NCBI GenBank assembly: GCA_963663195.1
Contig: OY760136.1
Location: 4,030,300-4,094,299, forward strand
DNA: 64,000 nt
Reading direction: 5' to 3'
Source of the DNA: Vicinamibacterales bacterium
GTDB taxonomy: Bacteria; Acidobacteriota; Vicinamibacteria; Vicinamibacterales; UBA8438
In this document: piece after piece, positions 1 through 64,000 of the stretch
Layout: each line of letters begins with the position of its first letter
Numbering within the stretch: the stretch's first letter is position 1
The notes under the pieces: generated by a model
The model's database searches: none
What the model saw: the letters and a program-made list of their open reading frames with translations, nothing else
Told to the model about the DNA's origin: nothing
Made by a program: the position numbers and the translations under genes

Positions 1-457
1 CCCATGAGGTGAACCGCAACCCCGCGATGGCGCTGCCCGAACTCATCCGCGTGCTCTGCAACTGCTGCTCCACCGTCGTCGTCGGAGGCAGCCTGCCGTC
101 CTGCGGGTCGACGATCAGCGACGTGCGTTGGGAAAGCTCTCCCTGCTCGAGCCAGTAGTCGTTGTAGAAGCCGACCGGATCCCCGCTGGGACGGTCGTCG
201 CTGAGTCCCGCCGTCAGATTCCGCGCGGCTCGTTCCTCGTCCGTGAGCACTGCTTTTCCGGCCAGATCCGCCGGCCGTTCCAACGGTGTCGTGGAAGCGT
301 TGGACCAGGTGCCCTGCAGATCGGGGTGCCCCCAGGGTGTGACGGGCGGCGACCACGTACCGCGCGCCGCGTCAGGTTGTTGACCCGCTAGCGCCGGCGG
401 CGTCCAGAGCAGTAACGCAACGGCAACGAACAGGGTGGCGAATGCACGATGATTCAT
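1..457 (-). CDS. Family paralogue P0 (5' part only, runs off the window): exported TPWGDPDLQG/CHEGNY-family protein
   Basis: Absent from the ORF track because there is no stop in the window. Reverse-strand ATG at 455-457 is preceded by GGGGAGG. My translation is MNHRAFATLFVAVALLLWTPPALAGQQ..VTPWGHPDLQGTWSNASTTPLERPADLAGKAVLTDEE..FYNDYWLEQ..RTSLIVDPQDGRLPP, i.e. a signal peptide plus the first three family motifs. Confidence 0.8.
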   Translation of the reverse strand, partial: MNHRAFATLFVAVALLLWTPPALAGQQPDAARGTWSPPVTPWGHPDLQGTWSNASTTPLERPADLAGKAVLTDEERAARNLTAGLSDDRPSGDPVGFYNDYWLEQGELSQRTSLIVDPQDGRLPPTTTVEQQLQSTRMSSGSAIAGLRFTSW

Positions 458-539
458 GACGACCTCCCCACGGAATGCGCGGCGACGGGGTGATCCACGT
501 GCCGTGGAAAGGGTAACCCCTTACACGGCATCTTACCCA

Positions 540-2105
540 CTAGAATTCCAGTTGCCAGCGGCCGTACAGCTCGTAGAGCGCCGCCGGCGGGTCCACCGCC
601 GGGTGCGTCTTGAAGTAGTCCCCGGTCAGCAGCACCGATCCGCCGACTTCCAGCGCCAGCAGCGACGCCATCTGCCAGCGCGTTTCCGCCAGCAGCTCCG
701 TCCCGATGTCCGGCGATCCGCTCCGCGGGCTGGGCGCGTCCGATCGCAGCCAGCCGGCCGCCAGGTAGGCGGACCATGCCGCGGCCAGCGGCTGCTCGTA
801 GCCGGCCTGCAGCGTCAGCAGGCCGAGGCCGTTGTTCTGCAGTCCGATGCCCAGATCCGTACCGTCCGACGGCCCGCGCGGCGACGTCAGACCGAGGAGG
901 CTCCAATACGACTGCGCGCCCAGGTTGTCGCGCGCGCTCTGCGCGATCGTGCGGAACTCGCCGGAGCGTGTCGAATCGTCGCCGCTGTTGCCGGTCGAGT
1001 ACAGCACCCGCAGATGCGTGGTTCCGGCGCCGGTATCGAGCGCGGTAGCAACCTTCGCGGCCCAGCCGGAATGCGACCAGTTGTAGTCAGGCGTCTCGCC
1101 CCTGTTCATGATCAGAAACAACGAGGTCGACCCGCCGCCGTGCTGCAGATGGCCGCGCCCGCCGACCCACAGCGCGTCGCCGCGCTGGACGAACTCGCCG
1201 GGCGCGTGACCGTGCGGCGCGGCCGGACCGCCGAAAGCGCAGTACAGGTTGCCGGCCCGATCGCGCGCGTAGTAGACGCTCACACCCCAGATCGACGAGC
1301 CAATGGTCCGATCGAGATCGGCCGTCAGGAGCCAGTTGTCGCCGTCGCCGGCGCGGGAATCGCGCTGCAGGATCAGCGCGCCCAGCGCGTAGTGCCAGGT
1401 CTCGCGGACGGTCTGCTCGAACGTGATGCCGCCGACGTTGAAGTCCCAGACCGAGTTGGCCAGCGGCGCCTGGGTGGTGTCGTAACGGTCGACCGCCCAC
1501 AGCGGATCGCCGAAGGCCGGACGCTCGCCGAAGCGGTCCTCCCAGCCGAGCACGCCGGCGCGGACCAGCGAGTGCTCGGTCGGCTTGTACCAGAGGAATC
1601 CGCGCCGCATCTCGACGCCCGCCTGGTCGATGCCTCCGAGCCGGCCGGGCTCGACGCCGAACGTCTTCGGAAATTCGCGCCCGCTGCCCAGCTCGATGTG
1701 GCCGGCCTCCATCTGGACGTAGGCGCCGTAGCGGCACGTCTCGCGGTCATGAACATTGACCCAGCCCCGGAAACGCTGGTTCAGGAAATCCGAGCCAGGC
1801 GGTTCGCTGGCGACCGTCCGGTCGTGAAATCCGAAATTGGCCTGGTTGCCCGTCAGCCGAAGCTGCCCGCCGGCCGCGAATCCGACGGCGCCCAGCGCGA
1901 GCGCCGGCGCGCATCCGTCATCGTCCGCAACCGCCGCCTGCCCGCCCGTCCCAGCCGCCGCCGTTGGCGCGGCGCACGCCAGGATGATGCACGCCGCCGC
2001 CGCGCCCAGGTAGGTTCCTCCGCCCGAATGAGATCGCACGATGTTGCTCCAGGGAACTACGCGCCGCTCGACCGTCGCCGCCGCACGCGTGCGCGGCTTG
2101 CTCAT
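540..2105 (-). CDS. Outer-membrane beta-barrel (porin-like) protein
   Basis: This is the in-frame ATG (2103-2105) part of ORF 540..2891. The protein ends ..ALYELYGRWQLEF with a terminal Phe, typical of OM barrels. It has alternating amphipathic, Gly/Tyr/Trp-rich segments and sits 2 nt downstream of the ABC permease gene. Confidence 0.65.
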   Translation of the reverse strand: MSKPRTRAAATVERRVVPWSNIVRSHSGGGTYLGAAAACIILACAAPTAAAGTGGQAAVADDDGCAPALALGAVGFAAGGQLRLTGNQANFGFHDRTVASEPPGSDFLNQRFRGWVNVHDRETCRYGAYVQMEAGHIELGSGREFPKTFGVEPGRLGGIDQAGVEMRRGFLWYKPTEHSLVRAGVLGWEDRFGERPAFGDPLWAVDRYDTTQAPLANSVWDFNVGGITFEQTVRETWHYALGALILQRDSRAGDGDNWLLTADLDRTIGSSIWGVSVYYARDRAGNLYCAFGGPAAPHGHAPGEFVQRGDALWVGGRGHLQHGGGSTSLFLIMNRGETPDYNWSHSGWAAKVATALDTGAGTTHLRVLYSTGNSGDDSTRSGEFRTIAQSARDNLGAQSYWSLLGLTSPRGPSDGTDLGIGLQNNGLGLLTLQAGYEQPLAAAWSAYLAAGWLRSDAPSPRSGSPDIGTELLAETRWQMASLLALEVGGSVLLTGDYFKTHPAVDPPAALYELYGRWQLEF

Positions 2106-2107
2106 TA

Positions 2108-2950
2108 TCACCCTTCGCGCGCGCTGCTCGCCGCCCGCCGCCGCAGCCACTCCACCGTGAACAGCAGCAGCACCGCGAAGACGACCAGGAACGTCGCGAC
2201 GGCCAGGATGGCCGGGCTGATCTGCTCGCGGATGCCGGCCCACATCTGGCGCGGGATGGTGCGCTGGTCCTCCCCCGCCATGAACAGCACGACCACCACC
2301 TCGTCGAACGAAGCGGCGAATGCGAATAGCGCACCGGAGAGCACGCCCGGCGCAATCAGCGGCAGCTGCACGCGTCTGAAAGTGCGCAGCGGTCCGGCGC
2401 CGAGGCTGGCGGCGGCGCGCGTCAGGTTCGTGTCGAAGGCGGACAGCGTAGCGGTCACCGTGATGACGACGAACGGCGTGCCGAGCGCGGCGTGAGCCAG
2501 GATCAGCCCCAGGTGCGTCTGCGAAAGGCCGAGCGTCGAGTAGAAGAAGAACATCCCGGCGGCCGAGATGATCAGCGGCGTGACCATCGGCGAGATCAGC
2601 AGCCCCATCGCAGCGCGCCGCGCCGGCATGGCGCGGCTCGCCAGACCCAGCGCCGCAAGCGTGCCGAGCGCCGTCGCCAGCGCCGTGGCAGCGATGCCAA
2701 TCAACAGGCTGTTGCCGAGCGCGCGCGCCCAGACCTCGTTCTCGACGATCTCCCGGTACCACCGCAGGGAGTACGCGTCGGGATCGAGCCGCAGCATCCC
2801 CTCGGTGAAGGTGAAGTACGGCTGGGCATTGAAGCTGAGCGGCACGATCACCAGGATTGGCGCCACCAGAAACGCAAAGATCAGCCCGCACGCCGCCAGG
2901 TAGACGATGCGCCCGACGCGCGGCCCGGTCGCTGTCGGCGGCATCGTCAT
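2108..2950 (-). CDS. ABC transporter permease (PotC-like)
   Basis: The real start MTMPPTATG is at 2950, inside ORF 2108..3973. The protein is multi-TM and carries an EAA-type loop (..AAASLGAGPLRTFRRVQLPLIAPG..). An ATGA overlap links it to the upstream permease. Confidence 0.85.
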   Translation of the reverse strand: MTMPPTATGPRVGRIVYLAACGLIFAFLVAPILVIVPLSFNAQPYFTFTEGMLRLDPDAYSLRWYREIVENEVWARALGNSLLIGIAATALATALGTLAALGLASRAMPARRAAMGLLISPMVTPLIISAAGMFFFYSTLGLSQTHLGLILAHAALGTPFVVITVTATLSAFDTNLTRAAASLGAGPLRTFRRVQLPLIAPGVLSGALFAFAASFDEVVVVLFMAGEDQRTIPRQMWAGIREQISPAILAVATFLVVFAVLLLFTVEWLRRRAASSAREG

Positions 2951-4143
2951 CCGAGACGCATGCGCTCCACGCCGACCAGGCGGTCGTAGAGCAGATAGAG
3001 CACGGCCACCGACACCAGGAGGATGCCGCCGAGAGCCCCGGCGAGGCCCCAGTTCAGCGATGTCTGCATGTGGTACGCGATGAAATTGGAGATGAGCTGG
3101 CCGCTCTGCCCGCCAACCAGGGCCGGGGTGATGTAGTAGCCGATGGCCAGGATGAACACCAGCAGCGATCCCGCGCCGACCCCCGGCAGCGTCTGCGGCC
3201 AGTAGACGCGCCGGAACGCATGCGGAAAACCGGCCCCCAGCGAGGCGGCGGCGCTCATCTGCTGGGGCGGTATCGCCCGCATCACGGAATAGAGCGGCAG
3301 CACCATGAACGGCAGCAGCACGTGGGTCATCGCCACCACCGTGCCGGTCATGTTGTAGATCATCGCGATGCGCCCGTCGTCGCCGACCAGGCCCAGCGCG
3401 ACGAGCAGATCGTTGACCACACCCTGGGTCTGCAGGAGCACGATCCAGGAAGTGGTCCGCACCAGCAGCGACGTCCAGAAAGGCACCAGCACGAGCGCCA
3501 GCAGCAGGCCCGCGCGGCGCGGCGGCGCGTGGGCAATCAGATGGGCCACGGGATAGCCGAGCAGCAGGCACAGGACAGTGATGCCCAGGCTCACCATGAA
3601 TGTACGCCAGAACAGCGCCAGGTAGATGCGCCGGTCCTCGGGCTGAAGGGCGACGGAGCCGTCGGGCTGGCGCTGCAGGTCGACGGCGTTCAGGTAGTGC
3701 CGCACTGTGAGGCGGTCGCCCGCCGTGCGAATCGCGTGCCACGTGCGCGGCTCGCCCCAATCCGCGTCGATCGCGATCAGCGCCTCGCGCCACGGACCCG
3801 CTTCGACTTCCCGCAGCCGCCGCACGCTGCGCACCAGGACGCTCCGCAACCCGCCCTGCACGCGGTTGACGCGACTGGCGATGCGTCCGAGCGTGCGCTC
3901 CTCGCGGGCCTCCAGCAACTCCCGCCTGGCGGCGGCGTACACCGCTTCCGACGGCGCGCCCTGTCCGTCCCAATCGCGTAGCGCCGCCAGCGTTTCCGGC
4001 AGCGCGTCGGCGACCACCGGGTCGTAGACGCTGCGCACCAGCATCGTCGCCACCGGCGCGACGAACGTGACGGCGATGAACACCACCAGCGGTAGCACCA
4101 GCCCCGCCGCCCGCAGCCGCGGGTTCCTCAACGGGCCAGCCAT
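2947..4143 (-). CDS. ABC transporter permease (PotB-like)
   Basis: The real start MAGPLRNPRL is at 4143, inside ORF 2947..4566. The protein has 6 TM segments and the loop ..AAASLGAGFPHAFRRVYWPQTLPG.. Confidence 0.85.
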   Translation of the reverse strand: MAGPLRNPRLRAAGLVLPLVVFIAVTFVAPVATMLVRSVYDPVVADALPETLAALRDWDGQGAPSEAVYAAARRELLEAREERTLGRIASRVNRVQGGLRSVLVRSVRRLREVEAGPWREALIAIDADWGEPRTWHAIRTAGDRLTVRHYLNAVDLQRQPDGSVALQPEDRRIYLALFWRTFMVSLGITVLCLLLGYPVAHLIAHAPPRRAGLLLALVLVPFWTSLLVRTTSWIVLLQTQGVVNDLLVALGLVGDDGRIAMIYNMTGTVVAMTHVLLPFMVLPLYSVMRAIPPQQMSAAASLGAGFPHAFRRVYWPQTLPGVGAGSLLVFILAIGYYITPALVGGQSGQLISNFIAYHMQTSLNWGLAGALGGILLVSVAVLYLLYDRLVGVERMRLG

Positions 4144-5249
4144 GCGCTGAAACGCTCGTTCATCTCGTCCGCGTGGTCGCTCCACCATTCCCAGTCGTTC
4201 GACAGCACGCGGGCGGCGTTCTCGGGATACAGCGGCATGTGCGGATTCATGTCGATGCCGACCTCGGCGTGGCGCCCGATGAGCGGCAAGCCGGAGCGGC
4301 GGGCGGGGCTGTAGGCGATGTAGTGGCCGACCGCCGCCATCGACTCGGCGGTGGTCGCGAAACGGACGAGCGCCAGGGCCGCTTCGAGGTCCGGCGTTCC
4401 GGCGACGATCGCCAGGGGGCCGACATCGAGGATCTGGCCGTCCCAGACGATGACGAACGGCTGGGCCTCCAGCGCCTGTGCATTGAAGATGCGGCCGTTG
4501 TAGGCGGTGCTCATCACCACCTCCCCGTCGGCCAGCATCTGCGGGGGCTGCGCGCCGGCCTCCCACCAGACGACCTCGTCCTTGATGGTGCCGAGCTTGC
4601 GGAAGGCCCGGTCGACGCCCTCGGGCGTGTCGAGGGCGGCGTACACCCGGTCGAGCGGCACGCCGTCGGCGATCAGCGCGAATTCCAGGTTGGCGTGCGG
4701 CACGCGGCGCATGCCGCGCCGGCCCGGAAAGCGCTCCAGGTCGAAGAAGTCAGCCATCGTCGCCGGCGGCTCACCGGTAATCCGTTCGGGGTTGTAGGCA
4801 TAGACCGTGGAATAGAAGGTGACGCCCACGGCGCATTCGAACAGCGACCCCGGCAGGAAGTCTTCGAGCGCCGGCGCGCCGTCCGCGCCAGACGGCAGCA
4901 TGGCGAGGTCGATCCGTTCCAGGATGCCCTCGTCGCAGCCGCTCACCGCGTCGGCCGTCTCGAGATCGACGATGTCCCAGTGGACGTTGCCGGTCTCGAC
5001 CTGCGCCCGTACCTGCGCAAGGCCGCCGTTGTAGTCCTCCAGGCGGATCTCGATGCCGGTCTGCTCGGCGAACGGCTCCAGGTAGCCCTTGTCGATGGCT
5101 TGCGCATAGGAGCCGCCCCAGGAAACCACCGTCAGTGACTCGCGGCGCGGCCCGCCGCACCCGGCCGACGGCGCGGCCAGCATCACGAGGATGGACAGCA
5201 ACCCCGCGGAAGCCGCCAGCGTCAGCGCGCGTCCCCGCCGGCCGTTCAA
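4128..5249 (-). CDS. ABC transporter periplasmic substrate-binding protein (PotD/PotF-like), probable lipoprotein
   Basis: A TTG start at 5249 overlaps the ATPase stop (TTGA). The signal is ..LLSILVMLAAPSAGC, and the mature part (SWGGSYAQAIDKGYLEPFAEQTGIEI..) is typical of solute-binding proteins. The start codon is uncertain. Confidence 0.75.
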   Translation of the reverse strand: MNGRRGRALTLAASAGLLSILVMLAAPSAGCGGPRRESLTVVSWGGSYAQAIDKGYLEPFAEQTGIEIRLEDYNGGLAQVRAQVETGNVHWDIVDLETADAVSGCDEGILERIDLAMLPSGADGAPALEDFLPGSLFECAVGVTFYSTVYAYNPERITGEPPATMADFFDLERFPGRRGMRRVPHANLEFALIADGVPLDRVYAALDTPEGVDRAFRKLGTIKDEVVWWEAGAQPPQMLADGEVVMSTAYNGRIFNAQALEAQPFVIVWDGQILDVGPLAIVAGTPDLEAALALVRFATTAESMAAVGHYIAYSPARRSGLPLIGRHAEVGIDMNPHMPLYPENAARVLSNDWEWWSDHADEMNERFSAWLAR

Positions 5250-6370
5250 CGTGCGACCCCCTGTTCGTCCGCATCCAGCACGCGGCAATCGGTCGGCGTC
5301 CAGCCGATGCGTATGCGGTCGCCCTCGATCACGGCGCCGTGGCCCACCACGTTCGGAATCTTGACGATGAACTCCGAGCTGCCGCACACGTTGACGCGCA
5401 GGCGGAGATGGTCGCCGAGGAACGTCATGTCCTCGATCCTGGCCTCGAACTCGTTGGTGTACAACCCGGGCGCGGGCGCGACGGCCACCCGTTCCGGACG
5501 AATCGACAGCGTCGTGGCGTCGCCCGGGCCGCACGGCGCGACACGCAGCGCACGGACGGTCTCGCCCCCGACGTCGACCTCGCAGATCTCGTCGGCAATG
5601 TTGATGACGCGCCCGGCCAGGCGGTTGTTCTCACCGATGAAGCGCGCAACAAAAGAGCGCGCCGGCTCCTCGTACAACCCCTCCGGCGATGCGATCTGCT
5701 CGATGCGCCCGGCCTGGAACACCGCCACGCGGTCCGACATCACCAGCGCCTCCTGCTGGTCGTGGGTCACGTACAGCACTGTGACCCCGAGGTCGCGGTG
5801 GATGCGCCGGATCTCGTACTGCAGCTCCTCGCGCAGGCGCCGGTCGAGCGCCCCCAGCGGCTCGTCCATCAGCACCAGCTCCGGCTCGAACACCAGCGCG
5901 CGGGCTATCGCCACCCGCTGCTGCTGGCCGCCCGAGAGCTGTCCCGGCCGGCGCTGCTCCAGCCCCTCGAGCCGCACGAGCTGCAGGACGCGCCGCACCT
6001 GCTCGCGGCGGCGCTCGGGCGCGATCCCGCGCACCTCCAGCGGAAACGCCAGGTTCTCGCCCACGGTCATGTGCGGAAAGAGCGCGTAGTTCTGGAACAC
6101 CATGCCGATGCCCCGCCGCCGCGGCGGCACCTGCTGCACGGCGCGCCCGCCGATGCGGATGACGCCCGCGGTCGGCGTCTCGAAACCGGCCAGCATCATC
6201 AGGCAGGTGGTCTTGCCGGAGCCGGACGGCCCGAGCAGGGTCAGAAACTCGCCCTTGCGGATCTGCAGGTCGAGGTCGCGCACCACCAGCGTCCGCCCGT
6301 CGAACGTCTTGCTGACCCGTTCGAACTCGACGTACGCGGCGTTTCCGGTCGATTGGCTGTTCTGGTCCAT
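5246..6370 (-). CDS. ABC transporter ATP-binding protein (PotA-like)
   Basis: Walker A GPSGSGKT, signature LSGGQQQR and Walker B LVLMDEPL are all present, followed by a C-terminal TOBE-like regulatory domain. Confidence 0.95.
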   Translation of the reverse strand: MDQNSQSTGNAAYVEFERVSKTFDGRTLVVRDLDLQIRKGEFLTLLGPSGSGKTTCLMMLAGFETPTAGVIRIGGRAVQQVPPRRRGIGMVFQNYALFPHMTVGENLAFPLEVRGIAPERRREQVRRVLQLVRLEGLEQRRPGQLSGGQQQRVAIARALVFEPELVLMDEPLGALDRRLREELQYEIRRIHRDLGVTVLYVTHDQQEALVMSDRVAVFQAGRIEQIASPEGLYEEPARSFVARFIGENNRLAGRVINIADEICEVDVGGETVRALRVAPCGPGDATTLSIRPERVAVAPAPGLYTNEFEARIEDMTFLGDHLRLRVNVCGSSEFIVKIPNVVGHGAVIEGDRIRIGWTPTDCRVLDADEQGVAR

Positions 6371-7753
6371 CTATGGGTTTCCGTTTGCCGCGGAGGGTTC
6401 CGCAAATGCCGTTTTCAGCAGCGGCGGCGTCACGAGCGTCGTCAGCATGACCATGGCGACGATCGCGGAAAAGGTATTGTCGCTCAACACGGGAGTGCCG
6501 GCGACCAGGACCGTATGGCCGATGCTGGCGAAGATCAACCCCACCTCGCCGCGCGGAATCATGCCGATCCCGATGGCCCAGCGATTGAGGCCCCGCTTGA
6601 AGACGCCCAGCACGCAGGCCTGCTTGCTCACGACAGCCGCGACGCTCAAGAGGCCGGCGAAGACCACTACGTCGAGCGAGGCGAAGGACGCCATGTCGAC
6701 GCGCAGCCCCATGTAAACGAAGAATACAGGGACGAATATCGTGCCGATCGGTGCGATGGCGGCGTCTATCCTGTACCGTTCCCGCTGCTCGCCGAAGAAC
6801 CTCGTGATTTCCTCGCTGAGCACCAGCCCCGCGGCGAAGGCCCCCACGATGTCCGCCAGACCGATATAGTCCGCAAGCGCCGCCATCAGGAAGCAGTAGG
6901 CGACGCCCAGCACGGCCGGGGCCGACGGCGATCGCGCGTGCCGGACGAGCCGCATCAGCGGCAGGATGACGACCCGGCCGAACAGCAACGATCCGGCGAG
7001 GAAGCCCACGGCCTGCCCCACGATCAGAACTACGGGGCCAACGGCAAGCTCGAGCGCGCCGCCGGTATCGGCCGCGCCCACCAACCCGAGAATGATTGCC
7101 AGCACGATCAGGCCGAGGATGTCGTCCACGACGGCCGCGCCGAGAATAACCTTGGACTCCGGCGCATCCATCCTGCCGATATCGCGCAGCACGCGCGCCG
7201 TGATCCCGACGCTGGTCGCAGCGAGCGTCGCCCCGACGAACAGGTGGACATACCATGCGACGTCCGCGGGGAGGAAAGCGGAAGAAACGGCGTAGCCCAG
7301 CGCCACCGGCGCGACGACCCCCATCAACGCCACGCCGACGGCCGAGGATCCGACCCTCAGCAGTTCCTTGAGGTTGCAGTCGAGACCGACCTGGAACAGC
7401 AGCAGAATCACGCCGATTTCGGCTGCGATCGGCAGGAACGGATCGCTCTTCAGCGCATCGAAAATATCGATGCCGAATACGCCCAGGTTGCCCAGGACGA
7501 CCCCGACAAGCAGCTCGCCCAGCACCGCGGGCTGGCCGAGCCGCTCGACCAGCTCACCGGCGACCTTGGCGGCGATGAGGATGGCGGCGAACGACACCAG
7601 GAATGGAGCCATGTCGCCGCCGTGCGGCCCCTCCTGGGCGCCGGCCAGGCGCCAGGCGCCGAAGACGATGGCGGGAACCAGAAAGCCGCAGCGGCGAAGC
7701 AATCCGCGGTACTGCCGCGTGCGGTGCGGAAGGGCGGACTGCGGGCTTGTCAT
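6371..7753 (-). CDS. Cation:proton antiporter (CPA2 / Na_H_Exchanger family)
   Basis: Polytopic membrane protein with ..ILIAAKVAGELVERLGQPAVLGELLVGVVLGN.. The stop abuts the ATPase start. An alternative start at 7612 (MAPFLVSF) is equally plausible. Confidence 0.85.
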   Translation of the reverse strand: MTSPQSALPHRTRQYRGLLRRCGFLVPAIVFGAWRLAGAQEGPHGGDMAPFLVSFAAILIAAKVAGELVERLGQPAVLGELLVGVVLGNLGVFGIDIFDALKSDPFLPIAAEIGVILLLFQVGLDCNLKELLRVGSSAVGVALMGVVAPVALGYAVSSAFLPADVAWYVHLFVGATLAATSVGITARVLRDIGRMDAPESKVILGAAVVDDILGLIVLAIILGLVGAADTGGALELAVGPVVLIVGQAVGFLAGSLLFGRVVILPLMRLVRHARSPSAPAVLGVAYCFLMAALADYIGLADIVGAFAAGLVLSEEITRFFGEQRERYRIDAAIAPIGTIFVPVFFVYMGLRVDMASFASLDVVVFAGLLSVAAVVSKQACVLGVFKRGLNRWAIGIGMIPRGEVGLIFASIGHTVLVAGTPVLSDNTFSAIVAMVMLTTLVTPPLLKTAFAEPSAANGNP

Positions 7754-7927
7754 GCGGGCTTCTTGCTGGCGCCCGATCATCGGCAGCCGCCGCGGGCGTG
7801 TCAAGGCGGATCTGCATGCGCCGTTGCACATGGAATTGATTCCGCGGCGCGCCATGGAGGCGCGCTTCGCGGCGCCAGGGAGGGTATGGTAAGAGCTACT
7901 GTCAAAGGCGCGACCGAGAGGTGTGAC

Positions 7928-10120
7928 ATGAATCATCGAGCGCTTCGACTGCTGGGGACGGTTGCGGCCGTTATCGTCGCCGTCTCGCCCGTCCCGTCGC
8001 GCGCCGAGGCCCAACCGCGGGCGGCGGCGGAAGCGACGACACCGCGGACGCCCTGGGGCGATCCGGATCTGCAGGGGATCTGGAACAACGGCACCATCAC
8101 GCCGCTGGAGCGCCCGGCGGATCGGGCCGACCAGGCATTCCTGGACGCGGAGGAATTGGCCGCGGTCGAGCGGCAGGCCCGCGATCGCGTGGACCGGGAA
8201 AACGCGCCGAGCGCGCAAACCGGGCTGCTGCCGGTGGGCGGCAACGTCGGTGCATACAACAGCTACTGGACGGAGCAGAACACGTCGGTCGTCGGCACCA
8301 TGCGCACGTCGCTGATCACCGATCCCGCGGACGGCCGGCTGCCTGCCCTGACCCCGGAGGCCCTCGCCCGGATCACGTCACCGGAGTGGCGGCGGCTGGC
8401 CGACGTGCAGCAGGGGCGCGTCCCCGCCGACGGACCGGAGGAAATGGGACTGAGCGAGCGCTGCCTCTGGTACCGCGGAATCCCGTCGATCCCGACCGGA
8501 TACAACAACAACTACCACTTCCTGCAGATTCCCGGCGCCGTCGTGATTCTGCAGGAGCACATCCACGATCTGCGTCTCATCTTTCTGGACGAACGGCCGC
8601 ATCTCCCGGCGCGCATCCGTCAGTTCGCAGGCAGTTCGCGCGGGCACTGGGAGGGCGACACGCTCGTCGTCGAAACCACCAACCTGCGGGAACCGTTCAT
8701 CCGCCGCTGGGTCCGTCCGGAGCACTCCCTGTCACGAGGCAGACTCAGCGAGGCCGCGCGCGTGACCGAACGCTTCACGCGTATCGGCCCCGACACGCTC
8801 GACTACCAGTTCACCATCGACGACCCGGAGACGTGGACGCGGCCGTGGTCGGGCGCCCTGCCCTATACACGCACGGACGGACCGATGTTCGAGTTCGCGT
8901 GTCACGAAGGGAACTACGGGCTGCTGAACATCCTGGCCGGCTCGCGCGCGGAGGAGCGGGCCGAAAGGAGGCGGGAATCCGGATCCCTCACGGCCGGGTC
9001 GGCGGTCGCGCAGGCCGGGCAGCTCCCCGACGACGTTCACCCCGTAACGCGCAACCGCCTGCCGCCGATCGACCGCACGGAACTCGATGCCGAGCGGCGC
9101 GCGGCGTACGACGCGGCGGCGGCGAGCCCGTCCGGAGCGCCCACCGGCGCCGCGGCCCTGCGCCTGCACGGCTCGGGCACCCTCCTGCGGTGGGAGGCTC
9201 CGCTGGGACGACGCCTGATTGAGCTGACCATCCTGACCGCGGCGCGCGAGCTCGACCAACCGTTCGAATGGGCGCTGCACGAGATCGAGGCGATCGCCGT
9301 CGGGCTCGAGGACGAAATCATCGACATCGTTCGGCACCGTAAGCCGATTGCCGCGCTGCCTCCGCGCGAAGCGATCATCGTCGAGGTCGGCAGGGAGTTG
9401 TTCGGCACGCGCTCGCTGGCCGCCGACACCTACGCGCGGGCGCTGCGGCTGCTGGGCAAGACCAATCTCGTCGACGTCATCGACACGCTGGCCCGCTACG
9501 CCATGGTCGGGGCCGAGCTCACCGGGTTCAATCAGCGGATGCCCGCCGGCTGGCGGCAGTCTCTGCCGCTGCCGTTCACCCATCCGGACGACATCCATCC
9601 CGACTCGCGCAGCCGGCTGCCGCTAAGAAGCGCCGAGACCACGAGCACGGCGTCGGTGCTGTACGGGCGGTTGCTGTCGCCCTCCGGACTCGGTCCCAAC
9701 GCCATCCGGACCTACGGCGCGGGGCAGGAAACACTGGAAGGACGGGTGGGACGGCGGATCATGCAGCTGGCGATTCTGGTGACGGCAAGAGCGCACGACT
9801 CGCAGTACGAATGGACCCTCAACGAGTCGCCGTCCCGCGAGGCCGGCCTGGATGCGGAGCTGATCGACATCGTCCGTAACGGCCTGGCGCTGGACGGAGT
9901 CGACGAGAAGGACGCCGCCCTGATTGCGTTCGGCCGCGAGATGTTCGGCGACCACAATGTCAGCGCCGCGACCTACGCGCGCGCGGAGCGCGCGTTCGGC
10001 GTGCAGGATCTGGTGGACATCGTGCGCCTGATGGGCGAGCACGCGGCCGAAGCGATTGTGCTGCAGGGCTTCGACCAGCAATTGCCCGAGGGCGTCGAGC
10101 CGCTGCTTCCGCTGCGGTAG
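7928..10120 (+). CDS. Family paralogue P1: exported family domain fused to two tandem carboxymuconolactone decarboxylase (CMD/AhpD-like) domains
   Basis: ATG 7928 follows GAGAGG, inside the artefactual ORF 5135..10120. The protein has a signal peptide (MNHRALRLLGTVAAVIVAVSPVPSRAEA), then TPWGDPDLQGIWNN, TPLERP, RTSLITDPADGRLP, GHWEGDTLVVETTNL and FEFACHEGNYG. Two repeats of the CMD-type pattern follow (..RLIELTILTAARELDQPFEWALHE.. and ..RIMQLAILVTARAHDSQYEWTLNE..). Confidence 0.85.
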   Translation: MNHRALRLLGTVAAVIVAVSPVPSRAEAQPRAAAEATTPRTPWGDPDLQGIWNNGTITPLERPADRADQAFLDAEELAAVERQARDRVDRENAPSAQTGLLPVGGNVGAYNSYWTEQNTSVVGTMRTSLITDPADGRLPALTPEALARITSPEWRRLADVQQGRVPADGPEEMGLSERCLWYRGIPSIPTGYNNNYHFLQIPGAVVILQEHIHDLRLIFLDERPHLPARIRQFAGSSRGHWEGDTLVVETTNLREPFIRRWVRPEHSLSRGRLSEAARVTERFTRIGPDTLDYQFTIDDPETWTRPWSGALPYTRTDGPMFEFACHEGNYGLLNILAGSRAEERAERRRESGSLTAGSAVAQAGQLPDDVHPVTRNRLPPIDRTELDAERRAAYDAAAASPSGAPTGAAALRLHGSGTLLRWEAPLGRRLIELTILTAARELDQPFEWALHEIEAIAVGLEDEIIDIVRHRKPIAALPPREAIIVEVGRELFGTRSLAADTYARALRLLGKTNLVDVIDTLARYAMVGAELTGFNQRMPAGWRQSLPLPFTHPDDIHPDSRSRLPLRSAETTSTASVLYGRLLSPSGLGPNAIRTYGAGQETLEGRVGRRIMQLAILVTARAHDSQYEWTLNESPSREAGLDAELIDIVRNGLALDGVDEKDAALIAFGREMFGDHNVSAATYARAERAFGVQDLVDIVRLMGEHAAEAIVLQGFDQQLPEGVEPLLPLR

Positions 10121-10150
10121 TCGGACCGAGGAGAGGACCGGGAGGTGCGC

Positions 10151-11368
10151 ATGCGGGTTGGGTCTTCCGTTGTTTCCGCCGCGTCTGTGCTGCTATGCCT
10201 GGCCGCGCTCGGTTATGCGCAGGAGGAAGCGCCTATCGGCGTGCCGGTGCCGCCGCTCGGCGACGGCCCCTGGGTCATCGATACCGCTGAACAGCACAAG
10301 ACCCGGGTCAGCGTCGTGGCCAGGGGTCTGGAGAATCCCTGGGCCATCGCCTTCCTGCCGGACGGCGCCATGCTGGTCACCGAGCGATCGGGCCGCCTGC
10401 GCATCGTTCGCCGCGGCGCGCTCGACCCGCAACCCGTCTCCGGCGTGCCGCAGGTCCGGACCGACGGCAACGGGGGCCTCATGGACGTGGCCGTCCATCC
10501 CGAATTCGCTGACAACGGGCTGGTCTATCTCACTTACACGAGGCGGCACGACGACGGCCGCGGCGCGCCGGCGCTCGCGCGGGGACGGCTGGCGGGGCAC
10601 GCGCTCCATGACCTCGAAGACCTGGTCACGACCGAGCCCTTCCACTCCAACGCGGGACTCAACGGACGGGTCGCCTTCGGCCGCGACGGCAAGGTCTACA
10701 TGTCCACCGGGGGCCGCATCCTGTCCCCGGATGGCGATCTCCTCGACACGCCGCAGGATCCCGGCAGCCTGCGCGGCAAGGTGCTGCGCCTCAACGACGA
10801 CGGCTCCGCGCCGGACGACAACCCCTTCGTGAACGAGCCGGGCCATCGGCCGGAGATCTACACGATTGGGCATCGCAACACGCTCGGCCTCATGCTGCAC
10901 CCGGAGACCGGCGACATCTGGCAGCACGAGAACGGTCCCAACGGCGGCGACGAGCTGAACGTCCTCCTGCCGGGCCGCAACTACGGCTGGCCGCTGATGA
11001 GCTTCGGTCGTCTCTATCCCGGCGCGCGCGTATCCGAGCATCCGACGCGCGAGGGCTACGAGTCGCCGCTCGTCGTCTGGCTACCCGCCATCGCGGCCGC
11101 CGGCATGGCCGTATACACGGGCGATCGGTTCGCGGCGTGGAAGGGCAACCTGTTCGTCGGCTCCCTGCAGCAGGGCGGGATTCCGGGCACCGGACACCTG
11201 CAGCGCATCGTGTTCAACGAGAACATGGAGGAGCTGCGGCGCGAGACCATGCTGACGGAGCTGCGGCAACGCATCCGCGAAGTTCGCGAAGGACCCGACG
11301 GGTTGCTTTACCTGCTTACGGACCACGACGACGACGGCGCGCTGCTGCGTATCGAGCCCGCTCCGTGA
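10151..11368 (+). CDS. PQQ-dependent sugar dehydrogenase (soluble glucose/sorbosone dehydrogenase, YliI-like)
   Basis: Signal peptide followed by motifs ..LENPWAIAFLPDG.., ..GKVLRLNDDGSAPDDNPF.., ..IYTIGHRNTLG.. and ..GGDELNVLLPGRNYGWP.. ATG 10151 follows GGGAGG; the track's GTG at 10145 is an alternative start. Confidence 0.85.
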   Translation: MRVGSSVVSAASVLLCLAALGYAQEEAPIGVPVPPLGDGPWVIDTAEQHKTRVSVVARGLENPWAIAFLPDGAMLVTERSGRLRIVRRGALDPQPVSGVPQVRTDGNGGLMDVAVHPEFADNGLVYLTYTRRHDDGRGAPALARGRLAGHALHDLEDLVTTEPFHSNAGLNGRVAFGRDGKVYMSTGGRILSPDGDLLDTPQDPGSLRGKVLRLNDDGSAPDDNPFVNEPGHRPEIYTIGHRNTLGLMLHPETGDIWQHENGPNGGDELNVLLPGRNYGWPLMSFGRLYPGARVSEHPTREGYESPLVVWLPAIAAAGMAVYTGDRFAAWKGNLFVGSLQQGGIPGTGHLQRIVFNENMEELRRETMLTELRQRIREVREGPDGLLYLLTDHDDDGALLRIEPAP

Positions 11369-11403
11369 GCCCTGCGCGCGACGCACCCGCGATTCCGCAC
11401 GCC

Positions 11404-12177
11404 ATGCGCGTCGTGAGCTGGAACGTCAACGGCTTGCGCGCTTGCGCGCGAAAGGGGTTCCTGCAGTTTCTGGCGGTCTCCGGCGCCGACATCATCGGCC
11501 TGCAGGAAGTGCGCGCGTTCGAGCACCAGCTGGATCCGGAGGTGCGGACGCCGCCCGGCTGGCATACCACGTTTGCGCCCGCCGAGCGGCCCGGCTACAG
11601 CGGCGTGGCCATCTACTCGCGCCAGCCGCCCACCAGCGTGGAATCGTCGCTGGGCGAGCCGCGTTTCGACACCGAGGGACGGATTCTCATCGCCCGATTC
11701 GAGCGGTTGACGGTGGCGTCAGTCTACTTTCCCAAGGGCAGCGGCCGGGATCGCGACAACAGCCGCGTGCCCTACAAGCTGGACTTCTACGCCGCGGTCT
11801 TCGACCGCCTGCAGCGGCTCCGGCGCCGCGGGCCGGTGCTGGTCATCGGCGACTACAACACCGCGCACGAGCCGATCGACCTGGCGCGTCCCGCGTCCAA
11901 TGCGAAGACCAGCGGCTTCCTCCCCGAGGAACGCGCCGAAATGTCGCGCTGGCTGCAGGCCGGCTGGGTGGACACCTTTCGCGCCCGCCACGCCGGCGAG
12001 CCGGGCCACTACAGCTGGTGGCGGCAGTGGGGCGGGGCGCGCGAACGGAACATAGGCTGGCGGATCGACTACGTGCTCGCCTCGCCCGCGGCGGCCCGGC
12101 GCGTTCGGGACGCCTTCATATGGCCGGAAGCAACCGGCTCCGACCACTGCCCCGTCGGCGTCGACCTGGCGTTGTGA
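11404..12177 (+). CDS. xth: Exodeoxyribonuclease III
   Basis: MRVVSWNVNGLRA..GLQE..DYNTAHEPIDL..WRIDYVLAS..GSDHCPV matches the canonical EEP/Xth motifs. The true start lies inside the longer ORF 11137..12177. Confidence 0.9.
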   Translation: MRVVSWNVNGLRACARKGFLQFLAVSGADIIGLQEVRAFEHQLDPEVRTPPGWHTTFAPAERPGYSGVAIYSRQPPTSVESSLGEPRFDTEGRILIARFERLTVASVYFPKGSGRDRDNSRVPYKLDFYAAVFDRLQRLRRRGPVLVIGDYNTAHEPIDLARPASNAKTSGFLPEERAEMSRWLQAGWVDTFRARHAGEPGHYSWWRQWGGARERNIGWRIDYVLASPAAARRVRDAFIWPEATGSDHCPVGVDLAL

Positions 12178-12247
12178 ATGGCGGGCGCGCGCCGCGGGCG
12201 GCAGGTGTAGAATCGGGACTTTCCCGTCCCGTTACCGAAGGAGGACC

Positions 12248-13513
12248 ATGGCTCGCCACCTGGCCCGCATTTCTCACCAGCCTTCTGCTGCGGCCGCCGA
12301 TCCGCGCGCTGTGGCGGGCCGTACTCCCTCACGCCGCTTCGACGTAGTTACGACTACGCCTGCAGCGGCATCTGCTAGATGGGGCTGCGCCCCAAACCCC
12401 CGGCGGCTGCTTGCGGGGTCCCCTTCGCCCCGCGCCGCTGCCGCCGGGCCGCGCCGTGCGCGGCTGTCGTTCGATCCGTCCCGGCGCCTCGACGCCCTCG
12501 CGACGAACGCTGGTGAGAAATGCGGGCTGGCTCTGCTCGGCGCGTTGTTGATGCTTCCGGTGGGGTTGCACGCGCAATCCGGCGCGGCGGGGCAGCGCAC
12601 CCCGTGGGGCGACCCCGATCTGCAGGCGGTCTGGACCAGCTCCACGCTCACGCCGCTCGAACGGCCGGCCGGGATGGCCGGCAAGGCGGCGCTCAGCGAG
12701 GAGGAAGCCGCGGCGTCCACGGCGCTCGAGTTGCGGCGCATCGACGGCGACCAGCGCGCGGGAACGGGCCGCGGAGACCGCCAGACCGACACGCCCGACG
12801 GGCGCACCGACGTCGGCCGCGCCTACAACGAATTCTGGCGCGAGCGGGGCCGCATGCTCCGGCAGACCTCGCTGATCGTTGATCCGCCGGACGGGCGCAT
12901 CCCGTACAAGCCGGGCGCGCGCCCCACGGAGTCGCCCTATCACGGCGGCGTGGGCGAGTTCCCGGCCGGCCCGGAAACCCGCGGCCTCGCCGAGCGCTGC
13001 ATCGCCTGGGGCAGCGCCGGACCGCCGATGCAGCCGACGACCTACAACAGCAACTTCCAGCTGCTCCAGACGCCGGACCACGTGGCGATCGTCAACGAGA
13101 TGATCCACGACGTGCGCATCGTGCCGCTGGACGGGCGGCCGCACGTCCGTGCCGGCATTCGCCAGCTGCTGGGCGACTCCCGAGGACGCTGGGAAGGCGA
13201 TACGCTGGTCGTCACGACAGCGAACTTCACGGACAAGACGCGCTTCGCGGGGTCCGGCGCGGGACTCGACCTGGTTGAGCGCTTCACCCGCGTCGACGAC
13301 GACACGCTGCTGTACGAGTACACCGTGCGGGACGATTCCGCTTGGGCGCAGCCCTGGACCGCCTCATGGCCGCTCAGCACGCTGCAGTCGGCGATCGGCT
13401 CGGAACCCGGCAGCGCAGGCGCGCACCTGTTCGAATATGCCTGCCATGAGGGCAACTACGGAATGACCAACCTGCTGGCGGGTGCGCGCGCCCTCGAACC
13501 GGCGCGAGACTGA
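12248..13513 (+). CDS. Family paralogue P2, with a MITE-like element inserted in frame in the signal-peptide coding region
   Basis: AGGAGG lies 3 nt upstream of ATG 12248. Codons 6-94 are repeat-derived. The rest reads [79 protein letters not shown]. It is unclear whether the product is still exported. Confidence 0.7.
   Translation: MARHLARISHQPSAAAADPRAVAGRTPSRRFDVVTTTPAAASARWGCAPNPRRLLAGSPSPRAAAAGPRRARLSFDPSRRLDALATNAGEKCGLALLGALLMLPVGLHAQSGAAGQRTPWGDPDLQAVWTSSTLTPLERPAGMAGKAALSEEEAAASTALELRRIDGDQRAGTGRGDRQTDTPDGRTDVGRAYNEFWRERGRMLRQTSLIVDPPDGRIPYKPGARPTESPYHGGVGEFPAGPETRGLAERCIAWGSAGPPMQPTTYNSNFQLLQTPDHVAIVNEMIHDVRIVPLDGRPHVRAGIRQLLGDSRGRWEGDTLVVTTANFTDKTRFAGSGAGLDLVERFTRVDDDTLLYEYTVRDDSAWAQPWTASWPLSTLQSAIGSEPGSAGAHLFEYACHEGNYGMTNLLAGARALEPARD
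12264..12526. mobile_element. MITE-like repeat, copy A (full composite: long arm + structured central module + short arm)
   Basis: An 18-bp perfect terminal inverted repeat is present (CCCGCATTTCTCACCAGC at 12264-12281, GCTGGTGAGAAATGCGGG at 12509-12526). It is flanked by a direct CTGG (12260-12263 and 12527-12530). The arms match copies B and C in inverted orientation. Confidence 0.8.
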
Positions 13514-13536
13514 AACCCGTCGCCCGCCGGGCCGTC

Positions 13537-15225
13537 TCAGTCGCGCAGGGCGAAGGTCGTGAGGACGTGGCCGGAGATGACGGCGACGTACTGCTTGCCG
13601 TCCACCTCGTAGGTCATCGGGCCGTTCACGATGTGGCTGCCCAGGCTGGCCTTCCACAGCAGGTCCCCGCTGCGGGCGTCGAGCGCCTGGAAATAGCCTG
13701 ATCGGGCGCCGGTGAACAGCAGGTCCGAGGCGGTCGCCAGGATGCCGCTGCGGATGACGTCCGTCATCTCGAACTTCCACTTCTGCTCGCCGGTCAGCGC
13801 GTCCAGCGCCAGCACGGCGCCCCTGCCGGCGGCCTCGGTCCAGTCGTTGATGGGACCGCGGGACAGGCCCGGCGGGATCGGCGCATCGGGCACCGGTTGG
13901 TACGTTCGCGGAAAGTCCATGTTGCGCCCCACGAACGCGCGGCCCGGGACGTACACCTGCGGCGCGCCGTCGAAGACCGTCGCGTAATCCTCCCAGGTGG
14001 CGACGTAGAACAGCTCAGTCCGCGGGCTGAAGGCCGGCGAATTCCAGTTGGTCGCACCGGCTATCCCCGGATAGGTCGGCGCACCGGGAGGCTGCGGCGT
14101 CTCGACCGGACGCCCGCTGTCGTCCAGGCCCTCCGCCCAGTTCAGCGATGTGAACGGCACGCCGCTCAGGAAGCGGCCCGTCGCCCGGTCCAGCACGTAG
14201 TAGAACCCGTTGCGGTTCGCCCACAGCATCACCTTGAACAGGTTGCCGCCGCGCTCGATGTCCGCCAGTACCGGGATCTGCACCGCGTCGTAGTCGTACA
14301 GGTCGTCCGGTGTGAACTGGAAGTGCCAACGGATCTCGCCGGTGTCCGCGTCGAGCGCCACGACCGAGCAACTGTAGAGGTTGTCGCCCGGCCGCTGCGC
14401 CCGGTTGTAGTCCGGACCGGGGTTGCCGATGCCCCAGTACGTCAGGTTCAGCTGCGGGTCGTACGAACCGGTCAACCAGGCGGCCGCGCCGCCGTGCTTC
14501 CACGCCTCCGGGTCGCAGTACGTCTCGGGATTCGGCGGGCACGCCTCCCACGTCTCGTGGCCGGGCTCACCGGGACCCGGAATCGTATGGAAGCGCCAGG
14601 CCTCTTCGCCCGTCTCGGCGTCCAGCGCCGCGATGAATCCGCGGATGCCCTGGTCACCGCCGGTCGAGCCGACCAGCACCTTGTCCTTGATGGCCAGCGG
14701 CGCCAGCGTGAAGGCGTACGCCAGGTTCTTGTCTGCCATCTCCACGTCCCACAACTCGGCGCCGGTCGCCGCGTCGAGCGCAACGACGTGCGCGTCGAGC
14801 GTGGCCATGAACACGCGCTCGCCGAGCACCGCCACGCCGCGGTTGTTCGCCCCGCAGCAGGCCCGGTGGTCCGAGGGCGTCGGATAGTTGTAGACCCAGT
14901 AGACGCGCCCGGTCCTGGCGTCGAGCGCGACGATGTCGTTGGGCCGCTGTGTCAGGTACATCACGCCGTCGACGACGATTGGTGAAGCCTGCCACGTTCC
15001 GGCCACCGACGTCTGGTACACCCACTCCAGCGCGAGGTCGCCGACGTTGGCCGGCGTGATCTGCTCGAGCGCGCTGTAGCGCTGGCTGAAGTAGCCGCCC
15101 GAATAGGTCAGCCAGTTCTGCGGCTCGTCGGCCGCTCGGACCAGGCGGTCGGAGGATACCTGCGCGGACAGGCCGGCAGAGAGCAGCGCACCCATCGCCA
15201 CGGCCCACAGCGCGCGCCGGAGCAT
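13537..15225 (-). CDS. PQQ-dependent dehydrogenase (methanol/ethanol-family 8-bladed propeller), paralogue 1
   Basis: The start MLRRALWAV is at 15225, inside ORF 13537..15735. After a signal peptide come NWLTYSGGYFSQRYSALEQITPANV, the vicinal ACCGANNRGVA, YDYDAVQIPVL and the W-repeat structure. It is about 80% identical by eye to the 30449..32143 product. Confidence 0.88.
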   Translation of the reverse strand: MLRRALWAVAMGALLSAGLSAQVSSDRLVRAADEPQNWLTYSGGYFSQRYSALEQITPANVGDLALEWVYQTSVAGTWQASPIVVDGVMYLTQRPNDIVALDARTGRVYWVYNYPTPSDHRACCGANNRGVAVLGERVFMATLDAHVVALDAATGAELWDVEMADKNLAYAFTLAPLAIKDKVLVGSTGGDQGIRGFIAALDAETGEEAWRFHTIPGPGEPGHETWEACPPNPETYCDPEAWKHGGAAAWLTGSYDPQLNLTYWGIGNPGPDYNRAQRPGDNLYSCSVVALDADTGEIRWHFQFTPDDLYDYDAVQIPVLADIERGGNLFKVMLWANRNGFYYVLDRATGRFLSGVPFTSLNWAEGLDDSGRPVETPQPPGAPTYPGIAGATNWNSPAFSPRTELFYVATWEDYATVFDGAPQVYVPGRAFVGRNMDFPRTYQPVPDAPIPPGLSRGPINDWTEAAGRGAVLALDALTGEQKWKFEMTDVIRSGILATASDLLFTGARSGYFQALDARSGDLLWKASLGSHIVNGPMTYEVDGKQYVAVISGHVLTTFALRD

Positions 15226-15227
15226 TG

Positions 15228-16301
15228 CTAACGAACCTTCGCCGCGGCGGCCTCTGCCGCCATCCGCTCGAGGTTGCGATTGATCTCGAGGATGTGCCGG
15301 ATGTCGTGGTTGCCCTCGTGGCAGCCGTATTCGAACATCGGCCCCTCGGTCTTGATCATCGGCACCTCGGCGCTCCAGGAGCTGGTCCAGGTGGTCGGAT
15401 CGGAGATCGTGAACTCGTAGTGGATCTGGGTCTCGCCGACGCGGCTGAACCGTTCCACCACGTGCCGGAACCCGGAGGACCCGCGGTAGCTGCGCTTGTC
15501 GACGTCGACGAAGTTCTTCGATTCGACGACCAGGGTGTCGCCGTCCCAATAACCGCGCGAGGCGCCGCCGTACTGCGGCACACCCCCCGGGAGGTGCGGG
15601 CGTCCGTCGAGCGGAATGATTCGCGGCAGGGTAGTACCGAGCTCCGTGAACACGACGACGTAGTCCGAAGTCTGGAAAATCTGATGGATGTCGTTGTAAG
15701 ACGGCGGCAGGATCGGCGGCCCTTCGTGCCGCCACGCGATGCAGCGTTCGGGCAACGGGCGCGTCTCGTGGCTGTCGAATACGCTGCGCATGGCCTGTTC
15801 GTGGGCAATGCGGGCCGCGCCGGCCGGCGTCAGCGGCGGAATCCGGCCATTGGGCGGATCCGTGATCAGCGACGTGCGCCGGGTCGACAACCCCTTGGGC
15901 ACCTCAGTGCGGAGCCAGACCGTATTGTCGTAGTGCACGTACGACGGGTCGCGGTTGACCTGGTACAGGCCCCGCTCCCGCTCCTCCGCGTCCTCCAGGA
16001 TCGCGGCGTCGCGCGCCAGCGGATCGACCCCGTCGGCTGTGAGCTGCGCCTGCAGCTCCGCGAACTCCTCTTCCGAATAGAACGCCTTGTCTCCCAGGTA
16101 GGCGGGGCGTTCGATCGGCGTGAACGTCTGGGTGGTCCAGTACCCCTGGAGATCCGGATGACCGTCCGGCGTGCGCGGCAACGTCCAGTCCGCGGCCTCG
16201 TCCGCGGCGTGCTCGCCCACAGCCTGCGCGGCAGCCGACAAGGGCGCCGACAACCCGACCGCAACGATCGCCGCCAGTGCGGCGAGAGTAGAGCGGCTCA
16301 T
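15228..16301 (-). CDS. Family paralogue P3 (TPDGHPDLQGYW subtype), co-transcribed with a PQQ dehydrogenase
   Basis: GAGGAGGAG lies upstream of ATG 16301. After a signal peptide come PRTPDGHPDLQGYWTT, FTPIERP, RTSLITDPPNGRIPP, ERC, IIPLDGRPHLP, GYWDGDTLVVESKNF and FEYGCHEGNH. The stop is 2 nt from the start of the PQQ-DH gene. Confidence 0.9.
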   Translation of the reverse strand: MSRSTLAALAAIVAVGLSAPLSAAAQAVGEHAADEAADWTLPRTPDGHPDLQGYWTTQTFTPIERPAYLGDKAFYSEEEFAELQAQLTADGVDPLARDAAILEDAEERERGLYQVNRDPSYVHYDNTVWLRTEVPKGLSTRRTSLITDPPNGRIPPLTPAGAARIAHEQAMRSVFDSHETRPLPERCIAWRHEGPPILPPSYNDIHQIFQTSDYVVVFTELGTTLPRIIPLDGRPHLPGGVPQYGGASRGYWDGDTLVVESKNFVDVDKRSYRGSSGFRHVVERFSRVGETQIHYEFTISDPTTWTSSWSAEVPMIKTEGPMFEYGCHEGNHDIRHILEINRNLERMAAEAAAAKVR

Positions 16302-16423
16302 CTGACTCTCCTCCTCAGTGATGGTCCACCGCTGCGCGAACGCCCCAATGATTACGCACGACGCCCCCCCGCGTCAAAACCTGCGCGGGCGCAGGTCTCG
16401 TCTGGCCGAAGCGTACAGGAGGG

Positions 16424-16463
16424 TCAAAAAAAGGGCGTGCCCGGCAGAGCCGGACACGCCCTT
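16424..16463 (-). terminator. Rho-independent terminator downstream of the 16517..19558 receptor gene
   Basis: Read on the minus strand: AAGGGCGTGtCCGGCtctGCCGGgCACGCCCTT followed by TTTTT. This is a roughly 15-bp GC-rich stem with one mismatch and a 3-nt loop, followed by a U-run, about 55 nt after the stop. Confidence 0.8.
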
Positions 16464-16516
16464 GCATACGACAAGACCGACGAATCGTCCGAGCGTCGTC
16501 TAGCGGCGGTCTCGCA

Positions 16517-19500
16517 TTAGAAGTCGAGCTGAGCCGCGAACCTCAATAGCCGAGGCGGCATGAACCCGAGGGGGCTCAAGTAGCTGGCCTGGGCGTACGA
16601 CTCGCTGAAGACGGCGTTGTTGTTGAACACGTTATAGATGTCGATCATCGCCCGTATGCGGGCTCGGCCGGCCTGGAAGATCTTCGTGAACCGCAGGTCG
16701 AACTGGTTGAAGCGCTCCCCGTAAACCGTTCCTGGCTCCAGGGCGTTGATGGTCACCGCGTCTCCGGAGGCCGGCGGCCTGCCGAGCGCCGCCGCGATCT
16801 CCGCCGACGTGACGGTGACGAGAGCCTGCCGTTCCGGGCCGGGAGCCGACTGGAGCGTGGCGGCGACCTGGATGTCGTACGGCAGGGTGTACGACCCGAG
16901 CAACTTGATCTGCGTCAGCCAGGCGGTTGATGAATCGCAGAACTCCTGCGCGAGCGTGTCGGTGCCGCGCACCAGATCTCCCCGGCGGGAGAGATGCTCC
17001 GGCGCAGCGGCATACGGGCCGCAGTAGTCGTATGACGTCGTCCCGGTGGACAGCCCGCCCTGGAGGGTCAGCTCATCCAGCCGTGCGTTGAGCGTGACGT
17101 CGACGCCGTTGAACACCTGCTCTTCGCCGCCGAAATGATTCGCCGACGTGAACAGGACATCGGGCTGGCGGCCGAACGCCTCTGGCCTGATCTCGGGGAA
17201 GGTGACCGTCCCGACGCCGGGAATGCCCCGGCCGCTCAGATCCACGGTGGCCAGGTCATAATCGCTACCTGACAGCGCCCGGTCGTCCTGTAGCGCGAAG
17301 TTGACGAAGTTGCGGCGGAACCAGGTCACGTCGAGCGCCATGCCGGCGGTCAGCTCCTGCTGTATCCCGGCGGTCACTTCCCAGTTGGAGAAGCGCTGGC
17401 CATATCCGCTCGCCCAGTCGGGGTCGAGGAATTGGAACGGCGCGGTGCCGCCCCAGGCCGCGTTGGCGATTGGGAAGATCAGCTCTCCGTTCGGGGCGGG
17501 GTTGGCCGGGTCGCCCTGCACGAAGCCGTCGCCGGCGATACACTCGACCGGCCCGATACAGGACGGGAAGACGGGTGGAATGCCGGCGAAGCGATGGCCG
17601 GGCGCCCCGTCGAGCCACACCCTGTCGTTTGCGCGGGCCGGGACAGCCGAGAACGGGTTCAGCAGGACCGCCCACTCGGAGTTCGACCGCGTGCCGTAGC
17701 GGTTGGCCGACGCCTTGAGCGCCGTCCGCCCGTCGCCAAACACGTCGTACGCCACCCCCAGCCGTGGCTGCAGGTCGTTCCAGGCCACGATATCCGAGAC
17801 GCCGGAGATCGACTGACCTTGCGGCTCCCAGGTCGACGCGGCGCGAGTCTGGTCCGGATACGAGTTTGTGAGCCGGTCGAGGCGGAGGCCGGCGTTGACG
17901 GTAACCTGGCCGAGCGTTATCTGGTCCTGCGCGTAGATTCCGTAGGCGATGCCCTCGTTGGTCGAATCGTGTGGCAGCCAGAAGCCTGCCTGCAGCGGGA
18001 GCCCAAGAATGGCAAGCGCGTTGGTGAAGTTCTGGTTGCTGAAGGTTTGGAACCTCTCGGAGGTCCGCGTGCCGCTAAACCCCACCTTCAGGTTGTGGGT
18101 GCCGGTCACGTAGGTCATGCTGCCGCGGAAGGAGTGGGTCGCCCGCCAGCTGTCGTATCCACTCCCCTGCGATATGAAGTGGTTGTTGCGGTGAATCGTC
18201 AGCGTGCTGGCCTCCAGAAGCCCGAGCACGTCGTTGGCGGCATGCTCGTTGGGACCGGCGTCGAACTGGGCCGGGGAGCTCGAGAAACCCGCCTCGAACA
18301 GCAGGCGGTCGGTCGCCGGCCGGACCCAGTTGAACTGGGTCGTATGGAGTCTGTAGTCCCCACTGACGGAGCCTTCCGGCGCGATGAACAAGCCGAAGAG
18401 CGGCCCCGCCAGGGCATTCGGCTTTTCCCAGTCGGCGTAGTTGTAGAAGAACTTGAACTTGTCCTTCCGGGTCGCCTGGATCGTCAGGTTGAGAGTCGTG
18501 TCCTTGGAACCATTGATACTGGCCACAGGCTGGGTCGGGTCGGGCGTGTAAACGCTTGCTGCCGGGTCCACGGCCGCGAACACATTGGGAGTGAAGCTGT
18601 CGGCTACCTGCTGCGTGAACTGCGCGTAGAACCAGACGCGGTCCCTGACGATCGGGCCGCCGACCGCCGGATTGTACAACCATGCCCTGTCGAGCTCCGC
18701 GAAGTTCGAGGCGCCGGGCACCTCGTTCGTCCCCTGCAGCCCGGGGCCGGTGCCGCTCGCGAAAAAGGCTCCGCTGAACTGGTTGGCTCCCTCTCGAGGG
18801 ACCAGGTTCACGCCGACGCCGCCCAACGCCGCCTCGGCGCCGTGCCCGGAGACCTCGACTGACATCTCCTCCATTGCGCCGTCCGAGACCGTGCCGAACA
18901 TCTGCCCGGCGCCCCCGGAGAAGGCGTTGCTGACGTCCATGCCGTTGATGTTCGTTTGCCCGTCCTTCGGGCGGCTGCCGTGGATGTCGAGGGCCGCTAC
19001 GGTCTGGACCGTGGTGCCGCCCGCGTCCTGGTTGAGGCTCGTGCCGAACGCCGAAGAGGAGCTCATCCCGGGCACCAGCAGCGCGTAGCTCTGATGCGAC
19101 TTGCCTGTCGGGATCTCGTCGATGACCTCCCGATCGATGAGCGCCCGCTGCAAGGTGTTCTGGATGTCCACAACCGGGCTCGCGCCGGATACCGTCACCG
19201 TCTCCGCGATGTCGCCGACCGAGAGCTGCACGTCGATGCTCGCCGTGAAGCCGGTGGTGAGCTCGATGCCCTCGCGGACCAGCGTGGTGAACCCGGGCAG
19301 CGTGTAGGTGACCGAGTAGGTGCCCGGCTCGAGGGCCACGATGAGGTACTGCCCGCTGCCGTCGGTTACGGCCGTGCGCACCTGCTCGATGATGTCCGGG
19401 CTGCGCGCCTCCACGGTCACGCCGGGCAGCACGCCGCCGGTCGTGTCGCTAACTGTGCCGCCGATCTGCTGGGCGCTGGCCACGCCGGCGCCCAAAAGAA

Positions 19501-19558
19501 CGCATGCGATAACCGCGCACGCTGTGAGTGGTCTTCCCTGTCGACTTCGACGCTGCAT
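16517..19558 (-). CDS. TonB-dependent receptor-like outer-membrane protein with N-terminal carboxypeptidase-regulatory-like domain
   Basis: The start MQRRSRQGRPLTACAVIACVLLGAGVASAQQ is at 19558. The sequence IGGTVSDTTGGVLPGVTVEARS..GSGQYLIVALEPGTYSVTYTLPGF is CarboxypepD_reg-like, and a roughly 900-aa barrel ends ..LLRFAAQLDF. Confidence 0.85.
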   Translation of the reverse strand: MQRRSRQGRPLTACAVIACVLLGAGVASAQQIGGTVSDTTGGVLPGVTVEARSPDIIEQVRTAVTDGSGQYLIVALEPGTYSVTYTLPGFTTLVREGIELTTGFTASIDVQLSVGDIAETVTVSGASPVVDIQNTLQRALIDREVIDEIPTGKSHQSYALLVPGMSSSSAFGTSLNQDAGGTTVQTVAALDIHGSRPKDGQTNINGMDVSNAFSGGAGQMFGTVSDGAMEEMSVEVSGHGAEAALGGVGVNLVPREGANQFSGAFFASGTGPGLQGTNEVPGASNFAELDRAWLYNPAVGGPIVRDRVWFYAQFTQQVADSFTPNVFAAVDPAASVYTPDPTQPVASINGSKDTTLNLTIQATRKDKFKFFYNYADWEKPNALAGPLFGLFIAPEGSVSGDYRLHTTQFNWVRPATDRLLFEAGFSSSPAQFDAGPNEHAANDVLGLLEASTLTIHRNNHFISQGSGYDSWRATHSFRGSMTYVTGTHNLKVGFSGTRTSERFQTFSNQNFTNALAILGLPLQAGFWLPHDSTNEGIAYGIYAQDQITLGQVTVNAGLRLDRLTNSYPDQTRAASTWEPQGQSISGVSDIVAWNDLQPRLGVAYDVFGDGRTALKASANRYGTRSNSEWAVLLNPFSAVPARANDRVWLDGAPGHRFAGIPPVFPSCIGPVECIAGDGFVQGDPANPAPNGELIFPIANAAWGGTAPFQFLDPDWASGYGQRFSNWEVTAGIQQELTAGMALDVTWFRRNFVNFALQDDRALSGSDYDLATVDLSGRGIPGVGTVTFPEIRPEAFGRQPDVLFTSANHFGGEEQVFNGVDVTLNARLDELTLQGGLSTGTTSYDYCGPYAAAPEHLSRRGDLVRGTDTLAQEFCDSSTAWLTQIKLLGSYTLPYDIQVAATLQSAPGPERQALVTVTSAEIAAALGRPPASGDAVTINALEPGTVYGERFNQFDLRFTKIFQAGRARIRAMIDIYNVFNNNAVFSESYAQASYLSPLGFMPPRLLRFAAQLDF

Positions 19559-19718
19559 CAAGCTCTTCAAGCCCCTCCCCCTCCTCGCCAATCGGTGATC
19601 GTCACCTGGTGCGCGCCGACGGCTGTCGGCGCAGGTCCACCGGTCAGACAAAACTGCTTTTTATACCATATTTACGGTGATGCTGCGGCTGCCCGGAGAG
19701 CCAGGAGCCGGCGCGTCG

Positions 19719-20684
19719 CTAGCGACCGGTCTCGAGCCACTCCATGATGCGTCGGGTCACGAACTCCGGCTGCTCCCGATGCGGTCCGTGGCCCACGCCC
19801 GGGAGCACCTGAATCGTCAGCGGCGCGTCAATCCACTCCCACATGTCGCCCAGCGTCGCGTTCAGGAAGAACGGCGAGTCCTTCCCATAGATCAACAACG
19901 TCGGCGCCTGGACGGGCGGAAACTCGCCGTACTTGAACCCGAACGACTCCGTGTCCATCGTCACCGGCCTGACCGGCCAGTTCGTCTTGTAGAAGGCGAC
20001 GATCGAATCGGCGTCGATGCTCGCGTTGGCCTCTTGCCGCAGCTGGGCCAGGTTCGCCGGCTCGCTCGGGTCCGCGGGCGCATTCCGCAACGTCTCGGCA
20101 AACCCGCTGCCGGCGTTCGGGTTCTCGATCATGCCCCACTGGAACGTGCTCCCCTTCTGTTGGTCGGGGTTGTCGATCAGCTCGCGGATCAGCCCTGCCG
20201 GGTGCACCGACCCCAGCGAGATCAGACGCTCCGTCTGCTCGGGATGCGTCATCGCGAAATGCCACGCGTGAAGCCCGCCGCTGTCCTGCCCGATGATCGT
20301 CGCCTTGTCCTCGCCGAGATGCTCGATGATGGCGCTGACGTCGTCGGCGATGCGGGCCGTGTCGTAGTTTTCGTCCCCGTCCGGCCGGTCGCTCCCCTGG
20401 GTTCCGCGGGTCGACATCACGACGACCTGATATTTATCGGCGAGCATGACGATCTGATGCCTGTAATCGAACCAGGGGCTGGCGACGCCGTGCAGGAACA
20501 CCACGAGCGGCCCTTCGCCGGTCGTGTGGTACTGAATGTTGACCCCGTTCGAGTTGACCGATCCCTCCGTGGCGTCAACCGATGCGCCTCGCCAATCGGT
20601 GACGGTCACCTGTGCGTCCGCGACCGGCGGCACAAGGCCCAGCAACCCGACGAGCACGAGCGAATACACAGTTCTCAAGACCAC
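19719..20684 (-). CDS. Exported alpha/beta hydrolase (epoxide-hydrolase/haloalkane-dehalogenase-like, Asp nucleophile)
   Basis: Signal peptide, then HG oxyanion motif VVFLHGVASPW, nucleophile elbow IIGQDSGG (Asp rather than Ser) and a C-terminal ..GVGHGPHREQPE.. The start (GTG 20684 or TTG 20678) is uncertain. Confidence 0.8.
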   Translation of the reverse strand: MVLRTVYSLVLVGLLGLVPPVADAQVTVTDWRGASVDATEGSVNSNGVNIQYHTTGEGPLVVFLHGVASPWFDYRHQIVMLADKYQVVVMSTRGTQGSDRPDGDENYDTARIADDVSAIIEHLGEDKATIIGQDSGGLHAWHFAMTHPEQTERLISLGSVHPAGLIRELIDNPDQQKGSTFQWGMIENPNAGSGFAETLRNAPADPSEPANLAQLRQEANASIDADSIVAFYKTNWPVRPVTMDTESFGFKYGEFPPVQAPTLLIYGKDSPFFLNATLGDMWEWIDAPLTIQVLPGVGHGPHREQPEFVTRRIMEWLETGR

Positions 20685-20816
20685 TCCTCCTACCAGGACA
20701 GCGTTCCGGGGAATCCGGCAGCGGCGGGTATTGACCGGCGGACACCCGCGGAAACCAGCGTAAATTCTAAACGAGAATTCCAGTCAATGTTGTGGAGCGC
20801 GACGCGGAGCTCCTAG

Positions 20817-20992
20817 CCCGCATTTCTCACCGGCGTTCGTCGCGAGGGCGTCGAGGCGCCGGTGTGGTGGGTCGCACGGACCGAACCACGCTGCAGGCGT
20901 AGTCGTAACTACGTCGAAGCGGCGTGAGGGAGTACGGCCCGCCACGGCGAGCGGATCGGCGGCCGCAGCAGAAGGTTGGTGAGAAATGCGGG
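20817..20992. mobile_element. MITE-like repeat, copy B (both arms, no central module; inverted relative to copy A)
   Basis: The ends are CCCGCATTTCTCACC..(176 bp)..GGTGAGAAATGCGGG, flanked by a direct CTAG (20813-20816 and 20993-20996). The internal hairpin CGTAGTcgtaACTACG is shared with copy A. Confidence 0.8.
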
Positions 20993-21400
20993 CTAGTGTG
21001 CCCGCTGGGGATCCTGGACGGACCCGGCCTGCTGCAGGAACAACGGCTTCGAGGCCACCACGCGCCCCTCGAAGAATACGCGGACGGTGTAGCGCCCCGC
21101 CTCGTCGAACGCCGTGTCGGTCAGTGTGAGGAAGACGAAACCCTGGCCGATCTCCGACATGGATGCATGCGCGTCATTGTGGGTGGAGAGCAGCACACGA
21201 TGCCGCGGGTCCAGGATGTCTACCGCTACGTCGCAGCCTTCATCGTGGTGACCGACCATCTGGACGGCGACGACCATCTGCGGGTGGCTGACGGGAAAGG
21301 CCGCCGACTGGATGTGGTCGAACATGCCGATGACGCACGGCTGACCGCGATCGTCCTCATATGCGCGGTCGCAGATGAAGATGTGAGCAACCTCTGCCAT
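20993..21400 (-). CDS. Small hypothetical protein (135 aa), no signal peptide
   Basis: AAGGAG lies 6 nt upstream of ATG 21400. The product is MAEVAHIFICDRAYEDDRGQPCVIGMFDHIQSAAFPV..RYTVRVFFEGRVVASKPLFL, and I cannot assign a domain with confidence. The stop TAG forms part of the CTAG flanking MITE copy B. Confidence 0.6.
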   Translation of the reverse strand: MAEVAHIFICDRAYEDDRGQPCVIGMFDHIQSAAFPVSHPQMVVAVQMVGHHDEGCDVAVDILDPRHRVLLSTHNDAHASMSEIGQGFVFLTLTDTAFDEAGRYTVRVFFEGRVVASKPLFLQQAGSVQDPQRAH

Positions 21401-21421
21401 CGGCAACTCCTTACCTTAGAT

Positions 21422-21439
21422 GGGGCTGCGCCCCAACCC
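21422..21439. repeat. Solo copy of the repeat core hairpin (GGGGCTGCGCCCCAACCC)
   Basis: The context is TTAGATGGGGCTGCGCCCCAACCC, between the P4 stop (21452) and the small-gene start (21400). It matches the core of copies A, C and D. Confidence 0.75.
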
Positions 21440-21451
21440 GCTGTGCGGGCC

Positions 21452-22513
21452 TTACCGCGATCCGTTGCCGGCGGCCGCCTCGGCGGCCTGGCGCTCGAGG
21501 TTGCGGGCGATCTCGAGGATGTTCACGATGCCGTGATTGCCCTCGTGGCAGCCGTACTCGAACATTGGCCCCTCGGTCTTGATCATCGGCACCTCGGCGC
21601 TCCACGGGCTGGTCCAGGTGGTCGGATCGTTGACGGTGAACTCGTAGCGGATTTCATTCTCCGAGATGCGGGTGAAACGCTCCACGACATGCCGGAACTG
21701 GTTCGAACCGCGGAGATTCCGGCGCGCGACGAAGTTCTGCGATTCGACCACGAGCGTGTCGCCCTCCCAGCGCGCGCGCGAGTCGCCGTGCAACTGGCGA
21801 ATCGTGTCCGGCAGCGGCGGGCGTCCGTCAAGCGGGATCATGCGCGGGAATCCGGTGCTTATTTCGGTGAAGACGACGAAGTGGTCAGGTGTCTGGAAGA
21901 TCTGATGGATGTCGTTGTACGCCGGCGGCAGCATCGGCGGCCCTTCGTGCGCCCAGATAATGCAGCGCTCCATGAACGAGCGCGTCTCGTGGCTGTCAAA
22001 TATGCTGCGCATCGCGCGCTCACGCGCCACGCGCGCGGCGCCCGCGGGCGTCATGGCCGGCAACCGGCCGTTCCGCGGATAGGTGACGAGCGACGTGCGC
22101 CGGGTCGAGAGACCCTTGGGCGTTGGCGTGCGCAGCCAGATCTCGTTGTCGTAGTGGACGTAGGACGCGTCGCGGTTGTCCTGGTAGAGCGCCTGTTCAC
22201 GCTCGGTGTCGTCTGCTATCTCGATCGCGTCGCGGCGCAGCGGATCGACCCCCTCGGCTGTGAGCTGCTCCTGCAGGACCGCCCATTCCTCGTCCGAGAA
22301 GAATTCCTTGTCGGCCAGACGCTCGGGCCGTTCGAGCGGCGTGAACGTCTGCGTGGTCCAGTACCCCTGCATGTCCGGATGGCCGTCCGGCGTGCGCGGA
22401 ACCGTCCAGTTTGCGTCGGCCTCCGCCGCCGGCCCCTGACCGGCTGCATCCGCCGGCAGCAGCGTCCCTACCACGACAACCGTTGCCAACGCGGCAAGAT
22501 GACTGTGGCTCAT
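21452..22513 (-). CDS. Family paralogue P4 (TPDGHPDMQGYW subtype)
   Basis: About 65% identical by eye to P3: signal peptide, [67 protein letters not shown] and FEYGCHEGNH. Confidence 0.9.
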   Translation of the reverse strand: MSHSHLAALATVVVVGTLLPADAAGQGPAAEADANWTVPRTPDGHPDMQGYWTTQTFTPLERPERLADKEFFSDEEWAVLQEQLTAEGVDPLRRDAIEIADDTEREQALYQDNRDASYVHYDNEIWLRTPTPKGLSTRRTSLVTYPRNGRLPAMTPAGAARVARERAMRSIFDSHETRSFMERCIIWAHEGPPMLPPAYNDIHQIFQTPDHFVVFTEISTGFPRMIPLDGRPPLPDTIRQLHGDSRARWEGDTLVVESQNFVARRNLRGSNQFRHVVERFTRISENEIRYEFTVNDPTTWTSPWSAEVPMIKTEGPMFEYGCHEGNHGIVNILEIARNLERQAAEAAAGNGSR

Positions 22514-22588
22514 CGGACCCTCCCTCGTGACGCCCGTTGCAGCCGGGCAACGGGCGCGGAACCGGATCGCTACGGAATGAAGGACATT

Positions 22589-24325
22589 CTAACAGCAGAC
22601 CGGCGCTGCGCCGGCCGGGGCGTTGGCGGCAACATGCGCGGCCATCCGCCGCACGAGCTCAGCGTTGGTGAATGGCGACCAGCCGTGGCCCTTCATGGGA
22701 CGGCCGTGGACGATCTCGCCGCGGTAGTGCGGATCGGTCGTACCTTCGAGGAATTCCTCCAGGAGGTACACCGCGTACGGCAGGTAGAACTGGTCCATCT
22801 CGGGGTTGTAGATCCGGATCTTGCCGGCGAGGTCCGGGCCGATGCGGGACCAGTTCTCGGACAGGTAGTGCCGCAGGTCGTAGCCGTTGTCCCGCATGTA
22901 GAAGGCTGCCTCGCGGTCGATCGCGCCGGTTTCCAGGTCCCACACGCGCCGCGGGTAGCCATCGTCGCCGAGCGGTCCGTACGCCGCGTTCCAGGCGTCG
23001 ATCTGCCCGCCGGATCGCCCGCGTGAGCCCTGGGCGCGCTCCAACTGGCTCAGTTGCCGGACGCTGCCGACCGGCTGTCCCTCGATGGTCCGCTGAAACA
23101 TCCGCTCCGGCGCGCCGGGCACGGCATTCGGGACCAGAAAGGCGTTGGCGTCCTCGTAGATATTGATCAACTGGTAGCGCCGGAAGTCGACGGAATCCGG
23201 ATTGAACACCCATGTGCCGCCGTAGAAGCGCGGGTAGTGTATCTGCGAGGCCAGGGCAATCCAGCCGCCGGTGGAGCCGCCCGTGAGCACCCGGGCGTAC
23301 GGCTCGCCAATCATCCGGAATTGCTCCTCCAGGTACGGGATCAGCTCCTGGTGGATCGCGTCGCCGTACGGGCCGTTGTTCGCCGAGTTGAGGCCGTAGG
23401 AATCGTCGAAGAAGGGCGTGGGGTGCTGCAGCGTCACCGCAATGACACGCGGAAAATCGTCGGCCGTCCACGCCTGTTGGAATTCGTAACCCGATTCGCG
23501 CATCCCGCCCGCCTCCCGCAGCAACTGCGCGAAGAGCTCGGGGCCTCCCGACGGCGGCTCGGTCGTGAAGCCGAACGCGGGGTCCAGGCTGAAGTGGCCG
23601 GCCTCGAATACGACCGGATAGCGCAGCTCCGGGTGATCGTCGTAGCCCCGCGGCAGCAGCACGACGGCGCCGAGGTGCATGGGTTGCCCCCACCATTCGC
23701 TCAGGATGCGGCTCTCTATCCGTATGTGCTTGACCCAATCGGTGTCCGCCGGCGCCTCGATGGTCGGAATCGTGCCGGTGAGCATCAGGCGGATCGGTGT
23801 CCCCGAAACGGGGTCGACGGTGACGCGGCGCGGAGCGCTGACCAGGTTGCCCGGCGAGAACGCCCAGCGCTGGCCTTCCCACCGGTCCCGCGGGGCCCAG
23901 ATGATGTGGCCGTCCCGGCGATGAAATTCGGTGTAGACGTGGACCAGCGCCTGGACCCAGTAGTCGCCGGCCGGCAGGGCGTCCAGGCGGGTGTACGGAT
24001 ACCCCTCCGCGTCCGCGTCGATGACCATGACGTCGCCGGGGGAGACTCCGGCCACGTCTGCCGCGAAGAACGGCACCCGGCCATCGCGCTGCCGCGCCGA
24101 GTTGTACGCCGCTATCCGCGGCTCGGAATCCGCGGACGGACTGAGCGCCAGAAAGAGGCGCCCGGTGAGCGATCCGTCGTGCACGTCGCCGGAGTGCGTG
24201 ACTTCGATGCGCAGCCGGGCGGGCGGGCGGTCCCCCAGGGCCGGGTCAGGCGGGGCGTCGGTACAACCGGTCAGAATCAGGCCCGTGGACAGGGCCCACA
24301 AGGCGCGTGCAACAGGCCGGATCAT
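22589..24325 (-). CDS. Lipoprotein, putative esterase (esterase D / siderophore-esterase-like alpha/beta fold)
   Basis: ATG 24325 gives MIRPVARALWALSTGLILTGC, which contains a lipobox. The C-terminal half has ..ARVLTGGSTGGWIALASQIHYP.., a GxSxG nucleophile elbow. Confidence 0.7.
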   Translation of the reverse strand: MIRPVARALWALSTGLILTGCTDAPPDPALGDRPPARLRIEVTHSGDVHDGSLTGRLFLALSPSADSEPRIAAYNSARQRDGRVPFFAADVAGVSPGDVMVIDADAEGYPYTRLDALPAGDYWVQALVHVYTEFHRRDGHIIWAPRDRWEGQRWAFSPGNLVSAPRRVTVDPVSGTPIRLMLTGTIPTIEAPADTDWVKHIRIESRILSEWWGQPMHLGAVVLLPRGYDDHPELRYPVVFEAGHFSLDPAFGFTTEPPSGGPELFAQLLREAGGMRESGYEFQQAWTADDFPRVIAVTLQHPTPFFDDSYGLNSANNGPYGDAIHQELIPYLEEQFRMIGEPYARVLTGGSTGGWIALASQIHYPRFYGGTWVFNPDSVDFRRYQLINIYEDANAFLVPNAVPGAPERMFQRTIEGQPVGSVRQLSQLERAQGSRGRSGGQIDAWNAAYGPLGDDGYPRRVWDLETGAIDREAAFYMRDNGYDLRHYLSENWSRIGPDLAGKIRIYNPEMDQFYLPYAVYLLEEFLEGTTDPHYRGEIVHGRPMKGHGWSPFTNAELVRRMAAHVAANAPAGAAPVCC

Positions 24326-24393
24326 TGCTCCGAACAATCGACGCTGCAAGACCGCATCCGCATTCGGATTGCGGCAACGGTGCCGCCGTCCGC

Positions 24394-26346
24394 TTATCCC
24401 TCCGGCAGCGCAAACGCGACCAGCGACGCATCCGGTCCGGCGCCCGTGGCGATGACAACAAATTGCCGGCCCGCGCGGCTGACGTACGTCATCGGGTTGC
24501 CGATCGTCCGGAACTCGGTGGGCGTGCGACTGATCTCACGGCCCGTGGCGGCCTCGAACGCGTACAGGTACGGCTCGCCGCCGCCGATGAAGAGGAGGCC
24601 GCTGGCGGTCGACATCGGTCCGTTCGTGCCCGGCGTGCCGAGGCGCTCGGGGAGGTCGACGCCCTGCAGCAGCGGATGGTTGCGCATGATCCTGCTGCCT
24701 TCGCCGAACGGCACCTTCCAGGCGATCTCGCCGCTGTTGAGGTCCATCGCCACGAGGTTGGCGTACGGCGGCTTGATCAGCGGAATCGCGCCAAGGCGGC
24801 TGCGCTGCGCCGGCCTCTCGCCGGCCAGGCCCCGGAAGATTCCGCCGGAGGCGCCCCAGGCACAATTGTTCGTGTAGGGAACGTCGACGTCCGGGAGTTC
24901 CTCGGGTGTCGCACATACCTGATTCGGCGAAACCCCTTCGGACGAGCGGACGATCAGCAGCCCCAACTCCTCGACGAACGTGGCGCCGCCCCAGTTCGCG
25001 CCGCCCGACTCCCGCGGCCGCATCAACGTACCCCGCAGGCTCGGCGGCGTGAACAGCGGGCCGAGGCGGAACTGCTGCATCTCCTCCACCGCCATGGCGT
25101 GAATCTCCGGCGTCAGGTCGTTGGCGTCGTCGAGCGACGTGCCCTGTCCGGCGAACGGCGGCGGCTTCGTCGGGAACGGCTGCGTCGGATACAGCACCTC
25201 GCCCGGCACGTCGGTGTCGGTGTCGACCGGACGCTCCTCGATAGGCCAGACCGGCTCGCCGGTCACCCGGTCGAAAACGTACGTGAATCCCTGTTTCGAC
25301 ACTTCCGCCACGGCGTCAATTTCGCGCCCGTCGACGTTGATGGTGATCAGGTTCGGCGGCGACGTGAAGTCGTAGTCCCAGACGCCGTGGTGCACCCCCT
25401 GGAAATGCCACTGCCGCTCGCCGGTCCGCGCGTCGAGGCAGACCAGCGTTTCCGCGAACAGGTTCGCGCCCGGCCGCCGGCCGCCCCAGTAGTCGCTGCT
25501 CGGCGTGCTGGTGGGCACATATAACAGGCCGCGCTCCTCGTCGAGCGACATCAGCCCCCAGACGTTGGCGTGTCCCGTGAAGCGCCACGACTGGTTCTCC
25601 CACGTGTCGGCGCCGAACGCGTCGTTGGACTGCGGCACGACGTAGAAGTGCCAGCGGCGCTCGCCCGTGTGCACATCGAACGCCTGCACGGAACCCGGCG
25701 TGTCGAAGCGGCGCTGGATGCGGTCCGGCACCCGGCTGCCTACGATCACCAGGTCCTCGAAGACGACCGGCGGCGACGTCTGGTCGAACATGTCGTCGGT
25801 CACGTCGTTCGTGAAATTCTCGATGAGCGAGACTCGCCCCCCCGTTCCGAAGTCCGGAATGGGCGCGCCGGTCTGCGCGTCGAGCGCGTGCAGGCTGACG
25901 CGGCTGTTGATGAAGACGCGCATGTCGTCGCCCTCGCCGTGCACGGCGACGCCGCGGTGCTTGTAGCCCCCCGGGCTGGCGCCCGCCGGCCCGGTTTCAT
26001 AAGCGCGCGGGTCGAACGCCCACAACTCGCGGCCGGTTTCGGCATCCAGCGCCACGACCCGCGTATACATGGTCGAGAGGTACAGCACGTTGTCGATCAT
26101 CAGCGGCGTCGTCTCGAAGCCGCCCGGGCGGGTGCCGTACTCCGGCAACGGCATCTCGTTCGGTTCCCACGTCCAGACCACCTCGAGCTGATCCACGTTT
26201 TCTGGCGTGACCTGGGTCGCCGCCGAAAACTTGGTGTGGTGCTGGTCGCCCCCGACGTAGGGCCACTCGAGCATCTGATCCTGGCCTTGTACGGCGGTGA
26301 GTGCGGCGGCGGTGAAGACGATCGCGAGCGCGGAGACTCTTGTCAT
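24394..26346 (-). CDS. PQQ-dependent dehydrogenase (glucose/quinate-type propeller), exported
   Basis: GGGAGG lies upstream of ATG 26346. After a signal peptide come EWPYVGGDQHHTKFS, LYLSTMYTRVVALDAETGRELW, WDYDFTSPPNL and a C-terminal ..PMTYVSRAGRQFVVIATG.. Confidence 0.85.
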   Translation of the reverse strand: MTRVSALAIVFTAAALTAVQGQDQMLEWPYVGGDQHHTKFSAATQVTPENVDQLEVVWTWEPNEMPLPEYGTRPGGFETTPLMIDNVLYLSTMYTRVVALDAETGRELWAFDPRAYETGPAGASPGGYKHRGVAVHGEGDDMRVFINSRVSLHALDAQTGAPIPDFGTGGRVSLIENFTNDVTDDMFDQTSPPVVFEDLVIVGSRVPDRIQRRFDTPGSVQAFDVHTGERRWHFYVVPQSNDAFGADTWENQSWRFTGHANVWGLMSLDEERGLLYVPTSTPSSDYWGGRRPGANLFAETLVCLDARTGERQWHFQGVHHGVWDYDFTSPPNLITINVDGREIDAVAEVSKQGFTYVFDRVTGEPVWPIEERPVDTDTDVPGEVLYPTQPFPTKPPPFAGQGTSLDDANDLTPEIHAMAVEEMQQFRLGPLFTPPSLRGTLMRPRESGGANWGGATFVEELGLLIVRSSEGVSPNQVCATPEELPDVDVPYTNNCAWGASGGIFRGLAGERPAQRSRLGAIPLIKPPYANLVAMDLNSGEIAWKVPFGEGSRIMRNHPLLQGVDLPERLGTPGTNGPMSTASGLLFIGGGEPYLYAFEAATGREISRTPTEFRTIGNPMTYVSRAGRQFVVIATGAGPDASLVAFALPEG

Positions 26347-26371
26347 CGATTCCTCCCGACTGCGCCATTAT

Positions 26372-26537
26372 CCCGCATTTCTCACCAGCGTTCGTCGTGA
26401 GGGCGTCGAGGCGCCGCGGTGGCGGGTCGCACGGACTAGGTGACAGCCGCGCACGGCGCGGCCCGGCCAGCGCGGCGCGGGGCTACGGGGTCCCCGCTAG
26501 CGCTGGCCGAGGGGCTTGGGGGCGCAGCCCCCATCTA
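26372..26537. mobile_element. MITE-like repeat, copy C (short arm + central module only; truncated, single TIR)
   Basis: CCCGCATTTCTCACCAGCGTTCGTCGTGAGGGCGTCGAGGCGCC.. matches the short arm of copies A and B. An inverted central module follows, ending ..GGGGGCGCAGCCCCCATCTA. No second TIR is present. Confidence 0.7.
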
Positions 26538-26615
26538 ACGAAGTCGCGCTTTATAACCGCCCCGGTTGGTGCTACCCTTTGCATGACTTGTATCCAGGCG
26601 CCAACCGAAAGGTAA

Positions 26616-28031
26616 ATGGTGATGACGGTCAAGACATTCCGCGGTAATTTCCTATCCCTGGCAGGCTGCGCAGCGTTCGTCGGGCTCATTCTGGCCACGG
26701 CGCCCGCCGCCGCAGCCGAGCGGGAAGCCGATGTGACGTTCACCAGGGACGTCGCGCCGATAATGCAGCGCTCGTGCGAGAAGTGCCACCGCCCGCGCGG
26801 CGGCGCGCCGATGGCCCTGATCAGCTACCAGGACGTGCGCCCGTGGGCGCGTTCGATCAAGAACCGCACACAGTCGCGCGAGATGCCGCCCTGGTTCATC
26901 GACAAGAACATCGGCATCCAGCACTACAAGGACGACCCCTCGTTGAGCGACGAGGAGATCGCGACCATCGCGGCCTGGGTGGACAATGGCGCCCCGCGGG
27001 GCAATCCGGAAGACCTTCCGCCGCCGACCGTGTGGCCGGCCGACGGCTGGACCTACGGCACGCCCGATCTGATCGTACCGTCACCCGAGGGGACGGTCGA
27101 GGCGGACGCGGCCGACTGGTTCGGTGAGTGGGGCTACACCCCGAGCGGCCTGACCGAAGACCGTTACGTGCAGGCGATCGAGGTGAAGGAAGTCCGCCTC
27201 CACGAGGAACAGGCGGAAGTGAACGACGACGGCCGGGCCGCCCTGGGACTGTTTGTCGTGCATCACGCGGTGCTCACCGCCGAGTCGCCGCAGGATACCG
27301 GCGGACCGGCGAATTGCGGCAGGCGGACGTTCTGCGGGGAACGGGACAACGAGTTCACCCTGGTGCACGAGCTGGGGCAGAACGCAACGGTCTATCCCGA
27401 CGACGTCGGCGTCCTGCTGCCGGCCGGGTCGGTGATCACGTTCAACTCGATGCACCTGCACTCGATCGGCCGCGAGGTTCGCGCGCGGCTCGACGTCGGC
27501 TTCACGCTCCATCCGAAGGACTACGAGCCGAAATACAAGCTGGGCCTCACCAGCCTGGGCCGCGCGACGCAATACGACTACGAGTTCGACATCCCCTCGG
27601 ACGACGACAACGTGATGCGCGACGGCTTCCACCGCCTGGATCAGCCGACAAAGATGTTGACGTTCGAGCCGCACCTGCACTCCAGCGGCAAGCGGATGTG
27701 CTTCGAGGCGCTCTATCCGAACAATGCGCGCGAGATGCTGAGCTGCGCCGACTACGACCACAACTGGGCCAAGGTGTACGTCTTCGAGGATGACGTCGCG
27801 CCGCTGCTGCCGGCCGGGACGGTCGTCCGCGTGATGTCCTGGTACAACAACTCCGAAACGAACAAGAACGTGGTCGACCCGCGCAACTGGAAGGGCTGGG
27901 GCAATCGCTCCATCGACGACATGATGTCCGGCATCACCCGCATGGTGCACATGACGCAGGAGCAGTTCGACGCGGAGGTCGCCGCGCGCGGCGGTTCGTT
28001 CGCGTTCGCCAACTCGCAGGATCAGCAGTAG
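26616..28031 (+). CDS. Exported heme-c (CXXCH) protein with copper type-II monooxygenase-like His motifs
   Basis: A signal peptide is followed by FTRDVAPIMQRSCEKCHRP..REMPPW, a c-type heme site with a candidate Met ligand. Downstream motifs are VVHHAVL, NSMHLHSIG and FEPHLHSSGKRMCFE, i.e. HH / HxH / HxH..M patterns like the CuH/CuM sites of PHM/DBH-type enzymes. The domain call is from motif memory only. Confidence 0.7.
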   Translation: MVMTVKTFRGNFLSLAGCAAFVGLILATAPAAAAEREADVTFTRDVAPIMQRSCEKCHRPRGGAPMALISYQDVRPWARSIKNRTQSREMPPWFIDKNIGIQHYKDDPSLSDEEIATIAAWVDNGAPRGNPEDLPPPTVWPADGWTYGTPDLIVPSPEGTVEADAADWFGEWGYTPSGLTEDRYVQAIEVKEVRLHEEQAEVNDDGRAALGLFVVHHAVLTAESPQDTGGPANCGRRTFCGERDNEFTLVHELGQNATVYPDDVGVLLPAGSVITFNSMHLHSIGREVRARLDVGFTLHPKDYEPKYKLGLTSLGRATQYDYEFDIPSDDDNVMRDGFHRLDQPTKMLTFEPHLHSSGKRMCFEALYPNNAREMLSCADYDHNWAKVYVFEDDVAPLLPAGTVVRVMSWYNNSETNKNVVDPRNWKGWGNRSIDDMMSGITRMVHMTQEQFDAEVAARGGSFAFANSQDQQ

Positions 28032-28059
28032 CGGCCACATCCCGCCGCCTGACGCAAGC

Positions 28060-28578
28060 ATGCCTGTCCGGTTCCCGGCGCCGCTCCTGGCCGCGCTGGG
28101 TTTCGCTCTGCTTGTCCCTTTCGAGACCGGCGTGCAGGCGCAGGCGCCTACCGACTCCAACATCGCCGCCGGCATGCGCATCTACCGCCAGAAGGCCGAC
28201 TGCCAGTCGTGCCACGGTTGGGCCGGCGACGGCCGCAAGATGGACAATCAGATGCCGGACGGCGCGAACCTGCGCACGAGCAGCCTCGACCGCGAACAGT
28301 TGATCTTCGTGATCAAGTGCGGCCTGCCCGGCCGCGAAATGCCGGCGTTCGACCGCCTCGCCTACAGCGACGAGCGCTGCCTGGGACGCACGCGCGCGGA
28401 CCTGCGGCGCATGGGGCTGACGCTCCCGGATCCCGCCGCCACGCTGCAGGCGCGCGAGATCGAGCGGCTCGCGGATTTCCTGTTCGCCAAGGTGATCGGA
28501 CAGGGTCCGATGGACCGGGCCGCGTGCATCGACTACTGGGGCTCCGACGTCGCGGTGTGCTCGGACCTGCCGCGCTGA
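28060..28578 (+). CDS. Monoheme c-type cytochrome, exported
   Basis: Signal peptide, a single CQSCH heme motif and a downstream GREMPAF candidate Met ligand; 172 aa. Its stop is 3 nt from the stop of the convergent PQQ alcohol dehydrogenase gene. Confidence 0.85.
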   Translation: MPVRFPAPLLAALGFALLVPFETGVQAQAPTDSNIAAGMRIYRQKADCQSCHGWAGDGRKMDNQMPDGANLRTSSLDREQLIFVIKCGLPGREMPAFDRLAYSDERCLGRTRADLRRMGLTLPDPAATLQAREIERLADFLFAKVIGQGPMDRAACIDYWGSDVAVCSDLPR

Positions 28579-28581
28579 GCG

Positions 28582-30342
28582 CTAATTCCCGAGAGCGAAA
28601 ACAAACAGGTAGCTCGACGTCTCCAGGTTGTCGTACTTCACCGGGTGGTGGTGGCGGCCGCTCGCCTGCACCGCCAGGTACTGCTTCGGACCCACGGCGT
28701 AGGTCACCGGCGCCCCCTTGAGCGGCGTGCCGACGTTGAAGCGCCACAGCTCCTGCAGCGTCTCGTCGTGGTAGGCGACCACCCAGCCGTCCTGCAGCGC
28801 CGTGAACACCAGCCCGCCGGCCGTGCTGATGATGCCCGAGCGCACTTCGATCTCGGTGACCGCCTTGGCGATCAGCTCGTGCGAGTCGGTGTCGACCGCG
28901 GCGACCGAGCCGTAGTACAGGTCGCTGGTGTACTCGCGGCGCTCGCTCGCCTCCCGGTCGACGCCCCCCTCCGGAGAAAGCGGCACGACCTCGGCGCCGC
29001 TCTGTGAGAAGCAGCCCTCGGTGCCCACGCCGTAGGCGATCCCCTTCTCCGGATTGAACGCGGTCGGCTGGTGTGCGATGCCGCCGTGCCAGGTCGGACA
29101 GGCGCGCTTCATGCGGTCGCGGTCGGCGCGCAGCGCGCGTGCTTCCGGGTTGTAGATCTGCACGTCGAGATTCGGGTCGTAGTCGATCGGACGACCGCTG
29201 ACCGGGTCCAGGCCGGCGGTCCAGTTGAGGTCGTTCACGTACTGCTCCGCCTTGATGAAGGCCCCGGTGGCGCGGTCGAGCGAATAGAAGAACCCGTTGC
29301 GCGCGAAGTGGGAAACGACGTTGCGCAGGCGGCCGTCGATCACGGTGTCGTACAGCATGTGGACGCCCACTTCGTCATAGTCCCACGAGTCGTTCGGCGT
29401 GTACTGGAAGTGCCAGACGCGCTCGCCCGTGGCGACATTCACGGCCACGACCGAGTCGGTGTACAGGTTGTCGCCGGGGCGGTACTCCGCGTCGTAGATC
29501 GGGTAGGGATTGCCCGTACCAAATATGTACAGGTTGGTCTGCGGATCGTACGAGCCGGTCTGCCAGATGCCGCCGCCGCCCGTCTTCCAGGCGTTGTGCT
29601 CGTCCTTCCAGGTCTCGCTGCCGGGCTGGCCCGGCTCCGGCACGACGTACCAGCGCCACTTTTCCTCGCCGGTCTCCACGTCGAGCCCGGCGACCCAGCC
29701 GCGCGTGCCGGCGTCGCCGGTGCCGTTCTGGATGATGACCGTCCCGTCCGCCACGAGCGGCGCCGCGCGGAAGGCTTCGCGACCGCCGAACTCCGTCTGC
29801 TGCGCGATTTCCCGGTCCCAGAGGATCTCCCCGGTGTCGCGGTCGAGGGCGATGACGCGGCCGTCCGGCAGGTTCGCCACCACAAGATCCTCCCAGAGCG
29901 CGATGCCGCGCGTGCGCGAGGTGTTGCCCTCGTGCTCCACGCCCGGGTCGGCAATCCACGCGAACGCTCCCCGGTCCGGCTGCCGCGCGTCGATCTTGTA
30001 GATGGTGCCCCAGCCGTCGCTGGTGTACATGAAGCCGTTGTCCACGAGCGGGTTCAGCTCGTTCTCCGGTCCGTTGCGGCCGGTGTCCTGCATGCCGCCG
30101 AGCGCCAGCGCCCACACCATCCGCAGGTCGCCGACGTTGTCGCGGTTGATCTGCGTCAGCTTCGAATAGCGCTGCGAGCCGTAGTCACCGTTCATCAGGA
30201 GCCAGTTCTGCGGCTCGTTCTGGGCGTTGATCAGGCGGTCCCGGTTGACCGTGATCGAGTACTGCCCCCCGGGCGCGGCGGCCCACACGGTAACGATGAC
30301 GGCGCACGCCAGAAACGTCCTCAGCAACGGCTTGTGGTGCAT
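28582..30342 (-). CDS. PQQ-dependent alcohol (methanol/ethanol) dehydrogenase family protein, XoxF/ExaA-like
   Basis: GGAGG lies upstream of ATG 30342 (MHHKPLLRTF..). Motifs are NWLLMNGDYGSQRYSKLTQINRDNV, GWVAGLDVETGEEKWRWY, NDSWDYDEVG and a C-terminal ..PVTYAVGPKQYLAVQASG.. The vicinal Cys-Cys seen in the other two paralogues is absent. Confidence 0.88.
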   Translation of the reverse strand: MHHKPLLRTFLACAVIVTVWAAAPGGQYSITVNRDRLINAQNEPQNWLLMNGDYGSQRYSKLTQINRDNVGDLRMVWALALGGMQDTGRNGPENELNPLVDNGFMYTSDGWGTIYKIDARQPDRGAFAWIADPGVEHEGNTSRTRGIALWEDLVVANLPDGRVIALDRDTGEILWDREIAQQTEFGGREAFRAAPLVADGTVIIQNGTGDAGTRGWVAGLDVETGEEKWRWYVVPEPGQPGSETWKDEHNAWKTGGGGIWQTGSYDPQTNLYIFGTGNPYPIYDAEYRPGDNLYTDSVVAVNVATGERVWHFQYTPNDSWDYDEVGVHMLYDTVIDGRLRNVVSHFARNGFFYSLDRATGAFIKAEQYVNDLNWTAGLDPVSGRPIDYDPNLDVQIYNPEARALRADRDRMKRACPTWHGGIAHQPTAFNPEKGIAYGVGTEGCFSQSGAEVVPLSPEGGVDREASERREYTSDLYYGSVAAVDTDSHELIAKAVTEIEVRSGIISTAGGLVFTALQDGWVVAYHDETLQELWRFNVGTPLKGAPVTYAVGPKQYLAVQASGRHHHPVKYDNLETSSYLFVFALGN

Positions 30343-30448
30343 CACGTATTCCTCCCCCGGGATGCGGCTCGCCACGGGCTGGTTACATCTTACCGAGTTT
30401 GCGGCGCAGGGCCGCGGGAAACTCGGGGGTGTTATCCTGAAACCCGCC

Positions 30449-32143
30449 ATGAAGCCAACGCCGACCGCACGCGGCATCCTGCTGGCACTATTCCTGGGCG
30501 GCATGGCCGTCGCCAACCTGCCCGCCCAGGTGTCGTTCGAGCGCCTGCGCGAGGCGGCGGGCGAATCGCGCAACTGGCTGACCTACTCCGGCAGCTATTT
30601 CAGTCAGCGCCACAGCGCGCTCGACCAGATCACGCCGGCCAACGTCGGCGACCTGGAGCTGCAGTGGATGTACCAGGCGCCCGTCTTCGGCCCCTGGCAG
30701 GCGACGCCCATCGTGGTCGACGGCGTGATGTACGTCTCACAGCGGCCGAACGACATCGTCGCGCTCGACGCCCGCACGGGCCGCGTGTTCTGGGTCTACA
30801 GCTACCCCACCCCCTCCGACCACCGCGCCTGCTGCGGGGCAAACAATCGCGGCGTCGCGGTGCTCGACGGCCGGGTGTTCATGGCCACGCTCGACGCGCA
30901 CGTCGTCGCGATTGACGCATCCTCCGGCGCCCAGCTGTGGGACGTCGAGGTGGCCGACAGGCACCTCGCATACTCCTTCACCCTGTCGCCGCTGGCCGTC
31001 AAGGACAAGGTCATCGTCGGTACGACCGGCGGCGACCGCGGCATCCGCGGCTTCATCTCCGCGTTCGACGCCGAGACCGGCGAGGAGGCCTGGCGCTTCT
31101 ACACCATTCCCGGCCCGGGCGAGCCGGGGCATGAGACCTGGGAGCCGTGCCCGCCGAACCCGGAGACCTATTGCGACCCGGAGGCGTGGAAGCACGGCGG
31201 CGGCGCGGCCTGGCTGACCGGGTCGTACGACCCCGAGCTCGACCTCATCTACTGGGGCATCGGCAACCCCGGGCCGGACTTCTTCCGCGAGCAGCGGCCG
31301 GGCGACAACCTGTACACCAGCTCGGTCGTTGCGCTGGACGCCGACAGCGGGGAGATCCGCTGGCATTTCCAGTTCACGCCCGACGACCCCTACGACTACG
31401 ACGCGGTGCAGATTCCGGTGCTGGCGGACATCGAGCGCGGCGGCACGCTGTTCAAGGTGATGCTGTGGGCCAACCGCAACGGGTTCTACTACGTGCTGGA
31501 CCGCGCGACGGGCCGCTTCCTGAGCGGCGTGCCGTTCATATCATTGAACTGGGCGGCGGGTCTGGATGACAGCGGGCGTCCGATCGAGACGCCGCAGCCG
31601 CCCGGTGAGCCGACCTATCCGGGCGTGCAGGGCGGCACGAACTGGTTCTCCCCGTCCTACAGTCCGCGCACGGAGCTGTTCTACATCCCGACCTGGGAGG
31701 ACTACGCGTCGGTCTTCGGGGGCGAGCCGCAGGAGCACGAGCCCGGCGAGTCGTTCCTGGGCGGCCTTCCGGGCGGCTTCGCGCCGGTGGCAGACGCGCC
31801 GCGGCTGCCCGGGCTCTCGCGCGGGCCAATCAATACGTGGACCGATGAGGTCGCCCACGGGGCGGTGCTCGCGATCGACGCGCTCACCGGCGAGCCGCGC
31901 TGGAAGTTCGAGATGACCGACGTCATCGGCAGCGGCATCCTGACAACCGCTTCCGACCTGCTCTTCACCGGCGCGCGGTCGGGCTACTTCCAGGCCCTGG
32001 ACGCGCGCACGGGGAACCTGCTGTGGAAGGCGAGTCTGGGCAGCCAGATCATCAACGGCCCGGTAACCTACGAGGTGGACGGCAAGCAGTACGTGGCGAC
32101 CATCTCCGGCCACGCCCTCGCCGCCTTCGCGCTCCGCGACTGA
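30449..32143 (+). CDS. PQQ-dependent dehydrogenase (methanol/ethanol family), paralogue 2 of the 13537..15225 gene
   Basis: ATG 30449 (MKPTPTARGILLALFLGGMAVANLPAQ) lies inside ORF 30227..32143. The product is collinear with the 13537 product and includes ACCGANNRG, CPPNPETYCDPEAWKHGG and YDYDAVQIPVLADIERGG. Confidence 0.88.
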   Translation: MKPTPTARGILLALFLGGMAVANLPAQVSFERLREAAGESRNWLTYSGSYFSQRHSALDQITPANVGDLELQWMYQAPVFGPWQATPIVVDGVMYVSQRPNDIVALDARTGRVFWVYSYPTPSDHRACCGANNRGVAVLDGRVFMATLDAHVVAIDASSGAQLWDVEVADRHLAYSFTLSPLAVKDKVIVGTTGGDRGIRGFISAFDAETGEEAWRFYTIPGPGEPGHETWEPCPPNPETYCDPEAWKHGGGAAWLTGSYDPELDLIYWGIGNPGPDFFREQRPGDNLYTSSVVALDADSGEIRWHFQFTPDDPYDYDAVQIPVLADIERGGTLFKVMLWANRNGFYYVLDRATGRFLSGVPFISLNWAAGLDDSGRPIETPQPPGEPTYPGVQGGTNWFSPSYSPRTELFYIPTWEDYASVFGGEPQEHEPGESFLGGLPGGFAPVADAPRLPGLSRGPINTWTDEVAHGAVLAIDALTGEPRWKFEMTDVIGSGILTTASDLLFTGARSGYFQALDARTGNLLWKASLGSQIINGPVTYEVDGKQYVATISGHALAAFALRD

Positions 32144-32172
32144 TACGGCGCACGCCCCCGCCACACCTTTCC

Positions 32173-34539
32173 ATGCCGTCCCCTGCCAGCGCCGTCCGCA
32201 TGCGGGCCGTAGGGTGCGTACCGCTGGCGCTGATGCTTGCGGCAAGCCATGCCCAGGGCGGCCAGCAGGCGGCGGAGCCACAACCCGCGGCAGGCCAACC
32301 GGCTACCGGCCTCGCCCTGCCGATGCCAATTATCGACGCTCCTCCGCCCCCGACTGCCCCTGCTGTCATCGCCCGTGACGCGGCGGGCCGCGCCACCGTC
32401 CGCGCCGTGCGGCTCACCGGCCCGTTCACGCTCGACGGGCGGCTCGACGACGCGATCTACGCCGACGTTCCGGCGCTCTCCGACTTCGTGCAGCAGGAGC
32501 CGCGCGAGGGCGAGCCGGCCACGGAACGGACGGAAGTGTGGGTGTTCTTCGACGACGAGCGGGTCTACTTTTCCTTCCGCTGCTGGGAGACCGAGCCGGA
32601 ACGGTTGATCGCCAACGAGATGCGGCGCGACAACGTCAACGTGTACCAGAACGACCACGTCGCGTGGGTGATCGACACGTTCTACGACCGCCGCAACGGG
32701 CTGGAGTTCCTGGTGAATCCGCTGGGCGGCCGTATGGACGGGCAGATCACCTCCGAGAGGTTCTACAACGAGGACTGGAATCCGATCTGGGACGTCGCCG
32801 TGGGGCGATTCGACGGCGGCTGGACGGTGGAGACCGCCGTCCCGTTCAAGTCGATCCGCTACCGGCCCGGCCGCAGCCAGCTCTGGGGCTTCAACGTGCG
32901 CCGCGTGAACTTCGCGAAGAACGAGCATTCGTTCCTGACGCCAGTGCCCCGTTCGCTCGCCGACGCCGCCATCTTTCAGATGTCCCGGCACGCCGCGCTC
33001 GTCGGCATCGAAGCGCCTCCAGAGTCGACCCAGCTCGACATCAAGCCGTTCGCCATCATGGACGTGACCAGCGACCACCTGGCCAGTCCGCGCATCTCGA
33101 ACGATCCCGGCGGCAGCGCCGGCCTGGACGTGAAGTACGGCCTGACGCAGAACCTGGTGGCAGACCTCACGGTGAACACTGACTTCGCGCACGTCGAGGC
33201 AGACGAGCAACAGGTAAACCTCACCCGTTTCAGCCTGTTCTTTCCCGAGAAGCGGGAGTTCTTCGTTGAGAACCAGGGCGTGTTCGCGTTCGGCGGGGCG
33301 GGCACCGGGCCGTTCGGCGGCGGCGGCAGCACGCCCGTGCTCTTCTACAGCCGGCGCATCGGACTCGCCGGGAGTGAACACGCCGCGCCGGTCGAGGTGC
33401 CGATCCACGCCGGGGGGCGCATGACCGGCCGCGTCGGCCAATTCACCGTCGGCGCGCTGAACATGCAGACCGGCGACTCGCCGTCCGCCGCCGCGCCGGC
33501 CACGAACTTCACGGTGGTCCGCGTCAAGCGGGACGTCCTGCGGCGCAGCAGCATCGGCGGCATCTTCACCCGGCGGACCGTTACGCGGGACGGCGGCCCC
33601 TGGAACGAGACGTACGGCCTGGACGGCACGTTCTCCTTCTTCGACGACCTGACCCTCAATACCTACTGGGCGCAGACCCGTGCGCCCGAGCGCCTGGACG
33701 ACGACGTCAGCTATCGCGCCCAGCTCGACTACAACGGCGACCGCTACGGCGTGCAGCTCGAGCGGCTGGCCGTCGGGGACGGCTTCAAACCCGAAGTCGG
33801 CTTCCTGCAGCGCGAGGACTTCGAGCGCAGCTTCGGCCTGTTGCGGTTCAGCCCGCGGCCGCATGCCATCGCTGCGATACGCAAGCTGATCTGGGAGGGC
33901 AGCTTCGACTACTTCACGGACCGCTCGGGCGTGCTGGAGACGCGCATCGCGCAGGGCCGCTTCGGCATACAGTTCGAGAACGGCGACATCTTCGACGCCG
34001 CCTACACGCGCAGCTACGAGTTCCTGGAGCGGCCGTTCGAAATCGCCAGCGGCATTGCGATACCGGTCGGCGGACACCCGTTCCAGGACGTCGATATCTC
34101 CTACTCACTGGCCCAGCAGCGGGCACTGGGCGGCACGGTGGGCGTACAGCACGGCAGCTTCTACAACGGCCGCAAGACGAGCGTGCGCTTCGGATCGCGC
34201 GGCTTTGGAGTCGGCCGCTTCGAGCTCTCGCAGCAGCTCTCGGTAGAGCCGGGGTTCGAGCTGAACCGCATCAGCCTGCCGCAGGCTGAGTTCACCACGC
34301 AGCTCGTGACGACCCGCACCACCTACACGGCGACGCCGCAGATGTTCGTCAGCGCGCTGCTGCAGTACAACTCGACCAACAACTCCGTCGGCGCCAACGT
34401 GCGGCTACGCTGGGAATACCAGCCGGGCAGCGAGCTGTTCATCGTCTACAACGAACAACGCAACACGCTGTCACCCCGCTTCCCGCTGCTGGAGAACCGC
34501 GCGTTCATCGTCAAGCTGAACCGGTTGTTCCGGTTCTGA
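32173..34539 (+). CDS. DUF5916 / CBM9-like outer-membrane protein, paralogue 1
   Basis: ATG 32173 or 32200. After a signal peptide come LDGRLDDAIYADVPALSDFVQQEP..ERTEVWVFFDDERVYFSF.., GWTVETAVPFKSIRY and DFAHVEADEQQVNLTRFSLFFPEKREFF. The protein ends ..IVKLNRLFRF. Confidence 0.75.
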   Translation: MPSPASAVRMRAVGCVPLALMLAASHAQGGQQAAEPQPAAGQPATGLALPMPIIDAPPPPTAPAVIARDAAGRATVRAVRLTGPFTLDGRLDDAIYADVPALSDFVQQEPREGEPATERTEVWVFFDDERVYFSFRCWETEPERLIANEMRRDNVNVYQNDHVAWVIDTFYDRRNGLEFLVNPLGGRMDGQITSERFYNEDWNPIWDVAVGRFDGGWTVETAVPFKSIRYRPGRSQLWGFNVRRVNFAKNEHSFLTPVPRSLADAAIFQMSRHAALVGIEAPPESTQLDIKPFAIMDVTSDHLASPRISNDPGGSAGLDVKYGLTQNLVADLTVNTDFAHVEADEQQVNLTRFSLFFPEKREFFVENQGVFAFGGAGTGPFGGGGSTPVLFYSRRIGLAGSEHAAPVEVPIHAGGRMTGRVGQFTVGALNMQTGDSPSAAAPATNFTVVRVKRDVLRRSSIGGIFTRRTVTRDGGPWNETYGLDGTFSFFDDLTLNTYWAQTRAPERLDDDVSYRAQLDYNGDRYGVQLERLAVGDGFKPEVGFLQREDFERSFGLLRFSPRPHAIAAIRKLIWEGSFDYFTDRSGVLETRIAQGRFGIQFENGDIFDAAYTRSYEFLERPFEIASGIAIPVGGHPFQDVDISYSLAQQRALGGTVGVQHGSFYNGRKTSVRFGSRGFGVGRFELSQQLSVEPGFELNRISLPQAEFTTQLVTTRTTYTATPQMFVSALLQYNSTNNSVGANVRLRWEYQPGSELFIVYNEQRNTLSPRFPLLENRAFIVKLNRLFRF

Positions 34540-34569
34540 AGCGCCGCTCCCGGCCCAGAGCGCGGCCCG

Positions 34570-35634
34570 CTACTGGAGGTGCTCCAGCAGGAAGTCGCCC
34601 AGCTCGGCGTACACCTGCTGCGACTCCGGCGAGTCCGCCACGATCATGTAGTCCGCGTGCGACATGCCCTCGTACACGTTGAGGTCCGCGACCACGCCTG
34701 CCTCGCGCAGCTTGCGGTGCACCCGCACCGTGTCGCTGAGCAGCATGTCGCGCGTGCCGCTGACGAGGTACGCGGGCGGAAACCCGTCGAAATCGCCGTA
34801 GAGCGGGGAAATGAGCCGGTGCGTCAGCTCGTGGTTGCCGGCGTACAGCCGCGCTGCGCCGCCGATCCAGCCGTTGTAGGTCAGCAGCACGCGGTCGATC
34901 GCCTCGTTCGTGTGCAGCGTGTCGCTGGCGTCGGTCAGGTCCGCCCACGGCGTGCCCAGGTAGATGGCGCCCGGCACGTCGACGCCCAGCTCGATCAGCT
35001 TGTGCACTGTCGCCAGCGTCAGCCCGCCGCCCGCCGAGGTGCCCCCTAACGCGATGGAGCTGGCCGGGCGGTTCTCGAGCATGTGCCGATACACGGCGAC
35101 CGCGTCATCGACCGCGGCCGGGAATGGATGCGCCGGCGGCATGCGGTAGTCGACCGCCAGGACCTGGATGCGCGCGCGGTTGGCGATCAGCACCGCCTCC
35201 ATCACGCCGGCCTCGCCGCCGCCGACCACATACGCGCCGCCGTGCACGTAGATGAAGCGGTGACCATCGTTCCGGGGATCCTCGTTATCGGGCATCACCC
35301 GGAAAGTCGGCACCCCCTCGACCTCGAACTGGTCGATCTTCACGTTGAACGCCGCCGAAAGCGGCTCGAGCGTGCCGACGGCCGCACCGTCGCGCTGCTG
35401 CACGAACTCTTCCCACTCCGCCGCCGTCGACGGCGTGGTGTCGGCGATCGGCATCATCGGCATCGCCGCGATCGAGTCGCGCAGCGCCTGGCTGGCCGCG
35501 GCCGGAACCGGAATGTCCCGCGCGTCGATGGTCCTCGAGGACCCCTGCGCAAATCCCGCCGGCGCGCCGATCCACGCAACGGCAACCCACCCGATCAACA
35601 TCATCACGGCCGCGACGGTCAGACCCTTCTTCAT
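34570..35634 (-). CDS. Exported alpha/beta hydrolase (Abhydrolase_3 / HSL-type esterase)
   Basis: Signal peptide, IYVHGGAY (HGG oxyanion motif), GGTSAGG (GxSxG) and a C-terminal ..YEGMSHADY.. Confidence 0.85.
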   Translation of the reverse strand: MKKGLTVAAVMMLIGWVAVAWIGAPAGFAQGSSRTIDARDIPVPAAASQALRDSIAAMPMMPIADTTPSTAAEWEEFVQQRDGAAVGTLEPLSAAFNVKIDQFEVEGVPTFRVMPDNEDPRNDGHRFIYVHGGAYVVGGGEAGVMEAVLIANRARIQVLAVDYRMPPAHPFPAAVDDAVAVYRHMLENRPASSIALGGTSAGGGLTLATVHKLIELGVDVPGAIYLGTPWADLTDASDTLHTNEAIDRVLLTYNGWIGGAARLYAGNHELTHRLISPLYGDFDGFPPAYLVSGTRDMLLSDTVRVHRKLREAGVVADLNVYEGMSHADYMIVADSPESQQVYAELGDFLLEHLQ

Positions 35635-35765
35635 GCGTTCCCCCTGATACTTTCCAGTCGTTTGGTGGATCTTACCAGCCCCGGCGCTACCACCCGACTC
35701 GACATCGACATGCGGCTCGGTTGAGTAAGATCAGCAGCGCCTGAAACCGTTCACGGAGGAAATCC

Positions 35766-36728
35766 ATGCGACTCGCCGCCCTCGTTGTCGCCGTCGCTGC
35801 CGCGTTCGTCCTTCTGCTTGCCGGGGCTGTGCCCGCCGCCGCCCAGTCGTGGTCGCCGCCGTCGCCCGACGAACGGTGTCCCAGCAAGTGGGGCGCCGGA
35901 GATGAACGGGGCGCGGCCAACCACATGGGTCCCGAGACGTTGATCAAGGCCGCACGCCTGATACAGGCCGGCCGAATGATCGAGCTCGGACAGGTACTGA
36001 GAAGCTCGATGCCTCTCGGCGCCCGCCACTTCGACCTCTACATGAAGCCAACCGGCCCGCCCGCGGGCTCGAACCGGCGCGCCTCGAACGAGGAGCTGGT
36101 CGTCGCCGAGATGGGCCAGGTGGGCACGCAGTTCGACGGCTTCGCCCACCAGACCATCGGCGACAGCCTCTACAACTGCTTCGATCTGCACGAGACCATG
36201 ACCCGGACGGGCTTCACGCGGCTCGGTGTGGAGAACGTCGGGACGCTCATGACGCGGGGCGTGCTGATCGACGTGGCGGCCCTCAAGGGCGTCGACATGC
36301 TGCCCGACCGCTACGAAATTACGGTGGACGACCTGCAGCAGGCGCTCGACCGGCAGGAGGTAGTGCTGGAACCGGGCGATGCCGTGCTGATCCACACCGG
36401 ATGGGGCGTGCTCTGGGACACCGACGCGGAGCGCTTCATGGCAGGCAACCCGGGGATAGGAGTGGCGGCGGCACAGTGGCTGGTGGAACAGGATCCGATG
36501 CTGCTCGGGGCCGACAACCAGCCGATCGAGGTCTCGCCCAGTCCGGATCCGGAGATCTCGTTGCCGATCCACCAGATCATGCTCGTGGTGCACGGCATTC
36601 ACCTTGTGGAGCGGTTGCGGCTGGACGAGCTGGCCGCGGCCGGAGTGCACGAGTTCGCGTTCGTCGTGCAGCCGCTGAAGATTGAAGGCGCCACCGGGTC
36701 CTCCGTCGCCCCGGTTGCCATCTACTGA
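35766..36728 (+). CDS. Exported cyclase-family protein (kynurenine-formamidase-like fold)
   Basis: GGAGGA lies upstream of ATG. After a signal peptide come ..GTQFDGFAHQ.., ..GVLIDVAALKG.., ..GDAVLIHTGW.. and ..GADNQPIE.., matching the putative-cyclase pattern. Confidence 0.75.
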   Translation: MRLAALVVAVAAAFVLLLAGAVPAAAQSWSPPSPDERCPSKWGAGDERGAANHMGPETLIKAARLIQAGRMIELGQVLRSSMPLGARHFDLYMKPTGPPAGSNRRASNEELVVAEMGQVGTQFDGFAHQTIGDSLYNCFDLHETMTRTGFTRLGVENVGTLMTRGVLIDVAALKGVDMLPDRYEITVDDLQQALDRQEVVLEPGDAVLIHTGWGVLWDTDAERFMAGNPGIGVAAAQWLVEQDPMLLGADNQPIEVSPSPDPEISLPIHQIMLVVHGIHLVERLRLDELAAAGVHEFAFVVQPLKIEGATGSSVAPVAIY

Positions 36729-36810
36729 CTGCGGAGCCACGGCGGCCGTTGAGCCGACCGTGGCCCCTCGCGAGTGAAGCGGATCGCTTCGTCCGACTAC
36801 TGCCAACAGG

Positions 36811-37884
36811 ATGACCAGGTTCCACGATCTCGACGCGCTGCGCGGATTCGCCATGCTGCTGGGGATCCTGCTGCACGCCGGCCTCTTTCTCGTGCCGCTC
36901 GAGGAGTGGCCTGTGCACGAGGCGTGGGCCTGGGAGACCCCGCCGGTAACTAACGGATATGCCTTGTTCCTGTCCGTGGTACACGGTTTCCGGATGCCGT
37001 TGTTCTTCCTGATCAGCGGCTTCTTCACGGCGATGCTGTGGCAGTCGCGGGGCCTCCACCGCCTGTGGCGGAATCGGCTCCACCGCCTCGGCCTGCCGCT
37101 GCTGGCGGGCATCTTCACGGTCTTGCCGGCCATCGAGTGGCTCGACGCTGGCGCCGACTACGCGCTGCTCGACTGGCCGCTGGCGTGGCTGCGCGGGTTG
37201 GATGTCCTCTGGTTCCTGTGGTACCTGCTGCTGCTGGCCGCGGGGTTCATCGTCGCCGTCAGGCTCGGGCTGCGGTTCCGCCATCCGGCGTGGTGGCTGC
37301 TCGTGCCGCTGGCCGTGGCGCCGCAGTACGCAATGCACGACCTGGCATTCGGTCCCGACACGGAGGACGGGCTGATTCCGGCCGGCCGGGTCCTGGCCTA
37401 CTACGGCATCTTCTTCGCCGTCGGGGTGTTCTTCCGCCAGCGGGACATCGCGGTGCGGCGCTGGTGGGCGGCCGGCCTGGTCCCGGCGCTGGTGCTGTTC
37501 TTCCCCGCCGGCGTCGTCCTGCTGTACGACCCGGAATTCGAGCATGCAGGCGCCCCGTGGGTCTGGGCCGTGGCCGCGGTAGCGCAGGTCGCGTTCGCGT
37601 GGCTGATGTGCTTCGGATTGATGGGGCTGTTCCGCTGGATCGCCTGGAAGGAACGCTTCTGGGTGCGGTACCTGTCGGATGCGTCCTACTGGCTCTACCT
37701 GACCCACCTGCCGCTGGTTATCGGCGCGCAAATGCTGCTCGTGAGCTGGCCGCTAAGCGTCCATCTGAAGTTCCTGTTGATCTGCACCACGATCGTTGCC
37801 GGCCTGCTGGTCGTCTACCAGGCGGCAGTGCGCTACACCGTCATCGGGAGGACGCTGAACGGGCCGCGCACCCGGCTCCTCTAG
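36811..37884 (+). CDS. Acyltransferase family 3 membrane protein
   Basis: The N-terminus is MTRFHDLDALRGFAMLLGILLHAG..FRMPLFFLISGFF. There are about 10 TM segments, then ..SYWLYLTHLPLV.. Confidence 0.8.
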   Translation: MTRFHDLDALRGFAMLLGILLHAGLFLVPLEEWPVHEAWAWETPPVTNGYALFLSVVHGFRMPLFFLISGFFTAMLWQSRGLHRLWRNRLHRLGLPLLAGIFTVLPAIEWLDAGADYALLDWPLAWLRGLDVLWFLWYLLLLAAGFIVAVRLGLRFRHPAWWLLVPLAVAPQYAMHDLAFGPDTEDGLIPAGRVLAYYGIFFAVGVFFRQRDIAVRRWWAAGLVPALVLFFPAGVVLLYDPEFEHAGAPWVWAVAAVAQVAFAWLMCFGLMGLFRWIAWKERFWVRYLSDASYWLYLTHLPLVIGAQMLLVSWPLSVHLKFLLICTTIVAGLLVVYQAAVRYTVIGRTLNGPRTRLL

Positions 37885-37893
37885 AATCATGTA

Positions 37894-38973
37894 GTGAGGT
37901 GTGTGAACACAGTCTCGGTGGTGATCCTGTCGCTGCTGGGCGCCGCAATCGCGATCGGGGGAGCCGGACCACAGGTGGAACCAACCCGGGAGACCCTGCG
38001 CCGCTACCTCACAGACCAGGTCGGCTACTCCGACGGGGACTGGCGTGATGTCCTGGCCGGTCAAGCCGTGGCGAAGAATCTCGATACTCCCGAAGCCGTG
38101 GACGTGTCGATCTTCGGCGCCGTGCGGGTTCGGGGCCGGGCTAGCGACCTCACGGAACAGATACGGGAGATCGACGTATTCGAGCGCAAGCTCAATATCA
38201 TTGGCGTCGGCAAATTCAACGACCCGCCGCGGCTCAGTGATCTCGACGCACTCGAGCTGCTCGAGTCGGACGTACGTGACCTCCGCAACTGCCGGCCGGG
38301 TGACTGTGAACTGCAGCTCTCCGAGAAAGCCATGGCGCAGTTCGACGCGCACGTGGACTGGGACAGCGCGGATGCTACGGCCCAGGTGAATCGAATCTAC
38401 CGGGAGATAATCTTCGACGTGCTCCGCACCTATCGGGTCGGCGGCGTCGACACACTGGGCACATACGCAGACCGCATCCCGGCGACGCCGCTCTCCGAAG
38501 AGGTCCACGGCCTGACGCATCCGCTCGACACGCCGATGCCGATCCCGGAACTGACGCGGTTCCTCAGGGAGTACCCTCGATCGAGCCTTCCAGGCTCCGA
38601 CGAGTTCTTCTACTGGAACATGGGCGAGTTCGGCATGAAGCCGACGACCCGGCTCAACCAGGTGGTCATCCAGCCCTTCCCGACCGGCGCCGCAAGCCTG
38701 CCCGGCCTGCGCTACATCATCGCCACGCGCCAGATCTACGCCAACCACTACTTCAGTGCGACGCTGGAACTGCGAACGCTCGTCAACGACGACGGCGGCG
38801 AGGACGACGGGTTCTTCCTGCTCTACGCCACCCGATCGCGGGTCACGGGCCTGTCAGGTTTCTTCAAGGGCTTGCTGCGCGCGATCGTCAAGCGGCGGGC
38901 ACGGTCGGGGATGAGTCGGTACCTGATGAACACGCAAGCTGTCATCGAAGGTCGTTCCCTCGGCGGTCACTGA
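37894..38973 (+). CDS. Hypothetical exported protein
   Basis: GTG start followed by a signal-like N-terminus (VSVVILSLLGAAIAIGGAG). Coding-like composition, but no domain recognised. Confidence 0.6.
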   Translation: MRCVNTVSVVILSLLGAAIAIGGAGPQVEPTRETLRRYLTDQVGYSDGDWRDVLAGQAVAKNLDTPEAVDVSIFGAVRVRGRASDLTEQIREIDVFERKLNIIGVGKFNDPPRLSDLDALELLESDVRDLRNCRPGDCELQLSEKAMAQFDAHVDWDSADATAQVNRIYREIIFDVLRTYRVGGVDTLGTYADRIPATPLSEEVHGLTHPLDTPMPIPELTRFLREYPRSSLPGSDEFFYWNMGEFGMKPTTRLNQVVIQPFPTGAASLPGLRYIIATRQIYANHYFSATLELRTLVNDDGGEDDGFFLLYATRSRVTGLSGFFKGLLRAIVKRRARSGMSRYLMNTQAVIEGRSLGGH

Positions 38974-39084
38974 ACCGTACCGGGTCTAGTTGCTTGAGGA
39001 CATTGTCTGGAATAAACAGGCGGGAGCAGCAGAAACGGCTGGCAGTATTCGGGGCGATGCCGTAAGTTATTGATTCTAAAATGT

Positions 39085-39161
39085 GCGCCCGTAGCTCAGC
39101 TGGATAGAGCATCGGCCTTCTAAGCCGAGGGTCGCAGGTTCGAATCCTGCCGGGCGTGCCA
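39085..39161 (+). tRNA. tRNA-Arg (anticodon UCU)
   Basis: Hand-folded cloverleaf: acceptor GCGCCCG/CGGGCGT, D arm GCTC-AGCTGGATA-GAGC, anticodon arm TCGGC-CTTCTAA-GCCGA, T arm GCAGG-TTCGAAT-CCTGC, and an encoded CCA. Confidence 0.9.
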
Positions 39162-39213
39162 ACTTCAGCCGGGTTCCCGACGGATCCGGCACGTTCGGTC
39201 GAGCGAGCTCCGC

Positions 39214-40761
39214 ATGGCCATCGCTGCGCAGACGGACTACGAGCTCGGGCGCGACAACATTCGACTGCTCGGCCTCGACGTCCACAACCCGGTTTTCGTC
39301 GTCTCCAGCCTCACCATCATCGCATTCGTCGCGGGGGTGCTGGCGTTCCAGGACGCCGCGGCCGGCGCCTTCGACGCGCTCTACACCTGGCTCACCTCGA
39401 CGTTCGACTGGGTGTTCATCGGCGCCGGCAACATCTTCGTCCTCTTCTGCCTGGTGCTGCTGGTGACGCCGCTCGGCCGCGTGCGGCTCGGCGGACCCGA
39501 CGCCACGCCCGACTACTCCATGTGGTCGTGGTTCGCCATGCTGTTCGCGGCCGGCATCGGCATCGGCCTGATGTTCTTCGGCGTGGCCGAGCCGGTCGAC
39601 CATTTCCTGAATCCGCCGCTCGGCGTCGACCCGACGGACAGCGCCGCCGTGCAACGCCTCGCCATCGCCTCTTCCATCTTCCACTGGGGCGTCCATGCGT
39701 GGGCCATGTTCGCGGTGGTTGCCCTCGCGCTGGCCTTCGCCGCCTACAACCTCGGGTTGCCGCTGACGCTGCGGTCGGCGTTCTACCCGCTCCTGGGCGA
39801 CGCGGTGTGGGGCCGCGTCGGCCACGTCATCGACATCCTCGCCGTGTTCGCCACGCTCTTCGGATTGGCGACATCGCTCGGCCTGGGAGTCGAGCAGACG
39901 GCCGCGGGACTGTCCCATCTCTTCGGCGTGCCGGACAGCGATACGACCAAGGTGCTGCTGATCGCCGGCATCACGGCCATCGCGCTGATGTCGGTGGTCG
40001 CGGGGATGGACCGGGGCGTCAAGCGCCTGAGCCAGGCGAACCTGATCCTGGCCCTGCTGCTGCTCGCGTTCGTGCTGGCCGTCGGGCCCACGCTCGACCT
40101 GCTCCGCGGGTTCGTCGCCAGCATCGGCCACTACGTCCTGGCGATCGGTCCGCTCAGCAACTGGGTTGGACGGGACGATTCCGAATTCCTGCACGGGTGG
40201 ACCACGTTCTTCTGGGCGTGGTGGCTCTCGTGGTCTCCCTTCGTCGGCATGTTCATTGCCCGCGTCTCGCGCGGCCGTACGGTACGCGCGCTGATCGGCT
40301 GCATGCTGGTCGTGCCGGTGCTCGTCTCGGCGCTCTGGATGAACACGTTCGGGGCGACCGCGCTGTCGCACTATCTCGACACGGGCCAGACCGCCGTGGT
40401 CGAGGCGGTGCGGACGCAGCAGCCGGAGATGGCGCTCTTCAGAATGCTCGAGCTGCTGCCGCTGGCCGGCGTCACGTCGGGCATCGGCATCATTCTGGTG
40501 ATCGTCTTCTTCGTTACTTCGTCCGATTCCGGTTCGCTGGTCATCGACACCATCACCGCCGGCGGCAAGCTCGACGCGCCGGTCGCCCAGCGCGTTTTCT
40601 GGTGCACGTTCGAGGGGCTCGTGGCCATCACCCTGCTGCTAAGCGGCGGGCTCGTGGCGCTGCAGACCGCCGCGCTCGCCACCGGATTCCCGATCGCCCT
40701 GGTTCTGCTGGTGATGTGCTATAGCGTCTGGAAGGGGCTGTACGCGGCCCGGCCGACCTGA
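39214..40761 (+). CDS. BCCT-family (betaine/carnitine/choline) transporter
   Basis: The signature GWTTFFWAWWLSWSPFVGMFIARVSRGRTVR is present in a 12-TM-type protein. Confidence 0.92.
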   Translation: MAIAAQTDYELGRDNIRLLGLDVHNPVFVVSSLTIIAFVAGVLAFQDAAAGAFDALYTWLTSTFDWVFIGAGNIFVLFCLVLLVTPLGRVRLGGPDATPDYSMWSWFAMLFAAGIGIGLMFFGVAEPVDHFLNPPLGVDPTDSAAVQRLAIASSIFHWGVHAWAMFAVVALALAFAAYNLGLPLTLRSAFYPLLGDAVWGRVGHVIDILAVFATLFGLATSLGLGVEQTAAGLSHLFGVPDSDTTKVLLIAGITAIALMSVVAGMDRGVKRLSQANLILALLLLAFVLAVGPTLDLLRGFVASIGHYVLAIGPLSNWVGRDDSEFLHGWTTFFWAWWLSWSPFVGMFIARVSRGRTVRALIGCMLVVPVLVSALWMNTFGATALSHYLDTGQTAVVEAVRTQQPEMALFRMLELLPLAGVTSGIGIILVIVFFVTSSDSGSLVIDTITAGGKLDAPVAQRVFWCTFEGLVAITLLLSGGLVALQTAALATGFPIALVLLVMCYSVWKGLYAARPT

Positions 40762-40776
40762 CGATAAAATGGCCGC

Positions 40777-41295
40777 ATGAACCCACAATCCGAAGTCTGG
40801 CTGCGCGGCCCCGTGGAAGGTTTCGAGCCGCTGCTGATGCCGGCCGTGCACGCGATGTTGCAGGCGCGCGAGGACGTCGAGGGCCTGGTCGCGTCCGTGC
40901 CGGCCGATCACGTATGGGAGCGTCCCGGCGGCGCCGCGTCCGTAGGCTTTCACGTCCGCCACATGGGCGGGGCGCTCGATCGCCTGCTGACCTACGCGCG
41001 GGGCGAGATGCTGTCCGACGCCCAGAAGACCGCCGCGCGCTCCGAGACCGAACCGGAAGATCCCGCGCCCTCGCTGCATGAGGTCGCGGCGGAAGTGCAC
41101 GCGTCGATTGATCGCGCGCTGGATCAACTGCGGGCCACCTCGCGAGATGAACTGCTGGTTTCCAAAAAGGTGGGCCGCGCCGGCCTGCCGAGCACGACCC
41201 TGGGCCTGATATTCCACGCCGCCGAGCACTGCACCCGCCACGCGGGGCAGGCCATCTCGACGGCAAGGATCCTGAGCGGCTTGAACCGTACCTAG
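40777..41295 (+). CDS. DinB-family (DinB_2-like) four-helix-bundle protein
   Basis: 172 aa with His-containing helices (..GFHVRHMGGALDRL.., ..IFHAAEHCTRHAGQ..) typical of the DinB/YfiT superfamily. Confidence 0.75.
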   Translation: MNPQSEVWLRGPVEGFEPLLMPAVHAMLQAREDVEGLVASVPADHVWERPGGAASVGFHVRHMGGALDRLLTYARGEMLSDAQKTAARSETEPEDPAPSLHEVAAEVHASIDRALDQLRATSRDELLVSKKVGRAGLPSTTLGLIFHAAEHCTRHAGQAISTARILSGLNRT

Positions 41296-41327
41296 CGTCC
41301 GGCCGTTTCGAGGTCGGTGGAGATGCC

Positions 41328-43937
41328 ATGCCCCCCCATGCATACAACCCTGGACGCCTCGCCGCCGCCGCACTGCTGCTGTCGCTGGCCGCCGGCGCGC
41401 CGGCGGCCGCCCAGACGACCGGGACCATCGAGGGCGCCATCGTCGACGCGAACGGCGGCCCGCTGCCCGGCGTCGTTGTGACGGTGAGCGGTGCCGGCGT
41501 GCGCCAGGAACACGTTACCGGCGTGGACGGCGCGTACACGGTTGCCGGTCTGGCGGCGGGCGACTACGTGGTCACGGCGGTGCTGCCGGGTTTCGAGACG
41601 GCGGAAGTCCCGGTGTCCGTCCGGGCGGGCGGTATCGAGTCGGTCTCGATCACGCTGCAGATCGCCCGGCTGCTCGAGACGGTCAGCGTCGTCGCCGAAG
41701 AGCCCCGCATATTCGCGAGCAACGTCGTCGCCGAACCGATGCTGCTGCAGCAGTCCAGCATCACCAGCGTGACGTCGGTGGTCGACAACCTGCCCGGGGT
41801 ATCCATCCAGGAGGGCGACGCCTACGGCTTCGACGACTGGTCGAGCAACGTCGCCGTGCGCGGTTTCCAGGTGACCATCAGCGAGGCGCAGATCGGCACG
41901 ACCATCGACGGGTTTCCAAACGGCACGTCCGACTACTTCAGCGGCGCCAAGGCGAACCGGTTCATCGACCCGATGAACCTCGGCGGCGTCGAGGTGTCGC
42001 AGGGGACGGCCGACATCGCGTCCCGCTCGGTCGAGGCGCTGGGCGGCACTTTCAACTACCTGACGGACGATCCGGCGGCGGAGCGGACCTACACCGCGTC
42101 GACCACCATCGGCGAGAACGACGGCAAGCGGTTCTACATGCGTGTCGACAGCGGGCCGATGTTCGGCAGCGAGACACGCGCCTGGATTGCCGCCGTCCGC
42201 CAGGAGGCGACCGACTGGGTGCAGGGTTCGGCGCGCAACGAGCGGGAGCACGTCGCCGCCAAGCTGGTCTCGTCGCACGGGCGCCTCGACCTCACCAGCT
42301 ACATCTCGTACGACAGCATTCACGAGGACACCTACCAGCGGCTCTACAGCGCGGGCGACTTCGAGGCCAACCCGCGCTGGGACCGCCTGGTCGGCGACTG
42401 GCCGGGCGTGCCGTACCTGAACCAGTTCTACCGGCCCGGCTGGCAGACCAGGCGGAACAACACGTTCGCCTACCTGAAAGCGGACTGGTCGTTCAGCGAC
42501 GTCACCTCGCTGAGCGGCGGCTTCTATTTCCATCGCAACCGCGGCCGCGGCGACTGGCTGCCCCCCTACATCGTCGACGTCACGGACGACGGCGGCGGAC
42601 CGGAATCGGAGCTGCTGGGCGGGCCGCCCGTGCAGGGCGGCGCACAGCTCGGGCTGATCCGCTTCGTGGGCCCGGACGGCGCCGCGGTCGGACCGACGCC
42701 CGGGTGCACGTCGTCCTACATCTTCAACTACTACGGCTCGGGCGGCCCGGGGGTCGACCCGGCCTGCCACCCCGGCGCCACGGCGGTGCAGTCGTACCGC
42801 CACAGCCACTACGGCAAGGACCGCGTCGGCGTGACGCTCGACGAGGAGTGGTTCACCACCATCGGCGCCGCCGGCAGCACGCTGCGCGCCGGTGTCTGGT
42901 ACGAGGACTCGCGCCGGGACCTCGGCCGCGACTGGCACCAGATGCTGGACCCGACGCTCAACTTCAACTGGAACGAACAGGCGTACTGGTATCAGTACGA
43001 GTGGGACTTCCCGCAGAAGGTGTTCAAGTGGTACGTCGAGGAGACGCTCTATGCCGGACCGTTCGCGCTGAGCGGCGGCATCAAGCAGTTCCTGGTCGGC
43101 GTGTCGCGCGAGGACCTGTTCAATGTCGATCCGGAACTGGACGTCGATTCGGATTCGGATCTGCTGTTTTCCGGCGGCGTGACGTACGAGACGCCGGTCG
43201 ACGGCCTGGACCTGTTCGCCGGCTATTCCGAGAACTTCAAGGCGATCAGCGCCACGCTGCTGGAGGTACCGGGACGTAGCCTCGACCTCCTGGAACCGGA
43301 AACCGCCTCCAACATCGATGTCGGCCTGCAGTATTCGGGGGATCGTTTTGCGCTGGGCGCCACCTGGTACAACATCGACTTCGAGAACCGCATCTTCTAC
43401 CTCGGTCCGCAAACGCCCGCCGGTCCCAACTACCTCATCCCGGGCGGCGGCGCCTATTTCAACGCGGGCGGCATCGACACGAGCGGCATCGAGCTCTCGG
43501 CAACGGTGCAGTTGCCGCGCCAGACCTCGTTCTACACCGCCTACACGTTCAACGATTCGGCATATCTCGGGAGCGGCGATCCGCTCGTTGACGCCAACCA
43601 GGGCATCGTGGCGGGGACGGACGTCACCGGCGTGCCGGAGCAGCTGTGGGTCGTCTCGCTCGACCGCAGCGGTCCGCTGGGCGCGGGACTGACCGCCAAG
43701 TACACGTCGTCGCGGCGCGTCAGCCTGCGGGCGGACTGGTACGCGGACGCCTACTGGCTGGTGGACGCCTATGTCAGTTTTTCAGGCGAGGCGCTGAGCG
43801 AGCTGCTGCGATCGACGGAGTTCGCGATCGTCGCGAACAACCTGCTCGACAAGGCCTACCTGTCGGCCATCACCGAGAACGCCGCCTGGCTCGGCGCGCC
43901 GCGCACGGTCTCGATGACCGCGACCGTCTCGTTCTGA
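41328..43937 (+). CDS. TonB-dependent receptor with carboxypeptidase-regulatory-like N-domain
   Basis: Signal peptide, then TGTIEGAIVDANGGPLPGVVVTVSG..GDYVVTAVLPGF and the plug motifs ..SVVDNLPGVSIQE.. and ..VAVRGF.. The barrel ends ..TVSMTATVSF. Confidence 0.9.
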   Translation: MPPHAYNPGRLAAAALLLSLAAGAPAAAQTTGTIEGAIVDANGGPLPGVVVTVSGAGVRQEHVTGVDGAYTVAGLAAGDYVVTAVLPGFETAEVPVSVRAGGIESVSITLQIARLLETVSVVAEEPRIFASNVVAEPMLLQQSSITSVTSVVDNLPGVSIQEGDAYGFDDWSSNVAVRGFQVTISEAQIGTTIDGFPNGTSDYFSGAKANRFIDPMNLGGVEVSQGTADIASRSVEALGGTFNYLTDDPAAERTYTASTTIGENDGKRFYMRVDSGPMFGSETRAWIAAVRQEATDWVQGSARNEREHVAAKLVSSHGRLDLTSYISYDSIHEDTYQRLYSAGDFEANPRWDRLVGDWPGVPYLNQFYRPGWQTRRNNTFAYLKADWSFSDVTSLSGGFYFHRNRGRGDWLPPYIVDVTDDGGGPESELLGGPPVQGGAQLGLIRFVGPDGAAVGPTPGCTSSYIFNYYGSGGPGVDPACHPGATAVQSYRHSHYGKDRVGVTLDEEWFTTIGAAGSTLRAGVWYEDSRRDLGRDWHQMLDPTLNFNWNEQAYWYQYEWDFPQKVFKWYVEETLYAGPFALSGGIKQFLVGVSREDLFNVDPELDVDSDSDLLFSGGVTYETPVDGLDLFAGYSENFKAISATLLEVPGRSLDLLEPETASNIDVGLQYSGDRFALGATWYNIDFENRIFYLGPQTPAGPNYLIPGGGAYFNAGGIDTSGIELSATVQLPRQTSFYTAYTFNDSAYLGSGDPLVDANQGIVAGTDVTGVPEQLWVVSLDRSGPLGAGLTAKYTSSRRVSLRADWYADAYWLVDAYVSFSGEALSELLRSTEFAIVANNLLDKAYLSAITENAAWLGAPRTVSMTATVSF

Positions 43938-43961
43938 ACGGGCGCGCCGGCCGGCGCACCG

Positions 43962-45041
43962 TCAGACTTTCGGCGTGACCGCCAGGAAGCGGCGCGGGTT
44001 GTCGACGAGGATCTTGCGGACCGTGCGCTCGGGCACGCCGGCAAATAGCAGCTTCGGCACGAACTGCACGAGCACCGTCGAGAAACCGTTGCCGTAGTTG
44101 GCCTTCGAGTGGGTGCGGTTGCCCATGTCCGAGGAGAACACGATATGGTCCTCGAACCCGGCATCGAGCAGATCGAGCACCATCCGGACCTTTTCCGTCT
44201 CCGGGATCTGCGAGCGGCTCATCTCGTGGCCGACGGTGTCGAGGCCCACGAACGCGCCGCGGCGCGCGATGGCCGAGTGCGTGCCGATCGGGTCGTGCTC
44301 CTGCTTGATCGTCGACATGTGGCCGATCACCAGGTGGGCGAAGTCGACCCCGACCGACTCGAAGTTGTCCATCTGCTCCGTGGCGCAGCTCGGACAGCTC
44401 TCATGCGGCGTGTGGGTGAAGATCGGCAGCCCGGTGGCGACGTGGGCCCGGCCGATGGCGCGGTGGACCTTGCGCTCGTCAGGCCGCATCTGGAGCGACG
44501 AGCCGATCTCGCCGAACGCTCCCCAGCGCCGCTCGGCCGCATCCTGCACGAACTGCTCGTACAACGCGTCCTCGCTCATCTCGACCACCGGCACGGGATA
44601 GAACCTGAACCCGGTGTCCTGGAGATAGCCGCCGGCGCAAACGATGCGGACGTCCGCGCGGTCGGCCACGGCCTGCAGGTTGTCGAGCGCCTGCTGCGTG
44701 CGCCGCGCGCCCGCCGAATCGACCAGACAGGCCACGCCGTCGGCCCCGGCGGAGTCGACCTCGAAGAGCACTTCGTCCGGCTCGCCGCGCAGGTGCTCGT
44801 GGATCAGCGTCGCCCCGTTGGCGAGTTGTTGCGGATCCACGTCTCCCTGCAACGTGCGGATGACGGCCCCGCTCGGAAAGTCGGGCGCATCGGCGCTGGT
44901 GAACCGTATCGACTGCTGCGCGCCGGCGGCGACGCGGCCGCCGGCCGTCAGTCCCAAACCTGCCGTGGCGCCCAGCAGTCCAAGCGCCTCGCGCCGCGTG
45001 AGCCGCGCGTGCGGAGATTGTCGTCGCATGGTCATGGTCAA
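43962..45041 (-). CDS. Phosphotriesterase-family (amidohydrolase) protein with twin-arginine signal
   Basis: The sequence LTRREALGLLGATAGLGLTA is Tat-like. Motifs ..TLIHEHL.., ..FGEIGSS.., ..IFTHT.., ..VIGHM.. and ..FSSDMG.. match the PTE metal-ligand pattern. Confidence 0.8.
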   Translation of the reverse strand: MTMTMRRQSPHARLTRREALGLLGATAGLGLTAGGRVAAGAQQSIRFTSADAPDFPSGAVIRTLQGDVDPQQLANGATLIHEHLRGEPDEVLFEVDSAGADGVACLVDSAGARRTQQALDNLQAVADRADVRIVCAGGYLQDTGFRFYPVPVVEMSEDALYEQFVQDAAERRWGAFGEIGSSLQMRPDERKVHRAIGRAHVATGLPIFTHTPHESCPSCATEQMDNFESVGVDFAHLVIGHMSTIKQEHDPIGTHSAIARRGAFVGLDTVGHEMSRSQIPETEKVRMVLDLLDAGFEDHIVFSSDMGNRTHSKANYGNGFSTVLVQFVPKLLFAGVPERTVRKILVDNPRRFLAVTPKV

Positions 45042-45068
45042 GCCCTCACACCCGCCCGGAATCGAACG

Positions 45069-46277
45069 TCAGCGGTCGGGATTGACGTCCTCGGCCGCGG
45101 CATCGGACGCGCGTACCGTGCCGGTGCCTAGCCACTCGTCGGTCCGCGCCCGCATCGCGGCCAGCCCCGGCTTCCGCAGCTCGGCCGCTTCCTGCGCCGC
45201 GCGCATCGCATAGTCCTCGTCGGCGCGGGCTGCGCTCAGGATGAACGGCATGCCGTAGTTGCCCTCATGGCACCCCGACTGCAGCATCAGGAAGTCGTTG
45301 TCCAGAATCATGGGACGGAGCACGGTATACGGCTCGACGTACACGTTCGGGTCGTCGGTCGTCACTCCATACGCAATCTGGTCCGGACCCAGGCGCTCGT
45401 ACGTCTCCACGCGCCGCAGCGTCTCGCCCGAGCCCAGGAAGAACGCGAGCGGCCGCCGCGACGGCAGGACAGGGCCGCCGTCCTGCTTGTCGTTGAAGTT
45501 GGTCGTCTCGATTACGAGCCTGTCGCCTTCCCAGCGGCCGCGCGCGTTCCCGAACCAGCCGCGGATCTTGGACGACACGTGCTCGCCTGCATTGAGCGAG
45601 ATGAGCTGCGGATACTGCAGGCCGTCGGGCAGAATCACCACCCAGCCCGGGGTCTGGATGATGCGCACCGTCCCCTGGAGCCCGGTCGCCGCCTGCGGCC
45701 GCATGCAGCGCTCGTTCAGGTTGCGGTCCTCCCAGTTGTCCGCCTCGCCGCGGTGCGCGCGGGCCGCTTCGCGGGCCTCCACGCGGTCGAGCAGCTCCGG
45801 CGTGTTCGGCGGGATCTGCCCATGCGACGGCTCGACGACGAGAGACGTGCGCGTCCAGCGCAGGGGACCCGGCCGTTGCGGCTGCTCCATCCAGACGTTG
45901 TTGTATTCCTCGCCGTAGATGCCCGCCTCGATGGTGTTCTGCGTCCGGTCAACGTCGGCCTGGCTGCGCGGCCCGGCGTCGTTGTCGGCGGCGATCGCGG
46001 CCTCGTAGCGCGCCATCGCCTGCCGCTCCAGCTCGGCAATCTCCTCGTCGTTCAGGAATTCGCGGTCCCCGAACCGCGCCGGACGCTGCCGCGGGGTGCC
46101 GATTGTCTCATTAGTCCAGATCCCCTGGAGATCAGGATCGCCCCAGGGCGTTCGCGGCGCGGTCCAATCCTCTGCCTGGCTCGCCGCGGAACCTTGCACG
46201 ATGGCCGGTATGGCCGTGGCCGCAGCCACCGCCGCTACGAACGACAACGCTGCCGGAACAAGCCACCGATATCGCAT
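45069..46277 (-). CDS. Family paralogue P5
   Basis: AAGGAG lies 7 nt upstream of ATG 46277 (MRYRWLVPAALSFVAAVAAATA). Motifs are PRTPWGDPDLQGIWTN, LNERC, GRWEGDRLVIETTNF and QSGCHEGNYGM. Confidence 0.88.
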   Translation of the reverse strand: MRYRWLVPAALSFVAAVAAATAIPAIVQGSAASQAEDWTAPRTPWGDPDLQGIWTNETIGTPRQRPARFGDREFLNDEEIAELERQAMARYEAAIAADNDAGPRSQADVDRTQNTIEAGIYGEEYNNVWMEQPQRPGPLRWTRTSLVVEPSHGQIPPNTPELLDRVEAREAARAHRGEADNWEDRNLNERCMRPQAATGLQGTVRIIQTPGWVVILPDGLQYPQLISLNAGEHVSSKIRGWFGNARGRWEGDRLVIETTNFNDKQDGGPVLPSRRPLAFFLGSGETLRRVETYERLGPDQIAYGVTTDDPNVYVEPYTVLRPMILDNDFLMLQSGCHEGNYGMPFILSAARADEDYAMRAAQEAAELRKPGLAAMRARTDEWLGTGTVRASDAAAEDVNPDR

Positions 46278-46318
46278 TGGGTTTCTCCTTGTCATGGCTG
46301 TGGGTGAGCGCCGCACCA

Positions 46319-47137
46319 CTAGCTGCCCGGCTTCGCCAGGTGACCCCACATCGTCTCTTCCACGAACTCCACGCAGTTGAACTCCAGAATCTCGACGTCC
46401 GGCTCAAGGCGGCGGTAGAGCGGCATGCTGATCGTCCAGGGCCCCGTGAACACGTTCTCGTCCTCGAGCGTCGCCTCGTACTGCAGCGCGTCGGGGCTGA
46501 TGGGCGTGATCCGCTCGACGACCCTGAGTGCGGCACTGTGGTAGTTGCCCGCCCGGTCGAGCCAGGTCTGGTCGGTGAACGTATTCGACTCGATGACCAG
46601 CGTGTCGCCTTCCCAACGGCCGAGCGAGTGCCCCATGTACGTATCGATCGGCGGCGGCTCGACCGCCGTCATGTGGATCGAGCGCGTCGCCCCGATGTAC
46701 TCGGATGCGATCAGGATGAATTCGGGGGTCTGCACGATCTGGAACGGGAACGGCATGTACATGACGCGCGGGACACCCGGCAGGTAGCACTTGATCTCGG
46801 GATCCGCCGTGAGCCACTGCTCCTGGTTCTCCCGCCGCTTCTCGAGCGCCGACTCCTGGTACGGAATGTCGCCGCCCTGGACCACGGACTTGCCCGCCGG
46901 CACCGCACCGACGGCTCCGAGCGGGATCGCCGCGCCGGCCCGAGCGGAATGATCCTCCAGGTCCCAGTGCGCCGTGTTGTTGGCCTGCCAGATGCCGTTC
47001 AGGTCCGGTGCGCCGTCGAGGGTGCGCGGCAACTGCGCCTGATCGCCGCCGGCATCGTCTCCGCCCGCGCACCCGAGCGTGCCGGAAAGAGCGACGGCGG
47101 CCAGCAGGACTACCGGGGTTCCGATCAGCTTTCGCAT
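46319..47137 (-). CDS. Family paralogue P6: divergent, shorter lipoprotein subtype lacking CHEGNY
   Basis: ATG 47137 gives [23 protein letters not shown], which contains a lipobox. The motifs [31 protein letters not shown] and [29 protein letters not shown] are present, but the C-terminus is ..[12 protein letters not shown].. instead of ACHEGNY. Confidence 0.8.
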
Positions 47138-47304
47138 GTGGCGTCTCCAGGCTCGTCCCACGGTTGCGTGCGCCGCGAAACGCGGCGGCGCGCAAGTGGT
47201 TTGCACCGCATTCTAATCCAGGATGCGCGCGCGGCGGCCATGTTTGCCAGCGCCGCGGACTATCAGTGAAGATACCGGGCGAGCGGCGGACCGCGGGAGG
47301 CGAC

Positions 47305-49485
47305 ATGAGCGAGCGGATCGGGATTGGCGGGCTGCAGGTCGACCGGCAGCTGTACGACTTCATCAACGACGAGGCGCTGCCCGGCACGGGATTGTCGGCG
47401 GCGGCGTTCTGGGCCGGTTTCGACCGCCTGATCCACGGACTGGCGCCGCGCAACCGCGCGCTGCTGGCCAAGCGCGACGACCTCCAGCGACGCATCGACG
47501 CGTGGTACCGCGAGATGCACGATCAGCCGATCGACCTGGACGACTACAAGGCGGTGCTGCGCGAGATCGGCTACCTGGTGCCCGAGGGCGACGACTTCAC
47601 CGCGACCACGGCCAACGTCGACGCGGAGATTTCGACCATCGCCGGGCCGCAGCTCGTGGTGCCCATCACCATCGCCCGCTATGCGCTGAATGCCGCCAAC
47701 GCCCGCTGGGGCAGCCTGTACGACGCGCTGTACGGCACGGATGCGATTCCCGAGGACGGCGGCGCCGAACGCGGCGGCGGCTACAACCCGGTGCGCGGCG
47801 CGCGGGTCATTGCCCATGCGCGGCAGTTCCTTGACGACGTCGTGCCGCTGGCCGCCGGCAGCCACGCCGATGCGGCGTCGTACGCCGTCGCCGGGGGCGC
47901 CCTCGCCGTGATGCTCGGCGACGGCAGCGCCCGCGGGCTGGCCGATCCGTCGCAGCTGGCGGGATACCGCGGTGCGCCGGATGCGCCGTCGTCCATCCTG
48001 ATGGTGAACAACGGACTCCATATCGACATCGTCATCGACCGTGGCCACCCGGTCGGCCGCGACGACGACGCCGGCATCAGGGACATCGTGCTGGAGGCAG
48101 CCACGACGACCATCATGGACCTCGAGGACTCGGTGTCCACCGTCGACGCCGAGGACAAGGTGCACGCGTACCGCAACTGGCTCGGGTTGATCAAGGGCGA
48201 CCTCACCGAGAGCTTCGAGAAGGGCGGCCGCACGGTCGAGCGCGTGATGAACGGCGAGCGGGCGTACACCGCGCCGGACGGCGGCGAGTTGCGGCTGCCG
48301 GGCATCAGCCTGATGCTGATCCGCAACGTCGGCCACCTGATGACCAATCCGGCGATTCTCGACAGGGACGGCCGCGAGGCGCCCGAGGGCATTCTCGACG
48401 CCATGATCTCCTCGATGATCGCCATGCACGACCTGCAGGGCCGCCGCAACAGCCGCGCCGGATCCATCTACATCGTGAAGCCGAAGATGCACGGTCCGGA
48501 GGAGGTCGCGTTCACCGACCAGTTGCTGGGGCAGGTCGAGGACGCACTGGGGCTCGACCGCTACACGATCAAGATCGGCATCATGGACGAGGAGCGCCGC
48601 ACGACGGTCAACCTGAAGCCGTGCATCCGCGCCGCGCGGGACCGCGTCTTCTTCATCAACACCGGCTTTCTCGACCGCACGGGCGACGAGATGCACACCG
48701 CCATGGAAGCCGGCCCGATGATCCGCAAGAAGGACATGAAGACCGCCGACTGGATGGTGACCTACGAAGACTGGAACGTCGACGTCGGGCTGGCGTGCGG
48801 GCTGCCGGGCCACGCCCAGATCGGCAAGGGCATGTGGGCCATGCCCGACCTGATGGCCGACATGTTGAAGGTCAAGATCGGCCACCCGCAGCAGGGCGCA
48901 AACACCGCCTGGGTACCCTCGCCCACGGCCGCCACGCTGCACGCGACCCACTATCACCGGGTCGATGTCGCGGAGCGGCAGGCCGCCCTGCGCTCGCGGC
49001 CGGTCGCCGACCTCGACAAGATCCTGACGATTCCGCGCGCCGAGCGGCCCGACTGGTCCCCGGAAGAGGTCCAGCAGGAGCTGGACAACAATGCCCAGGG
49101 CATCCTGGGCTACGTCGTGCGCTGGATCGATCAGGGCATCGGCTGCTCCAAAGTGCCGGACATCAACAACATCGCGCTCATGGAGGACCGCGCCACGCTG
49201 CGCATCTCCAGCCAGCACATCGCCAACTGGCTGCACCACGGCATCTGCACGGAGGCCCAGGTGCGCGAGACGCTGCAGCGCATGGCGGCGGTCGTCGACG
49301 GGCAGAACGCGGGCGATCCGAACTACCGGCCGATGGCGCCCGACTTCGGCGCCAGCGTCGCCTTCCAGGCGGCCTGCGACCTGGTATTCAACGGCCGCGA
49401 GCAGCCGAGCGGCTACACCGAGCCCATCCTCCACGCGCGGCGGCAGGAGGCGAAGGCGAAGTACGGCAGCCGGCCGTCAGCATAG
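47305..49485 (+). CDS. glcB: Malate synthase G
   Basis: GGGAGG lies upstream of ATG 47305, inside ORF 47008..49485. The 726-aa product is collinear with GlcB, including ..[16 protein letters not shown].., ..[13 protein letters not shown].. and ..[15 protein letters not shown].. Confidence 0.93.
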
Positions 49486-49500
49486 TCGCCCGGGGGCCGC

Positions 49501-50478
49501 ATGCTCGGACCCTACGTCCACCGCATCGATCCCGTCCTGTTCGACGCCGGCGGGGTCCATTTCTGGTGGTACGGGCTGGGCTTTGCGCTGGGCCTGCTGG
49601 AGCTGCACCTCTTCGCGAGCCGCGACCGGCGCCGGCTGCACCTGTCGCGCCGGGAAGTCTGGAGCCTGAGCCTCTTCATCGGCATCGGCATCCTCGCGGG
49701 CGGGCGGGCCGTCGAGATCGCGTTCGACGAATGGCCGTTCTACCGCGAGCACCTGCGGCTGATTCCCGCGTTCTGGCTCGGCGGCATGGCGACCCACGGC
49801 CTGTTGCTCGGCGGTCTCGCCGGCGCGGCCGCATTTGCGATCCGCTACCGCAAGCCGCTGCTGCCGCTGGCCGACGCCCTGGTCATTCCGGCCGCGTTCC
49901 TGCTCGGCATGGGACGGATCGGCAACTTCATCGACGGGCAGATCGTCGGCGCAGCGACGGACGTCTGGTGGGGCGTGAAGTTCCCGGACGCGGAGGGATT
50001 CCGCCATCCCGTCGTGTTGTACGACGGCGCCAAGAACCTGCTGCTCATGGCGTATCTCCTGCATGTGCGGCGGACGAGCACGACACCCGGCGCCGTCGCG
50101 GCCCGCTTCGTCTTCTGGTACGCCTTCCCGCGCTTCTTCATCGACCTGTTCCGGGACTACCCCACGCACCGGCTCGCACTGGGCACGGGGCAGACCCTCA
50201 ACATCGTGATGGCGATGGTCGGCGCCGCGCTGCTCTACCGCTCGCGCCTGCGCAGGTTGGGACGCCTGCGGCATGGCGGAGTCCGCGTCCCGCCGCCCGG
50301 CGTACCCCGCGACGCGCCGCCCCTGGCCGCGCAACGGCTGGCGTTTGCCGTCCTGCTGGCATGCTGCCTGACGATTCCGAGCAACTGGACGCAGGACATC
50401 CCGGCGCGCTACGGGGACCGGCATGCCGGCCTGGAACACTCCTGGTTGTATCCGGAAATCGATACGGCGCCGCCCTAG
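49501..50478 (+). CDS. lgt: Prolipoprotein diacylglyceryl transferase
   Basis: Motifs ..FWWYGLGFALG.., ..GRIGNFIDGQIVG.. and ..RHPVVLYDGAKN.. are present, with a C-terminal extension. Confidence 0.85.
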   Translation: MLGPYVHRIDPVLFDAGGVHFWWYGLGFALGLLELHLFASRDRRRLHLSRREVWSLSLFIGIGILAGGRAVEIAFDEWPFYREHLRLIPAFWLGGMATHGLLLGGLAGAAAFAIRYRKPLLPLADALVIPAAFLLGMGRIGNFIDGQIVGAATDVWWGVKFPDAEGFRHPVVLYDGAKNLLLMAYLLHVRRTSTTPGAVAARFVFWYAFPRFFIDLFRDYPTHRLALGTGQTLNIVMAMVGAALLYRSRLRRLGRLRHGGVRVPPPGVPRDAPPLAAQRLAFAVLLACCLTIPSNWTQDIPARYGDRHAGLEHSWLYPEIDTAPP

Positions 50479-51452
50479 CGGGAACGTTCCTTGTTGCGGG
50501 CGCCGCGCAGCATGTTCTCCATCGAGTAGTTGCCCTCGTGACAGGCGTACTCGTAGATCGGCCCCTCCATGGCGGTCATCGGAATGACCGCGGTCCACGG
50601 GGCGGCGAACGTCGCCGGGTCGGTCACCGTGAAGCGGTAGTCGAGCGTGTCGGCGTCGATGCGCCGGAACCGTTCGACGAGCCGCATCGTGCGGCTGGCG
50701 CCGAAGACGGTGTTGGACACCCGCCGCTCGTACACCTTGTCGGTGAAGTTGGCGGTCTCCACCACCAGCGTGTCGTCTTCCCAGCGCGCCCGCGAATCGC
50801 CCATCCACTGGCGGATGGATGCGTCCAGATGCGGGCGTCCGTCGAGCGGGATGACGCGGGCGTCGTGGATCATCTCGGCGTAGATCACGACGTAGTCCGG
50901 CGTCTGCAGGATCTGGTAGTTGTGGTTGTAGAAGCCCGGCATCATGGACGCGGGCAGGCCGCGCGTGATGCAGCGTTCGAACACGCTCGGCTCGTCCCAG
51001 TGCGTGGGATAGGACGGCGAGGCGCGGGCCGCAACCAGATCGTCCGCACGTTTCTGCGCGGCGGGCGTCACCGTAGGTAACCGGCCGTCCGGCGGATCGA
51101 TGATCAACGACGTCTGCAGGGTGCGCGTGCCCTGCTCCAGCCAGAAGCTGTTGTAGGAGCCGGTGCTGGTGGGCGGCGGGGCCGTCTGCAGCACGACCAG
51201 CTCCGTGGCGCAGGCGCGCTGCTCGGTAAGCGCGCGTTGCGCGTCCAGCTCGGCCCGCTCTTCCTCGGTGAAGCTGCCGCGCGACGCCAGCTCGGCCGGC
51301 CGCTGCAGCGGCGTCGTCGTCGCGTTCGTCCAGGCGCCCTGCAGATCCGGATCGCCCCAAGGTGTCACGTGCGATTGCGCGCCAGCCGGCGCGGCCGGCC
51401 ATGCCACCAGTCCGAGCGCGAGCATCGCCGCGGCAAAACGCCCACTGCCCAT
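50475..51452 (-). CDS. Family paralogue P7
   Basis: GGAGG lies 5 nt upstream of ATG 51452 (MGSGRFAAAMLALGLVAWPAAPAGA). Motifs are HVTPWGDPDLQGAWTN, TPLQRP, SLIIDPPDGRLP, FERC, IHDARVIPLDGRPHL, ARWEDDTLVVETANF and YEYACHEGNYSM. Confidence 0.9.
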   Translation of the reverse strand: MGSGRFAAAMLALGLVAWPAAPAGAQSHVTPWGDPDLQGAWTNATTTPLQRPAELASRGSFTEEERAELDAQRALTEQRACATELVVLQTAPPPTSTGSYNSFWLEQGTRTLQTSLIIDPPDGRLPTVTPAAQKRADDLVAARASPSYPTHWDEPSVFERCITRGLPASMMPGFYNHNYQILQTPDYVVIYAEMIHDARVIPLDGRPHLDASIRQWMGDSRARWEDDTLVVETANFTDKVYERRVSNTVFGASRTMRLVERFRRIDADTLDYRFTVTDPATFAAPWTAVIPMTAMEGPIYEYACHEGNYSMENMLRGARNKERSR

Positions 51453-51475
51453 CTCAACCTCCAACATCTCTACTC

Positions 51476-51496
51476 GGGGCTGCGCCCCGAATCCCC
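51476..51496. repeat. Solo copy of the repeat core hairpin (GGGGCTGCGCCCCGAATCCCC)
   Basis: Lies between the DinB gene stop (51522) and the P7 start (51452). It has the same GGGGC-TGC-GCCCC hairpin and C-rich tail as the other copies. Confidence 0.7.
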
Positions 51497-51521
51497 GGCC
51501 GCACTGCGCTTCGCTCGGCCG

Positions 51522-52037
51522 TCAGGAGCCGGACGGATTCTCGTCGGCCGACGGGCCGTAGATCGACGGCACCGGAATGTCGTTGAGGCGCAGGTACACG
51601 CCGAGCTGCGCCCGGTGGTGGATCAGGTGGTTGAAGACGAAGCTGCGCAGCACCGCCAGGCGCGGCAACGTCATCATCACCTGCCCGTTCTGGAGCAGCG
51701 ACCACGGCTGCATGAGCTCCTCGTCGCTGGCGCCGGCAATTGCCGCGCGCGCCTCGGCCGCGTGCCGGTCTAGCGTCGCCACCAGCTCCGCGCTGCTGCC
51801 GGGCTGCGGCGCCGGATCCATCGGCTTGCCGCCCGGTGCGAGATCCAGCGAGTCGCGGCCAATCGTCAGCACGGTCCACGACGGCACGTTGGCCAGATGC
51901 CCGGCGAGCCAGCCCATCGTGCCGGACTTCGCGTGCGGCGACCACTCCAGACGGTCGTCCGGCACGCGCTCCAGCGTCTTCCGGGCGCCCGCCATCTCCT
52001 GATCGAATTCCTGCAGCAGCATGTCGCTGATAGCCAT
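51522..52037 (-). CDS. DinB-superfamily protein
   Basis: 171 aa: ..RLEWSPHAKSGTMGWLAGHLA.. and ..FVFNHLIHHRAQLGVYLR.., the characteristic His triad helices. Confidence 0.8.
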   Translation of the reverse strand: MAISDMLLQEFDQEMAGARKTLERVPDDRLEWSPHAKSGTMGWLAGHLANVPSWTVLTIGRDSLDLAPGGKPMDPAPQPGSSAELVATLDRHAAEARAAIAGASDEELMQPWSLLQNGQVMMTLPRLAVLRSFVFNHLIHHRAQLGVYLRLNDIPVPSIYGPSADENPSGS

Positions 52038-52138
52038 CGTCTCGCTCCTAGGTCTCGCCCCGGCGGTGCTCCCCGCGCACCACCGATGTCGAGCGTACAG
52101 GCGTGAGCGGCATCGTGTAAACTGACGGGTCTCCCTTT

Positions 52139-54475
52139 ATGCCGCAACTGCGTTTCCTGTGTGCAGCTTTCGTTCTGGCAGCCGCACTGGCCCTGGGCTC
52201 CGGCCCGGCGTACGCCCAGCAATCGCCGGGCGGTACCGGCGGCGGCGTGCTCAGCGGCGCGAATGCCGCAACCGATTCCCGCGCCCGCGCCAGCCGCGTG
52301 CCGCGCGCGCCCGTCGTCGACGGCGACGTGCTGGGCGATACCGCCTACGAGGACGCGCCGGTGGCCACCGGCTTCAGCCAGAACCGGCCGGACGAAGGCC
52401 GGCCGGCGTCGGATCGCACGGAAGTGCGCATCGTGTACACCGACGACACGCTGTACTTCGGCGTCGTGTGCTACACCCGCGATCCCGACACCATCATCGT
52501 CGCCGACAGCCGCCGCGACTCGCAGTTGAACGACACGGACAGCTTCCAGATCATCCTGGACACGTTCCTGGACCAGCAGAACGGCTTCGTATTCGGCACC
52601 AATCCGGCCGGCATCGAGTACGACGGGCAGGTATCGAACGAAGGCCAGGGCAGCGGACGCATGGGCGGCGGGGGTAGCGGCGGCGGGAGCCAGCAGCAGC
52701 GCGGCTCGGGCGGCGGCTTCAACGTCAACTGGGACGGCGCGTGGCAGGTCGAGGCGCAGGTTACGGAGATTGGGTGGACAGCGGAGTTCGCCATCCCGTT
52801 CCGCACGCTGCGCTATCCGGGTGGCTCCTCCCAGACGTGGGGCGTCAACTTCCAGCGCAACATCCGGCACCGCAACGAGCGCTCGTTCTGGGCGCCGCTG
52901 CCGCGCCAGTTCAACCTGAACCGGCTGTCGCTCGCGGGCGTGCTGCAGGGCCTCGAGGTGCCCAGCCAGGGCAACCTCAAGCTGACGCCCTACGTGCTGG
53001 GCGAGGCGGTCCGCTCGGCCACCCGGTCGGAGACCATCAACACCGGCAACTTCGGCGCAGACCTGAAGTACAGCCTCACCCCCGGCATGACGCTCGACGT
53101 GACCTACAACACCGACTTTGCGCAGGTCGAGGTGGACGAGCAGCAGATCAACCTGGACCGCTTCAACCTGTTCTTCCCCGAGAAACGCCCGTTCTTCCTC
53201 GAGAATGCCGGCCTGTTCTCGGTGGGCCGGCCGGGGCAGGTAGAGGTGTTCTTCAGCCGGCGGATCGGCATCGGCGAAGAGGGCCAGCAGGTGCCGATAA
53301 TCGGCGGCGGGCGCCTATCGGGCAAGGTCGGCGACAATACGAATGTCGGCTTCCTGAACATGCAGACGGCCGCGCAGGGCGACAATGTCCTCGGCCAGAA
53401 CTTCACGGTGGCCCGCATCCGCCAGGACCTGCCCAGCCGCTCGAACATCGGCGCCATCATCGTAAACCGGCAGAGCACCGGCAGCCTGGCCGGCGATGCG
53501 GGTCACACCGGTACGGGTCTGGCGAACCACAACCGCACGTACGCCGTCGACGGCCGCTTCGGCCTCGGCCAGTCGCTGACCGTCAGCGGCTTCTTCGCGG
53601 ATACCTCGACCCCCGGCCATATAGGCACCGAGACCCACGCCGGGTACGTGTCGAGCGACTTCGAGACCCAGAACGTGCGCCTCGGGCTGCGCTATACCGA
53701 GGTCGGGTCGGACTTCAATCCCGAGGTCGGGTTCTACCAGCGGCGGGGCTACCGGCGGGCGGAAGCCACCGTGTTCACGTTCTTCCGGCCGGACAACTTC
53801 ATCGGCATCCACGAGCTGCGCCCGCACGTGAATCACTACACGGTCTGGAACATCCAGACCGGGCTGCACGAGACGCAGTACACCCACATGGACAACCATT
53901 GGGAATGGGAAGGCGGCCACGAAGCCCATACGGGCATCAACCTCACCCGGGAGGGCCTGTTCGTGCCGTTCGAGATCTTCCCCGGTGTGACGGTGCCGAT
54001 CGGCGTCTACGACCACACCGAGTCGCAGCTCACCTTCAACACCAACCGCGGCGCGCCGGTCAGCGCGGCGATCAGGAGCACCATCGGCGGGCTCTTCGGC
54101 GGCAAGCGGATACGGGAGGTATTCGACCTGACGGTACGGTTCGGGGAGACGTTCAACGCCCAACTCGTCTGGGACTGGAACGACATCAACCTGCCGGGCG
54201 GCCACTTCACCACCAACCTGTCCAGCCTGCGCCTGTCGTACTCGTTCACGACGCGCCTGTTCCTGCAGGCGCTGGTGCAGTACAACGACCGCGCCGACCT
54301 GTGGTCGTCGAACGTCCGGTTCGGCCTGTTGTCGGACGCCAACACGGGGCTGTTCATCGTCTACAACGACATCCAGGGGCTGGCAACGCTCGACCCGCAC
54401 CTGGACATCGACCGTTCCGTGTTCGGCCGCACGCTGACCATCAAGTACAGCCAGCTGTTCGACCTGCTGAACTGA
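52139..54475 (+). CDS. DUF5916 / CBM9-like outer-membrane protein, paralogue 2
   Basis: Signal peptide, then VVDGDVLGDTAYEDAPVATGFSQNRP, GWTAEFAIPFRTLRY and DFAQVEVDEQQINLDRFNLFFPEKRPFF. The product is collinear with the 32173..34539 product. Confidence 0.8.
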   Translation: MPQLRFLCAAFVLAAALALGSGPAYAQQSPGGTGGGVLSGANAATDSRARASRVPRAPVVDGDVLGDTAYEDAPVATGFSQNRPDEGRPASDRTEVRIVYTDDTLYFGVVCYTRDPDTIIVADSRRDSQLNDTDSFQIILDTFLDQQNGFVFGTNPAGIEYDGQVSNEGQGSGRMGGGGSGGGSQQQRGSGGGFNVNWDGAWQVEAQVTEIGWTAEFAIPFRTLRYPGGSSQTWGVNFQRNIRHRNERSFWAPLPRQFNLNRLSLAGVLQGLEVPSQGNLKLTPYVLGEAVRSATRSETINTGNFGADLKYSLTPGMTLDVTYNTDFAQVEVDEQQINLDRFNLFFPEKRPFFLENAGLFSVGRPGQVEVFFSRRIGIGEEGQQVPIIGGGRLSGKVGDNTNVGFLNMQTAAQGDNVLGQNFTVARIRQDLPSRSNIGAIIVNRQSTGSLAGDAGHTGTGLANHNRTYAVDGRFGLGQSLTVSGFFADTSTPGHIGTETHAGYVSSDFETQNVRLGLRYTEVGSDFNPEVGFYQRRGYRRAEATVFTFFRPDNFIGIHELRPHVNHYTVWNIQTGLHETQYTHMDNHWEWEGGHEAHTGINLTREGLFVPFEIFPGVTVPIGVYDHTESQLTFNTNRGAPVSAAIRSTIGGLFGGKRIREVFDLTVRFGETFNAQLVWDWNDINLPGGHFTTNLSSLRLSYSFTTRLFLQALVQYNDRADLWSSNVRFGLLSDANTGLFIVYNDIQGLATLDPHLDIDRSVFGRTLTIKYSQLFDLLN

Positions 54476-54556
54476 CCCGCGCCTTGACCGGGCGTACGGA
54501 TTCGGAGTACTGAAAGCGGCACTACCCGGACGCACCATCCAGGAAACGAGGAATCC

Positions 54557-55414
54557 ATGACTGGCATGAGACGAGGAACACCGACCGTCGCGCGGCGCGC
54601 GGCATGGGCGATGGGCATCGGTGCGCTGCTATGTGCTGCGTGCACGGCCGGACCCGAAGCGCAGAGCTCTGACGGCCGGCTGAACAAGATCATCGAACAG
54701 TTCGAGAGCGGCGAGAACGCGCTGGCCAACGAGCACTGGCGAATCGTCTCGCTGGAGCACAATCCGTTCCTGGTCGACGACCTGGAGTCTTTCCTCGGCG
54801 AGATCGAGCCCGAGAGCGGGATGCGGCCGAGCCTTACGCCGATCGTCCGCATCCCGCACGAGGCCGACCAGGAATACCACCACGTGGTGAAGCAGATCCT
54901 GGACGCCGGGGCAATGGGCATCGTGCTGCCGCAGGTACGCACCACGGCCGAGGTGACCAAGCTCGTGCAAGCCATGCGCTATCCGCCGCAACGCGGCGCG
55001 GCGCACCCGGAGCCGCGCGGCCGGCGCGGTTGGGGACCGACTGGCGCCCGGCGGATCTGGGGCGGTTTGTCGAACGACGAGTACGCCGCCAGGGCCGACG
55101 TCTGGCCGCTCAATCCGGACGGCGAGCTGATTGCGATCGCCATGGTTGAAACGCGCGAAATGGTCAATGACATCGACGCTATCCTCCAGGTGCCGGGACT
55201 CGGCGGCGTGCTGATCGGCCCGTCCGACCTCAGCCTGTCGCTCGGCGTCGGCACGCCGGGGGCGAATCCGACCGCGCCGGAGGTGGAAGCAGCCATCCTG
55301 AAGGTGGGCGAGGCGTGCGTGCGGCACAACTCACTGTGCGGCATCTACACGAGCTCGGACGTGGAAGCGCGCAGCGCGCAGGGCTTCAAGCTGTTTCCCA
55401 TCCCGGCCCGCTAG
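54557..55414 (+). CDS. HpcH/HpaI-family aldolase-like protein with an N-terminal signal-like segment
   Basis: GAGGAA lies upstream of ATG. After AAWAMGIGALLCAACTAG come ..PIVRIPH.., ..GAMGIVLPQVRTTAE.., ..IAMVETREMV.. and ..LIGPSDLSLSLG.., the HpcH_HpaI pattern. Confidence 0.75.
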   Translation: MTGMRRGTPTVARRAAWAMGIGALLCAACTAGPEAQSSDGRLNKIIEQFESGENALANEHWRIVSLEHNPFLVDDLESFLGEIEPESGMRPSLTPIVRIPHEADQEYHHVVKQILDAGAMGIVLPQVRTTAEVTKLVQAMRYPPQRGAAHPEPRGRRGWGPTGARRIWGGLSNDEYAARADVWPLNPDGELIAIAMVETREMVNDIDAILQVPGLGGVLIGPSDLSLSLGVGTPGANPTAPEVEAAILKVGEACVRHNSLCGIYTSSDVEARSAQGFKLFPIPAR

Positions 55415-55420
55415 CAACCC

Positions 55421-55445
55421 GGGGGTTCGGGGCGCAGCCCCATCC
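55421..55445. repeat. Solo copy of the repeat core hairpin (inverted orientation)
   Basis: GGGGGTTCGGGGCGCAGCCCCATCC is the reverse complement of GGATGGGGCTGCGCCCCGAACCCCC. It lies between the aldolase stop and the next start codon. Confidence 0.7.
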
Positions 55446-55449
55446 AGGA

Positions 55450-55845
55450 ATGAATTCCGCAGCCCGCTACATCTCCCTGGCCGTCCTGCTGCTGACGACC
55501 GGGCTGCTCGTCTGGTTCGTCGCGGGCGAGCGCGGCTCCGGCGCGTCAACGGACGCGGTGCCGGACTACACTGTGGCGTCCCGGGCGAACGTGCCCGACC
55601 TGGGCGTGGTGGGCGAAGTGCTGATCCCGGGCGCAACCCGGGGTGAACCGAACCGCGAGGAGCTGTTCCGCACCATCGCGGGCGCGGAGGGATTGACGGT
55701 CGCGTTCTACTTTTCCACGGCCGCGGCCATGGAGGCGCATCGCGCGGCGGCGCGCGACGCCGCTGCGCTGGAGGCGCTGCGGGCCGGGTTTCTGGGCCGC
55801 CTGACGCGCGGCGAGTTCACGCCCGGTGAGGAGATCTATCCGTAG
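55450..55845 (+). CDS. Hypothetical membrane-anchored protein (131 aa)
   Basis: ATG 55450 gives MNSAARYISLAVLLLTTGLLVWFVAG, a single N-terminal TM segment. No domain recognised. Confidence 0.55.
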   Translation: MNSAARYISLAVLLLTTGLLVWFVAGERGSGASTDAVPDYTVASRANVPDLGVVGEVLIPGATRGEPNREELFRTIAGAEGLTVAFYFSTAAAMEAHRAAARDAAALEALRAGFLGRLTRGEFTPGEEIYP

Positions 55846-55892
55846 TAGCGACGTTTCTCGTGATACAAGTCAGGCGATTTCAGGAGGCATTG

Positions 55893-56834
55893 ATGAATTC
55901 GAGAGTGATTGTTGCATCATTCGCGCTGGTGGGCCTCGTGCTGCTGCTACCCGCAACGTCCCTGAGTCAGACGCCCCGCACCGCCTGGGGAGACCCCAAC
56001 CTGCAGGGAACCTGGACGAACACCACCACGACGCCGCTCGAGCGGCCTGACGACCTCGCGGACAGGGAGGTGCTGACGGACGAGGAGTGGGCGGCGCGCA
56101 ATGCCGTCTCGGGCCTGAGCGACGACCGCCCCTTCGACACCGTCGGCTTCTACAACGACTACTGGCTGGAGCAGGGGCAGCTTCACGAGCGGACGTCGCT
56201 GATCGTCGATCCGCCGAGCGGCAAGCTGCCGCCGCGCACGCCGGAGGGTGAACAGCGTGTCGCCGCCCGGCGCCAGTACCGCGCCGAGAACCCGCCCGGC
56301 AATCCCGGCGTCTGGACCGATCTCAACGTCTATGACCGCTGCCTGACGCGGGCCATGCCGGGCACCATGATGCCGGGCTTCTACAACCACAACTACCACA
56401 TCCTGCAGACGCCCGACCACGTGGCGATCGTCGTGGAGATGATCCACGACACGCGCATCATTCCGCTCGACGGGCGCGGGCCGCTGGACTCCTCCATCCA
56501 GCAGTGGCTGGGCAATTCGCGGGGACGCTGGGAAGGCGACACGCTGGTCGTCGAGACAACGAACCTGAACGATCACGAGGACTGGGGCGCGACGGTCTAC
56601 GCGACCGGCAGCAATCTGCGGCTGGTGGAGCGCTTCGCGCGGGTAGACGAGAACACCATCGACTACCAGTTCACCGTGCACGACGACAGCACGTTCACCC
56701 AACCCTGGACGGCGTCGCTGCCGATGACGGCCCTCGACGGCAACCTGTACGAGTACGCCTGCCACGAAGGCAACTACGCAATCGCGAACATGCTGCGCGG
56801 CGCCCGCGCCAAGGATGCCGCCGAGGCCCCGTAG
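55893..56834 (+). CDS. Family paralogue P8
   Basis: AGGAGG lies 6 nt upstream of ATG 55893 (MNSRVIVASFALVGLVLLLPATSLS). Motifs are [70 protein letters not shown] and YEYACHEGNYAI. Confidence 0.9.
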   Translation: MNSRVIVASFALVGLVLLLPATSLSQTPRTAWGDPNLQGTWTNTTTTPLERPDDLADREVLTDEEWAARNAVSGLSDDRPFDTVGFYNDYWLEQGQLHERTSLIVDPPSGKLPPRTPEGEQRVAARRQYRAENPPGNPGVWTDLNVYDRCLTRAMPGTMMPGFYNHNYHILQTPDHVAIVVEMIHDTRIIPLDGRGPLDSSIQQWLGNSRGRWEGDTLVVETTNLNDHEDWGATVYATGSNLRLVERFARVDENTIDYQFTVHDDSTFTQPWTASLPMTALDGNLYEYACHEGNYAIANMLRGARAKDAAEAP

Positions 56835-56861
56835 CTGCGCACGGCGCGGCTCGGATCATGT

Positions 56862-57398
56862 TCAGTCCACCACGTAGCTGAACAGCTTGAATTCGCCGCC
56901 CCGTTCGAGAATCGAACCGAACAGCCGCACCTGCTCCTCTGCCCCGTCCTCGCCGCGGATGAGCAAGCGGCTGTCCCGGTGCACGGTATACGTCTCGTAG
57001 GTGGTTGATTCGCCGTCGAACTCGACGGCCAGCAGGTGGTAGCGCCTCCCGGCCTCCCTGGCGATCAGCCGGCGCAGCGCGTTGTTGCTCTTCTGGTGCA
57101 GGTCGCCCCAGGCGTATTCGAACGGCAGGCCCCGCTCGGGCCGGCTGGACGGCAATTCCGGCCAGACGACGGTGCGGAACTCGGTCTCGCTCAGTGCGAG
57201 CGCCTCCAGCCGTTCGACGTCGTTGGCAGCCAGCGCGTCGAGCACGGCTGCGGCTACCGCCTCCGGCGAGTCGAACGTCCACCGGAGCGGGGACTGGTCC
57301 GCAGCCCGCGGCGGAGAGCCGCAGGCGCCCCCTAAGACCAGGCACGCGACGGCGGCCGCTATGGCGACCGCCCGCCGCGCAATCCGTGATCCAGCCAT
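56862..57398 (-). CDS. Hypothetical lipoprotein (178 aa)
   Basis: ATG 57398 overlaps the upstream stop (ATGA). The N-terminus MAGSRIARRAVAIAAAVACLVLGGAC contains a lipobox. No domain recognised. Confidence 0.65.
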   Translation of the reverse strand: MAGSRIARRAVAIAAAVACLVLGGACGSPPRAADQSPLRWTFDSPEAVAAAVLDALAANDVERLEALALSETEFRTVVWPELPSSRPERGLPFEYAWGDLHQKSNNALRRLIAREAGRRYHLLAVEFDGESTTYETYTVHRDSRLLIRGEDGAEEQVRLFGSILERGGEFKLFSYVVD

Positions 57399-58801
57399 CA
57401 GTTCACGGCAAAGTCGGTCCAACCCGTCCACCAGGTATCGTGCCCGGAGCCGGCCGGCCCGACCGCGCCGATGAAGGTAGCGGAGGTATCAAAGAAGCCG
57501 TCGTCCGGCGGCGTCGCCGCCGTTACCGCGCCGGAAATGGCGGGCGACCCGGCGGCCGGGCTTATGTTCGGATTCCCGAGGTTGAACGGATCGACCAGCA
57601 GCGGGTCCATCGACGTCGTCACGTTGGTCCGGCCGGGGATCCAGTCCTTCAGGACGATGCCGTTCGCGTCGTCATCGCTGTCCGGGCGGAACTCGCCGTC
57701 GCAGCCGCTCACGACGCAGTTGCCGTAAACGATGCCACTCTCGATGGTCAGCGGCGTGTCGGTGCTCGAGTCCGTGATCTGCCGGTACGTCTCGCCGTGG
57801 TCGATGTCGATGGACGCCTCCTTGAAGCCGTGCACGATGAAGTTGCGCAGCGTCACGGAGGTGCCTTCGCGCAGCAGGATGCCGGTATCGCTCTCGCTGC
57901 CCGCGTCGGTGTCGGGGTCGCCGAGCAGCGTGAGGTTGTAGAGCGTCGGGTTCGAGCGCGGCGTCAGCGTGCGGTTGTCGCCGTTGTTGTCCGCCTCGAT
58001 GCCCTGGTCGGCGTCGTCGCCGCTCTGCAGCGCAATCATGAACTGCCCCTTGCCCTGCCAGCCGTCCGTCCAGTCGAAGCTGTCGTCGGCAATCCCGTAG
58101 CAGATGACGTGCTTCACCTCGACTGTCCCGCCGAAGAACTCCATCCCGTCGTCCTTGTTGAACGAGACCTGGACGTACTCCACCTCGGTTTCGCGGCCCA
58201 CGCCCTGGAACGCGATGCCGTTCAGCTCGTTGTCGGGACTGAACTCGGTGCCGGCGAACTCGACCCGCGTATAGCGCAGGTGGCCGCTGTCGTCGTCCGG
58301 ATCGCTGCCGCCGTATACGCCCGTATCGCCTTCACCCACGGACGTCCCGCCCGGCACGTTGAGCGGCGCGTAGCCGTTGATGATCAGGCCGCCCCAGTCG
58401 GCGCGGGCCCGCTCGCCAACCGGCTGGTCGCTGCTGAACACCACCGGCGCCGCCGCCGTGCCGTTCGAGTGAATCTGGGCGCCCTGGGTAATGATCAGGG
58501 TGCCGTTGGTGGCGAACTCGCCGAACACTTCCGTGCCCGCATCAAGCGTCAGCGTGGCGCCCGATTCGACAAAAACCGCACCCCGCAACACGTAGTAGCT
58601 GTCGGAGTCGAACGTCATGTCGCTGGTGATGCGACCGCTGACCACGCAGATTTCCTTGTCGAATCCGTCTCTGGTGCGGCAGCTGACCGGCGACTGCGAC
58701 GAAACCGCGCCGCCAGTCCACACGATGGCCCCCACGGCGAGCACGACGGGCACGGCGGCGCGCTGCGCCGACCGGTATAGCGTCATCTTCCAGTTCTTCA
58801 C
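57398..58801 (-). CDS. Exported repeat protein, probably right-handed beta-helix-like; TonB-receptor-associated
   Basis: GTG 58801 follows AAGGAAAGGA. After a signal peptide there are repeated short motifs (WGGLIINGYA, DNELNGIAFQGVG, DDGMEFFGGT, DDSFDWTDGW, DQGIEADNN). The protein ends ..WWTGWTDFAVN. The fold call is an inference. Confidence 0.65.
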   Translation of the reverse strand: MKNWKMTLYRSAQRAAVPVVLAVGAIVWTGGAVSSQSPVSCRTRDGFDKEICVVSGRITSDMTFDSDSYYVLRGAVFVESGATLTLDAGTEVFGEFATNGTLIITQGAQIHSNGTAAAPVVFSSDQPVGERARADWGGLIINGYAPLNVPGGTSVGEGDTGVYGGSDPDDDSGHLRYTRVEFAGTEFSPDNELNGIAFQGVGRETEVEYVQVSFNKDDGMEFFGGTVEVKHVICYGIADDSFDWTDGWQGKGQFMIALQSGDDADQGIEADNNGDNRTLTPRSNPTLYNLTLLGDPDTDAGSESDTGILLREGTSVTLRNFIVHGFKEASIDIDHGETYRQITDSSTDTPLTIESGIVYGNCVVSGCDGEFRPDSDDDANGIVLKDWIPGRTNVTTSMDPLLVDPFNLGNPNISPAAGSPAISGAVTAATPPDDGFFDTSATFIGAVGPAGSGHDTWWTGWTDFAVN

Positions 58802-58828
58802 GAATGCCTGTCCTTTCCTTGCTTACTT

Positions 58829-58950
58829 GGGGCTGCGCCCCAAACCCCCGCCGGCCACTCGCGGGGGCCCCTGCGCCCCACTCCGTGGCCGGCGGGCCGC
58901 GCTGTGCGCGGCCTGGGGACGGACGCCTCCATGTCGCCGTCCCCTCGCTG
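58829..58950. repeat. Stand-alone copy (D) of the structured central repeat module
   Basis: GGGGCTGCGCCCCAAACCCCCGCCGGCCAC..GTGGCCGGCGGGCCGCGCTGTGCGCGGCC.. aligns with the central module of copies A and C. It lies between the receptor stop (58982) and the next gene start (58801) and has no CCCGCATTTCTCACC ends. Confidence 0.75.
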
Positions 58951-58981
58951 ATTCAAACGTTGTTGCTTTTTCACATTGCGC

Positions 58982-61738
58982 CTATGGGTGCAGGTCGACC
59001 CCGAACGAAATCGCACGGCCGAGATGGAATACCCGCTGCTCCTGTCCGGACTGCGTGAACAGGAACGGGTCATCCAGCAGGTTCTCGAAGGCCACCTTGA
59101 TGCTGAACACATCCCAGCGGTGCGACAGAACAAGGTCCACGGAGTTGCGGCCCTCTTCGATGATGTCCGGCAGGCCGAGCGAACCGACATCGACGATGCG
59201 GTCGTCGAAGAAGTTCCACAGCAGCCGCGCCGCGAAGTCGCTCCGCCGGAACTCGGCCATCGCGTTGAACAGGTTCGCGGAGGTGCCGGCCAGCGGCCGC
59301 ACCAGCGAAGTCTGCACCTGGCCGGCCGCGCGGCCGATGGTCACCTCGGAGTTGACGTAGGTGTAGTTCGCGCCCACCAGGAAGTTCTCGTGCAGCAGCT
59401 TGCGGCCCTCCACCTCGAAGCCGAGGTTGTTGGCCGACTCGGCGTTGGCGAACGACGTCCGCAACTGCGCGGTCGGCTGAACGACCCGCTCAATCGGCGT
59501 GTCGAAGTACTTGTAGAAGAGGCTGGCTGAAACGACTTCCTCGGCGCCCGGAAACCACTCCCAGCGCACGTCCACGTTCTGGATGAGCGACTGGTCGAGC
59601 AGCGGGTTGCCGACGACCGCCCGGCCGCCGACGACGTCCGTGAACTCGAACGGCGCCACTTCCCGGAACTCCGGACGGTTTACGGTCTGGCTGTAGCTGA
59701 CGCGGATGTTCTGGTCGAAGCGCAAGGCGTAAACCAGGTTGGCCGCCGGGAACACGTTGGTGCTGTCCAGATCCGAGGAAATCACTGCGGAGCTGCCGCC
59801 GAGATCGCGGGCGAACGGATCGAACGTGTCGACCGTCTGGCGGTACGACTCGACCCGGGCGCCGCCGATGACGCGCCACTGCGCGGACAGCGGCAGGTCG
59901 ACCATGCCGTAGAACGATGCGATTTCCTGGCGCCCGTCGTACGAGTCGGTCGGCCGCGTCTCTTCCTTCAACTGCCACACCGGACCGATGTTGGCGGGCG
60001 TGAACAGATCCTCCGCCGGCAGCGACAGGTCGATGCCGGACAACCTGCGCGGCGTGAACCGCAGCCGCCGCGAGTCGAATACGCGGTCGCGCTCCAGGTA
60101 GCCGCCGCCGAACTTCACCTGCGTCGCGAGTCCATCCCACTGCTGGAACAACGAGCTCCAGTTCACGATGAGCTCGATGCTGTCGTCGCGCTGGTTGTTG
60201 AACTGGCGCAGGCCGCTCTGCGACTCGTCCGCGAGCACGAATGCCTCGCGGGCCGGGTCGAATTCGTACAGCGTCTCGCGCAGGTCCGGCTCCTCGCGGT
60301 CGGCCGCCGAGATGGCGACCTTCCAATCGACGCGGCTGTTCGCCGCGCCCGGGAACAGGTGATCGCCGCCCACATGGTGCGCCCGGATCTGTTCCTCTAT
60401 GAAGTAGAGCCGCTGGTTGTAGAGGTCGGTATCGGCGTCGCTGTTGAAGCCCTCGAACGTGCGGGCCTGGTCGGTGCCCAGGTGCGTGTAGAAGTTCTCG
60501 AACGACAAGCGGTGGTTCGGCGTGAACTGATAGGACATGTTTGCCACGCCGCCCAGGGTCCGCTCGTAGCTCGAGATGTCGAAATCGTACGGACCGTTGA
60601 AGCGGTTGATCGCGCCGCCCTCACCGACGTTGTAGAACGTCTGGCGCTCGTCGGCGAACGAGGATGACTGGGACTGTCGGAGAGTGGTCACGATACCGAG
60701 GTTGCCGAAGCGCCCGCCGAACAAACCGCTGTAGCTCTGGTCCATCGGGTGGTCCTTGGCGGTCGGGTCCCAAACGTTGTCGAACGCGCGCCCGAATTCC
60801 TGGAGCTCGCTCGACAGGAAGCCGAGCTCGTCGTTCGTGAACCGTCCGCCGCGGATGATCTTGCGGTCCGGGATGCCGCCCGGCAGCGCCCGCGCGCCGT
60901 CGTCGAATCCGAGCCACTCGCGTCCGCCAGACGGATACGACAGCCCGCGCGTCCCGGTGGTCACGCTGTTCCAACCGCCGCCGGCGCCCAATTCCCAGGA
61001 AGTTTCGACCGGCATCTTCAGCGGGATGATCTCGACGAGACCACCGGCGAACTGCGACGGCTTGTCCGGCGTATAGGTCTTGCTCACCTGCACGCTGTCG
61101 ATGAGCGCGGTCGGGAATAGATCGAGCGGCACCACGCGCCGATCCGGCTCGGTCGTCGGCAGCATTGCGCCGTTGAGCGTCGTGTTGCTGTAACGCTCGC
61201 CGAGGCCGCGCACGAAGACCGAGCCGCTGCCGACGACCGACACGCCGGTGACACGCTCCATGGCGTCCGCGGCGTTCGAGTCGTCGTTCGCGCTCATCTC
61301 GATCGAGCCGATGTTGTCCTGCACGGCCGGGGCCCGCATCCGCAGCATCAGCTGCGCGGCAGCGGTCGATGACTCGGCTTCGAGGCTGGGGGCCGAAACG
61401 GTAACCGTTTCGGCAAAGACATTCGACGCGAGTGAAACCTGCACCCTTGTGAGCTGGTCGGCCTCGACATCGAGCGTGACCGTCTGCTCGGCGTAGCCGC
61501 CCATCACGACCTTCAGCTCGTACGATCCCGGCGGCACCTGGAAGCGGTAGTTGCCGTCCAGGTCCGTGTACTCGATCTGGCTCACCGGTCCCGTCAACTC
61601 GACCGGGACGCCGGGCAGCGTAATTGCGTTAACCTCATCCAGGATCTGGCCCGCAATGGTCCCGAGCTCCTGCCCGCGCGCCGGCGCCGCCAGAACCACC
61701 AGCGCCAGCAGGGGCCATGCCCAATTCATCCTCTGCAT
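58982..61738 (-). CDS. TonB-dependent receptor with carboxypeptidase-regulatory-like N-domain
   Basis: ATG 61738 gives MQRMNWAWPLLALVVLAAPARGQ. The sequence GTIAGQILDEVNAITLPGVPVELTG..GSYELKVVMGGY is followed by the plug motifs ..ADAMERVTGVSVV..VFVRGLGERYSNTTLNG.. The barrel is large. Confidence 0.9.
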   Translation of the reverse strand: MQRMNWAWPLLALVVLAAPARGQELGTIAGQILDEVNAITLPGVPVELTGPVSQIEYTDLDGNYRFQVPPGSYELKVVMGGYAEQTVTLDVEADQLTRVQVSLASNVFAETVTVSAPSLEAESSTAAAQLMLRMRAPAVQDNIGSIEMSANDDSNAADAMERVTGVSVVGSGSVFVRGLGERYSNTTLNGAMLPTTEPDRRVVPLDLFPTALIDSVQVSKTYTPDKPSQFAGGLVEIIPLKMPVETSWELGAGGGWNSVTTGTRGLSYPSGGREWLGFDDGARALPGGIPDRKIIRGGRFTNDELGFLSSELQEFGRAFDNVWDPTAKDHPMDQSYSGLFGGRFGNLGIVTTLRQSQSSSFADERQTFYNVGEGGAINRFNGPYDFDISSYERTLGGVANMSYQFTPNHRLSFENFYTHLGTDQARTFEGFNSDADTDLYNQRLYFIEEQIRAHHVGGDHLFPGAANSRVDWKVAISAADREEPDLRETLYEFDPAREAFVLADESQSGLRQFNNQRDDSIELIVNWSSLFQQWDGLATQVKFGGGYLERDRVFDSRRLRFTPRRLSGIDLSLPAEDLFTPANIGPVWQLKEETRPTDSYDGRQEIASFYGMVDLPLSAQWRVIGGARVESYRQTVDTFDPFARDLGGSSAVISSDLDSTNVFPAANLVYALRFDQNIRVSYSQTVNRPEFREVAPFEFTDVVGGRAVVGNPLLDQSLIQNVDVRWEWFPGAEEVVSASLFYKYFDTPIERVVQPTAQLRTSFANAESANNLGFEVEGRKLLHENFLVGANYTYVNSEVTIGRAAGQVQTSLVRPLAGTSANLFNAMAEFRRSDFAARLLWNFFDDRIVDVGSLGLPDIIEEGRNSVDLVLSHRWDVFSIKVAFENLLDDPFLFTQSGQEQRVFHLGRAISFGVDLHP

Positions 61739-61990
61739 GCTCTCGTTCCTTCCCTTCCGAACGCCCGCTACAGTACGGCGCGGAGGCGCCGCGGCCAGGC
61801 CGTCGTTAACCATTCCGAAGATAGCCAGCGTGTGTATCCGGTCCATGAATAGCCGGTTAATTTCGAATGACGGAGGGGTTAAATGCGCGTTAGTTACGTT
61901 TCGGCGGGGTAACGTGCGGCGCGTGCGGAGGCGGCGGCGGGGCGGGTTGGCGGGTGGTGTTATAGTGCATGTCTATCCCGGGGGTATGGC

Positions 61991-63064
61991 ATGCGACATG
62001 GATTACCGGCTGCTCGCGGCGTGTTGTTGACCCTGCTGATATTGCTGCTTGCGGCGCTGCCCGCGGCGGCCCAGGGCGGCGGAGCCGATGACGACGCGGC
62101 GGCGCGGACTCCCTGGGGCGACCCCGATCTGGAGGGGATCTGGAGCAGCAAGACCACGACTCCCCTCGAGCGCCCGGACGCGTACGAGGGCCGCGAGTTT
62201 CTTACGCAAGAGGAGATCGCGGATCTGGAGACGAACGCCCAGCGCGCGTCGGAGACCGGGTCCGGTGCCACCCTGCTGCCGGAACGCGCCGAGCGGGGCA
62301 CCGCGGTCGACGTGGCGGGCGCCTACAACTCGGTTTTCAGCTCGCGCGGGACAACGGTGGTGAGGACCGGGCGGACTTCGCTGGTAATTGACCCGCCGGA
62401 CGGCAAGATCCCGTATTCCGCGGAGGGGCTGGAGAAATTGGCCGCCGAGATGGAGTACCGGAAGGCGCTGATGACCGCCGATCTACAGGACCACGTGTCG
62501 ATGGCCGAAGGGCCGGAGGATCGTCCGAACGACCGCTGCCTGGGATTCACGCTGCCGTGCACCAGCATGTACTGCGCATACAGCCGGATCGTGCAGACCC
62601 CGGGCACCGTCACCATCTACTATGAGGCCGGCCACACCGGCGGCGCCTACCGCACCATACCACTGGACGGGCGGCCGCACGTGCCGCCGCATATCCGCCT
62701 GTGGTACGGCGACTCCGTCGGGCATTGGGAGGGTGACACGCTCGTGGTCGACACCACGAACTTCACCGACCGCCGCAGCGTCGAGGGAACTTCCACGCCG
62801 CCCGGTTTTCGCGGCCAGGGCGAGACGCTGCACCTGATCGAGCGTTTCACGCGCGTGGCGCCCGACATGATCCAGTACCGCGCCACGATCGAGAACCCGG
62901 CAATGTACTCGAGCCCGTGGACGATTGAGATGCCCTGGATGCAGGCCGCGGCGACCCAGGCCCAGATATTCGAGTCGGCCTGCCACGAGGGCAACTACGG
63001 CCTGACCGGCATACTCTCCGGCGCGCGGGCGATGGAACGGGACGGCCTGGCAGGTTCGAAGTAG
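61991..63064 (+). CDS. Family paralogue P9
   Basis: After a signal peptide (MRHGLPAARGVLLTLLILLLAALPAAAQ) come ARTPWGDPDLEGIWSS, TPLERP, RTSLVIDPPDGKIP, DRC, IPLDGRPHVP, GHWEGDTLVVDTTNF and FESACHEGNYGL. Confidence 0.9.
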   Translation: MRHGLPAARGVLLTLLILLLAALPAAAQGGGADDDAAARTPWGDPDLEGIWSSKTTTPLERPDAYEGREFLTQEEIADLETNAQRASETGSGATLLPERAERGTAVDVAGAYNSVFSSRGTTVVRTGRTSLVIDPPDGKIPYSAEGLEKLAAEMEYRKALMTADLQDHVSMAEGPEDRPNDRCLGFTLPCTSMYCAYSRIVQTPGTVTIYYEAGHTGGAYRTIPLDGRPHVPPHIRLWYGDSVGHWEGDTLVVDTTNFTDRRSVEGTSTPPGFRGQGETLHLIERFTRVAPDMIQYRATIENPAMYSSPWTIEMPWMQAAATQAQIFESACHEGNYGLTGILSGARAMERDGLAGSK

Positions 63065-63084
63065 GCACGGAAGACGGACGCGCC

Positions 63085-63378
63085 ATGCTGGCACTCGCCC
63101 GCCTCTGCCTCGCGCCGCTTGCAATCGTCGCCCTCAGCTGCCCGGGAGGCGTCGTCGAGCCGCAGGTCAGCGAGCAGCAGGCGGTGGACGTCGCGCGCCG
63201 GCAGGTGCTGTTCGAGCCGGAGGCCGTCGACGCGGAGATGGCGGCCGACGCGCAGCCGCCTGTCTGGCGGGTCACGCTGCGCGGCCGGCTGCCGGGACAA
63301 TCGGTATTCGACTTCGAGGAAGCCACGGTTACGGTCGACGCCGTCACCGGCGACGTCCTCGGCGTCGACCAGCGTTGA
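63085..63378 (+). CDS. Small lipoprotein, PepSY-like
   Basis: MLALARLCLAPLAIVALSC contains a lipobox. The sequence ..SEQQAVDVARRQV..WRVTLRG..TVTVDAVTGDVLGV resembles the PepSY pattern. Weak call. Confidence 0.55.
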   Translation: MLALARLCLAPLAIVALSCPGGVVEPQVSEQQAVDVARRQVLFEPEAVDAEMAADAQPPVWRVTLRGRLPGQSVFDFEEATVTVDAVTGDVLGVDQR

Positions 63379-63398
63379 CAGATTCGAGGAGACACTCC

Positions 63399-64000
63399 AT
63401 GAACACCAGGAACGCTGCAGGTGCGTCGGAACGACGGTTGTCGGTGGTTGCCGTGGGAGGGCTGGTACTGGCGCTGGCGGCCGGCGCACTCGCGCTCGTT
63501 GCGGCCCTTGGCTATCGCTCGGGCGCACTCGAGCTCGGCACGTCGTTCTCCCTGCTCCGCTGGGGGGCGCGGGCGGGTCTGGCGGCAATCGCGGTCGGAC
63601 TGGGCGGTCTGGTTCTGACCGTGGTCCGCGGCCGGCAGGGACCGCTGAACGACCTCGTCCCCGGCGCAGCCGCCGCCGTGCTGGCGATTGCGATCGGTGC
63701 GGTCTCCTATTCAATCCCGGCCGGGCAGCAGTCGATCGCGCGATCGGTGCCGCCAATCCACGACATCACCACCGATATGGAGAATCCACCGGCCTTCGTC
63801 GATGTCCTGCCGCTCCGGGCCGACGCCCCGAACCCGCCGGAATATGATCCTGAGATCGCACAGCAGCAGCGCGAGGGGTATCCCGACCTCAGGCCGATCA
63901 TCCTCGACGCGCCGCCCGACGCGGCATTCGACCGCGCGCTCGCGGCCGTGCATGCGCTGGGGTGGGACCTGGTAGCGGACGACGCCGGCGCCGGCCGCAT
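63399..64000 (+). CDS. DUF1499-like membrane protein (3' end outside the window)
   Basis: Absent from the ORF track because there is no stop in the window. GAGGAG lies upstream of ATG 63399. My translation gives two TM segments followed by ..SVPPIHDITTDMENPPAFVDVLPLRADAPNP.., which resembles DUF1499 from memory. Confidence 0.6.
   Translation, partial: MNTRNAAGASERRLSVVAVGGLVLALAAGALALVAALGYRSGALELGTSFSLLRWGARAGLAAIAVGLGGLVLTVVRGRQGPLNDLVPGAAAAVLAIAIGAVSYSIPAGQQSIARSVPPIHDITTDMENPPAFVDVLPLRADAPNPPEYDPEIAQQQREGYPDLRPIILDAPPDAAFDRALAAVHALGWDLVADDAGAGR

Follow-up and report, generated by a model that had tools for sequence, protein, structure and literature searches.

A large unnamed family of exported proteins with a predicted lidded β-barrel, present as ten old paralogues in a Vicinamibacterales locus

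The ten genes C1–C10 (Table 1), which lie in the 64,000-nt stretch of Vicinamibacterales DNA analysed here (the window), belong as old paralogues to one very large family of Sec-exported proteins (about 270–400 aa) that has not been named so far. Their domain is predicted to fold as a lidded calycin/FABP-like antiparallel β-barrel, for which we infer a pocket and a binding or docking role. With a probability of about 45% we regard it as a promiscuous, non-catalytic binding or docking module of the periplasm, and as a much less probable alternative it may be a new cofactor-free or cross-link-based catalytic barrel.

Ten paralogues of one exported family

A family HMM run against the six-frame translation of the window matched exactly ten ORFs and nothing else; the E-values range from 1e-52 to 1e-158, so that their membership of the family is far beyond chance. 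These are the same ten genes that the initial annotation had picked out by eye, and all ten coordinates translate to the proteins described there; also the series of collinear motifs it had reported can be read in the same order in all of the translations. The pairwise identity among the copies is only 27–55% with C4 and C5 as the sole exception (Table 1), and C8, C9 and C10 have orthologues of 88–92% identity in another Vicinamibacterales genome (L001). The paralogues in the window must therefore be old, which agrees with the expansion having been called an old one and not the result of recent duplication.

Signal peptides are present in all complete copies, and those of the Sec type are readable in the translations of nine copies. 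C7 shows only an imperfect lipobox (TLGC) that is not kept in its orthologues. C7 also lacks most of the lid described below and has CVE in place of CHEGN. An atypical N-terminal extension of ~100 aa precedes the hydrophobic segment of C3, the start of which is an ATG at 12248 with a strong Shine-Dalgarno sequence (upstream sequence GAAGGAGG). The architecture of C2 is found in other lineages as well (P0449, 735 aa, 99% coverage), and P0409, P0417 and P0418 combine the family domain with one CMD.

Table 1: Copies of the family (C1–C10) and selected neighbouring genes in the window.
Feature	Position	Strand	Description
C1	1..457	-	N-terminal 152 aa only, cut at window edge; HMM E=2e-55, profile positions 1-143
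C2	7928..10120	+	730 aa; family domain ~aa 1-345 fused to two CMD-like (PF02627) repeats
GSDH (PF07995)	10145..11368	+	directly downstream of C2
C3	12248..13513	+	long type; identified by translation and HMM
PQQ dehydrogenase (PF01011)	13537..15200	-	directly downstream of C4; start approximate because the stop-to-stop ORF overlaps C4
C4	15228..16301	-	long type; TonB-dependent-receptor-like gene upstream and PQQ dehydrogenase downstream, same strand
TonB-dependent-receptor-like outer-membrane barrel (CarboxypepD_reg + OMP_b-brl_4)	16517..19651	-	directly upstream of C4
C5	21452..22513	-	long type; 69% identity to C4; lies between an esterase-like gene and DUF6941
Phosphotriesterase-family hydrolase	43962..45041	-	directly downstream of the C7-C6 pair
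C6	45069..46277	-	long type, 402 aa; downstream partner of C7
C7	46319..47137	-	short type, 272 aa; 42 nt upstream of C6
C8	50475..51452	-	long type; downstream of DinB-family gene; 88% orthologue in L001
C9	55893..56834	+	long type, 313 aa
TonB-dependent receptor (Plug + barrel)	58982..61846	-	divergent from C10
C10	61991..63064	+	long type; divergent from TonB-dependent receptor gene

Neither Pfam-A (2025 copy) nor NCBIfam release 20 gave a match to the family domain above the curated cut-offs, and for 63 members compared with Pfam/NCBIfam there were zero family-domain matches even at E≤10. The sole curated match among the copies is CMD (PF02627) in the C-terminal half of C2. Sequence and profile searches of the PDB returned noise only and the motifs were not found in a literature search, and thus the claim that no named domain fits the family is backed by all of these searches. 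In sequence databases we found 27,810 representatives after clustering at 50% identity (E≤1e-3), and each of two queries alone led to more than 8000 clusters at 90% identity, none of them with a Pfam domain. With ~28,000 clusters the family is among the larger ones without name, structure or function. It occurs mainly in Acidobacteriota (Vicinamibacterales) but also in Alpha- and Gammaproteobacteria, and it is abundant in the former, which are dominant yet poorly understood bacteria of soil, sediment and sponges.

Conserved residues and predicted fold

Conservation was counted in 539 family sequences, the subtypes of which share 25–30% identity. Residues are numbered as in C9, which was also the copy modelled first. 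Q172, E182, R188, E246, R247, Y258, T261, D264, E287 and E292 are invariant, and all fused versions retain the invariant set. Two cysteines are invariant as well, C150 (527/528 sequences) and C290 (524/525), and 411 of the 539 family domains contain exactly two Cys. As both are invariant and usually the sole Cys of an exported protein a disulfide is likely, and C150, located in the ERC motif of the lid, and C290, just ahead of the C-terminal helix, most likely form it, which would staple the lid to the barrel.

From the Cys and His residues of ERC, CHEGN, IHD and RPH a metal or redox site had been proposed in the initial annotation, together with a check of their conservation. This candidate site was rejected: both Cys passed this check and fit a structural disulfide, but all three His vary, with H291 of CHEGN present in 374 of 524 sequences (Val in 128), H185 of IHD in 341 of 530 (Gly in 116) and H197 of RPH in only 264 of 389. 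A CxxCH heme-binding motif is not present in any copy of the window and neither a heme nor a copper motif was found in the family; cytochrome c is confined to some relatives, in which it forms a distinct fused domain.

Two independent AlphaFold models (pLDDT 75.8 and 77.4, pTM 0.75 and 0.76) show the same strand order, with one N-terminal strand, 8–9 strands and a C-terminal helix, and their barrel blocks mostly exceed a pLDDT of 90. Searching the PDB with both models using Foldseek gave CRABP/CRBP/FABP, streptavidin, SAHS and nitrophorin as top matches, all of them weak (target-normalised TM 0.43–0.56, E 2.7e-4 to 1e-2) and obtained with predicted models only; the alignments cover the first strand and the barrel. 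The G-x-W motif of the first strand is present as PDLQGxW (G39 in 395/398 sequences, W41 in 367/399 with Y or F in the remainder) and falls into the predicted strand 39–42. A helix-turn-helix lid between strands A and B as in FABP is absent from both models, and the insertion at this position contains several helices and low-confidence loops. It is also the most variable region of the protein, with 33% identity and a length of 71–134 aa. Comparison with Lipocalin_5 domains using hhalign gave a probability of 0.2%, and no Pfam lipocalin/FABP family was matched by the 63 members at E≤10.

According to these models the PDLxGxW segment would be the first barrel strand, followed by the variable lid of ~70–135 residues in place of the FABP helix-turn-helix, by eight or nine further strands bearing the conserved motifs including YxFT, and by the C-terminal helix after C(H/V)E. 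The family would thus share with the FABP/CRABP/CRBP calycins an up-and-down antiparallel barrel of about ten strands, G-x-W in the first strand, and an insertion between the first and second strands where the helical lid of FABP sits. In contrast to them its members show no sequence or profile similarity to calycins, are exported and not cytosolic, are two to three times larger, have the far longer lid, and possess the invariant Cys pair, a large set of invariant polar residues and an additional helix at the C-terminus, besides being bacterial and serving as a fusion module. Blc, YxeF, the metalloprotease inhibitors and VtrA/VtrC are exported bacterial β-barrel binding proteins as well, but no homology to the family was detected and they are small, single-purpose, not massively paralogous and not fused to enzymes.

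Fusions, pairing and gene neighbourhood

Fusions of the family domain, its presence confirmed by hmmsearch, have it at either end of the protein and combine it with cytochrome c, GSDH (as in P0395), CMD, SGNH hydrolase and YtcJ-type amidohydrolase, and further partners are M28 peptidase, NHL/SGL, VOC, esterase, Lipocalin_5, PEBP, LRR and Ank. Several of these architectures recur across many independent clusters, and in kind the partners match the genes that lie next to family members in operons. One of the fusions, a cytochrome c-family protein of 507 aa without other domains, is represented by many clusters. Translational coupling links a cytochrome c-family fusion with a sulfite-oxidase-like Mo enzyme, a small cytochrome c and a PQQ dehydrogenase. 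The wide range of partners points to an accessory module rather than to a quinoprotein-specific function. Carbohydrate-binding modules and dockerin/cohesin follow a similar principle, in which a single module joins many catalytic domains that are unrelated to each other, on their N- or C-terminal side, and is also found on its own or repeated in tandem. However, their fold is different and the partners of our family go beyond carbohydrate-active enzymes and include cytochromes c; the likeness is a functional analogy only.

The neighbours in the window comprise four PF01011 PQQ dehydrogenases and one GSDH, two c-type cytochromes, three TonB-dependent-receptor-like genes and several hydrolases. 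The earlier list of neighbours was therefore largely right, but to describe almost all of them as oxidoreductases, TonB receptors or hydrolases went too far: genes for an ABC transporter, a Na/H exchanger, BCCT, malate synthase G, Lgt and DinB are present in the window too. We compared 80 loci from other genomes, and as these are the loci most similar to C9 all linkage frequencies derived from them are biased. As raw numbers, a PQQ dehydrogenase is located within 6 kb in 28 of these C9-like loci and directly adjacent in about 14, with ~65% of the loci having none nearby, and a TonB-dependent receptor is located within the same distance in 14. A linkage to quinoproteins and TonB receptors as initially suggested is thus supported in part, but neither order nor orientation is fixed among the 80 loci. 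A TonB-dependent receptor gene followed by a family gene is found at C4 and in L059 and L079.

At least two family copies are present in 34 of the 80 loci, and for 14 of the 28 short copies in other genomes a long copy follows directly. The pair C7→C6 has orthologues in L082–L084 (273 aa and 403 aa, 43-nt gap), and polypeptides with two complete family domains exist. These pairs conceptually resemble VtrA/VtrC, a periplasmic calycin-type barrel that is an obligate two-protein unit binding a small molecule (PMC4933562), with the pairing in our family being deduced from gene order and double-domain proteins alone. DUF6152 (PF19649), a small exported protein that is named yet uncharacterised, directly adjoins a family gene in 19 of the 80 loci, a number again biased to C9-like loci, and in cultured Sphingomonadales it does so beside a TonB-dependent receptor. 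Although a family separate from the barrel-domain proteins, it is part of conserved short→long→DUF6152 gene modules that sometimes lie behind TonB-dependent receptors, and its mature N-terminus reads A-H-H-S/A. In the window the short→long pair is followed by the phosphotriesterase-family gene instead, and DUF6152 was not found anywhere in it.

Possible roles of the domain

In a binding or docking module the invariant polar set would bind one common ligand or partner, and diversity would be provided by the variable lid and by the neighbouring or fused catalytic domain. The module probably works in pairs. It would be combined in cis when fused to one or the other end of a partner, in trans when it shares an operon with exported hydrolases, PQQ/GSDH/Mo dehydrogenases, c-type cytochromes, DUF6152 proteins and TonB-dependent receptors, and with itself in tandem genes or double domains. 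In nutrient-scavenging loci it would likely serve the catabolic enzymes of the periplasm, by tethering them, coupling them or feeding them. This reading has to face that the calycin likeness is weak (TM ~0.5) and without sequence-profile support, that enzyme–enzyme fusions are common too, and that most members stand alone, some of the Proteobacteria copies being located among housekeeping genes without obvious partner. Moreover, a barrel of ~150 residues in which about eleven polar or charged positions are invariant is more typical of an active site than of a binding module. The domain might itself be an enzyme, cofactor-free or with a metal, whose active site is formed by the invariant Glu/Arg/Tyr/Asp/Thr/Gln set; the paralogues would then differ in substrate but not in chemistry, and the fusions would be ordinary pairs of enzymes for consecutive steps. 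Conservation of the set across all 539 sequences and in every fusion would be in line with this, as would the dominance of stand-alone copies, and enzymes with a calycin fold do exist, for example lipocalin-type prostaglandin D synthase, violaxanthin de-epoxidase and allene oxide cyclase. Nevertheless we find an enzyme doubtful: the partners include hydrolases of four superfamilies, three kinds of dehydrogenases, cytochrome c, LRR and Ank, so that there is no one reaction that would come before or after every one of these, the 507-aa cytochrome c-family fusion would need a redox-active family domain while no redox cofactor motif is conserved, and no likeness to known enzyme families was found in Pfam, NCBIfam or PDB searches.

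The predicted fold, the lid varying in sequence and length, the retention of old paralogues as orthologues across genomes and the TonB-dependent receptor→family gene arrangements would also suit paralogue-specific periplasmic carriers similar to FABP or lipocalins, each binding a different small and perhaps poorly soluble TonB-imported substrate and handing it over to an adjacent enzyme or inner-membrane transporter. Calycins commonly bind hydrophobic ligands within the barrel (PMC4933562), which fits as well. We consider such carriers unlikely, since a polar set so strongly invariant speaks for a single shared ligand and not for many, substrate shuttling hardly explains the fusions to cytochrome c, LRR and Ank, and a TonB-dependent receptor is nearby in a minority of the loci only. 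Family domains might also bind one another, as short and long heterodimers or tandem double domains, and form a periplasmic docking scaffold with a cohesin/dockerin-like logic, which we judge to be quite unlikely; if true, hydrolases, dehydrogenases and cytochromes c would be brought together by the scaffold as multi-enzyme complexes near TonB-dependent receptors, with DUF6152 as an additional subunit. Binding of a metal, either at a Cys/His site or by a carboxylate-rich periplasmic metallochaperone for hard metals (Ca, Mn, Fe, lanthanide) that serves partner metalloenzymes, is very unlikely in our opinion. In its favour, each of the invariant residues E182, E246, D264, E287, E292, Q172, T261 and Y258 is an O-donor, metalloenzymes are numerous among the partners (amidohydrolase, M28, PTE, VOC, GSDH, PQQ dehydrogenases), the linkage to TonB-dependent receptors and to DUF6152 with its histidines would be compatible, and with ZinT/YodA there is already an example of a calycin-like protein that binds metal in the periplasm. 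The Cys/His version fails, however, with its three unconserved His positions and its disulfide-like Cys pair, and a chaperone of one metal would not be expected in ten or more copies within 64 kb, nor in fusion with non-metalloproteins (SGNH, CMD, cytochrome c, LRR); in addition no known metal-binding motif or family was matched in Pfam or NCBIfam. A dedicated accessory or electron-transfer partner of PQQ dehydrogenases appears extremely improbable despite the five quinoproteins in the window, the PQQ dehydrogenases near family genes in other genomes, and the operons of the cytochrome c-family fusion with a PQQ dehydrogenase, as the arrangement is variable, most loci have no such enzyme nearby, many fusions and neighbours are hydrolases, and the family has neither a heme nor a copper motif.

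Fusions and operons tie the family to the periplasmic enzymes and TonB-dependent receptors that are used for the scavenging of organic matter. The ligand of the putative conserved pocket, once learned, would explain the recurrent design of these catabolic islands and would help to annotate tens of thousands of 'hypothetical proteins' together with the linked DUF6152 family. Homologues are also found in marine Gammaproteobacteria and in cultured Sphingomonadales, and with those in the culturable Novosphingobium and Croceibacterium the function of the family is open to experiment.

Ten copies of a family outside the named domains

All ten regions that the initial annotation had assigned to one exported protein family do translate to proteins with a collinear motif series, and a family profile HMM applied to the six-frame translation of the window found exactly these ten ORFs and none else (E 1e-52 to 1e-158; coordinates of these copies, C1 to C10, and of all other features are listed in the table). 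C1 is incomplete as it is truncated at the window edge. Pairwise identity among the copies is 27-55%, C4 and C5 (69%) being the exception, and orthologues of C8, C9 and C10 at 88-92% identity are present in a Vicinamibacterales MAG (L001), while C7 has orthologues at 90% identity. The paralogues are therefore of old origin and each is conserved in its own right, in agreement with the old expansion proposed earlier. Sec-type signal peptides are readable in the translations as anticipated; the lipobox-like TLGC of C7 is imperfect and not kept in the orthologues.

C2 is an unbroken 730-codon ORF in which the family domain is followed by two CMD-like repeats, and its start is compatible with the Na/H exchanger on the opposite strand because the Pfam match of the exchanger begins at residue 218 of its 615-aa ORF. 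Upstream of the C2 start, the 1661-codon open frame that the ORF finder calls is an artefact of high GC (window G+C 66-70%), and this part is antisense to genuine genes for an ABC ATPase and the exchanger. C3 starts with an ATG behind a strong Shine-Dalgarno sequence, and its hydrophobic, signal-like segment is preceded by about 100 extra residues, in which Arg, Pro and Ala are abundant and SRRFDV occurs; possible explanations of this extension are a signal anchor, a Tat-like leader and a mis-start. Compared with L001 the C9 gene and its ribosome-binding site are inverted as a ~1.05-kb cassette with no long inverted repeats at the junctions: the alignment is forward over the gene body and reversed over both flanks, which are otherwise collinear. 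An exact-sequence search for C9 in public assemblies gave no match.

The family is undescribed, very large and ecologically widespread. Pfam-A and NCBIfam scans of all copies gave no match to the family domain, scans of 63 members at E<=10 gave nothing consistent, and sequence and profile searches of the PDB with two alignments returned only noise, which bears out the earlier statement that no named domain fits. Literature searches revealed no paper on the family and none with its motif strings. Two queries against a collection of 5.8 billion proteins each retrieved at least ~8000 clusters, and those listed were all without Pfam domains and, where named, called 'hypothetical protein'. A HMMER scan of 1.84 billion representatives yielded 27,810 proteins at E<=1e-3, of which 15,528 also pass E<=1e-10, and more than 587 loci match in species-representative genomes. 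Among the matches listed for these genomes Vicinamibacterales, Bryobacterales and other Acidobacteriota are the majority, next to Gammaproteobacteria (OM182, UBA7449, Ca. Rariloculaceae), Phenylobacterium and a Bordetella-labelled MAG. Cultured Croceibacterium and Novosphingobium likewise carry short-type members, located on megaplasmids (tblastn; hmmsearch E=8e-27 and 6e-31).

Conserved residues and predicted fold

Conservation was determined over 539 sequences (the window copies, 390 database proteins and 139 ORFs from other genomes) in the numbering of C9. A metal or redox site formed by Cys and His residues had been proposed, but the three His are not conserved: H291 is replaced by Val in 128 sequences, which are the entire short subtype, H185 is replaced by Gly in 116, and H197 is found in 264 of 389. 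Thus the Cys/His metal site is rejected and the family is not the redox system first proposed. The two Cys are nearly invariant (C150 in 527/528, C290 in 524/525), and exactly two Cys in 411 of the 539 domains point, for an exported protein, to one structural disulfide, a putative bond joining the lid (ERC motif) to the segment before the C-terminal helix. Further conserved positions are Q172 (525/533), E182 (517/533), R188 (528/533), G207 (533/533), W213 (523/532), T217, L218 and V219 (519, 527 and 522 of 532), E246 (528/529), R247 (515/530), Y258 (504/530), T261 (520/530), D264 (517/529), E287 (516/525) and E292 (507/514). Mean identity is 56% in the N-terminal motif, 52% in the C-terminal segment and 42% in the barrel; the lid, 71-134 residues long, is the most variable region (33%).

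AlphaFold2 models were calculated for C9 from 63 aligned sequences and for C7 from 109 sequences of both subtypes (mean pLDDT 75.8 and 77.4, pTM 0.75 and 0.76, respectively), with barrel blocks mostly above 90 pLDDT and low values in lid and signal peptide. Both show a short QGxW strand, a long helical insertion, eight to nine consecutive beta-strands and a C-terminal helix, in this order. Foldseek against the PDB retrieved for both models cellular retinoic-acid, retinol and fatty-acid binding proteins (FABP), then streptavidin, SAHS and nitrophorins, all of them calycins, albeit with weak scores (E down to 2.7e-4; TM 0.43-0.56, normalised to the target); the C7 alignments comprise ~205 columns and therefore span first strand, insertion and barrel. 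The G-x-W signature of the calycin first strand is kept as well (G in 395/398, W in 367/399). By predicted structure and GxW motif the FABP-type calycins are thus the nearest structural kind, although the lid specific to FABPs was not found in the family models. Aligned by hhalign with the Lipocalin_5 domains of fusion proteins, the family profile reached a probability of 0.2%, so that there is no sequence-level link to a named calycin family; the resemblance is one of fold, supported by the models and the GxW motif, and the fold appears to be a new, enlarged, exported variant of the calycin superfamily. Calycins are 8-10-strand barrels of low sequence similarity that often bind hydrophobic ligands, and periplasmic ones include metalloprotease inhibitors and the heterodimeric bile-salt receptor VtrA/VtrC (PMC4933562).

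Pairs, neighbours and fusions

The short subtype (~273 aa), of which C7 is an example, is devoid of most of the lid and has CVE in place of CHEGN. C7 lies directly upstream of the long C6 on the same strand with a gap of 42 nt, and L082-L084 contain the same pair with a 43-nt gap. We compared the 80 loci of other genomes most similar to C9 (±6 kb), where 14 of the 28 short copies, one in a gammaproteobacterial MAG, are located immediately 5' of a long copy (pairs in L020, L026, L039, L053, L059, L062, L069 and L079). Acidobacteriota and a gammaproteobacterial MAG share this conserved short-long order. There are also single polypeptides that contain two complete family domains (database proteins P0402, P0404, P0411), and from these and the tandems it follows that the domain probably works as a pair.

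In 19 of the 80 loci a gene for DUF6152 (PF19649, an uncharacterised Pfam family) lies within ±6 kb and directly adjoins a family gene, the typical module being short-long-DUF6152, with a TonB-dependent receptor ahead in L059 and L079 and a PQQ dehydrogenase behind in L053. In cultured Sphingomonadales DUF6152 also adjoins a family gene, next to a TonB-dependent receptor; the window has no DUF6152. Its mature N-terminus reads A-H-H-(S/A)-x-x-M-F-D, followed by a W-x-N-P-H motif, and is a possible N-terminal His metal site judging from these residues. Searches of the PDB with DUF6152 gave noise and no relative, and literature searches no paper.

Since the 80 loci are those most similar to C9, their frequencies are indicative only: two to six family copies occur within ±6 kb in 34, a PQQ dehydrogenase homologue in 28 and a TonB-dependent-receptor-like ORF in 14. 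The proposed linkage to both is supported in part, and the PQQ arrangement is not fixed: the dehydrogenase immediately adjoins in ~14 of 80 cases, in both orders and orientations, and a fixed operon was rejected. Smaller recurrent sets comprise cytochrome c proteins, NHL propellers, DUF5916, PSD/DUF1552 pairs, metallo-beta-lactamases and amidohydrolases. In Proteobacteria some copies adjoin amidohydrolases, a beta-lactamase-type esterase or a PQQ dehydrogenase, others lie amid housekeeping genes. In the window we found four PF01011 PQQ dehydrogenases and one GSDH, two c-type cytochromes, three TonB-dependent-receptor-like genes and, as hydrolases, alpha/beta hydrolases, an esterase, a phosphotriesterase-family protein, an EEP phosphoesterase and a cyclase-family hydrolase, besides two DUF5916 and one DUF6941 protein. 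The kinds of neighbours named in the initial annotation are therefore present, but not 'almost all' genes belong to them, as an ABC transporter, Na/H exchanger, BCCT, malate synthase G, Lgt and DinB lie outside periplasmic catabolism. Apparent operons are C2-GSDH-EEP-C3, TonB-dependent receptor-C4-PQQ dehydrogenase and C7-C6-phosphotriesterase. A simple pattern search for the lanthanide D-x-D signature in the PQQ dehydrogenases of the window gave nothing usable.

More informative than pairing and DUF6152 is the domain's behaviour as a promiscuous fusion module. Fusions at either terminus, confirmed by hmmsearch, join it to cytochrome c (many independent 507-aa clusters), GSDH, CMD (as in C2), NHL/SGL propellers, VOC/glyoxalase, SGNH/GDSL hydrolases, YtcJ-type amidohydrolases, M28 peptidases, S9/esterase, Lipocalin_5, PEBP, and LRR and ankyrin repeats, and every fused version retains the full invariant residue set. 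The first partner set looked heterogeneous and perhaps artefactual; a larger set gave recurrent architectures in many independent clusters. On three contigs translational coupling links the cytochrome c fusion to a sulfite-oxidase-like molybdoenzyme encoded ahead of it and to a small cytochrome c and a PQQ dehydrogenase encoded behind it.

Possible role and further genes of the window

Because fusions and operons bring the domain together with the same kinds of partners, stand-alone copies should, by Rosetta-stone logic, act with the enzymes of adjoining genes. The polar set, constant whatever the partner, suggests from its conservation one common ligand or partner surface, and the variable lid and paired arrangement suggest a seat of specificity or assembly. 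We therefore favour, at a probability of roughly 45%, a non-catalytic module for binding or docking in the periplasm, calycin-like in its predicted fold, which would tether, couple or feed periplasmic enzymes in TonB-dependent scavenging loci. CBMs and docking domains are accessory modules appended to many catalytic domains, and the family domain may behave like them, by analogy and not by homology.

That the domain is an enzyme in its own right would fit its many invariant polar residues, yet we regard this as unlikely, because partners from several hydrolase superfamilies, three kinds of dehydrogenases, electron carriers and protein-interaction repeats speak against a pathway-specific catalytic step. 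Paralogue-specific carriers of small molecules are a rather improbable reading, since a pure substrate shuttle would not explain a cytochrome c with the family domain as its sole other domain. Even less credence is due to a metal site or metallochaperone, which would have to be based on carboxylates now that the Cys/His version is effectively excluded, and an accessory specific for PQQ dehydrogenases is highly improbable given an adjacency unfixed in order and orientation and confined to a minority of the 80 loci. The putative function is now constrained and the mechanism still a proposal; the family is solid 'dark' protein space with experimental handles in cultured hosts, conserved modules and natural fusions.

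Coordinates of family copies and other features
Feature	Sequence	Positions	Strand
C1	window	1-457	-
C2	window	7928-10120	+
C3	window	12248-13513	+
C3 N-terminal extension	window	12248-12560	+
C4	window	15228-16301	-
C5	window	21452-22513	-
C6	window	45069-46277	-
C7	window	46319-47137	-
C7-C6 pair	window	45069-47137	-
C8	window	50475-51452	-
C9	window	55893-56834	+
C9 cassette	window	~55860-56860	
C9 cassette	L001	5800-6950	
C10	window	61991-63064	+
1661-codon open frame	window	5135-10120	+
ABC ATPase	window	5246-6370	-
Na/H exchanger	window	6371 to ~7650	-
DUF6941 protein	window	20993-21415	-
471-aa exported protein	window	26616-28031	+
DUF5916 protein	window	32023-34539	+
DUF5916 protein	window	52139-54475	+
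ORF without Pfam match	window	540-2891	-
ORF without Pfam match	window	37894-38973	+
ORF without Pfam match	window	56862-58801	-
TonB-dependent receptor	window	58982-61846	
Short-long pair	L082	10001-12077	
PSD + DUF1552 pair	L073	250-3939	
PSD + DUF1552 pair	L082	13804-17694	
DUF6152 beside family gene	L085 (Croceibacterium atlanticum plasmid NZ_CP011453.2)	5919-7555	
DUF6152 beside family gene	L086	6617-7905	
Tight operon: molybdoenzyme, cytochrome c-family-domain fusion (507 aa, overlapping start), small cytochrome c, PQQ dehydrogenase	L089-L091	6620-12188	

Several other genes deserve mention. A pair of a Planctomycete-type PSD (DUF1587/1592/1595/1588/1585, with cytochrome c) and DUF1552 (HXXSHH) recurs near family genes in 7 of the 80 loci. 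The two DUF5916 proteins of the window share one island, and one of them has a weak CBM9-like match; DUF5916 is also found at 7 of the 80 loci. Directly downstream of C5 lies the gene of the DUF6941 protein. The 471-aa exported protein has one N-terminal CxxCH, a His-rich C-terminal part and, in Pfam, a weak cytochrome c match only; its His motifs may resemble those of PHM/DBH-type copper monooxygenases. Homologues of it occur at 7-10 of the 80 loci, with recurrent NHL-repeat propellers nearby at 9 loci. Several sizeable ORFs are without Pfam match, and the 467-aa and 189-aa ORFs downstream of the TonB-dependent receptor at 58982-61846 are conserved together with this receptor in L001.

Follow-up and report, generated by a model that had tools for sequence, protein, structure and literature searches.

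Introduction

Proteins of the carboxymuconolactone decarboxylase (CMD)/AhpD group are the closest described counterparts of the protein analysed here. TTHA0727 is a single-domain, cytoplasmic protein. PcaC carries a glutamate four residues before its histidine ('E-L-x-x-H'), in place of the second cysteine. Sestrin2, a eukaryotic and cytosolic protein, has AhpD-like subdomains and retains the catalytic cysteine in one half.

In Mycobacterium tuberculosis AhpD, Cys130, Cys133 and His137 are essential, Glu118 and His137 belong to the proton relay, and the Cys-x-x-Cys motif is invariant in the family (PMC3141380). TTHA0727 of T. thermophilus is a hexameric Cys-to-Ser relative considered to be without peroxidase activity, and the active site of PcaC itself is undefined (PMC3141380). 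Human Sestrin2 is described as a single chain whose two globular subdomains are pseudo-symmetric and alike in structure but have different functions (PMC4674687). Our literature search on exported CMD proteins, and on the family in Vicinamibacteria, returned context papers only.

Here we describe P1, an exported protein of a Vicinamibacterales bacterium (Acidobacteriota), in which a domain of the 'CHEGNY' family (A) is joined to a cysteine-free tandem pair of CMD/AhpD-fold units (B). The window, the whole stretch of DNA that was analysed, is 64 kb long. The sequence comparisons suggest that P1 is, in all likelihood, a very recent in-frame fusion of two neighbouring exported genes.

Results

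P1 and its export signal

The features discussed below are as follows (window coordinates, strand, basis).

6371..7750, minus strand: Na+/H+ exchanger, divergent upstream gene and 5' limit of the P1 transcription unit (PF00999, E 9.2e-55)
7928..10120, plus strand: P1, fused A-B ORF, 730 aa plus stop (ATG to stop; translation)
7928..8011, plus strand: Sec-type signal peptide of A, residues 1-28, predicted cleavage after AEA (hydropathy and n/h/c-region inspection)
8042..8977, plus strand: domain A ('CHEGNY' family), residues 39-350 (alignment conservation; AF2; Foldseek)
8900..8917, plus strand: CHEGNY motif, C325-Y330, the family signature (motif scan; alignment conservation)
8957..8977, plus strand: last codons of ancestral gene A (RAERRRE) with the orphaned Shine-Dalgarno sequence AGGAGG (junctions of the window, L003, L004, L006 and L085)
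8978..8979, plus strand: deletion junction, 38 nt missing (DNA alignment; gap listing against L085)
8978..9016, plus strand: relic of the B signal-peptide c-region, SGSLTAGSAVAQA, now the inter-domain linker (comparison with P0412 and P0121/P0122)
9017..9586, plus strand: CMD/AhpD-fold unit 1, residues 364-553 (Pfam match at residues 420-478; conservation in 83 members; 2gmy alignment)
9587..10117, plus strand: CMD/AhpD-fold unit 2, residues 554-730 (homology to unit 1; AF2; conservation)
10145..11368, plus strand: exported PQQ-type glucose/sorbosone dehydrogenase (GSDH), downstream (PF07995, E 4.4e-115)
11365..12177, plus strand: Exo_endo_phos (xth-like) gene, with a 4-nt overlap at the GSDH stop (Pfam; synteny in L001, L003, L004 and L085-87)

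The first-pass annotation had described a single ORF of about 730 residues that begins with a signal peptide. The translation of 7928-10120 on the plus strand is indeed uninterrupted (730 aa, zero internal stops), and its first and second halves have GC3 values of 0.85 and 0.88, respectively, typical of real genes in the window (68-70% GC). The cluster collection contains the exact P1 sequence (P0431), from a single contig of 4,558,230 bp; an exact look-up of P1 in the gene-position index returned nothing. No NCBIfam family matched P1 at E<=0.1.

The signal peptide was also recovered when the n-, h- and c-regions of the N-terminus (MNHRALR-LLGTVAAVIVAV-SPVPSRAEA|QP) were inspected. By this heuristic inspection the n-region is positively charged (R4, R7), the h-region LLGTVAAVIVAV is a 12-residue hydrophobic core with a mean Kyte-Doolittle value of about 2.6, and the predicted cleavage site A26-E-A28|Q has the features of a type I signal peptide. 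Orthologues have the same N-terminus, and AF2 places a low-confidence N-terminal helix at residues 4-18. This signal peptide, which comes from A, is the sole export signal left for the whole fusion.

Domain A belongs to a large family with many fusion partners

Residues ~39-350 were confirmed as a full copy of the family domain, with the C-terminal end FEFACHEGNYGLLNILAGSRAEE. In the AF2 model (pLDDT 81), an N-terminal helical and extended part is followed by an 8-stranded beta-barrel at residues ~195-315, and the CHEGNY motif lies partly inside a low-pLDDT loop (residues 328-332). The domain contains two cysteines only, C179 and C325, which probably form a disulfide. The family comprises about 30,000 clusters at 50% identity, and the motif C[HN]EGN occurs in 8 ORFs of the window. 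The family is without a Pfam or NCBIfam model match. Pfam searches gave no consistent family either for domain A alone at E<=10 or for 55 family members at E<=1; single weak matches to MLTR_LBD and K_channel_TID were dismissed as chance.

Foldseek placed the model of domain A weakly among calycin/FABP-like structures (best E 1.1e-3, range 1e-3 to 1e-2), with TM scores of ~0.5 when normalised by the target and 0.2 when normalised by the query. Among the calycins (FABP/CRBP, SAHS, streptavidin, lipocalins), the FABP/CRBP/SAHS barrels align to the predicted antiparallel barrel of A, but without sequence similarity (9-16% identity) or sequence-profile support. Domain A differs further in adding a highly conserved N-terminal part of ~150 residues, a conserved cysteine pair and the CHEGNY loop. 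A small-molecule ligand, one of the functions at which the first-pass annotation had hinted, is compatible with such a barrel.

Almost all of the best 150 A-family representatives are standalone proteins. Where A is fused, its partners are exported and unrelated to one another: cytochrome c, GDSL, amidohydrolase, M28, VOC, lipocalin, PEBP, LRR, ankyrin, NHL and GSDH. At least 12 unrelated domain types are attached, at either end of A. Because A is fused to so many unrelated exported proteins, its CMD partner cannot define the chemistry of the A family. Nor do these fusions, together with the predominance of standalone representatives, prove a specific functional coupling between A and B.

B is a cysteine-free tandem pair of CMD/AhpD-fold units

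The two C-terminal units are internal repeats, as had been proposed, of ~180 aa each: they are 38% identical across 181 aa (BLASTP E 3e-36), far beyond chance. Their assignment to the CMD/AhpD fold was also upheld. PF02627, with a gathering cut-off of 23 bits, scored 24.4 bits against the whole of P1 and 29.6 bits (E 6.9e-07) against the C-terminal half alone, which is above the cut-off. Unit 2 alone scored 12.7 bits, but it is homologous to unit 1. Additionally, 41 of 44 relatives matched CMD, the best at 2e-12.

AF2 modelled the C-terminal half with a pLDDT of 88 and a pTM of 0.90, both units packed together. In a Foldseek search of the PDB the best 29 matches to this half were all AhpD/CMD structures (probability 0.94-1.0), with TM scores of up to 0.73 on the target and weak E-values (0.07-0.5). 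They included AhpD of M. tuberculosis (1GU9) and P. aeruginosa PA0269 (2O4D/2IJC), and the AhpD-core structures 2OYO, 2PRR, 3C1L, 2GMY and 6K40. A phmmer search of the C-terminal half against PDB sequences returned chance matches only, and a profile of alignment A3 reached 2gmy at E 0.28, a match used for residue correspondence only.

The whole of B (residues 351-730) contains zero cysteines. The CxxC of 2gmy aligns to S-Q-Y-D/E; at these positions unit 1 has Q444-P-F-E447 and unit 2 has S625-Q-Y-E628. The equivalents of the relay residues in unit 1 are E432, 12 residues before position 444, and H451, four residues after E447. Both are invariant in 83 B-family members, as are H414, S416, R421, R428, R440-E441, R469, R471 and R489-E490. 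Unit 1 has a probable active or binding site in E432, Q444-P-F-E447-W448 and H451-E452. Unit 2 is degenerate at the relay positions (Q613, S625-Q-Y-E628 and N632), and it is probably the structural partner in a pseudo-dimer.

Compared with AhpD, B has the same all-helical AhpD/CMD fold, and its unit 1 keeps the relay Glu/His helix-hairpin with identical spacing. In contrast to AhpD, both catalytic cysteines are replaced, the protein is exported, there are two units per chain of which unit 2 lacks the relay residues, and there is no AhpC partner nearby. Like TTHA0727, B is a CMD-family protein in which the essential cysteines are substituted, but it is a secreted tandem pseudo-dimer with Gln/Glu substitutions. 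PF02627 is common to B and PcaC (EC 4.1.1.44), and E447-W-A-L-H451 of unit 1 resembles the E-L-x-x-H of PcaC. However, B gave no match to the PcaC NCBIfam model (E<=0.1), is exported, and has no beta-ketoadipate pathway genes (pcaB/D/G/H etc.) among the neighbours scanned. For the division of labour between units 1 and 2, Sestrin2 is an architectural analogue, a likeness by description.

B is exported on its own and usually precedes a GSDH gene

As a standalone protein of 393 aa with its own signal peptide, B occurs in hundreds of Vicinamibacterales clusters, and its closest homologues, which are 87-93% identical with full coverage, without exception have 393 aa and a signal peptide. Thus, the view that the CMD pair is exported by virtue of the fusion does not hold; standalone B was exported already. 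A Tat signal was considered for standalone B and rejected, as the N-termini MRRWRRTAVV, MRRWERMAVV and MKMTRWVRAAVV lack a consistent twin-arginine consensus. Elsewhere B is also fused with 3xRidA or VOC domains.

By direct tblastn, the gene after B was GSDH, on the same strand, at 49 of 82 loci. The xth gene had been a candidate for the conserved downstream neighbour of B, and the same search pointed to GSDH instead. The GSDH gene as delimited here (start 10145) had no exact database match, probably owing to a start-codon difference. A 3xRidA gene lies upstream of B in about 23 of the 82 loci. A adjoins B in 3 of about 80 GTDB species loci, in one small clade. No AhpC or peroxiredoxin gene was found among the Pfam-scanned flanking genes or the syntenic loci. 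In relatives, a second deletion fusion at the same locus joins A to GSDH (P0005 and at least four other sequences), and a further deletion product joins the signal peptide of A to GSDH.

A 38-nt deletion separates P1 from its unfused relatives

In L003, L004, L006 and L085-87 two separate genes encode A (350 aa) and B (393 aa); in L003 and L004 they are called as genes that overlap by 4 nt (ATGA). The loci L085-87 come from three independent short-read assemblies. They are collinear with window positions 5794-12382 at 95.2-95.6% DNA identity and unfused, and they differ from the window by indels in one intergenic stretch and at one 38-nt site, nowhere else. The 38-nt gap is the sole coding indel in 6.4 kb against L085.

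The missing 38 nt comprise the TGA stop of A, the ATG of B and 13 codons of the n- and h-regions of the B signal peptide. They are present in all relatives examined, and the DNA alignment places a clean gap exactly at the ATGA overlap. As 38 equals 3n+2, the deletion cancels the -1 frame offset and brings B into the frame of A. The AGGAGG that serves as the Shine-Dalgarno sequence of B in relatives is retained in the window, upstream of the lost ATG. In P0412 the counterpart of the linker relic reads MRRWMRTAVALVW-AGSLTAGSAVAHA|GQLPDD. No ATG, GTG or TTG is left between the end of A and mature B in the window, which rules out independent translation of B inside P1. A microhomology-mediated deletion was considered and rejected, as no direct repeat flanks the 38 nt. 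The first-pass annotation had allowed that the halves might be separate genes with a frameshift or assembly error between them; no stop interrupts the frame, but its continuity is itself the product of an indel.

P1 is the sole 730-aa protein among 40 of the 68 members of its 90% cluster; the rest of those listed are A proteins of 350/354 aa and B proteins of 393 aa, spread over many contigs. The fused allele occurs in one assembly only. In the JGI metagenomes both the fused-junction 27-mer and a flank 24-mer common to both alleles were absent. The absence of the flank indicates that the lineage is missing from these metagenomes, and the junction scan is thus uninformative.

B has a dN/dS of 0.27-0.30 in comparisons that involve the window and of 0.17-0.19 in other comparisons. 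With this ratio and with all family-invariant residues present, the sequence of B in the window is still constrained. Relaxed constraint after fusion could account for the raised ratio; there are 12 window-specific changes and 7 sister-specific ones, a difference that is not significant.

A and CMD units have been joined more than once

The first-pass annotation had called for a survey of databases for the same architecture. A fused to CMD does recur, in Bryobacteraceae and in P0059, but the exact A-B fusion is confined to the one assembly. The Bryobacteraceae fusions of A and a single B-type CMD unit are independent of P1 and form about 25 clusters of about 506-527 aa. Examples are P0019, P0027 and P0028, the last being HLG97000.1, a 'carboxymuconolactone decarboxylase family protein'. 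Their CMD unit matches units 1 and 2 of P1 at E 1e-31 and 1e-36. They are 37-40% identical to P1 across 70-75% of P1 and, like P1, consist of a signal peptide, A, a short linker and a B-type CMD unit with F-E-W-x-x-H-E. They differ in having one CMD unit against two in P1, a short evolved linker where that of P1 is a signal-peptide relic, and no adjacent GSDH operon. As it is conserved across many clusters, the Bryobacteraceae fusion is old. In P0059, A is fused to two AhpD-like units that do contain cysteine.

Discussion

Based on these comparisons, we have proposed a model for the origin of P1 and for the roles of its parts. In the ancestral state A and B were co-directional genes with an ATGA overlap, an arrangement still present in every relative examined, and B had its Shine-Dalgarno sequence inside the last codons of A and its own Sec signal peptide. 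A 38-nt deletion in the genome of the window then produced a single ORF that encodes, in order, the signal peptide of A, domain A, the relic of the B signal-peptide c-region as a linker, unit 1 and unit 2; the sequence comparisons show these steps. We infer that B can now be produced and exported in no other form than as the C-terminal portion of A, via the signal peptide of A, and that two translationally coupled partners have become a 1:1 tethered pair in the periplasm. The P1 fusion is recent, not old, and it is not an established architecture.

The second part of our model concerns function, and the biochemical roles that we propose for A and B are tentative suggestions held with low confidence. 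We propose that B forms a pseudo-heterodimer whose functional pocket is predicted to survive in unit 1 alone. It may be a non-thiol acid-base enzyme of the decarboxylase, isomerase or tautomerase type; alternatively, it may bind a small polar organic molecule as its ligand. In neither case is it a peroxidase. B probably acts together with the PQQ-type GSDH that adjoins it in most Vicinamibacterales. Domain A, with its calycin-like barrel, is most likely a ligand-binding or adaptor module, one that appears to tolerate and repeatedly acquire fusion to diverse periplasmic proteins.

The indel may have arisen by mutation in the strain or, with lower probability, through an error of assembly. That the 38-nt gap is an artefact of assembly or consensus, probably of long-read metagenome assembly or polishing, and that the real genome is unfused, would fit the single contig that carries the fused allele, the unfused state of every relative down to 95.6% DNA identity, and the related genomes, which are UUID-named chromosome-scale MAGs typical of long-read assemblies; the JGI scans gave no independent support, the lineage being absent there. 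The usual long-read errors are 1-2 nt homopolymer indels. A clean 38-nt deletion is not of this type, it is the only coding indel in the 6.4 kb compared with L085, and other genes of the window match the exact lengths of their cluster relatives (562, 357 and 650 aa). In addition, relatives carry other in-frame deletion products at this locus, on several contigs, so such deletions really happen here, and we regard an artefact as unlikely. A real deletion that is neutral or mildly deleterious and heading to loss, with a misfolded fusion or an inactive B, is a possibility we take seriously, though we do not favour it. The fusion is found in one genome while the closest relatives are unfused, the dN/dS of B is slightly raised, and the linker is an accidental relic, not an evolved one. 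However, B has no stop or frameshift and keeps all 80-plus family-invariant residues, and the surplus of window-specific changes falls short of significance. Moreover, A tolerates C-terminal fusions in many lineages, the established A+CMD architecture among them, and because the partners were exported and co-translated beforehand, tethering would be a mild change. Thus, we favour a real and recent fusion of two exported proteins.

Two further explanations concern what the fusion says about function. If the CMD pair were an exported AhpD-like thiol peroxidase or thiol-redox module, the CHEGNY family might share in peroxide or thiol chemistry, as the first-pass annotation had hinted. The fold of B lies within the AhpD/CMD superfamily, some database relatives carry the label 'alkylhydroperoxidase family enzyme' in their source, and in P0059 A is joined to two AhpD-like units that contain cysteine. 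This explanation is contradicted by the sequence of B: without cysteine it is not an AhpD-type thiol peroxidase, and where CxxC would be, unit 1 has Q..E and unit 2 has S..E. The residues lost include ones essential in AhpD, the Cys-to-Ser TTHA0727 is considered non-peroxidatic (PMC3141380), and the neighbouring genes scanned include no AhpC or peroxiredoxin. Peroxide or thiol chemistry, as usually defined, is thus excluded for the pair, and we consider this explanation extremely improbable. It is also somewhat unlikely, in our opinion, that A and B are the two components of a dedicated enzyme system in which A delivers or binds the substrate of B. Such a system would explain both the ATGA overlap with its internal Shine-Dalgarno sequence in the clade and the independent, conserved fusion in about 25 Bryobacteraceae clusters, and the A+AhpD-like fusion of P0059 fits it as well. 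However, about 75 of 80 species loci have no A upstream of B, with 3xRidA or another gene instead, and the fusion partners of A belong to at least 12 unrelated domain types. With 8 copies in 64 kb and about 30,000 clusters, the A family is so expanded that adjacency of A and B by chance is likely. The Rosetta-stone argument of the first-pass annotation is therefore left half standing: A and B do exist separately elsewhere, but the many unrelated partners of A make its fusion to CMD a weak guide to chemistry.

A joint reading, in which A is a general ligand-capture or adaptor module, B is a new non-thiol enzyme and P1 is a natural tethering experiment, is speculative, and we think it quite unlikely to be right in full. 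If true, A of Acidobacteriota would hand TonB-imported small molecules to a co-encoded or fused periplasmic enzyme, its partners being PQQ dehydrogenases, GSDH, hydrolases, cytochromes c and the Cys-less CMD pair. The products or substrates of the adjoining PQQ-dependent (possibly lanthanide-dependent) six-bladed dehydrogenase would be what B acts on, and P1, caught just after the event, would show that A and B function in physical association.

In sum, P1 does not represent a new kind of protein, and its value as a functional clue is modest; it is weak as a functional Rosetta stone and would not alone settle what the A or the B family does. The case draws attention to a family of exported tandem CMD/AhpD-fold proteins without cysteine that is widespread in Vicinamibacterales. 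Gene order links this family to PQQ-type GSDH and exported triple-RidA proteins, and its annotation as alkylhydroperoxidase or carboxymuconolactone decarboxylase is unwarranted. It also marks the CHEGNY domain as a promiscuous fusion module that awaits a Pfam model. Last, it documents how multidomain exported proteins arise: one short deletion across an ATGA overlap turns two translationally coupled genes into one ORF, the c-region of the downstream signal peptide is recycled as a linker, and export is left to the upstream signal peptide.

The fused gene

The open frame of P1 (window 7928-10120, +) starts with ATG and runs uninterrupted for 730 codons. Long stop-free stretches are common in the window because its GC content is 65-71%, and missing stop codons are weak evidence for coding or for fusion in this genome. 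The P1 frame is itself nested in a meaningless open frame of 1661 codons (5135-10120, +), which passes antisense through an ABC ATPase and a Na/H exchanger gene and into P1; many other very long spurious frames occur in the window, as its GC of about 69% explains. The GC3 of the two halves of P1 (0.85 and 0.88) matches that of other real genes. At the N-terminus, n-, h- and c-regions succeed one another as in a Sec signal peptide, with cleavage predicted at an A-E-A site, after residue 28. The CHEGNY-family domain, called A here, is present in full at residues ~39-350 (start PRTPWGDPDLQG, end FEFACHEGNYGLLNILAGSRAEE). Two homologous units, at residues 364-553 and 554-730, share 38% identity (E 3e-36) and make up the tandem CMD/AhpD-fold pair, called B. 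Against a cut-off of 23 bits, the Pfam CMD model (PF02627) scored 24.4 bits with P1 and 29.6 bits with its C-terminal half, and it matched 41 of 44 relatives; unit 2 by itself fell below the threshold. These results confirm the layout described in the first-pass annotation: one open frame with a signal peptide, a complete A and two CMD-type units.

Origin of the fusion

A search with the C-terminal half of P1 found 1462 relatives of B. The closest (87-93% identity, full coverage) are all 393 aa long and consist of the 369 residues of B behind a 24-residue signal peptide, for example MRRWRRTAVVLLWAGSITAGSAVAHA followed by GQLPDD. The closest B clusters (P0121 and others, 87-93% identical) were listed for a query with B alone but not for one with the whole of P1.

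At two loci of relatives, L003 and L004, a 350-aa A gene adjoins the 393-aa B gene with an overlap of 4 nt, and in relatives B lies in the -1 frame relative to A. DNA alignment showed that exactly 38 nt are absent from the window at this overlap. The lost segment holds the stop codon (TGA) of A, the start codon (ATG) of B (together ATGA) and the first 13 codons of the B signal peptide, and since 38 is 3n+2, its loss brought B into the frame of A. The AGGAGG 5' of the B start is retained in the window, where it now codes for part of ERRRE, and the 13-residue stretch SGSLTAGSAVAQA of P1 is a relic of the c-region of the B signal peptide. The k-mer across the fused junction is GGCGGGAATCCGGATCC; its unfused counterpart is GGCGGGAATGAG.

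The exact P1 sequence is on record as P0431, on one 4.56-Mb (4,558,230-bp) contig. Among the 40 of 68 members read of its 90% cluster, P0431 was the only one of 730 aa; the other listed members, spread over many contigs, were A (350/354 aa) or B (393 aa) proteins. The representative of this cluster, P0121, is a 393-aa B protein; through the fused protein, two unrelated families end up in a single cluster. The nearest B protein, P0412, has most of the substitutions that separate the B of the window from those of L003 and L006. It comes from three independent contigs of short-read metagenomes (L085-87), which are unfused, collinear with window 5794-12382 and 95.2-95.6% identical to it; the sole indels are 6 and 3 nt in intergenic sequence, plus the 38-nt site. 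A scan of JGI metagenomes found neither the fused nor the unfused allele.

As these close relatives are unfused, the fusion is an event at the level of a strain or species, with an assembly error as the less likely alternative. We conclude that a deletion joined two exported neighbours into P1, an allele found in one assembly. We consider it likely that the fusion arose as described and that the deletion is real in the organism; that an assembly artefact explains it seems quite unlikely.

The dN/dS of the window's B against relatives is 0.27-0.30, compared with 0.17-0.19 among the unfused relatives. Of the amino-acid changes in B, 12 are specific to the window and 7 to the sister, which is not a significant difference, and every family-invariant residue is kept. 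Judged by its sequence, the B of the window is intact.

Neighbourhood of B

All 80 of the 80 B loci retrieved from GTDB genomes come from Vicinamibacterales or other Acidobacteriota MAGs. Only in the three closest species-level genomes is A the gene immediately upstream of B, and in each of them the two are separate. The conserved downstream neighbour is a PQQ-type glucose/sorbosone dehydrogenase (GSDH), found in 49 of 82 loci. A gene for three RidA domains stands upstream of B in about 23 of 82 loci and forms a fusion with B in at least four; P0002 and P0004 are such RidA-B proteins of ~765 aa with a signal peptide. Many Vicinamibacterales encode this exported triple tandem RidA (PF01042) protein, either as an N-terminal fusion to the 2xCMD protein (~765 aa) or as a separate gene directly upstream of the 2xCMD gene, followed by GSDH (examples are P0002, P0004 and P0006-P0009; loci L015, L025, L036, L043 and others). 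RidAx3-CMDx2-GSDH is thus a conserved periplasmic cassette in Vicinamibacterales. One further protein, P0011, combines B with VOC/glyoxalase domains.

The gene order in the window is Na/H exchanger (-), P1, GSDH, an xth-like (Exo_endo_phos) gene and a further A paralogue, with GSDH beginning 25 nt downstream of P1. The GSDH stop and the xth-like start share 4 nt (11365-11368), an arrangement that is syntenic in L001, L003, L004 and L085-87; a presumably cytoplasmic DNA-repair-type nuclease appears to be co-transcribed with exported enzymes.

Other deletions have occurred at this locus. In a related lineage the whole B gene is deleted and A is fused directly in frame to GSDH (P0005, L002 3086-5266); this fusion is found in at least five distinct sequences or contigs (P0005, P0421, P0424, P0429 and P0430), and its linker is a relic of the c-region of the downstream protein's signal peptide (AAAAAQEQPP). 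Another type (P0422, P0425 and P0426; 428 aa, on contigs of up to 3.9 Mb) consists of the A signal peptide (residues 1-21, 81% identical), a PAGGNV fragment, the last residues of A, and a complete GSDH (94% identical). Here almost all of the A domain is deleted, while the signal peptide of A is retained for the export of GSDH. Both types of derivative indicate that deletions sparing the leading signal peptide are recurrent at the locus.

The A family

In 55 members, A gave not even a weak match to any Pfam or NCBIfam model. When 1.84 billion representatives were searched with a profile, 29,988 clusters passed E ≤ 1e-3 and 18,363 of them E ≤ 1e-10; the total of about 30,000 refers to clusters at 50% identity. 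Nearly all of the best 150 matches are standalone proteins of 310-380 aa. In the AF2 model of A (pLDDT 81) the N-terminal part is well predicted; the model also contains an eight-stranded barrel that weakly resembles FABP/CRBP/SAHS/streptavidin barrels (E ~1e-3, TM ~0.5 on target). A has only two cysteines, the invariant C179 and the nearly invariant C325, which suggests a disulfide linking the CHEGNY loop to the ERC helix.

Seven more A paralogues with the same C-terminal motif lie in the window, making eight with P1. All seven are standalone (~320-390 aa).

A paralogues in the window
~12545-13513, +
15228-16301, -
21452-22513, -
45069-~46247, -
50475-51467, -
55860-56834, +
~62021-63064, +

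These genes adjoin TonB-dependent receptors, PQQ dehydrogenases, a phosphotriesterase-family gene and an esterase. One belongs to an apparent operon (19495-13537, -).

Apparent receptor - A - PQQ dehydrogenase operon
16517-19495, -, TonB-dependent-receptor-like (CarboxypepD_reg and OM barrel)
15228-16301, -, A paralogue
13537-15225, -, PQQ beta-propeller dehydrogenase, separated from the A gene by just 2 nt

Another A paralogue has genes for a second PQQ dehydrogenase (24394-26346) and an esterase-like protein as neighbours. Divergent from the gene of this 650-aa dehydrogenase is another (26616-28031, +), whose 471-aa product weakly matches cytochrome c and is possibly an electron acceptor.

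In A fusions the upstream partner can be cytochrome c, GDSL, amidohydrolase, ankyrin, esterase or NHL, and the downstream partner VOC, M28, lipocalin, PEBP or GSDH; relatives often have the cytochrome c fusion (P0044 type, 507 aa). Tandem A-A and A-A-LRR forms also occur; P0012 (635 aa) and P0022 (862 aa) are tandem A-A proteins, one with C-terminal leucine-rich repeats. Such a pattern of partners and neighbours is more in keeping with a binding or adaptor module than with an enzyme of a single chemistry.

Fold and putative active site of B

The AF2 model of B is all-helical with the units packed together (pLDDT 88, pTM 0.90). Its top Foldseek PDB matches all belong to the AhpD/CMD superfamily, with weak E-values: PA0269, 2OYO, 3C1L, 2PRR, 2GMY (TM 0.73 on target), the D. 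radiodurans and S. pneumoniae AhpD, and Bmp8. Catalysis by AhpD requires Glu118, Cys130, (His132), Cys133 and His137 (PMC3141380).

M. tuberculosis AhpD residues and their counterparts in B
Glu118: unit 1 E432; unit 2 Q613
Cys130: unit 1 Q444; unit 2 S625
Cys133: unit 1 E447; unit 2 E628
His137: unit 1 H451; unit 2 N632

The Glu and His of AhpD are present in unit 1 with equal spacing and are invariant in 83 family members, whereas both relay residues are gone from unit 2. Also invariant across the 83 are H414, S416, R421, R428, R440-E441, W448, E452, R469, R471 and R489-E490. B has no cysteine, and the CxxC positions are changed; thus B belongs to the CMD Pfam family and has an AhpD-like fold, yet is not an AhpD. 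It matched no NCBIfam model, PcaC included.

Our best inference is that B is a pseudo-heterodimer with one functional pocket, which would perform non-thiol acid-base chemistry on, or bind, a small polar molecule in the periplasm. Its role is probably set in the context of GSDH. We hold the proposed biochemical roles of A and B only tentatively and think them rather doubtful. Lanthanide binding has been reported for six-bladed PQQ enzymes of Acidobacteria (bioRxiv 10.64898/2026.07.10.737718), and Vicinamibacteria encode the PQQ importer PqqU, PqqU-encoding Acidobacteria being without PQQ biosynthesis genes (PMC12124388); CMD or RidA partners are absent from both reports.

The fusion as a functional clue

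The first-pass annotation took the fusion as a hint that A works with peroxide, thiol or decarboxylase-type chemistry or with a small-molecule ligand. As a clue to function, the fusion holds in part. In its favour, the A and B genes of this clade overlap by ATGA and carry an internal SD, and Bryobacteraceae have an independent, conserved fusion of A to a single B-type CMD unit (~510 aa, ~25 clusters), whose CMD unit matches units 1 and 2 with E 1e-31 and 1e-36. In addition, P0059 is A fused to two different AhpD-like units. Against it, few B loci have A next to B, A is a massively expanded family that fuses promiscuously, and the Bryobacteraceae fusions have no partner context in common with the window locus. 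The peroxide/thiol reading is refuted by the lack of cysteine in B; the small-molecule reading is possible. What is new here is the variant CMD subfamily, which is exported, tandem and Cys-less, and the unmodelled A family, not the fusion itself.

What the first reader, a model, noticed from the sequence alone, without database searches (positions are those of the whole stretch)
13537..16301. Family paralogue P3 and a PQQ dehydrogenase form a tight two-gene operon
P3 (16301->15228) ends 2 nt before the ATG of the PQQ-dependent dehydrogenase (15225->13537). A strong intrinsic terminator at 16424-16463 isolates the pair from the upstream TonB-dependent receptor gene. P3 has its own GAGGAGGAG ribosome-binding site. 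Translational and transcriptional coupling of an unknown exported protein to a quinoprotein suggests a functional partnership. P3 could be an electron acceptor, a substrate-delivery or maturation factor, or a second step on the dehydrogenase product.
Basis: partly seen in the sequence, partly recalled or inferred. Interest (0 to 1): 0.65.

Follow-up and report, generated by a model that had tools for sequence, protein, structure and literature searches.

The report
Exported barrel protein plus quinoprotein operon
A gene for an exported protein from a very large, unnamed family sits 2 bases upstream of a PQQ alcohol dehydrogenase gene in a real, lineage-conserved operon. The pairing is a recent arrangement found in one group of Acidobacteria, so it is not a general partnership, and what the exported protein does is still unknown.

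Summary
P3 (16301..15228) ends 2 nt before the ATG of a 562-aa PQQ dehydrogenase (15225..13537). It has a GAGGAGGAG ribosome site and a promoter-like site. A strong terminator (-30.8 kcal/mol) separates it from the upstream TonB-type receptor gene.

The dehydrogenase is PedH/XoxF-like and carries the lanthanide-type DYD motif. P3 is a Sec-exported protein with a predicted 8-stranded calycin-like barrel, an invariant Cys pair and a conserved EYxCHEGN motif. It has no CxxCH and no match in Pfam, NCBIfam or the PDB. Its family is very large (over 25,000 clusters at 50% identity) and has about 10 copies in this window.

All ten clear orthologues of the dehydrogenase in Vicinamibacterales genomes have a family member directly upstream (gaps 9-165 nt). 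In seven of them that copy belongs to a different paralogue clade. The ancestral layout looks like PQQ2-FAM-FAM-FAM-PQQ1 (FAM = a family member). Wider homologues (58-81% identity) usually follow a dihaem cytochrome c instead, and only 10 of 80 have a family member nearby.

Co-expression is therefore supported. A dedicated partnership is not. P3 most likely binds or converts a small periplasmic molecule in the same oxidative pathway (confidence about 0.4).

The parts
16424..16463 (-). Intrinsic terminator ending the upstream TonB-type receptor transcript
   Evidence: 15-bp stem with 11 G-C pairs, 3-nt loop, then TTTTTT. RNA fold -30.8 kcal/mol, z = -6.4, 0 of 200 shuffles as stable.
16348..16377 (-). 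Sigma-70-like promoter candidate for the P3/PQQ1 unit
   Evidence: TTGACG, 18 nt, AATCAT; 9 of 12 matches. It is the only site found in 13000-17000, where 0.2 are expected by chance. This is a consensus match only.
16308..16316 (-). Shine-Dalgarno sequence GAGGAGGAG of P3
   Evidence: Read directly from the sequence; it ends 6 nt before the ATG at 16301.
15228..16301 (-). P3: a 357-aa Sec-exported member of a large unannotated family ('FAM'), with a predicted calycin-like barrel
   Evidence: ORF. No Pfam or NCBIfam match. AlphaFold2 model with pLDDT 85 and pTM 0.83: 8 strands at 205-317 plus a C-terminal helix. The best PDB fold matches are FABP/SAHS barrels only. R186, C187 and E283 are invariant; C327, H328, E329 and N331 are at least 90% conserved.
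13537..15225 (-). PQQ1: a 562-aa periplasmic PQQ alcohol dehydrogenase (PedH/XoxF-like), lanthanide-type by motif
   Evidence: PF01011 at 1.5e-90; TIGR03075 at 540 bits, above the 480 cut-off. The closest solved structure is PedH 6zcv, E = 2.8e-104. It has the vicinal Cys pair C122-C123 and D311-Y-D313, but GGD191 in place of GGE.
12545..13513 (+). FAM2: a convergent family paralogue ending 23 nt from the PQQ1 stop. This neighbour is conserved.
   Evidence: 40% identical to P3. The same convergent gene (77-87% identity) is present in L001-L004 and L008-L010.
16517..19495 (-). TonB-type outer-membrane receptor gene upstream, separated from P3 by the terminator. The ORF could start as far up as 19651.
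   Evidence: PF25183 and CarboxypepD_reg matches. This gene is absent from the same position in L001-L010, so it is a lineage-specific insertion.
21452..22513 (-). P4: the closest paralogue of P3 (69% identity). It is part of the ancestral PQQ2-FAM-FAM-FAM-PQQ1 cluster.
24394..26346 (-). PQQ2: a second, distant PQQ propeller dehydrogenase. In relatives it lies directly upstream of the family array.
   Evidence: PF01011 at 4e-184. PQQ2 is followed directly by a family member in L002-L012.
30227..32143 (+). PQQ4: a 79%-identical paralogue of PQQ1 with no family member beside it. Its true start is probably downstream of 30227.

Best explanation
P3 and PQQ1 form a real, co-transcribed pair, but only in one subclade of Vicinamibacterales (Acidobacteriota). 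PQQ1 is a periplasmic PedH/XoxF-type PQQ alcohol dehydrogenase, probably lanthanide-type. It arose by a recent duplication: PQQ4, its 79%-identical paralogue, lies 15 kb away. Related enzymes elsewhere follow a dihaem cytochrome c gene. PQQ1 instead sits at the end of an array of family genes, in an ancestral layout of PQQ2-FAM-FAM-FAM-PQQ1. In the window's lineage the array copy next to PQQ1 is missing, which brought P3 to within 2 nt of PQQ1.

P3 is one of many copies of a very large, unnamed family of Sec-exported proteins of about 340 aa. These have a calycin-like (FABP/lipocalin-like) barrel, a probable structural disulfide (C187-C327), and a pocket lined with invariant Arg, Glu, Tyr, His and Asn residues.

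Most likely (inferred, not shown), P3 binds or chemically converts a small periplasmic metabolite with a polar head group. That metabolite would be a substrate or product of the neighbouring periplasmic oxidoreductases, so P3 would serve the same oxidative pathway as PQQ1. It would not be a dedicated subunit, cofactor chaperone or electron acceptor of PQQ1.

Shown here: gene structure, signals, family size, predicted fold, and the conservation pattern of the adjacency. Inferred: co-transcription in this organism, the disulfide, ligand binding or catalysis, and the pathway link.
For: Operon signals and spacing. All 10 clear PQQ1 orthologues (81-93% identity, L001-L010) have a co-directional family member directly upstream, with gaps of 9-165 nt. 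A 241-nt metatranscriptome contig from a relative joins the 3' end of a family gene to the 5' end of a PQQ1 gene.

The tree shows three paralogue clades in the array. The window, L001 and L003 have no third-clade copy, and L002 shows the same layout. PQQ1 and PQQ4 are 79% identical.

Fold: pLDDT 85, with the barrel matching FABP/SAHS structures at TM about 0.5. About 20 polar residues are at least 90% conserved across members that are only 35-45% identical, which points to a shared chemistry or ligand moiety. The short paralogue at 46319..47161 keeps both Cys residues but loses His and Asn, which fits a structural disulfide.

Family members sit beside, or are fused to, other oxidative enzymes: a cupin (P0086 fusion, and a separate downstream gene in 10 loci), a 2xCMD protein (fused in the window, separate in L003), cytochrome b561, sGDH, and several PQQ clades. 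In L005 and L007-L010 the array is flanked by an ILVD/EDD dehydratase gene on one side and a CitMHS transporter gene on the other, which suggests one acid-producing oxidative pathway.
Against: There is no experimental or structural evidence for any ligand, and the barrel match to solved calycins is weak (best E = 1.4e-3). The many invariant polar residues would fit cofactor binding equally well. Close P3 relatives also sit in operons with cytoplasmic enzymes (aldehyde dehydrogenase, DUF72, TauD, a methyltransferase), so no single pathway theme emerges. Within the window, family/PQQ adjacencies (3 observed) do not exceed what random gene order would give (about 2 expected, my own arithmetic). 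The RNA evidence comes from assembled contigs of related organisms and could include DNA.
Confidence: 0.4

Rival explanations
1. The adjacency is historical only. The family is so abundant and so often tandemly arrayed in these genomes that a duplicated dehydrogenase gene simply landed beside an array. P3 and PQQ1 are co-transcribed but do unrelated jobs.
For: There are about 10 copies in 64 kb and six in the 11-kb locus L084. Only 10 of 80 wider PQQ1 homologues have a family member within 3.5 kb, which is about the background rate for such a dense family. PQQ4 (79% identical) has none beside it. The paralogue next to PQQ1 differs between lineages. L088, a PQQ1-like gene (80% identity), has no family member within 3.5 kb.
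Against: The co-directional adjacency with short gaps is kept in 10 of 10 clear orthologues across 81-93% protein identity. Family members also abut other PQQ clades in independent layouts: L014, L047, L056, and L030/L037/L038/L064. Two gene fusions with neighbouring genes (cupin, CMD) show that family members do work with their neighbours.
Confidence: 0.3
2. P3 is a new kind of periplasmic electron acceptor or redox mediator for PQQ1, occupying the position held by the dihaem cytochrome c in related operons. It would carry a non-covalent cofactor (haem b, a quinone or a metal) held by the conserved His, Cys, Glu and Arg residues.
For: In 39 of 80 homologous loci the gene directly upstream of the dehydrogenase is a CxxCH protein, about 260 aa in most loci and a confirmed dihaem cytochrome c in the representatives examined. 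That cytochrome has no homologue in the window or in L001-L078. Other family members sit in conserved operons with a membrane cytochrome b561, which resembles the E. coli yceJ/yceI pair of cytochrome b561 and a periplasmic lipocalin-like protein (the E. coli pair is recalled from general knowledge, not checked here). The EYxCHEGN motif is conserved.
Against: P3 has no CxxCH, and position 324 is Glu in 98% of members and never Cys. No Pfam cytochrome, cupredoxin or flavodoxin model matches. No fold match to any redox protein was found. Two cytochrome c genes lie 11-15 kb away in the window (26616..28578) and could serve PQQ1. L093 and L122 have both the cytochrome and family members.
Confidence: 0.12
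3. P3 is a cofactor chaperone that delivers scavenged PQQ or a lanthanide ion to apo-PQQ1.
For: P3 is periplasmic, the pocket is rich in invariant Arg (which suits PQQ carboxylates) and Glu, Asp and Asn (which suit hard cations), and a TonB-type receptor gene lies immediately upstream. Acidobacteria found to encode the PQQ importer PqqU lack PQQ synthesis genes, and within that phylum PqqU producers were found only in the class Vicinamibacteria (PMC12124388).
Against: A chaperone would not need about 10 paralogues in 64 kb, or more than 25,000 sequence clusters in total. Most relatives are not next to PQQ genes. The receptor is separated from P3 by a strong terminator and is absent from this position in L001-L010. 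Receptors are near family genes in only 3 of 78 loci.
Confidence: 0.08

Closest known systems
Type I quinoprotein alcohol dehydrogenase operons (PedH/ExaA with cytochrome c550; XoxF with XoxG and XoxJ)
   Same: PQQ1 scores above the TIGR03075 cut-off. Its closest solved structure is PedH (6zcv). It has the vicinal Cys pair and the DYD lanthanide-type motif, and it is periplasmic. Like xoxF/mxaF, it is co-encoded with a periplasmic protein of unknown role.
   Different: The cytochrome c gene that precedes most homologues (39 of 80 loci) is missing here, and a family member holds that position. The metal-binding Glu of the GGE motif is Asp (GGD191). P3 is not homologous to XoxJ/MxaJ (solute-binding-protein fold) or to any cytochrome.
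Calycin superfamily (FABP, lipocalin, SAHS, avidin-type barrels)
   Same: The predicted fold is an antiparallel up-and-down barrel (8 strands) followed by a C-terminal helix. The only PDB fold matches are FABP/SAHS structures (TM about 0.5 over about 120 residues). Conserved Arg and Tyr residues in the strands recall the carboxylate-binding triad of FABPs.
   Different: There is no sequence similarity (7-15% identity) and no Pfam lipocalin match. hhalign against a Lipocalin_5 domain fused to one family member found nothing. P3 has about 200 extra N-terminal residues with their own invariant motif (PDLQGxW...TPxERP). Foldseek E-values do not go below 1e-3.
YceI (periplasmic lipocalin-like protein) encoded with cytochrome b561 (YceJ) in E. 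coli
   Same: In at least 10 loci a close P3 relative lies in a conserved cytochrome b561 (PF01292) - 173 aa - FAM - 163 aa gene set. This mirrors the pairing of a periplasmic barrel protein with a membrane b-type cytochrome.
   Different: No homology to YceI was detected (no PF04264 match). The resemblance is in gene context only and is recalled from general knowledge, so it is a lead and not a test.
MxaJ/XoxJ accessory proteins of methanol dehydrogenases
   Same: They are exported proteins of unresolved function, encoded beside a PQQ dehydrogenase.
   Different: XoxJ has a periplasmic solute-binding fold and is single-copy. P3 has a barrel fold and belongs to a massively expanded family found mostly away from PQQ genes.

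Membership tests
PQQ-dependent dehydrogenase, methanol/ethanol family (TIGR03075) - for PQQ1 | Profile score above the curated cut-off; eight-bladed PQQ propeller domain | tested here: met
   TIGR03075 at 540 bits against a cut-off of 480; PF01011 at 1.5e-90. It also scores 499 bits on TIGR04528 (acido-empty-quinoprotein), below that model's cut-off of 650, so it is not filed there.
PQQ-dependent dehydrogenase, methanol/ethanol family - for PQQ1 | Vicinal Cys-Cys disulfide and catalytic Asp | tested here: met
   C122-C123 (ACCG) and D311 align with the PedH equivalents.
Lanthanide-dependent subclass (XoxF/PedH type) - for PQQ1 | An extra Asp two residues after the catalytic Asp (D-x-D) | tested here: met
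   D311-Y-D313 aligns with the WDFDG motif of PedH. PQQ4 has it too. The residue assignment rests on established knowledge of XoxF and PedH.
Lanthanide-dependent subclass - for PQQ1 | Metal-binding Glu in the GGE motif | tested here: not met
   PQQ1 has GGD191 where PedH has GGE. This is a conservative change of unknown effect.
Lanthanide-dependent subclass - for PQQ1 | Actual binding of PQQ and a lanthanide; alcohol oxidation | not testable with these tools
   This needs protein biochemistry.
c-type cytochrome electron acceptor (XoxG/ExaB type) - for P3 | CxxCH haem-attachment motif; cytochrome c domain | tested here: not met
   P3 has only two Cys residues (C187, C327) and no CxxCH. No Pfam cytochrome match in P3 or in 77 diverse relatives.
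MxaJ/XoxJ accessory protein - for P3 | Periplasmic solute-binding-protein domain (SBP_bac_3) | tested here: not met
   No Pfam or NCBIfam match at E <= 0.1. The predicted fold is a barrel plus helices.
Calycin superfamily (lipocalin/FABP) - for P3 | Antiparallel up-and-down barrel enclosing a ligand pocket | tested here: inconclusive
   The model shows 8 consecutive strands at 205-317 with pLDDT mostly above 90. Foldseek best E = 1.4e-3 and TM about 0.5 to FABP/SAHS over 120 columns, with no match at E <= 0.001.
Calycin superfamily - for P3 | Sequence-level family signature (any lipocalin or FABP profile) | tested here: not met
   No Pfam match in 77 members even at E <= 5. The PDB profile search found nothing relevant. 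hhalign against Lipocalin_5 gave probability 0.4%.

The most novel reading that the evidence does not exclude
The family is a previously unrecognised class of periplasmic cofactor-carrying barrel proteins. In this reading it acts as a soluble redox mediator: in this lineage it replaces the dihaem cytochrome c as the acceptor of a lanthanide-type PQQ dehydrogenase, and elsewhere it pairs with membrane cytochrome b561.
Probability: 0.1. Interest if true: 0.85.

Novelty: new variant of a known kind. Interest (0 to 1): 0.5.

Why it matters
PQQ and lanthanide dehydrogenases are abundant in soil and marine Acidobacteria, but their accessory genes outside the Proteobacteria are barely known. Here the usual cytochrome gene is absent and a member of a very large, unnamed exported family sits in its place. 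That family has more than 25,000 clusters at 50% identity and no Pfam, NCBIfam or PDB relative. It has about 10 copies in 64 kb, and sponge metatranscriptome contigs pile up very heavily on its conserved motif. If the family has one shared chemistry, working it out would annotate tens of thousands of 'hypothetical' periplasmic proteins. It would also clarify how these uncultured bacteria process substrates outside the cytoplasm. The operon in this window gives a concrete, testable pair for a first experiment.

Tried and rejected
- Pfam and NCBIfam on P3, and Pfam on 77 diverse members at E <= 5: no family matched.
- PDB sequence search with P3 and with a 149-sequence profile: only noise.
- A first AlphaFold2 model from a shallow alignment was poor (pLDDT 68) and was replaced.
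- Foldseek with the good model gave only weak FABP/SAHS barrel matches.
- hhalign of the family profile against the Lipocalin_5 domain fused to P0231: no relation.
- Cluster look-ups for names returned only 'hypothetical protein'.
- A literature search for the CHEGN motif gave only false hits. Papers on acidobacterial XoxF clusters, novel lanthanide-binding PQQ enzymes, and sponge symbionts do not mention a protein of this size or type.
- A general link between the family and TonB-type receptors was rejected: receptors are near family genes in only 3 of 78 loci.
- Rfam on 12000-20000 found no RNA element.
- The dihaem cytochrome c that precedes homologous dehydrogenases was searched for in the window and in 78 loci and was not found.
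- Metatranscriptome mapping could not test co-transcription in this organism directly. Only contigs from relatives (90-95% alike) mapped.
- A complex prediction for P3 with PQQ1 could not be run with the tools available.
Full report
**Observation.** On the minus strand, an ATG ORF runs 16301..15228 (P3, 357 aa, stop TAG at 15230-15228). Two bases later, the ATG at 15225 opens a 562-aa ORF that ends at 13537. GAGGAGGAG lies at 16316-16308, 6 nt before the P3 start. Upstream there is a 15-bp G+C-rich hairpin at 16463-16431, followed by a T-run. It folds at -30.8 kcal/mol (z = -6.4; none of 200 shuffles folded as well). Between this terminator and P3 is the only promoter-like site in 13000-17000: TTGACG, 18 nt, AATCAT at 16377-16348. 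Rfam finds no RNA element here. The description is correct at every coordinate.

**The dehydrogenase (PQQ1).** It matches the PQQ propeller domain (PF01011, 1.5e-90). It scores 540 bits on TIGR03075, the methanol/ethanol family, against a cut-off of 480. The closest solved structure is PedH, the lanthanide-dependent ethanol dehydrogenase of Pseudomonas putida (6zcv, E = 2.8e-104). In that alignment PQQ1 keeps the vicinal Cys pair (C122-C123) and the D311-Y-D313 motif. From established knowledge of XoxF and PedH, the second Asp marks lanthanide enzymes. The GGE metal ligand is GGD191 instead. PQQ1 has a signal peptide and no haem domain, so it needs a separate electron acceptor.

**P3 and its family ("FAM").**
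- P3 has a Sec-type signal peptide ending in AAAQA, and only two Cys residues. It has no CxxCH.
- It has no Pfam or NCBIfam match at E <= 0.1 and no sequence relative in the PDB.
- tblastn finds about 10 paralogues in the 64-kb window, at 35-69% identity.
- A word-indexed search returned at least 6,931 homologues, none of them named. A profile search of 1.84 billion cluster representatives found 25,386 clusters at E <= 1e-3 and 13,730 at E <= 1e-10.
- Seventy-seven diverse members scanned against Pfam at E <= 5 share no family.
- Across members only 35-45% identical to P3, G152, R186, C187, G246 and E283 are invariant. About 30 more positions are at least 90% conserved. These include the N-terminal PDLQGxW...TPxERP motif and the C-terminal E324-x-x-C327-H328-E329-x-N331 motif.

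**Predicted structure of P3.** With a 149-sequence alignment, AlphaFold2 gives pLDDT 85 and pTM 0.83. The model has a mixed N-terminal region of about 200 residues, eight consecutive strands (205-317) and a long C-terminal helix. Foldseek against the PDB returns only FABP/SAHS-type calycin barrels. These cover about 120 columns at target TM about 0.5, with a best E of 1.4e-3 and nothing at E <= 0.001. So the barrel is calycin-like, but the protein has no close solved relative. The short paralogue at 46319..47161 keeps both Cys residues and loses His and Asn. I take this as support for a structural C187-C327 disulfide.

**Organism.** The 78 best genomic relatives are all Vicinamibacterales or other Acidobacteria MAGs. 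Public runs that hold the sequence include sponge metagenomes.

**Is the adjacency conserved, seen from the P3 side?**
- In L001-L010 a PQQ1 orthologue (81-93% identical, and clearly closer to PQQ1 than to its window paralogue PQQ4) is always preceded by a co-directional family gene.
- The stop-to-ATG gaps in these loci are 9, 9, 11, 11, 14, 32, 51, 52, 149 and 165 nt.
- In L004-L010 the layout is (PQQ2)-FAM-FAM-FAM-PQQ1. Here the copy beside PQQ1 is only 63-66% identical to P3, and the P3-clade copy is the middle one.
- A neighbour-joining tree separates three clades: a P4 clade, a P3 clade and a third clade. The window, L001 and L003 have no third-clade copy, and L002 shows the same layout.
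- So the P3/PQQ1 junction is derived, and the partner next to PQQ1 is interchangeable among paralogues.
- More distant P3/P4-like genes (63-75% identity) sit in other conserved contexts:
  - aldehyde dehydrogenase - FAM - DUF72;
  - cytochrome b561 - 173 aa - FAM - 163 aa;
  - TauD - methyltransferase - FAM, in some loci followed by a cupin;
  - several layouts beside unrelated PQQ clades (L014, L047, L056, L030/L037/L038/L064).

**Is the adjacency conserved, seen from the PQQ1 side?**
- PQQ1 and PQQ4 (30227..32143) are 79% identical. Homologues at 81% identity or less are therefore co-orthologues, not strict orthologues.
- Among 80 metagenome loci with homologues at 58-81% identity, only 10 contain a family gene within 3.5 kb. 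Only one of these (L089) has it directly upstream.
- In 39 of the 80 loci the upstream gene is a CxxCH protein, about 260 aa in most. In the representatives examined it is a dihaem cytochrome c that matches the Pfam Cytochrom_C model.
- Of five further genomic loci, four have a divergently transcribed family gene upstream and one has the cytochrome.
- That cytochrome has no homologue in the window or in L001-L078.
- PQQ4 has no family gene beside it.
- The canonical operon partner is therefore a cytochrome c. The family adjacency is specific to one subclade.

**Functional hints.**
- Gene fusions tie family members to their neighbours. P0086 is FAM + cupin, and the same cupin is a separate downstream gene in 10 loci.
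- The window gene 7928..10120 is FAM + 2xCMD, while in L003 the two parts lie in different reading frames.
- P0231 is FAM + Lipocalin_5, but hhalign shows no homology between the two barrels.
- In L005 and L007-L010 the array is flanked by an ILVD/EDD dehydratase gene on one side and a CitMHS transporter gene on the other. L005 additionally shows a TPP enzyme gene.
- The window also encodes an sGDH, a PTE-family hydrolase, an HpcH aldolase and malate synthase near other family copies.
- This paints a region for periplasmic oxidation of small molecules to acids. It does not identify a reaction for the family.
- TonB-type receptors are near family genes in only 3 of 78 loci.
- Distant barrel-only relatives (28-30% identity) occur on Novosphingobium and Croceibacterium plasmids as 'hypothetical protein', beside DUF6152 genes.

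**RNA evidence.** Only assembled metatranscriptome contigs from related organisms (mostly 90-95% alike) map to this region. They cover both genes and drop to about zero over 16378-16491. One 241-nt contig, present in three runs, joins the 5' end of PQQ1 (15087-15172) to the 3' end of the family gene (from 15250). This is consistent with co-transcription in a relative. Summed contig depth reaches about 30,000 over the codons for EYGCHEGN (15311-15332), against a few hundred over conserved stretches of PQQ1. Many paralogues appear to be highly expressed in these sponge samples. Contig depth is a poor measure of expression, and DNA carry-over is possible.

**Verdict.** The two-gene unit is real and is stable in its subclade. 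A dedicated P3/PQQ1 partnership is not supported.
- Best reading (confidence about 0.4): P3 is a periplasmic calycin-like protein that binds or converts a small molecule in the same oxidative pathway as PQQ1.
- Incidental adjacency in a genome crowded with this family: about 0.3.
- A new redox mediator replacing the cytochrome: about 0.12.
- A PQQ or lanthanide chaperone: about 0.08.

The operon is a new variant of a known kind. The more notable result is the size and obscurity of the family itself.

Noticed in passing
window 7928-10120 (+): One family paralogue is fused in frame to two carboxymuconolactone-decarboxylase (AhpD-like, PF02627) repeats, giving a 730-aa ORF. In L003 the same two parts are adjacent but in different reading frames. 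This is either a true lineage-specific fusion or an assembly frameshift.
   Followed up: partly
window 13537-15225, 24394-26346, 28582-30573, 30227-32143, 10187-11368: The window holds four eight-bladed PQQ propeller genes and one sGDH-type (PF07995) gene. PQQ1 and PQQ4 are 79% identical and share ACCG, GGD and DYD. PQQ2 and PQQ3 lack the Cys pair. Two cytochrome c genes lie between them at 26616-28578.
   Followed up: partly
window 15311-15332 (codons for E324-N331 of P3) and 13414-13527: Sponge metatranscriptome contigs pile up to a summed depth of about 30,000 on the conserved EYxCHEGN-coding stretch, far above the neighbouring dehydrogenase. This suggests that many family paralogues are highly expressed in sponge microbiomes.
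   Followed up: partly
window 46319-47161 (-): A short (about 275 aa), divergent family member lies directly upstream of a full-length one (45069-46277). It lacks the N-terminal motif and the His and Asn of CHEGN but keeps both Cys residues. Similar barrel-only relatives occur on Novosphingobium and Croceibacterium plasmids next to DUF6152 genes (L168, L169).
   Followed up: partly
L084 and L085 (metagenome contigs), 240-8535: Six family genes or fragments lie within 11 kb with no other annotated domain between them, so tandem arrays of the family exist well beyond this window.
   Followed up: no
L036, L042 and about 10 further loci: A conserved four-gene set, cytochrome b561 (PF01292) - 173-aa protein - family member - 163-aa exported protein, recalls the E. 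coli yceJ/yceI pairing of a b-type cytochrome with a periplasmic barrel protein.
   Followed up: no
window 16517-20684: The TonB-type receptor and alpha/beta-hydrolase genes upstream of P3, and the esterase-like gene at 22589-24325, are absent from the corresponding positions in L002-L010. They look like insertions that split an ancestral PQQ2-FAM-FAM-(FAM)-PQQ1 cluster.
   Followed up: partly
window 28582-30573 (-) and 30227-32143 (+): The longest ORFs of the divergent PQQ3 and PQQ4 genes overlap by about 350 nt at their 5' ends. Their real starts are probably further in, and the shared intergenic or regulatory region was not mapped.
   Followed up: no
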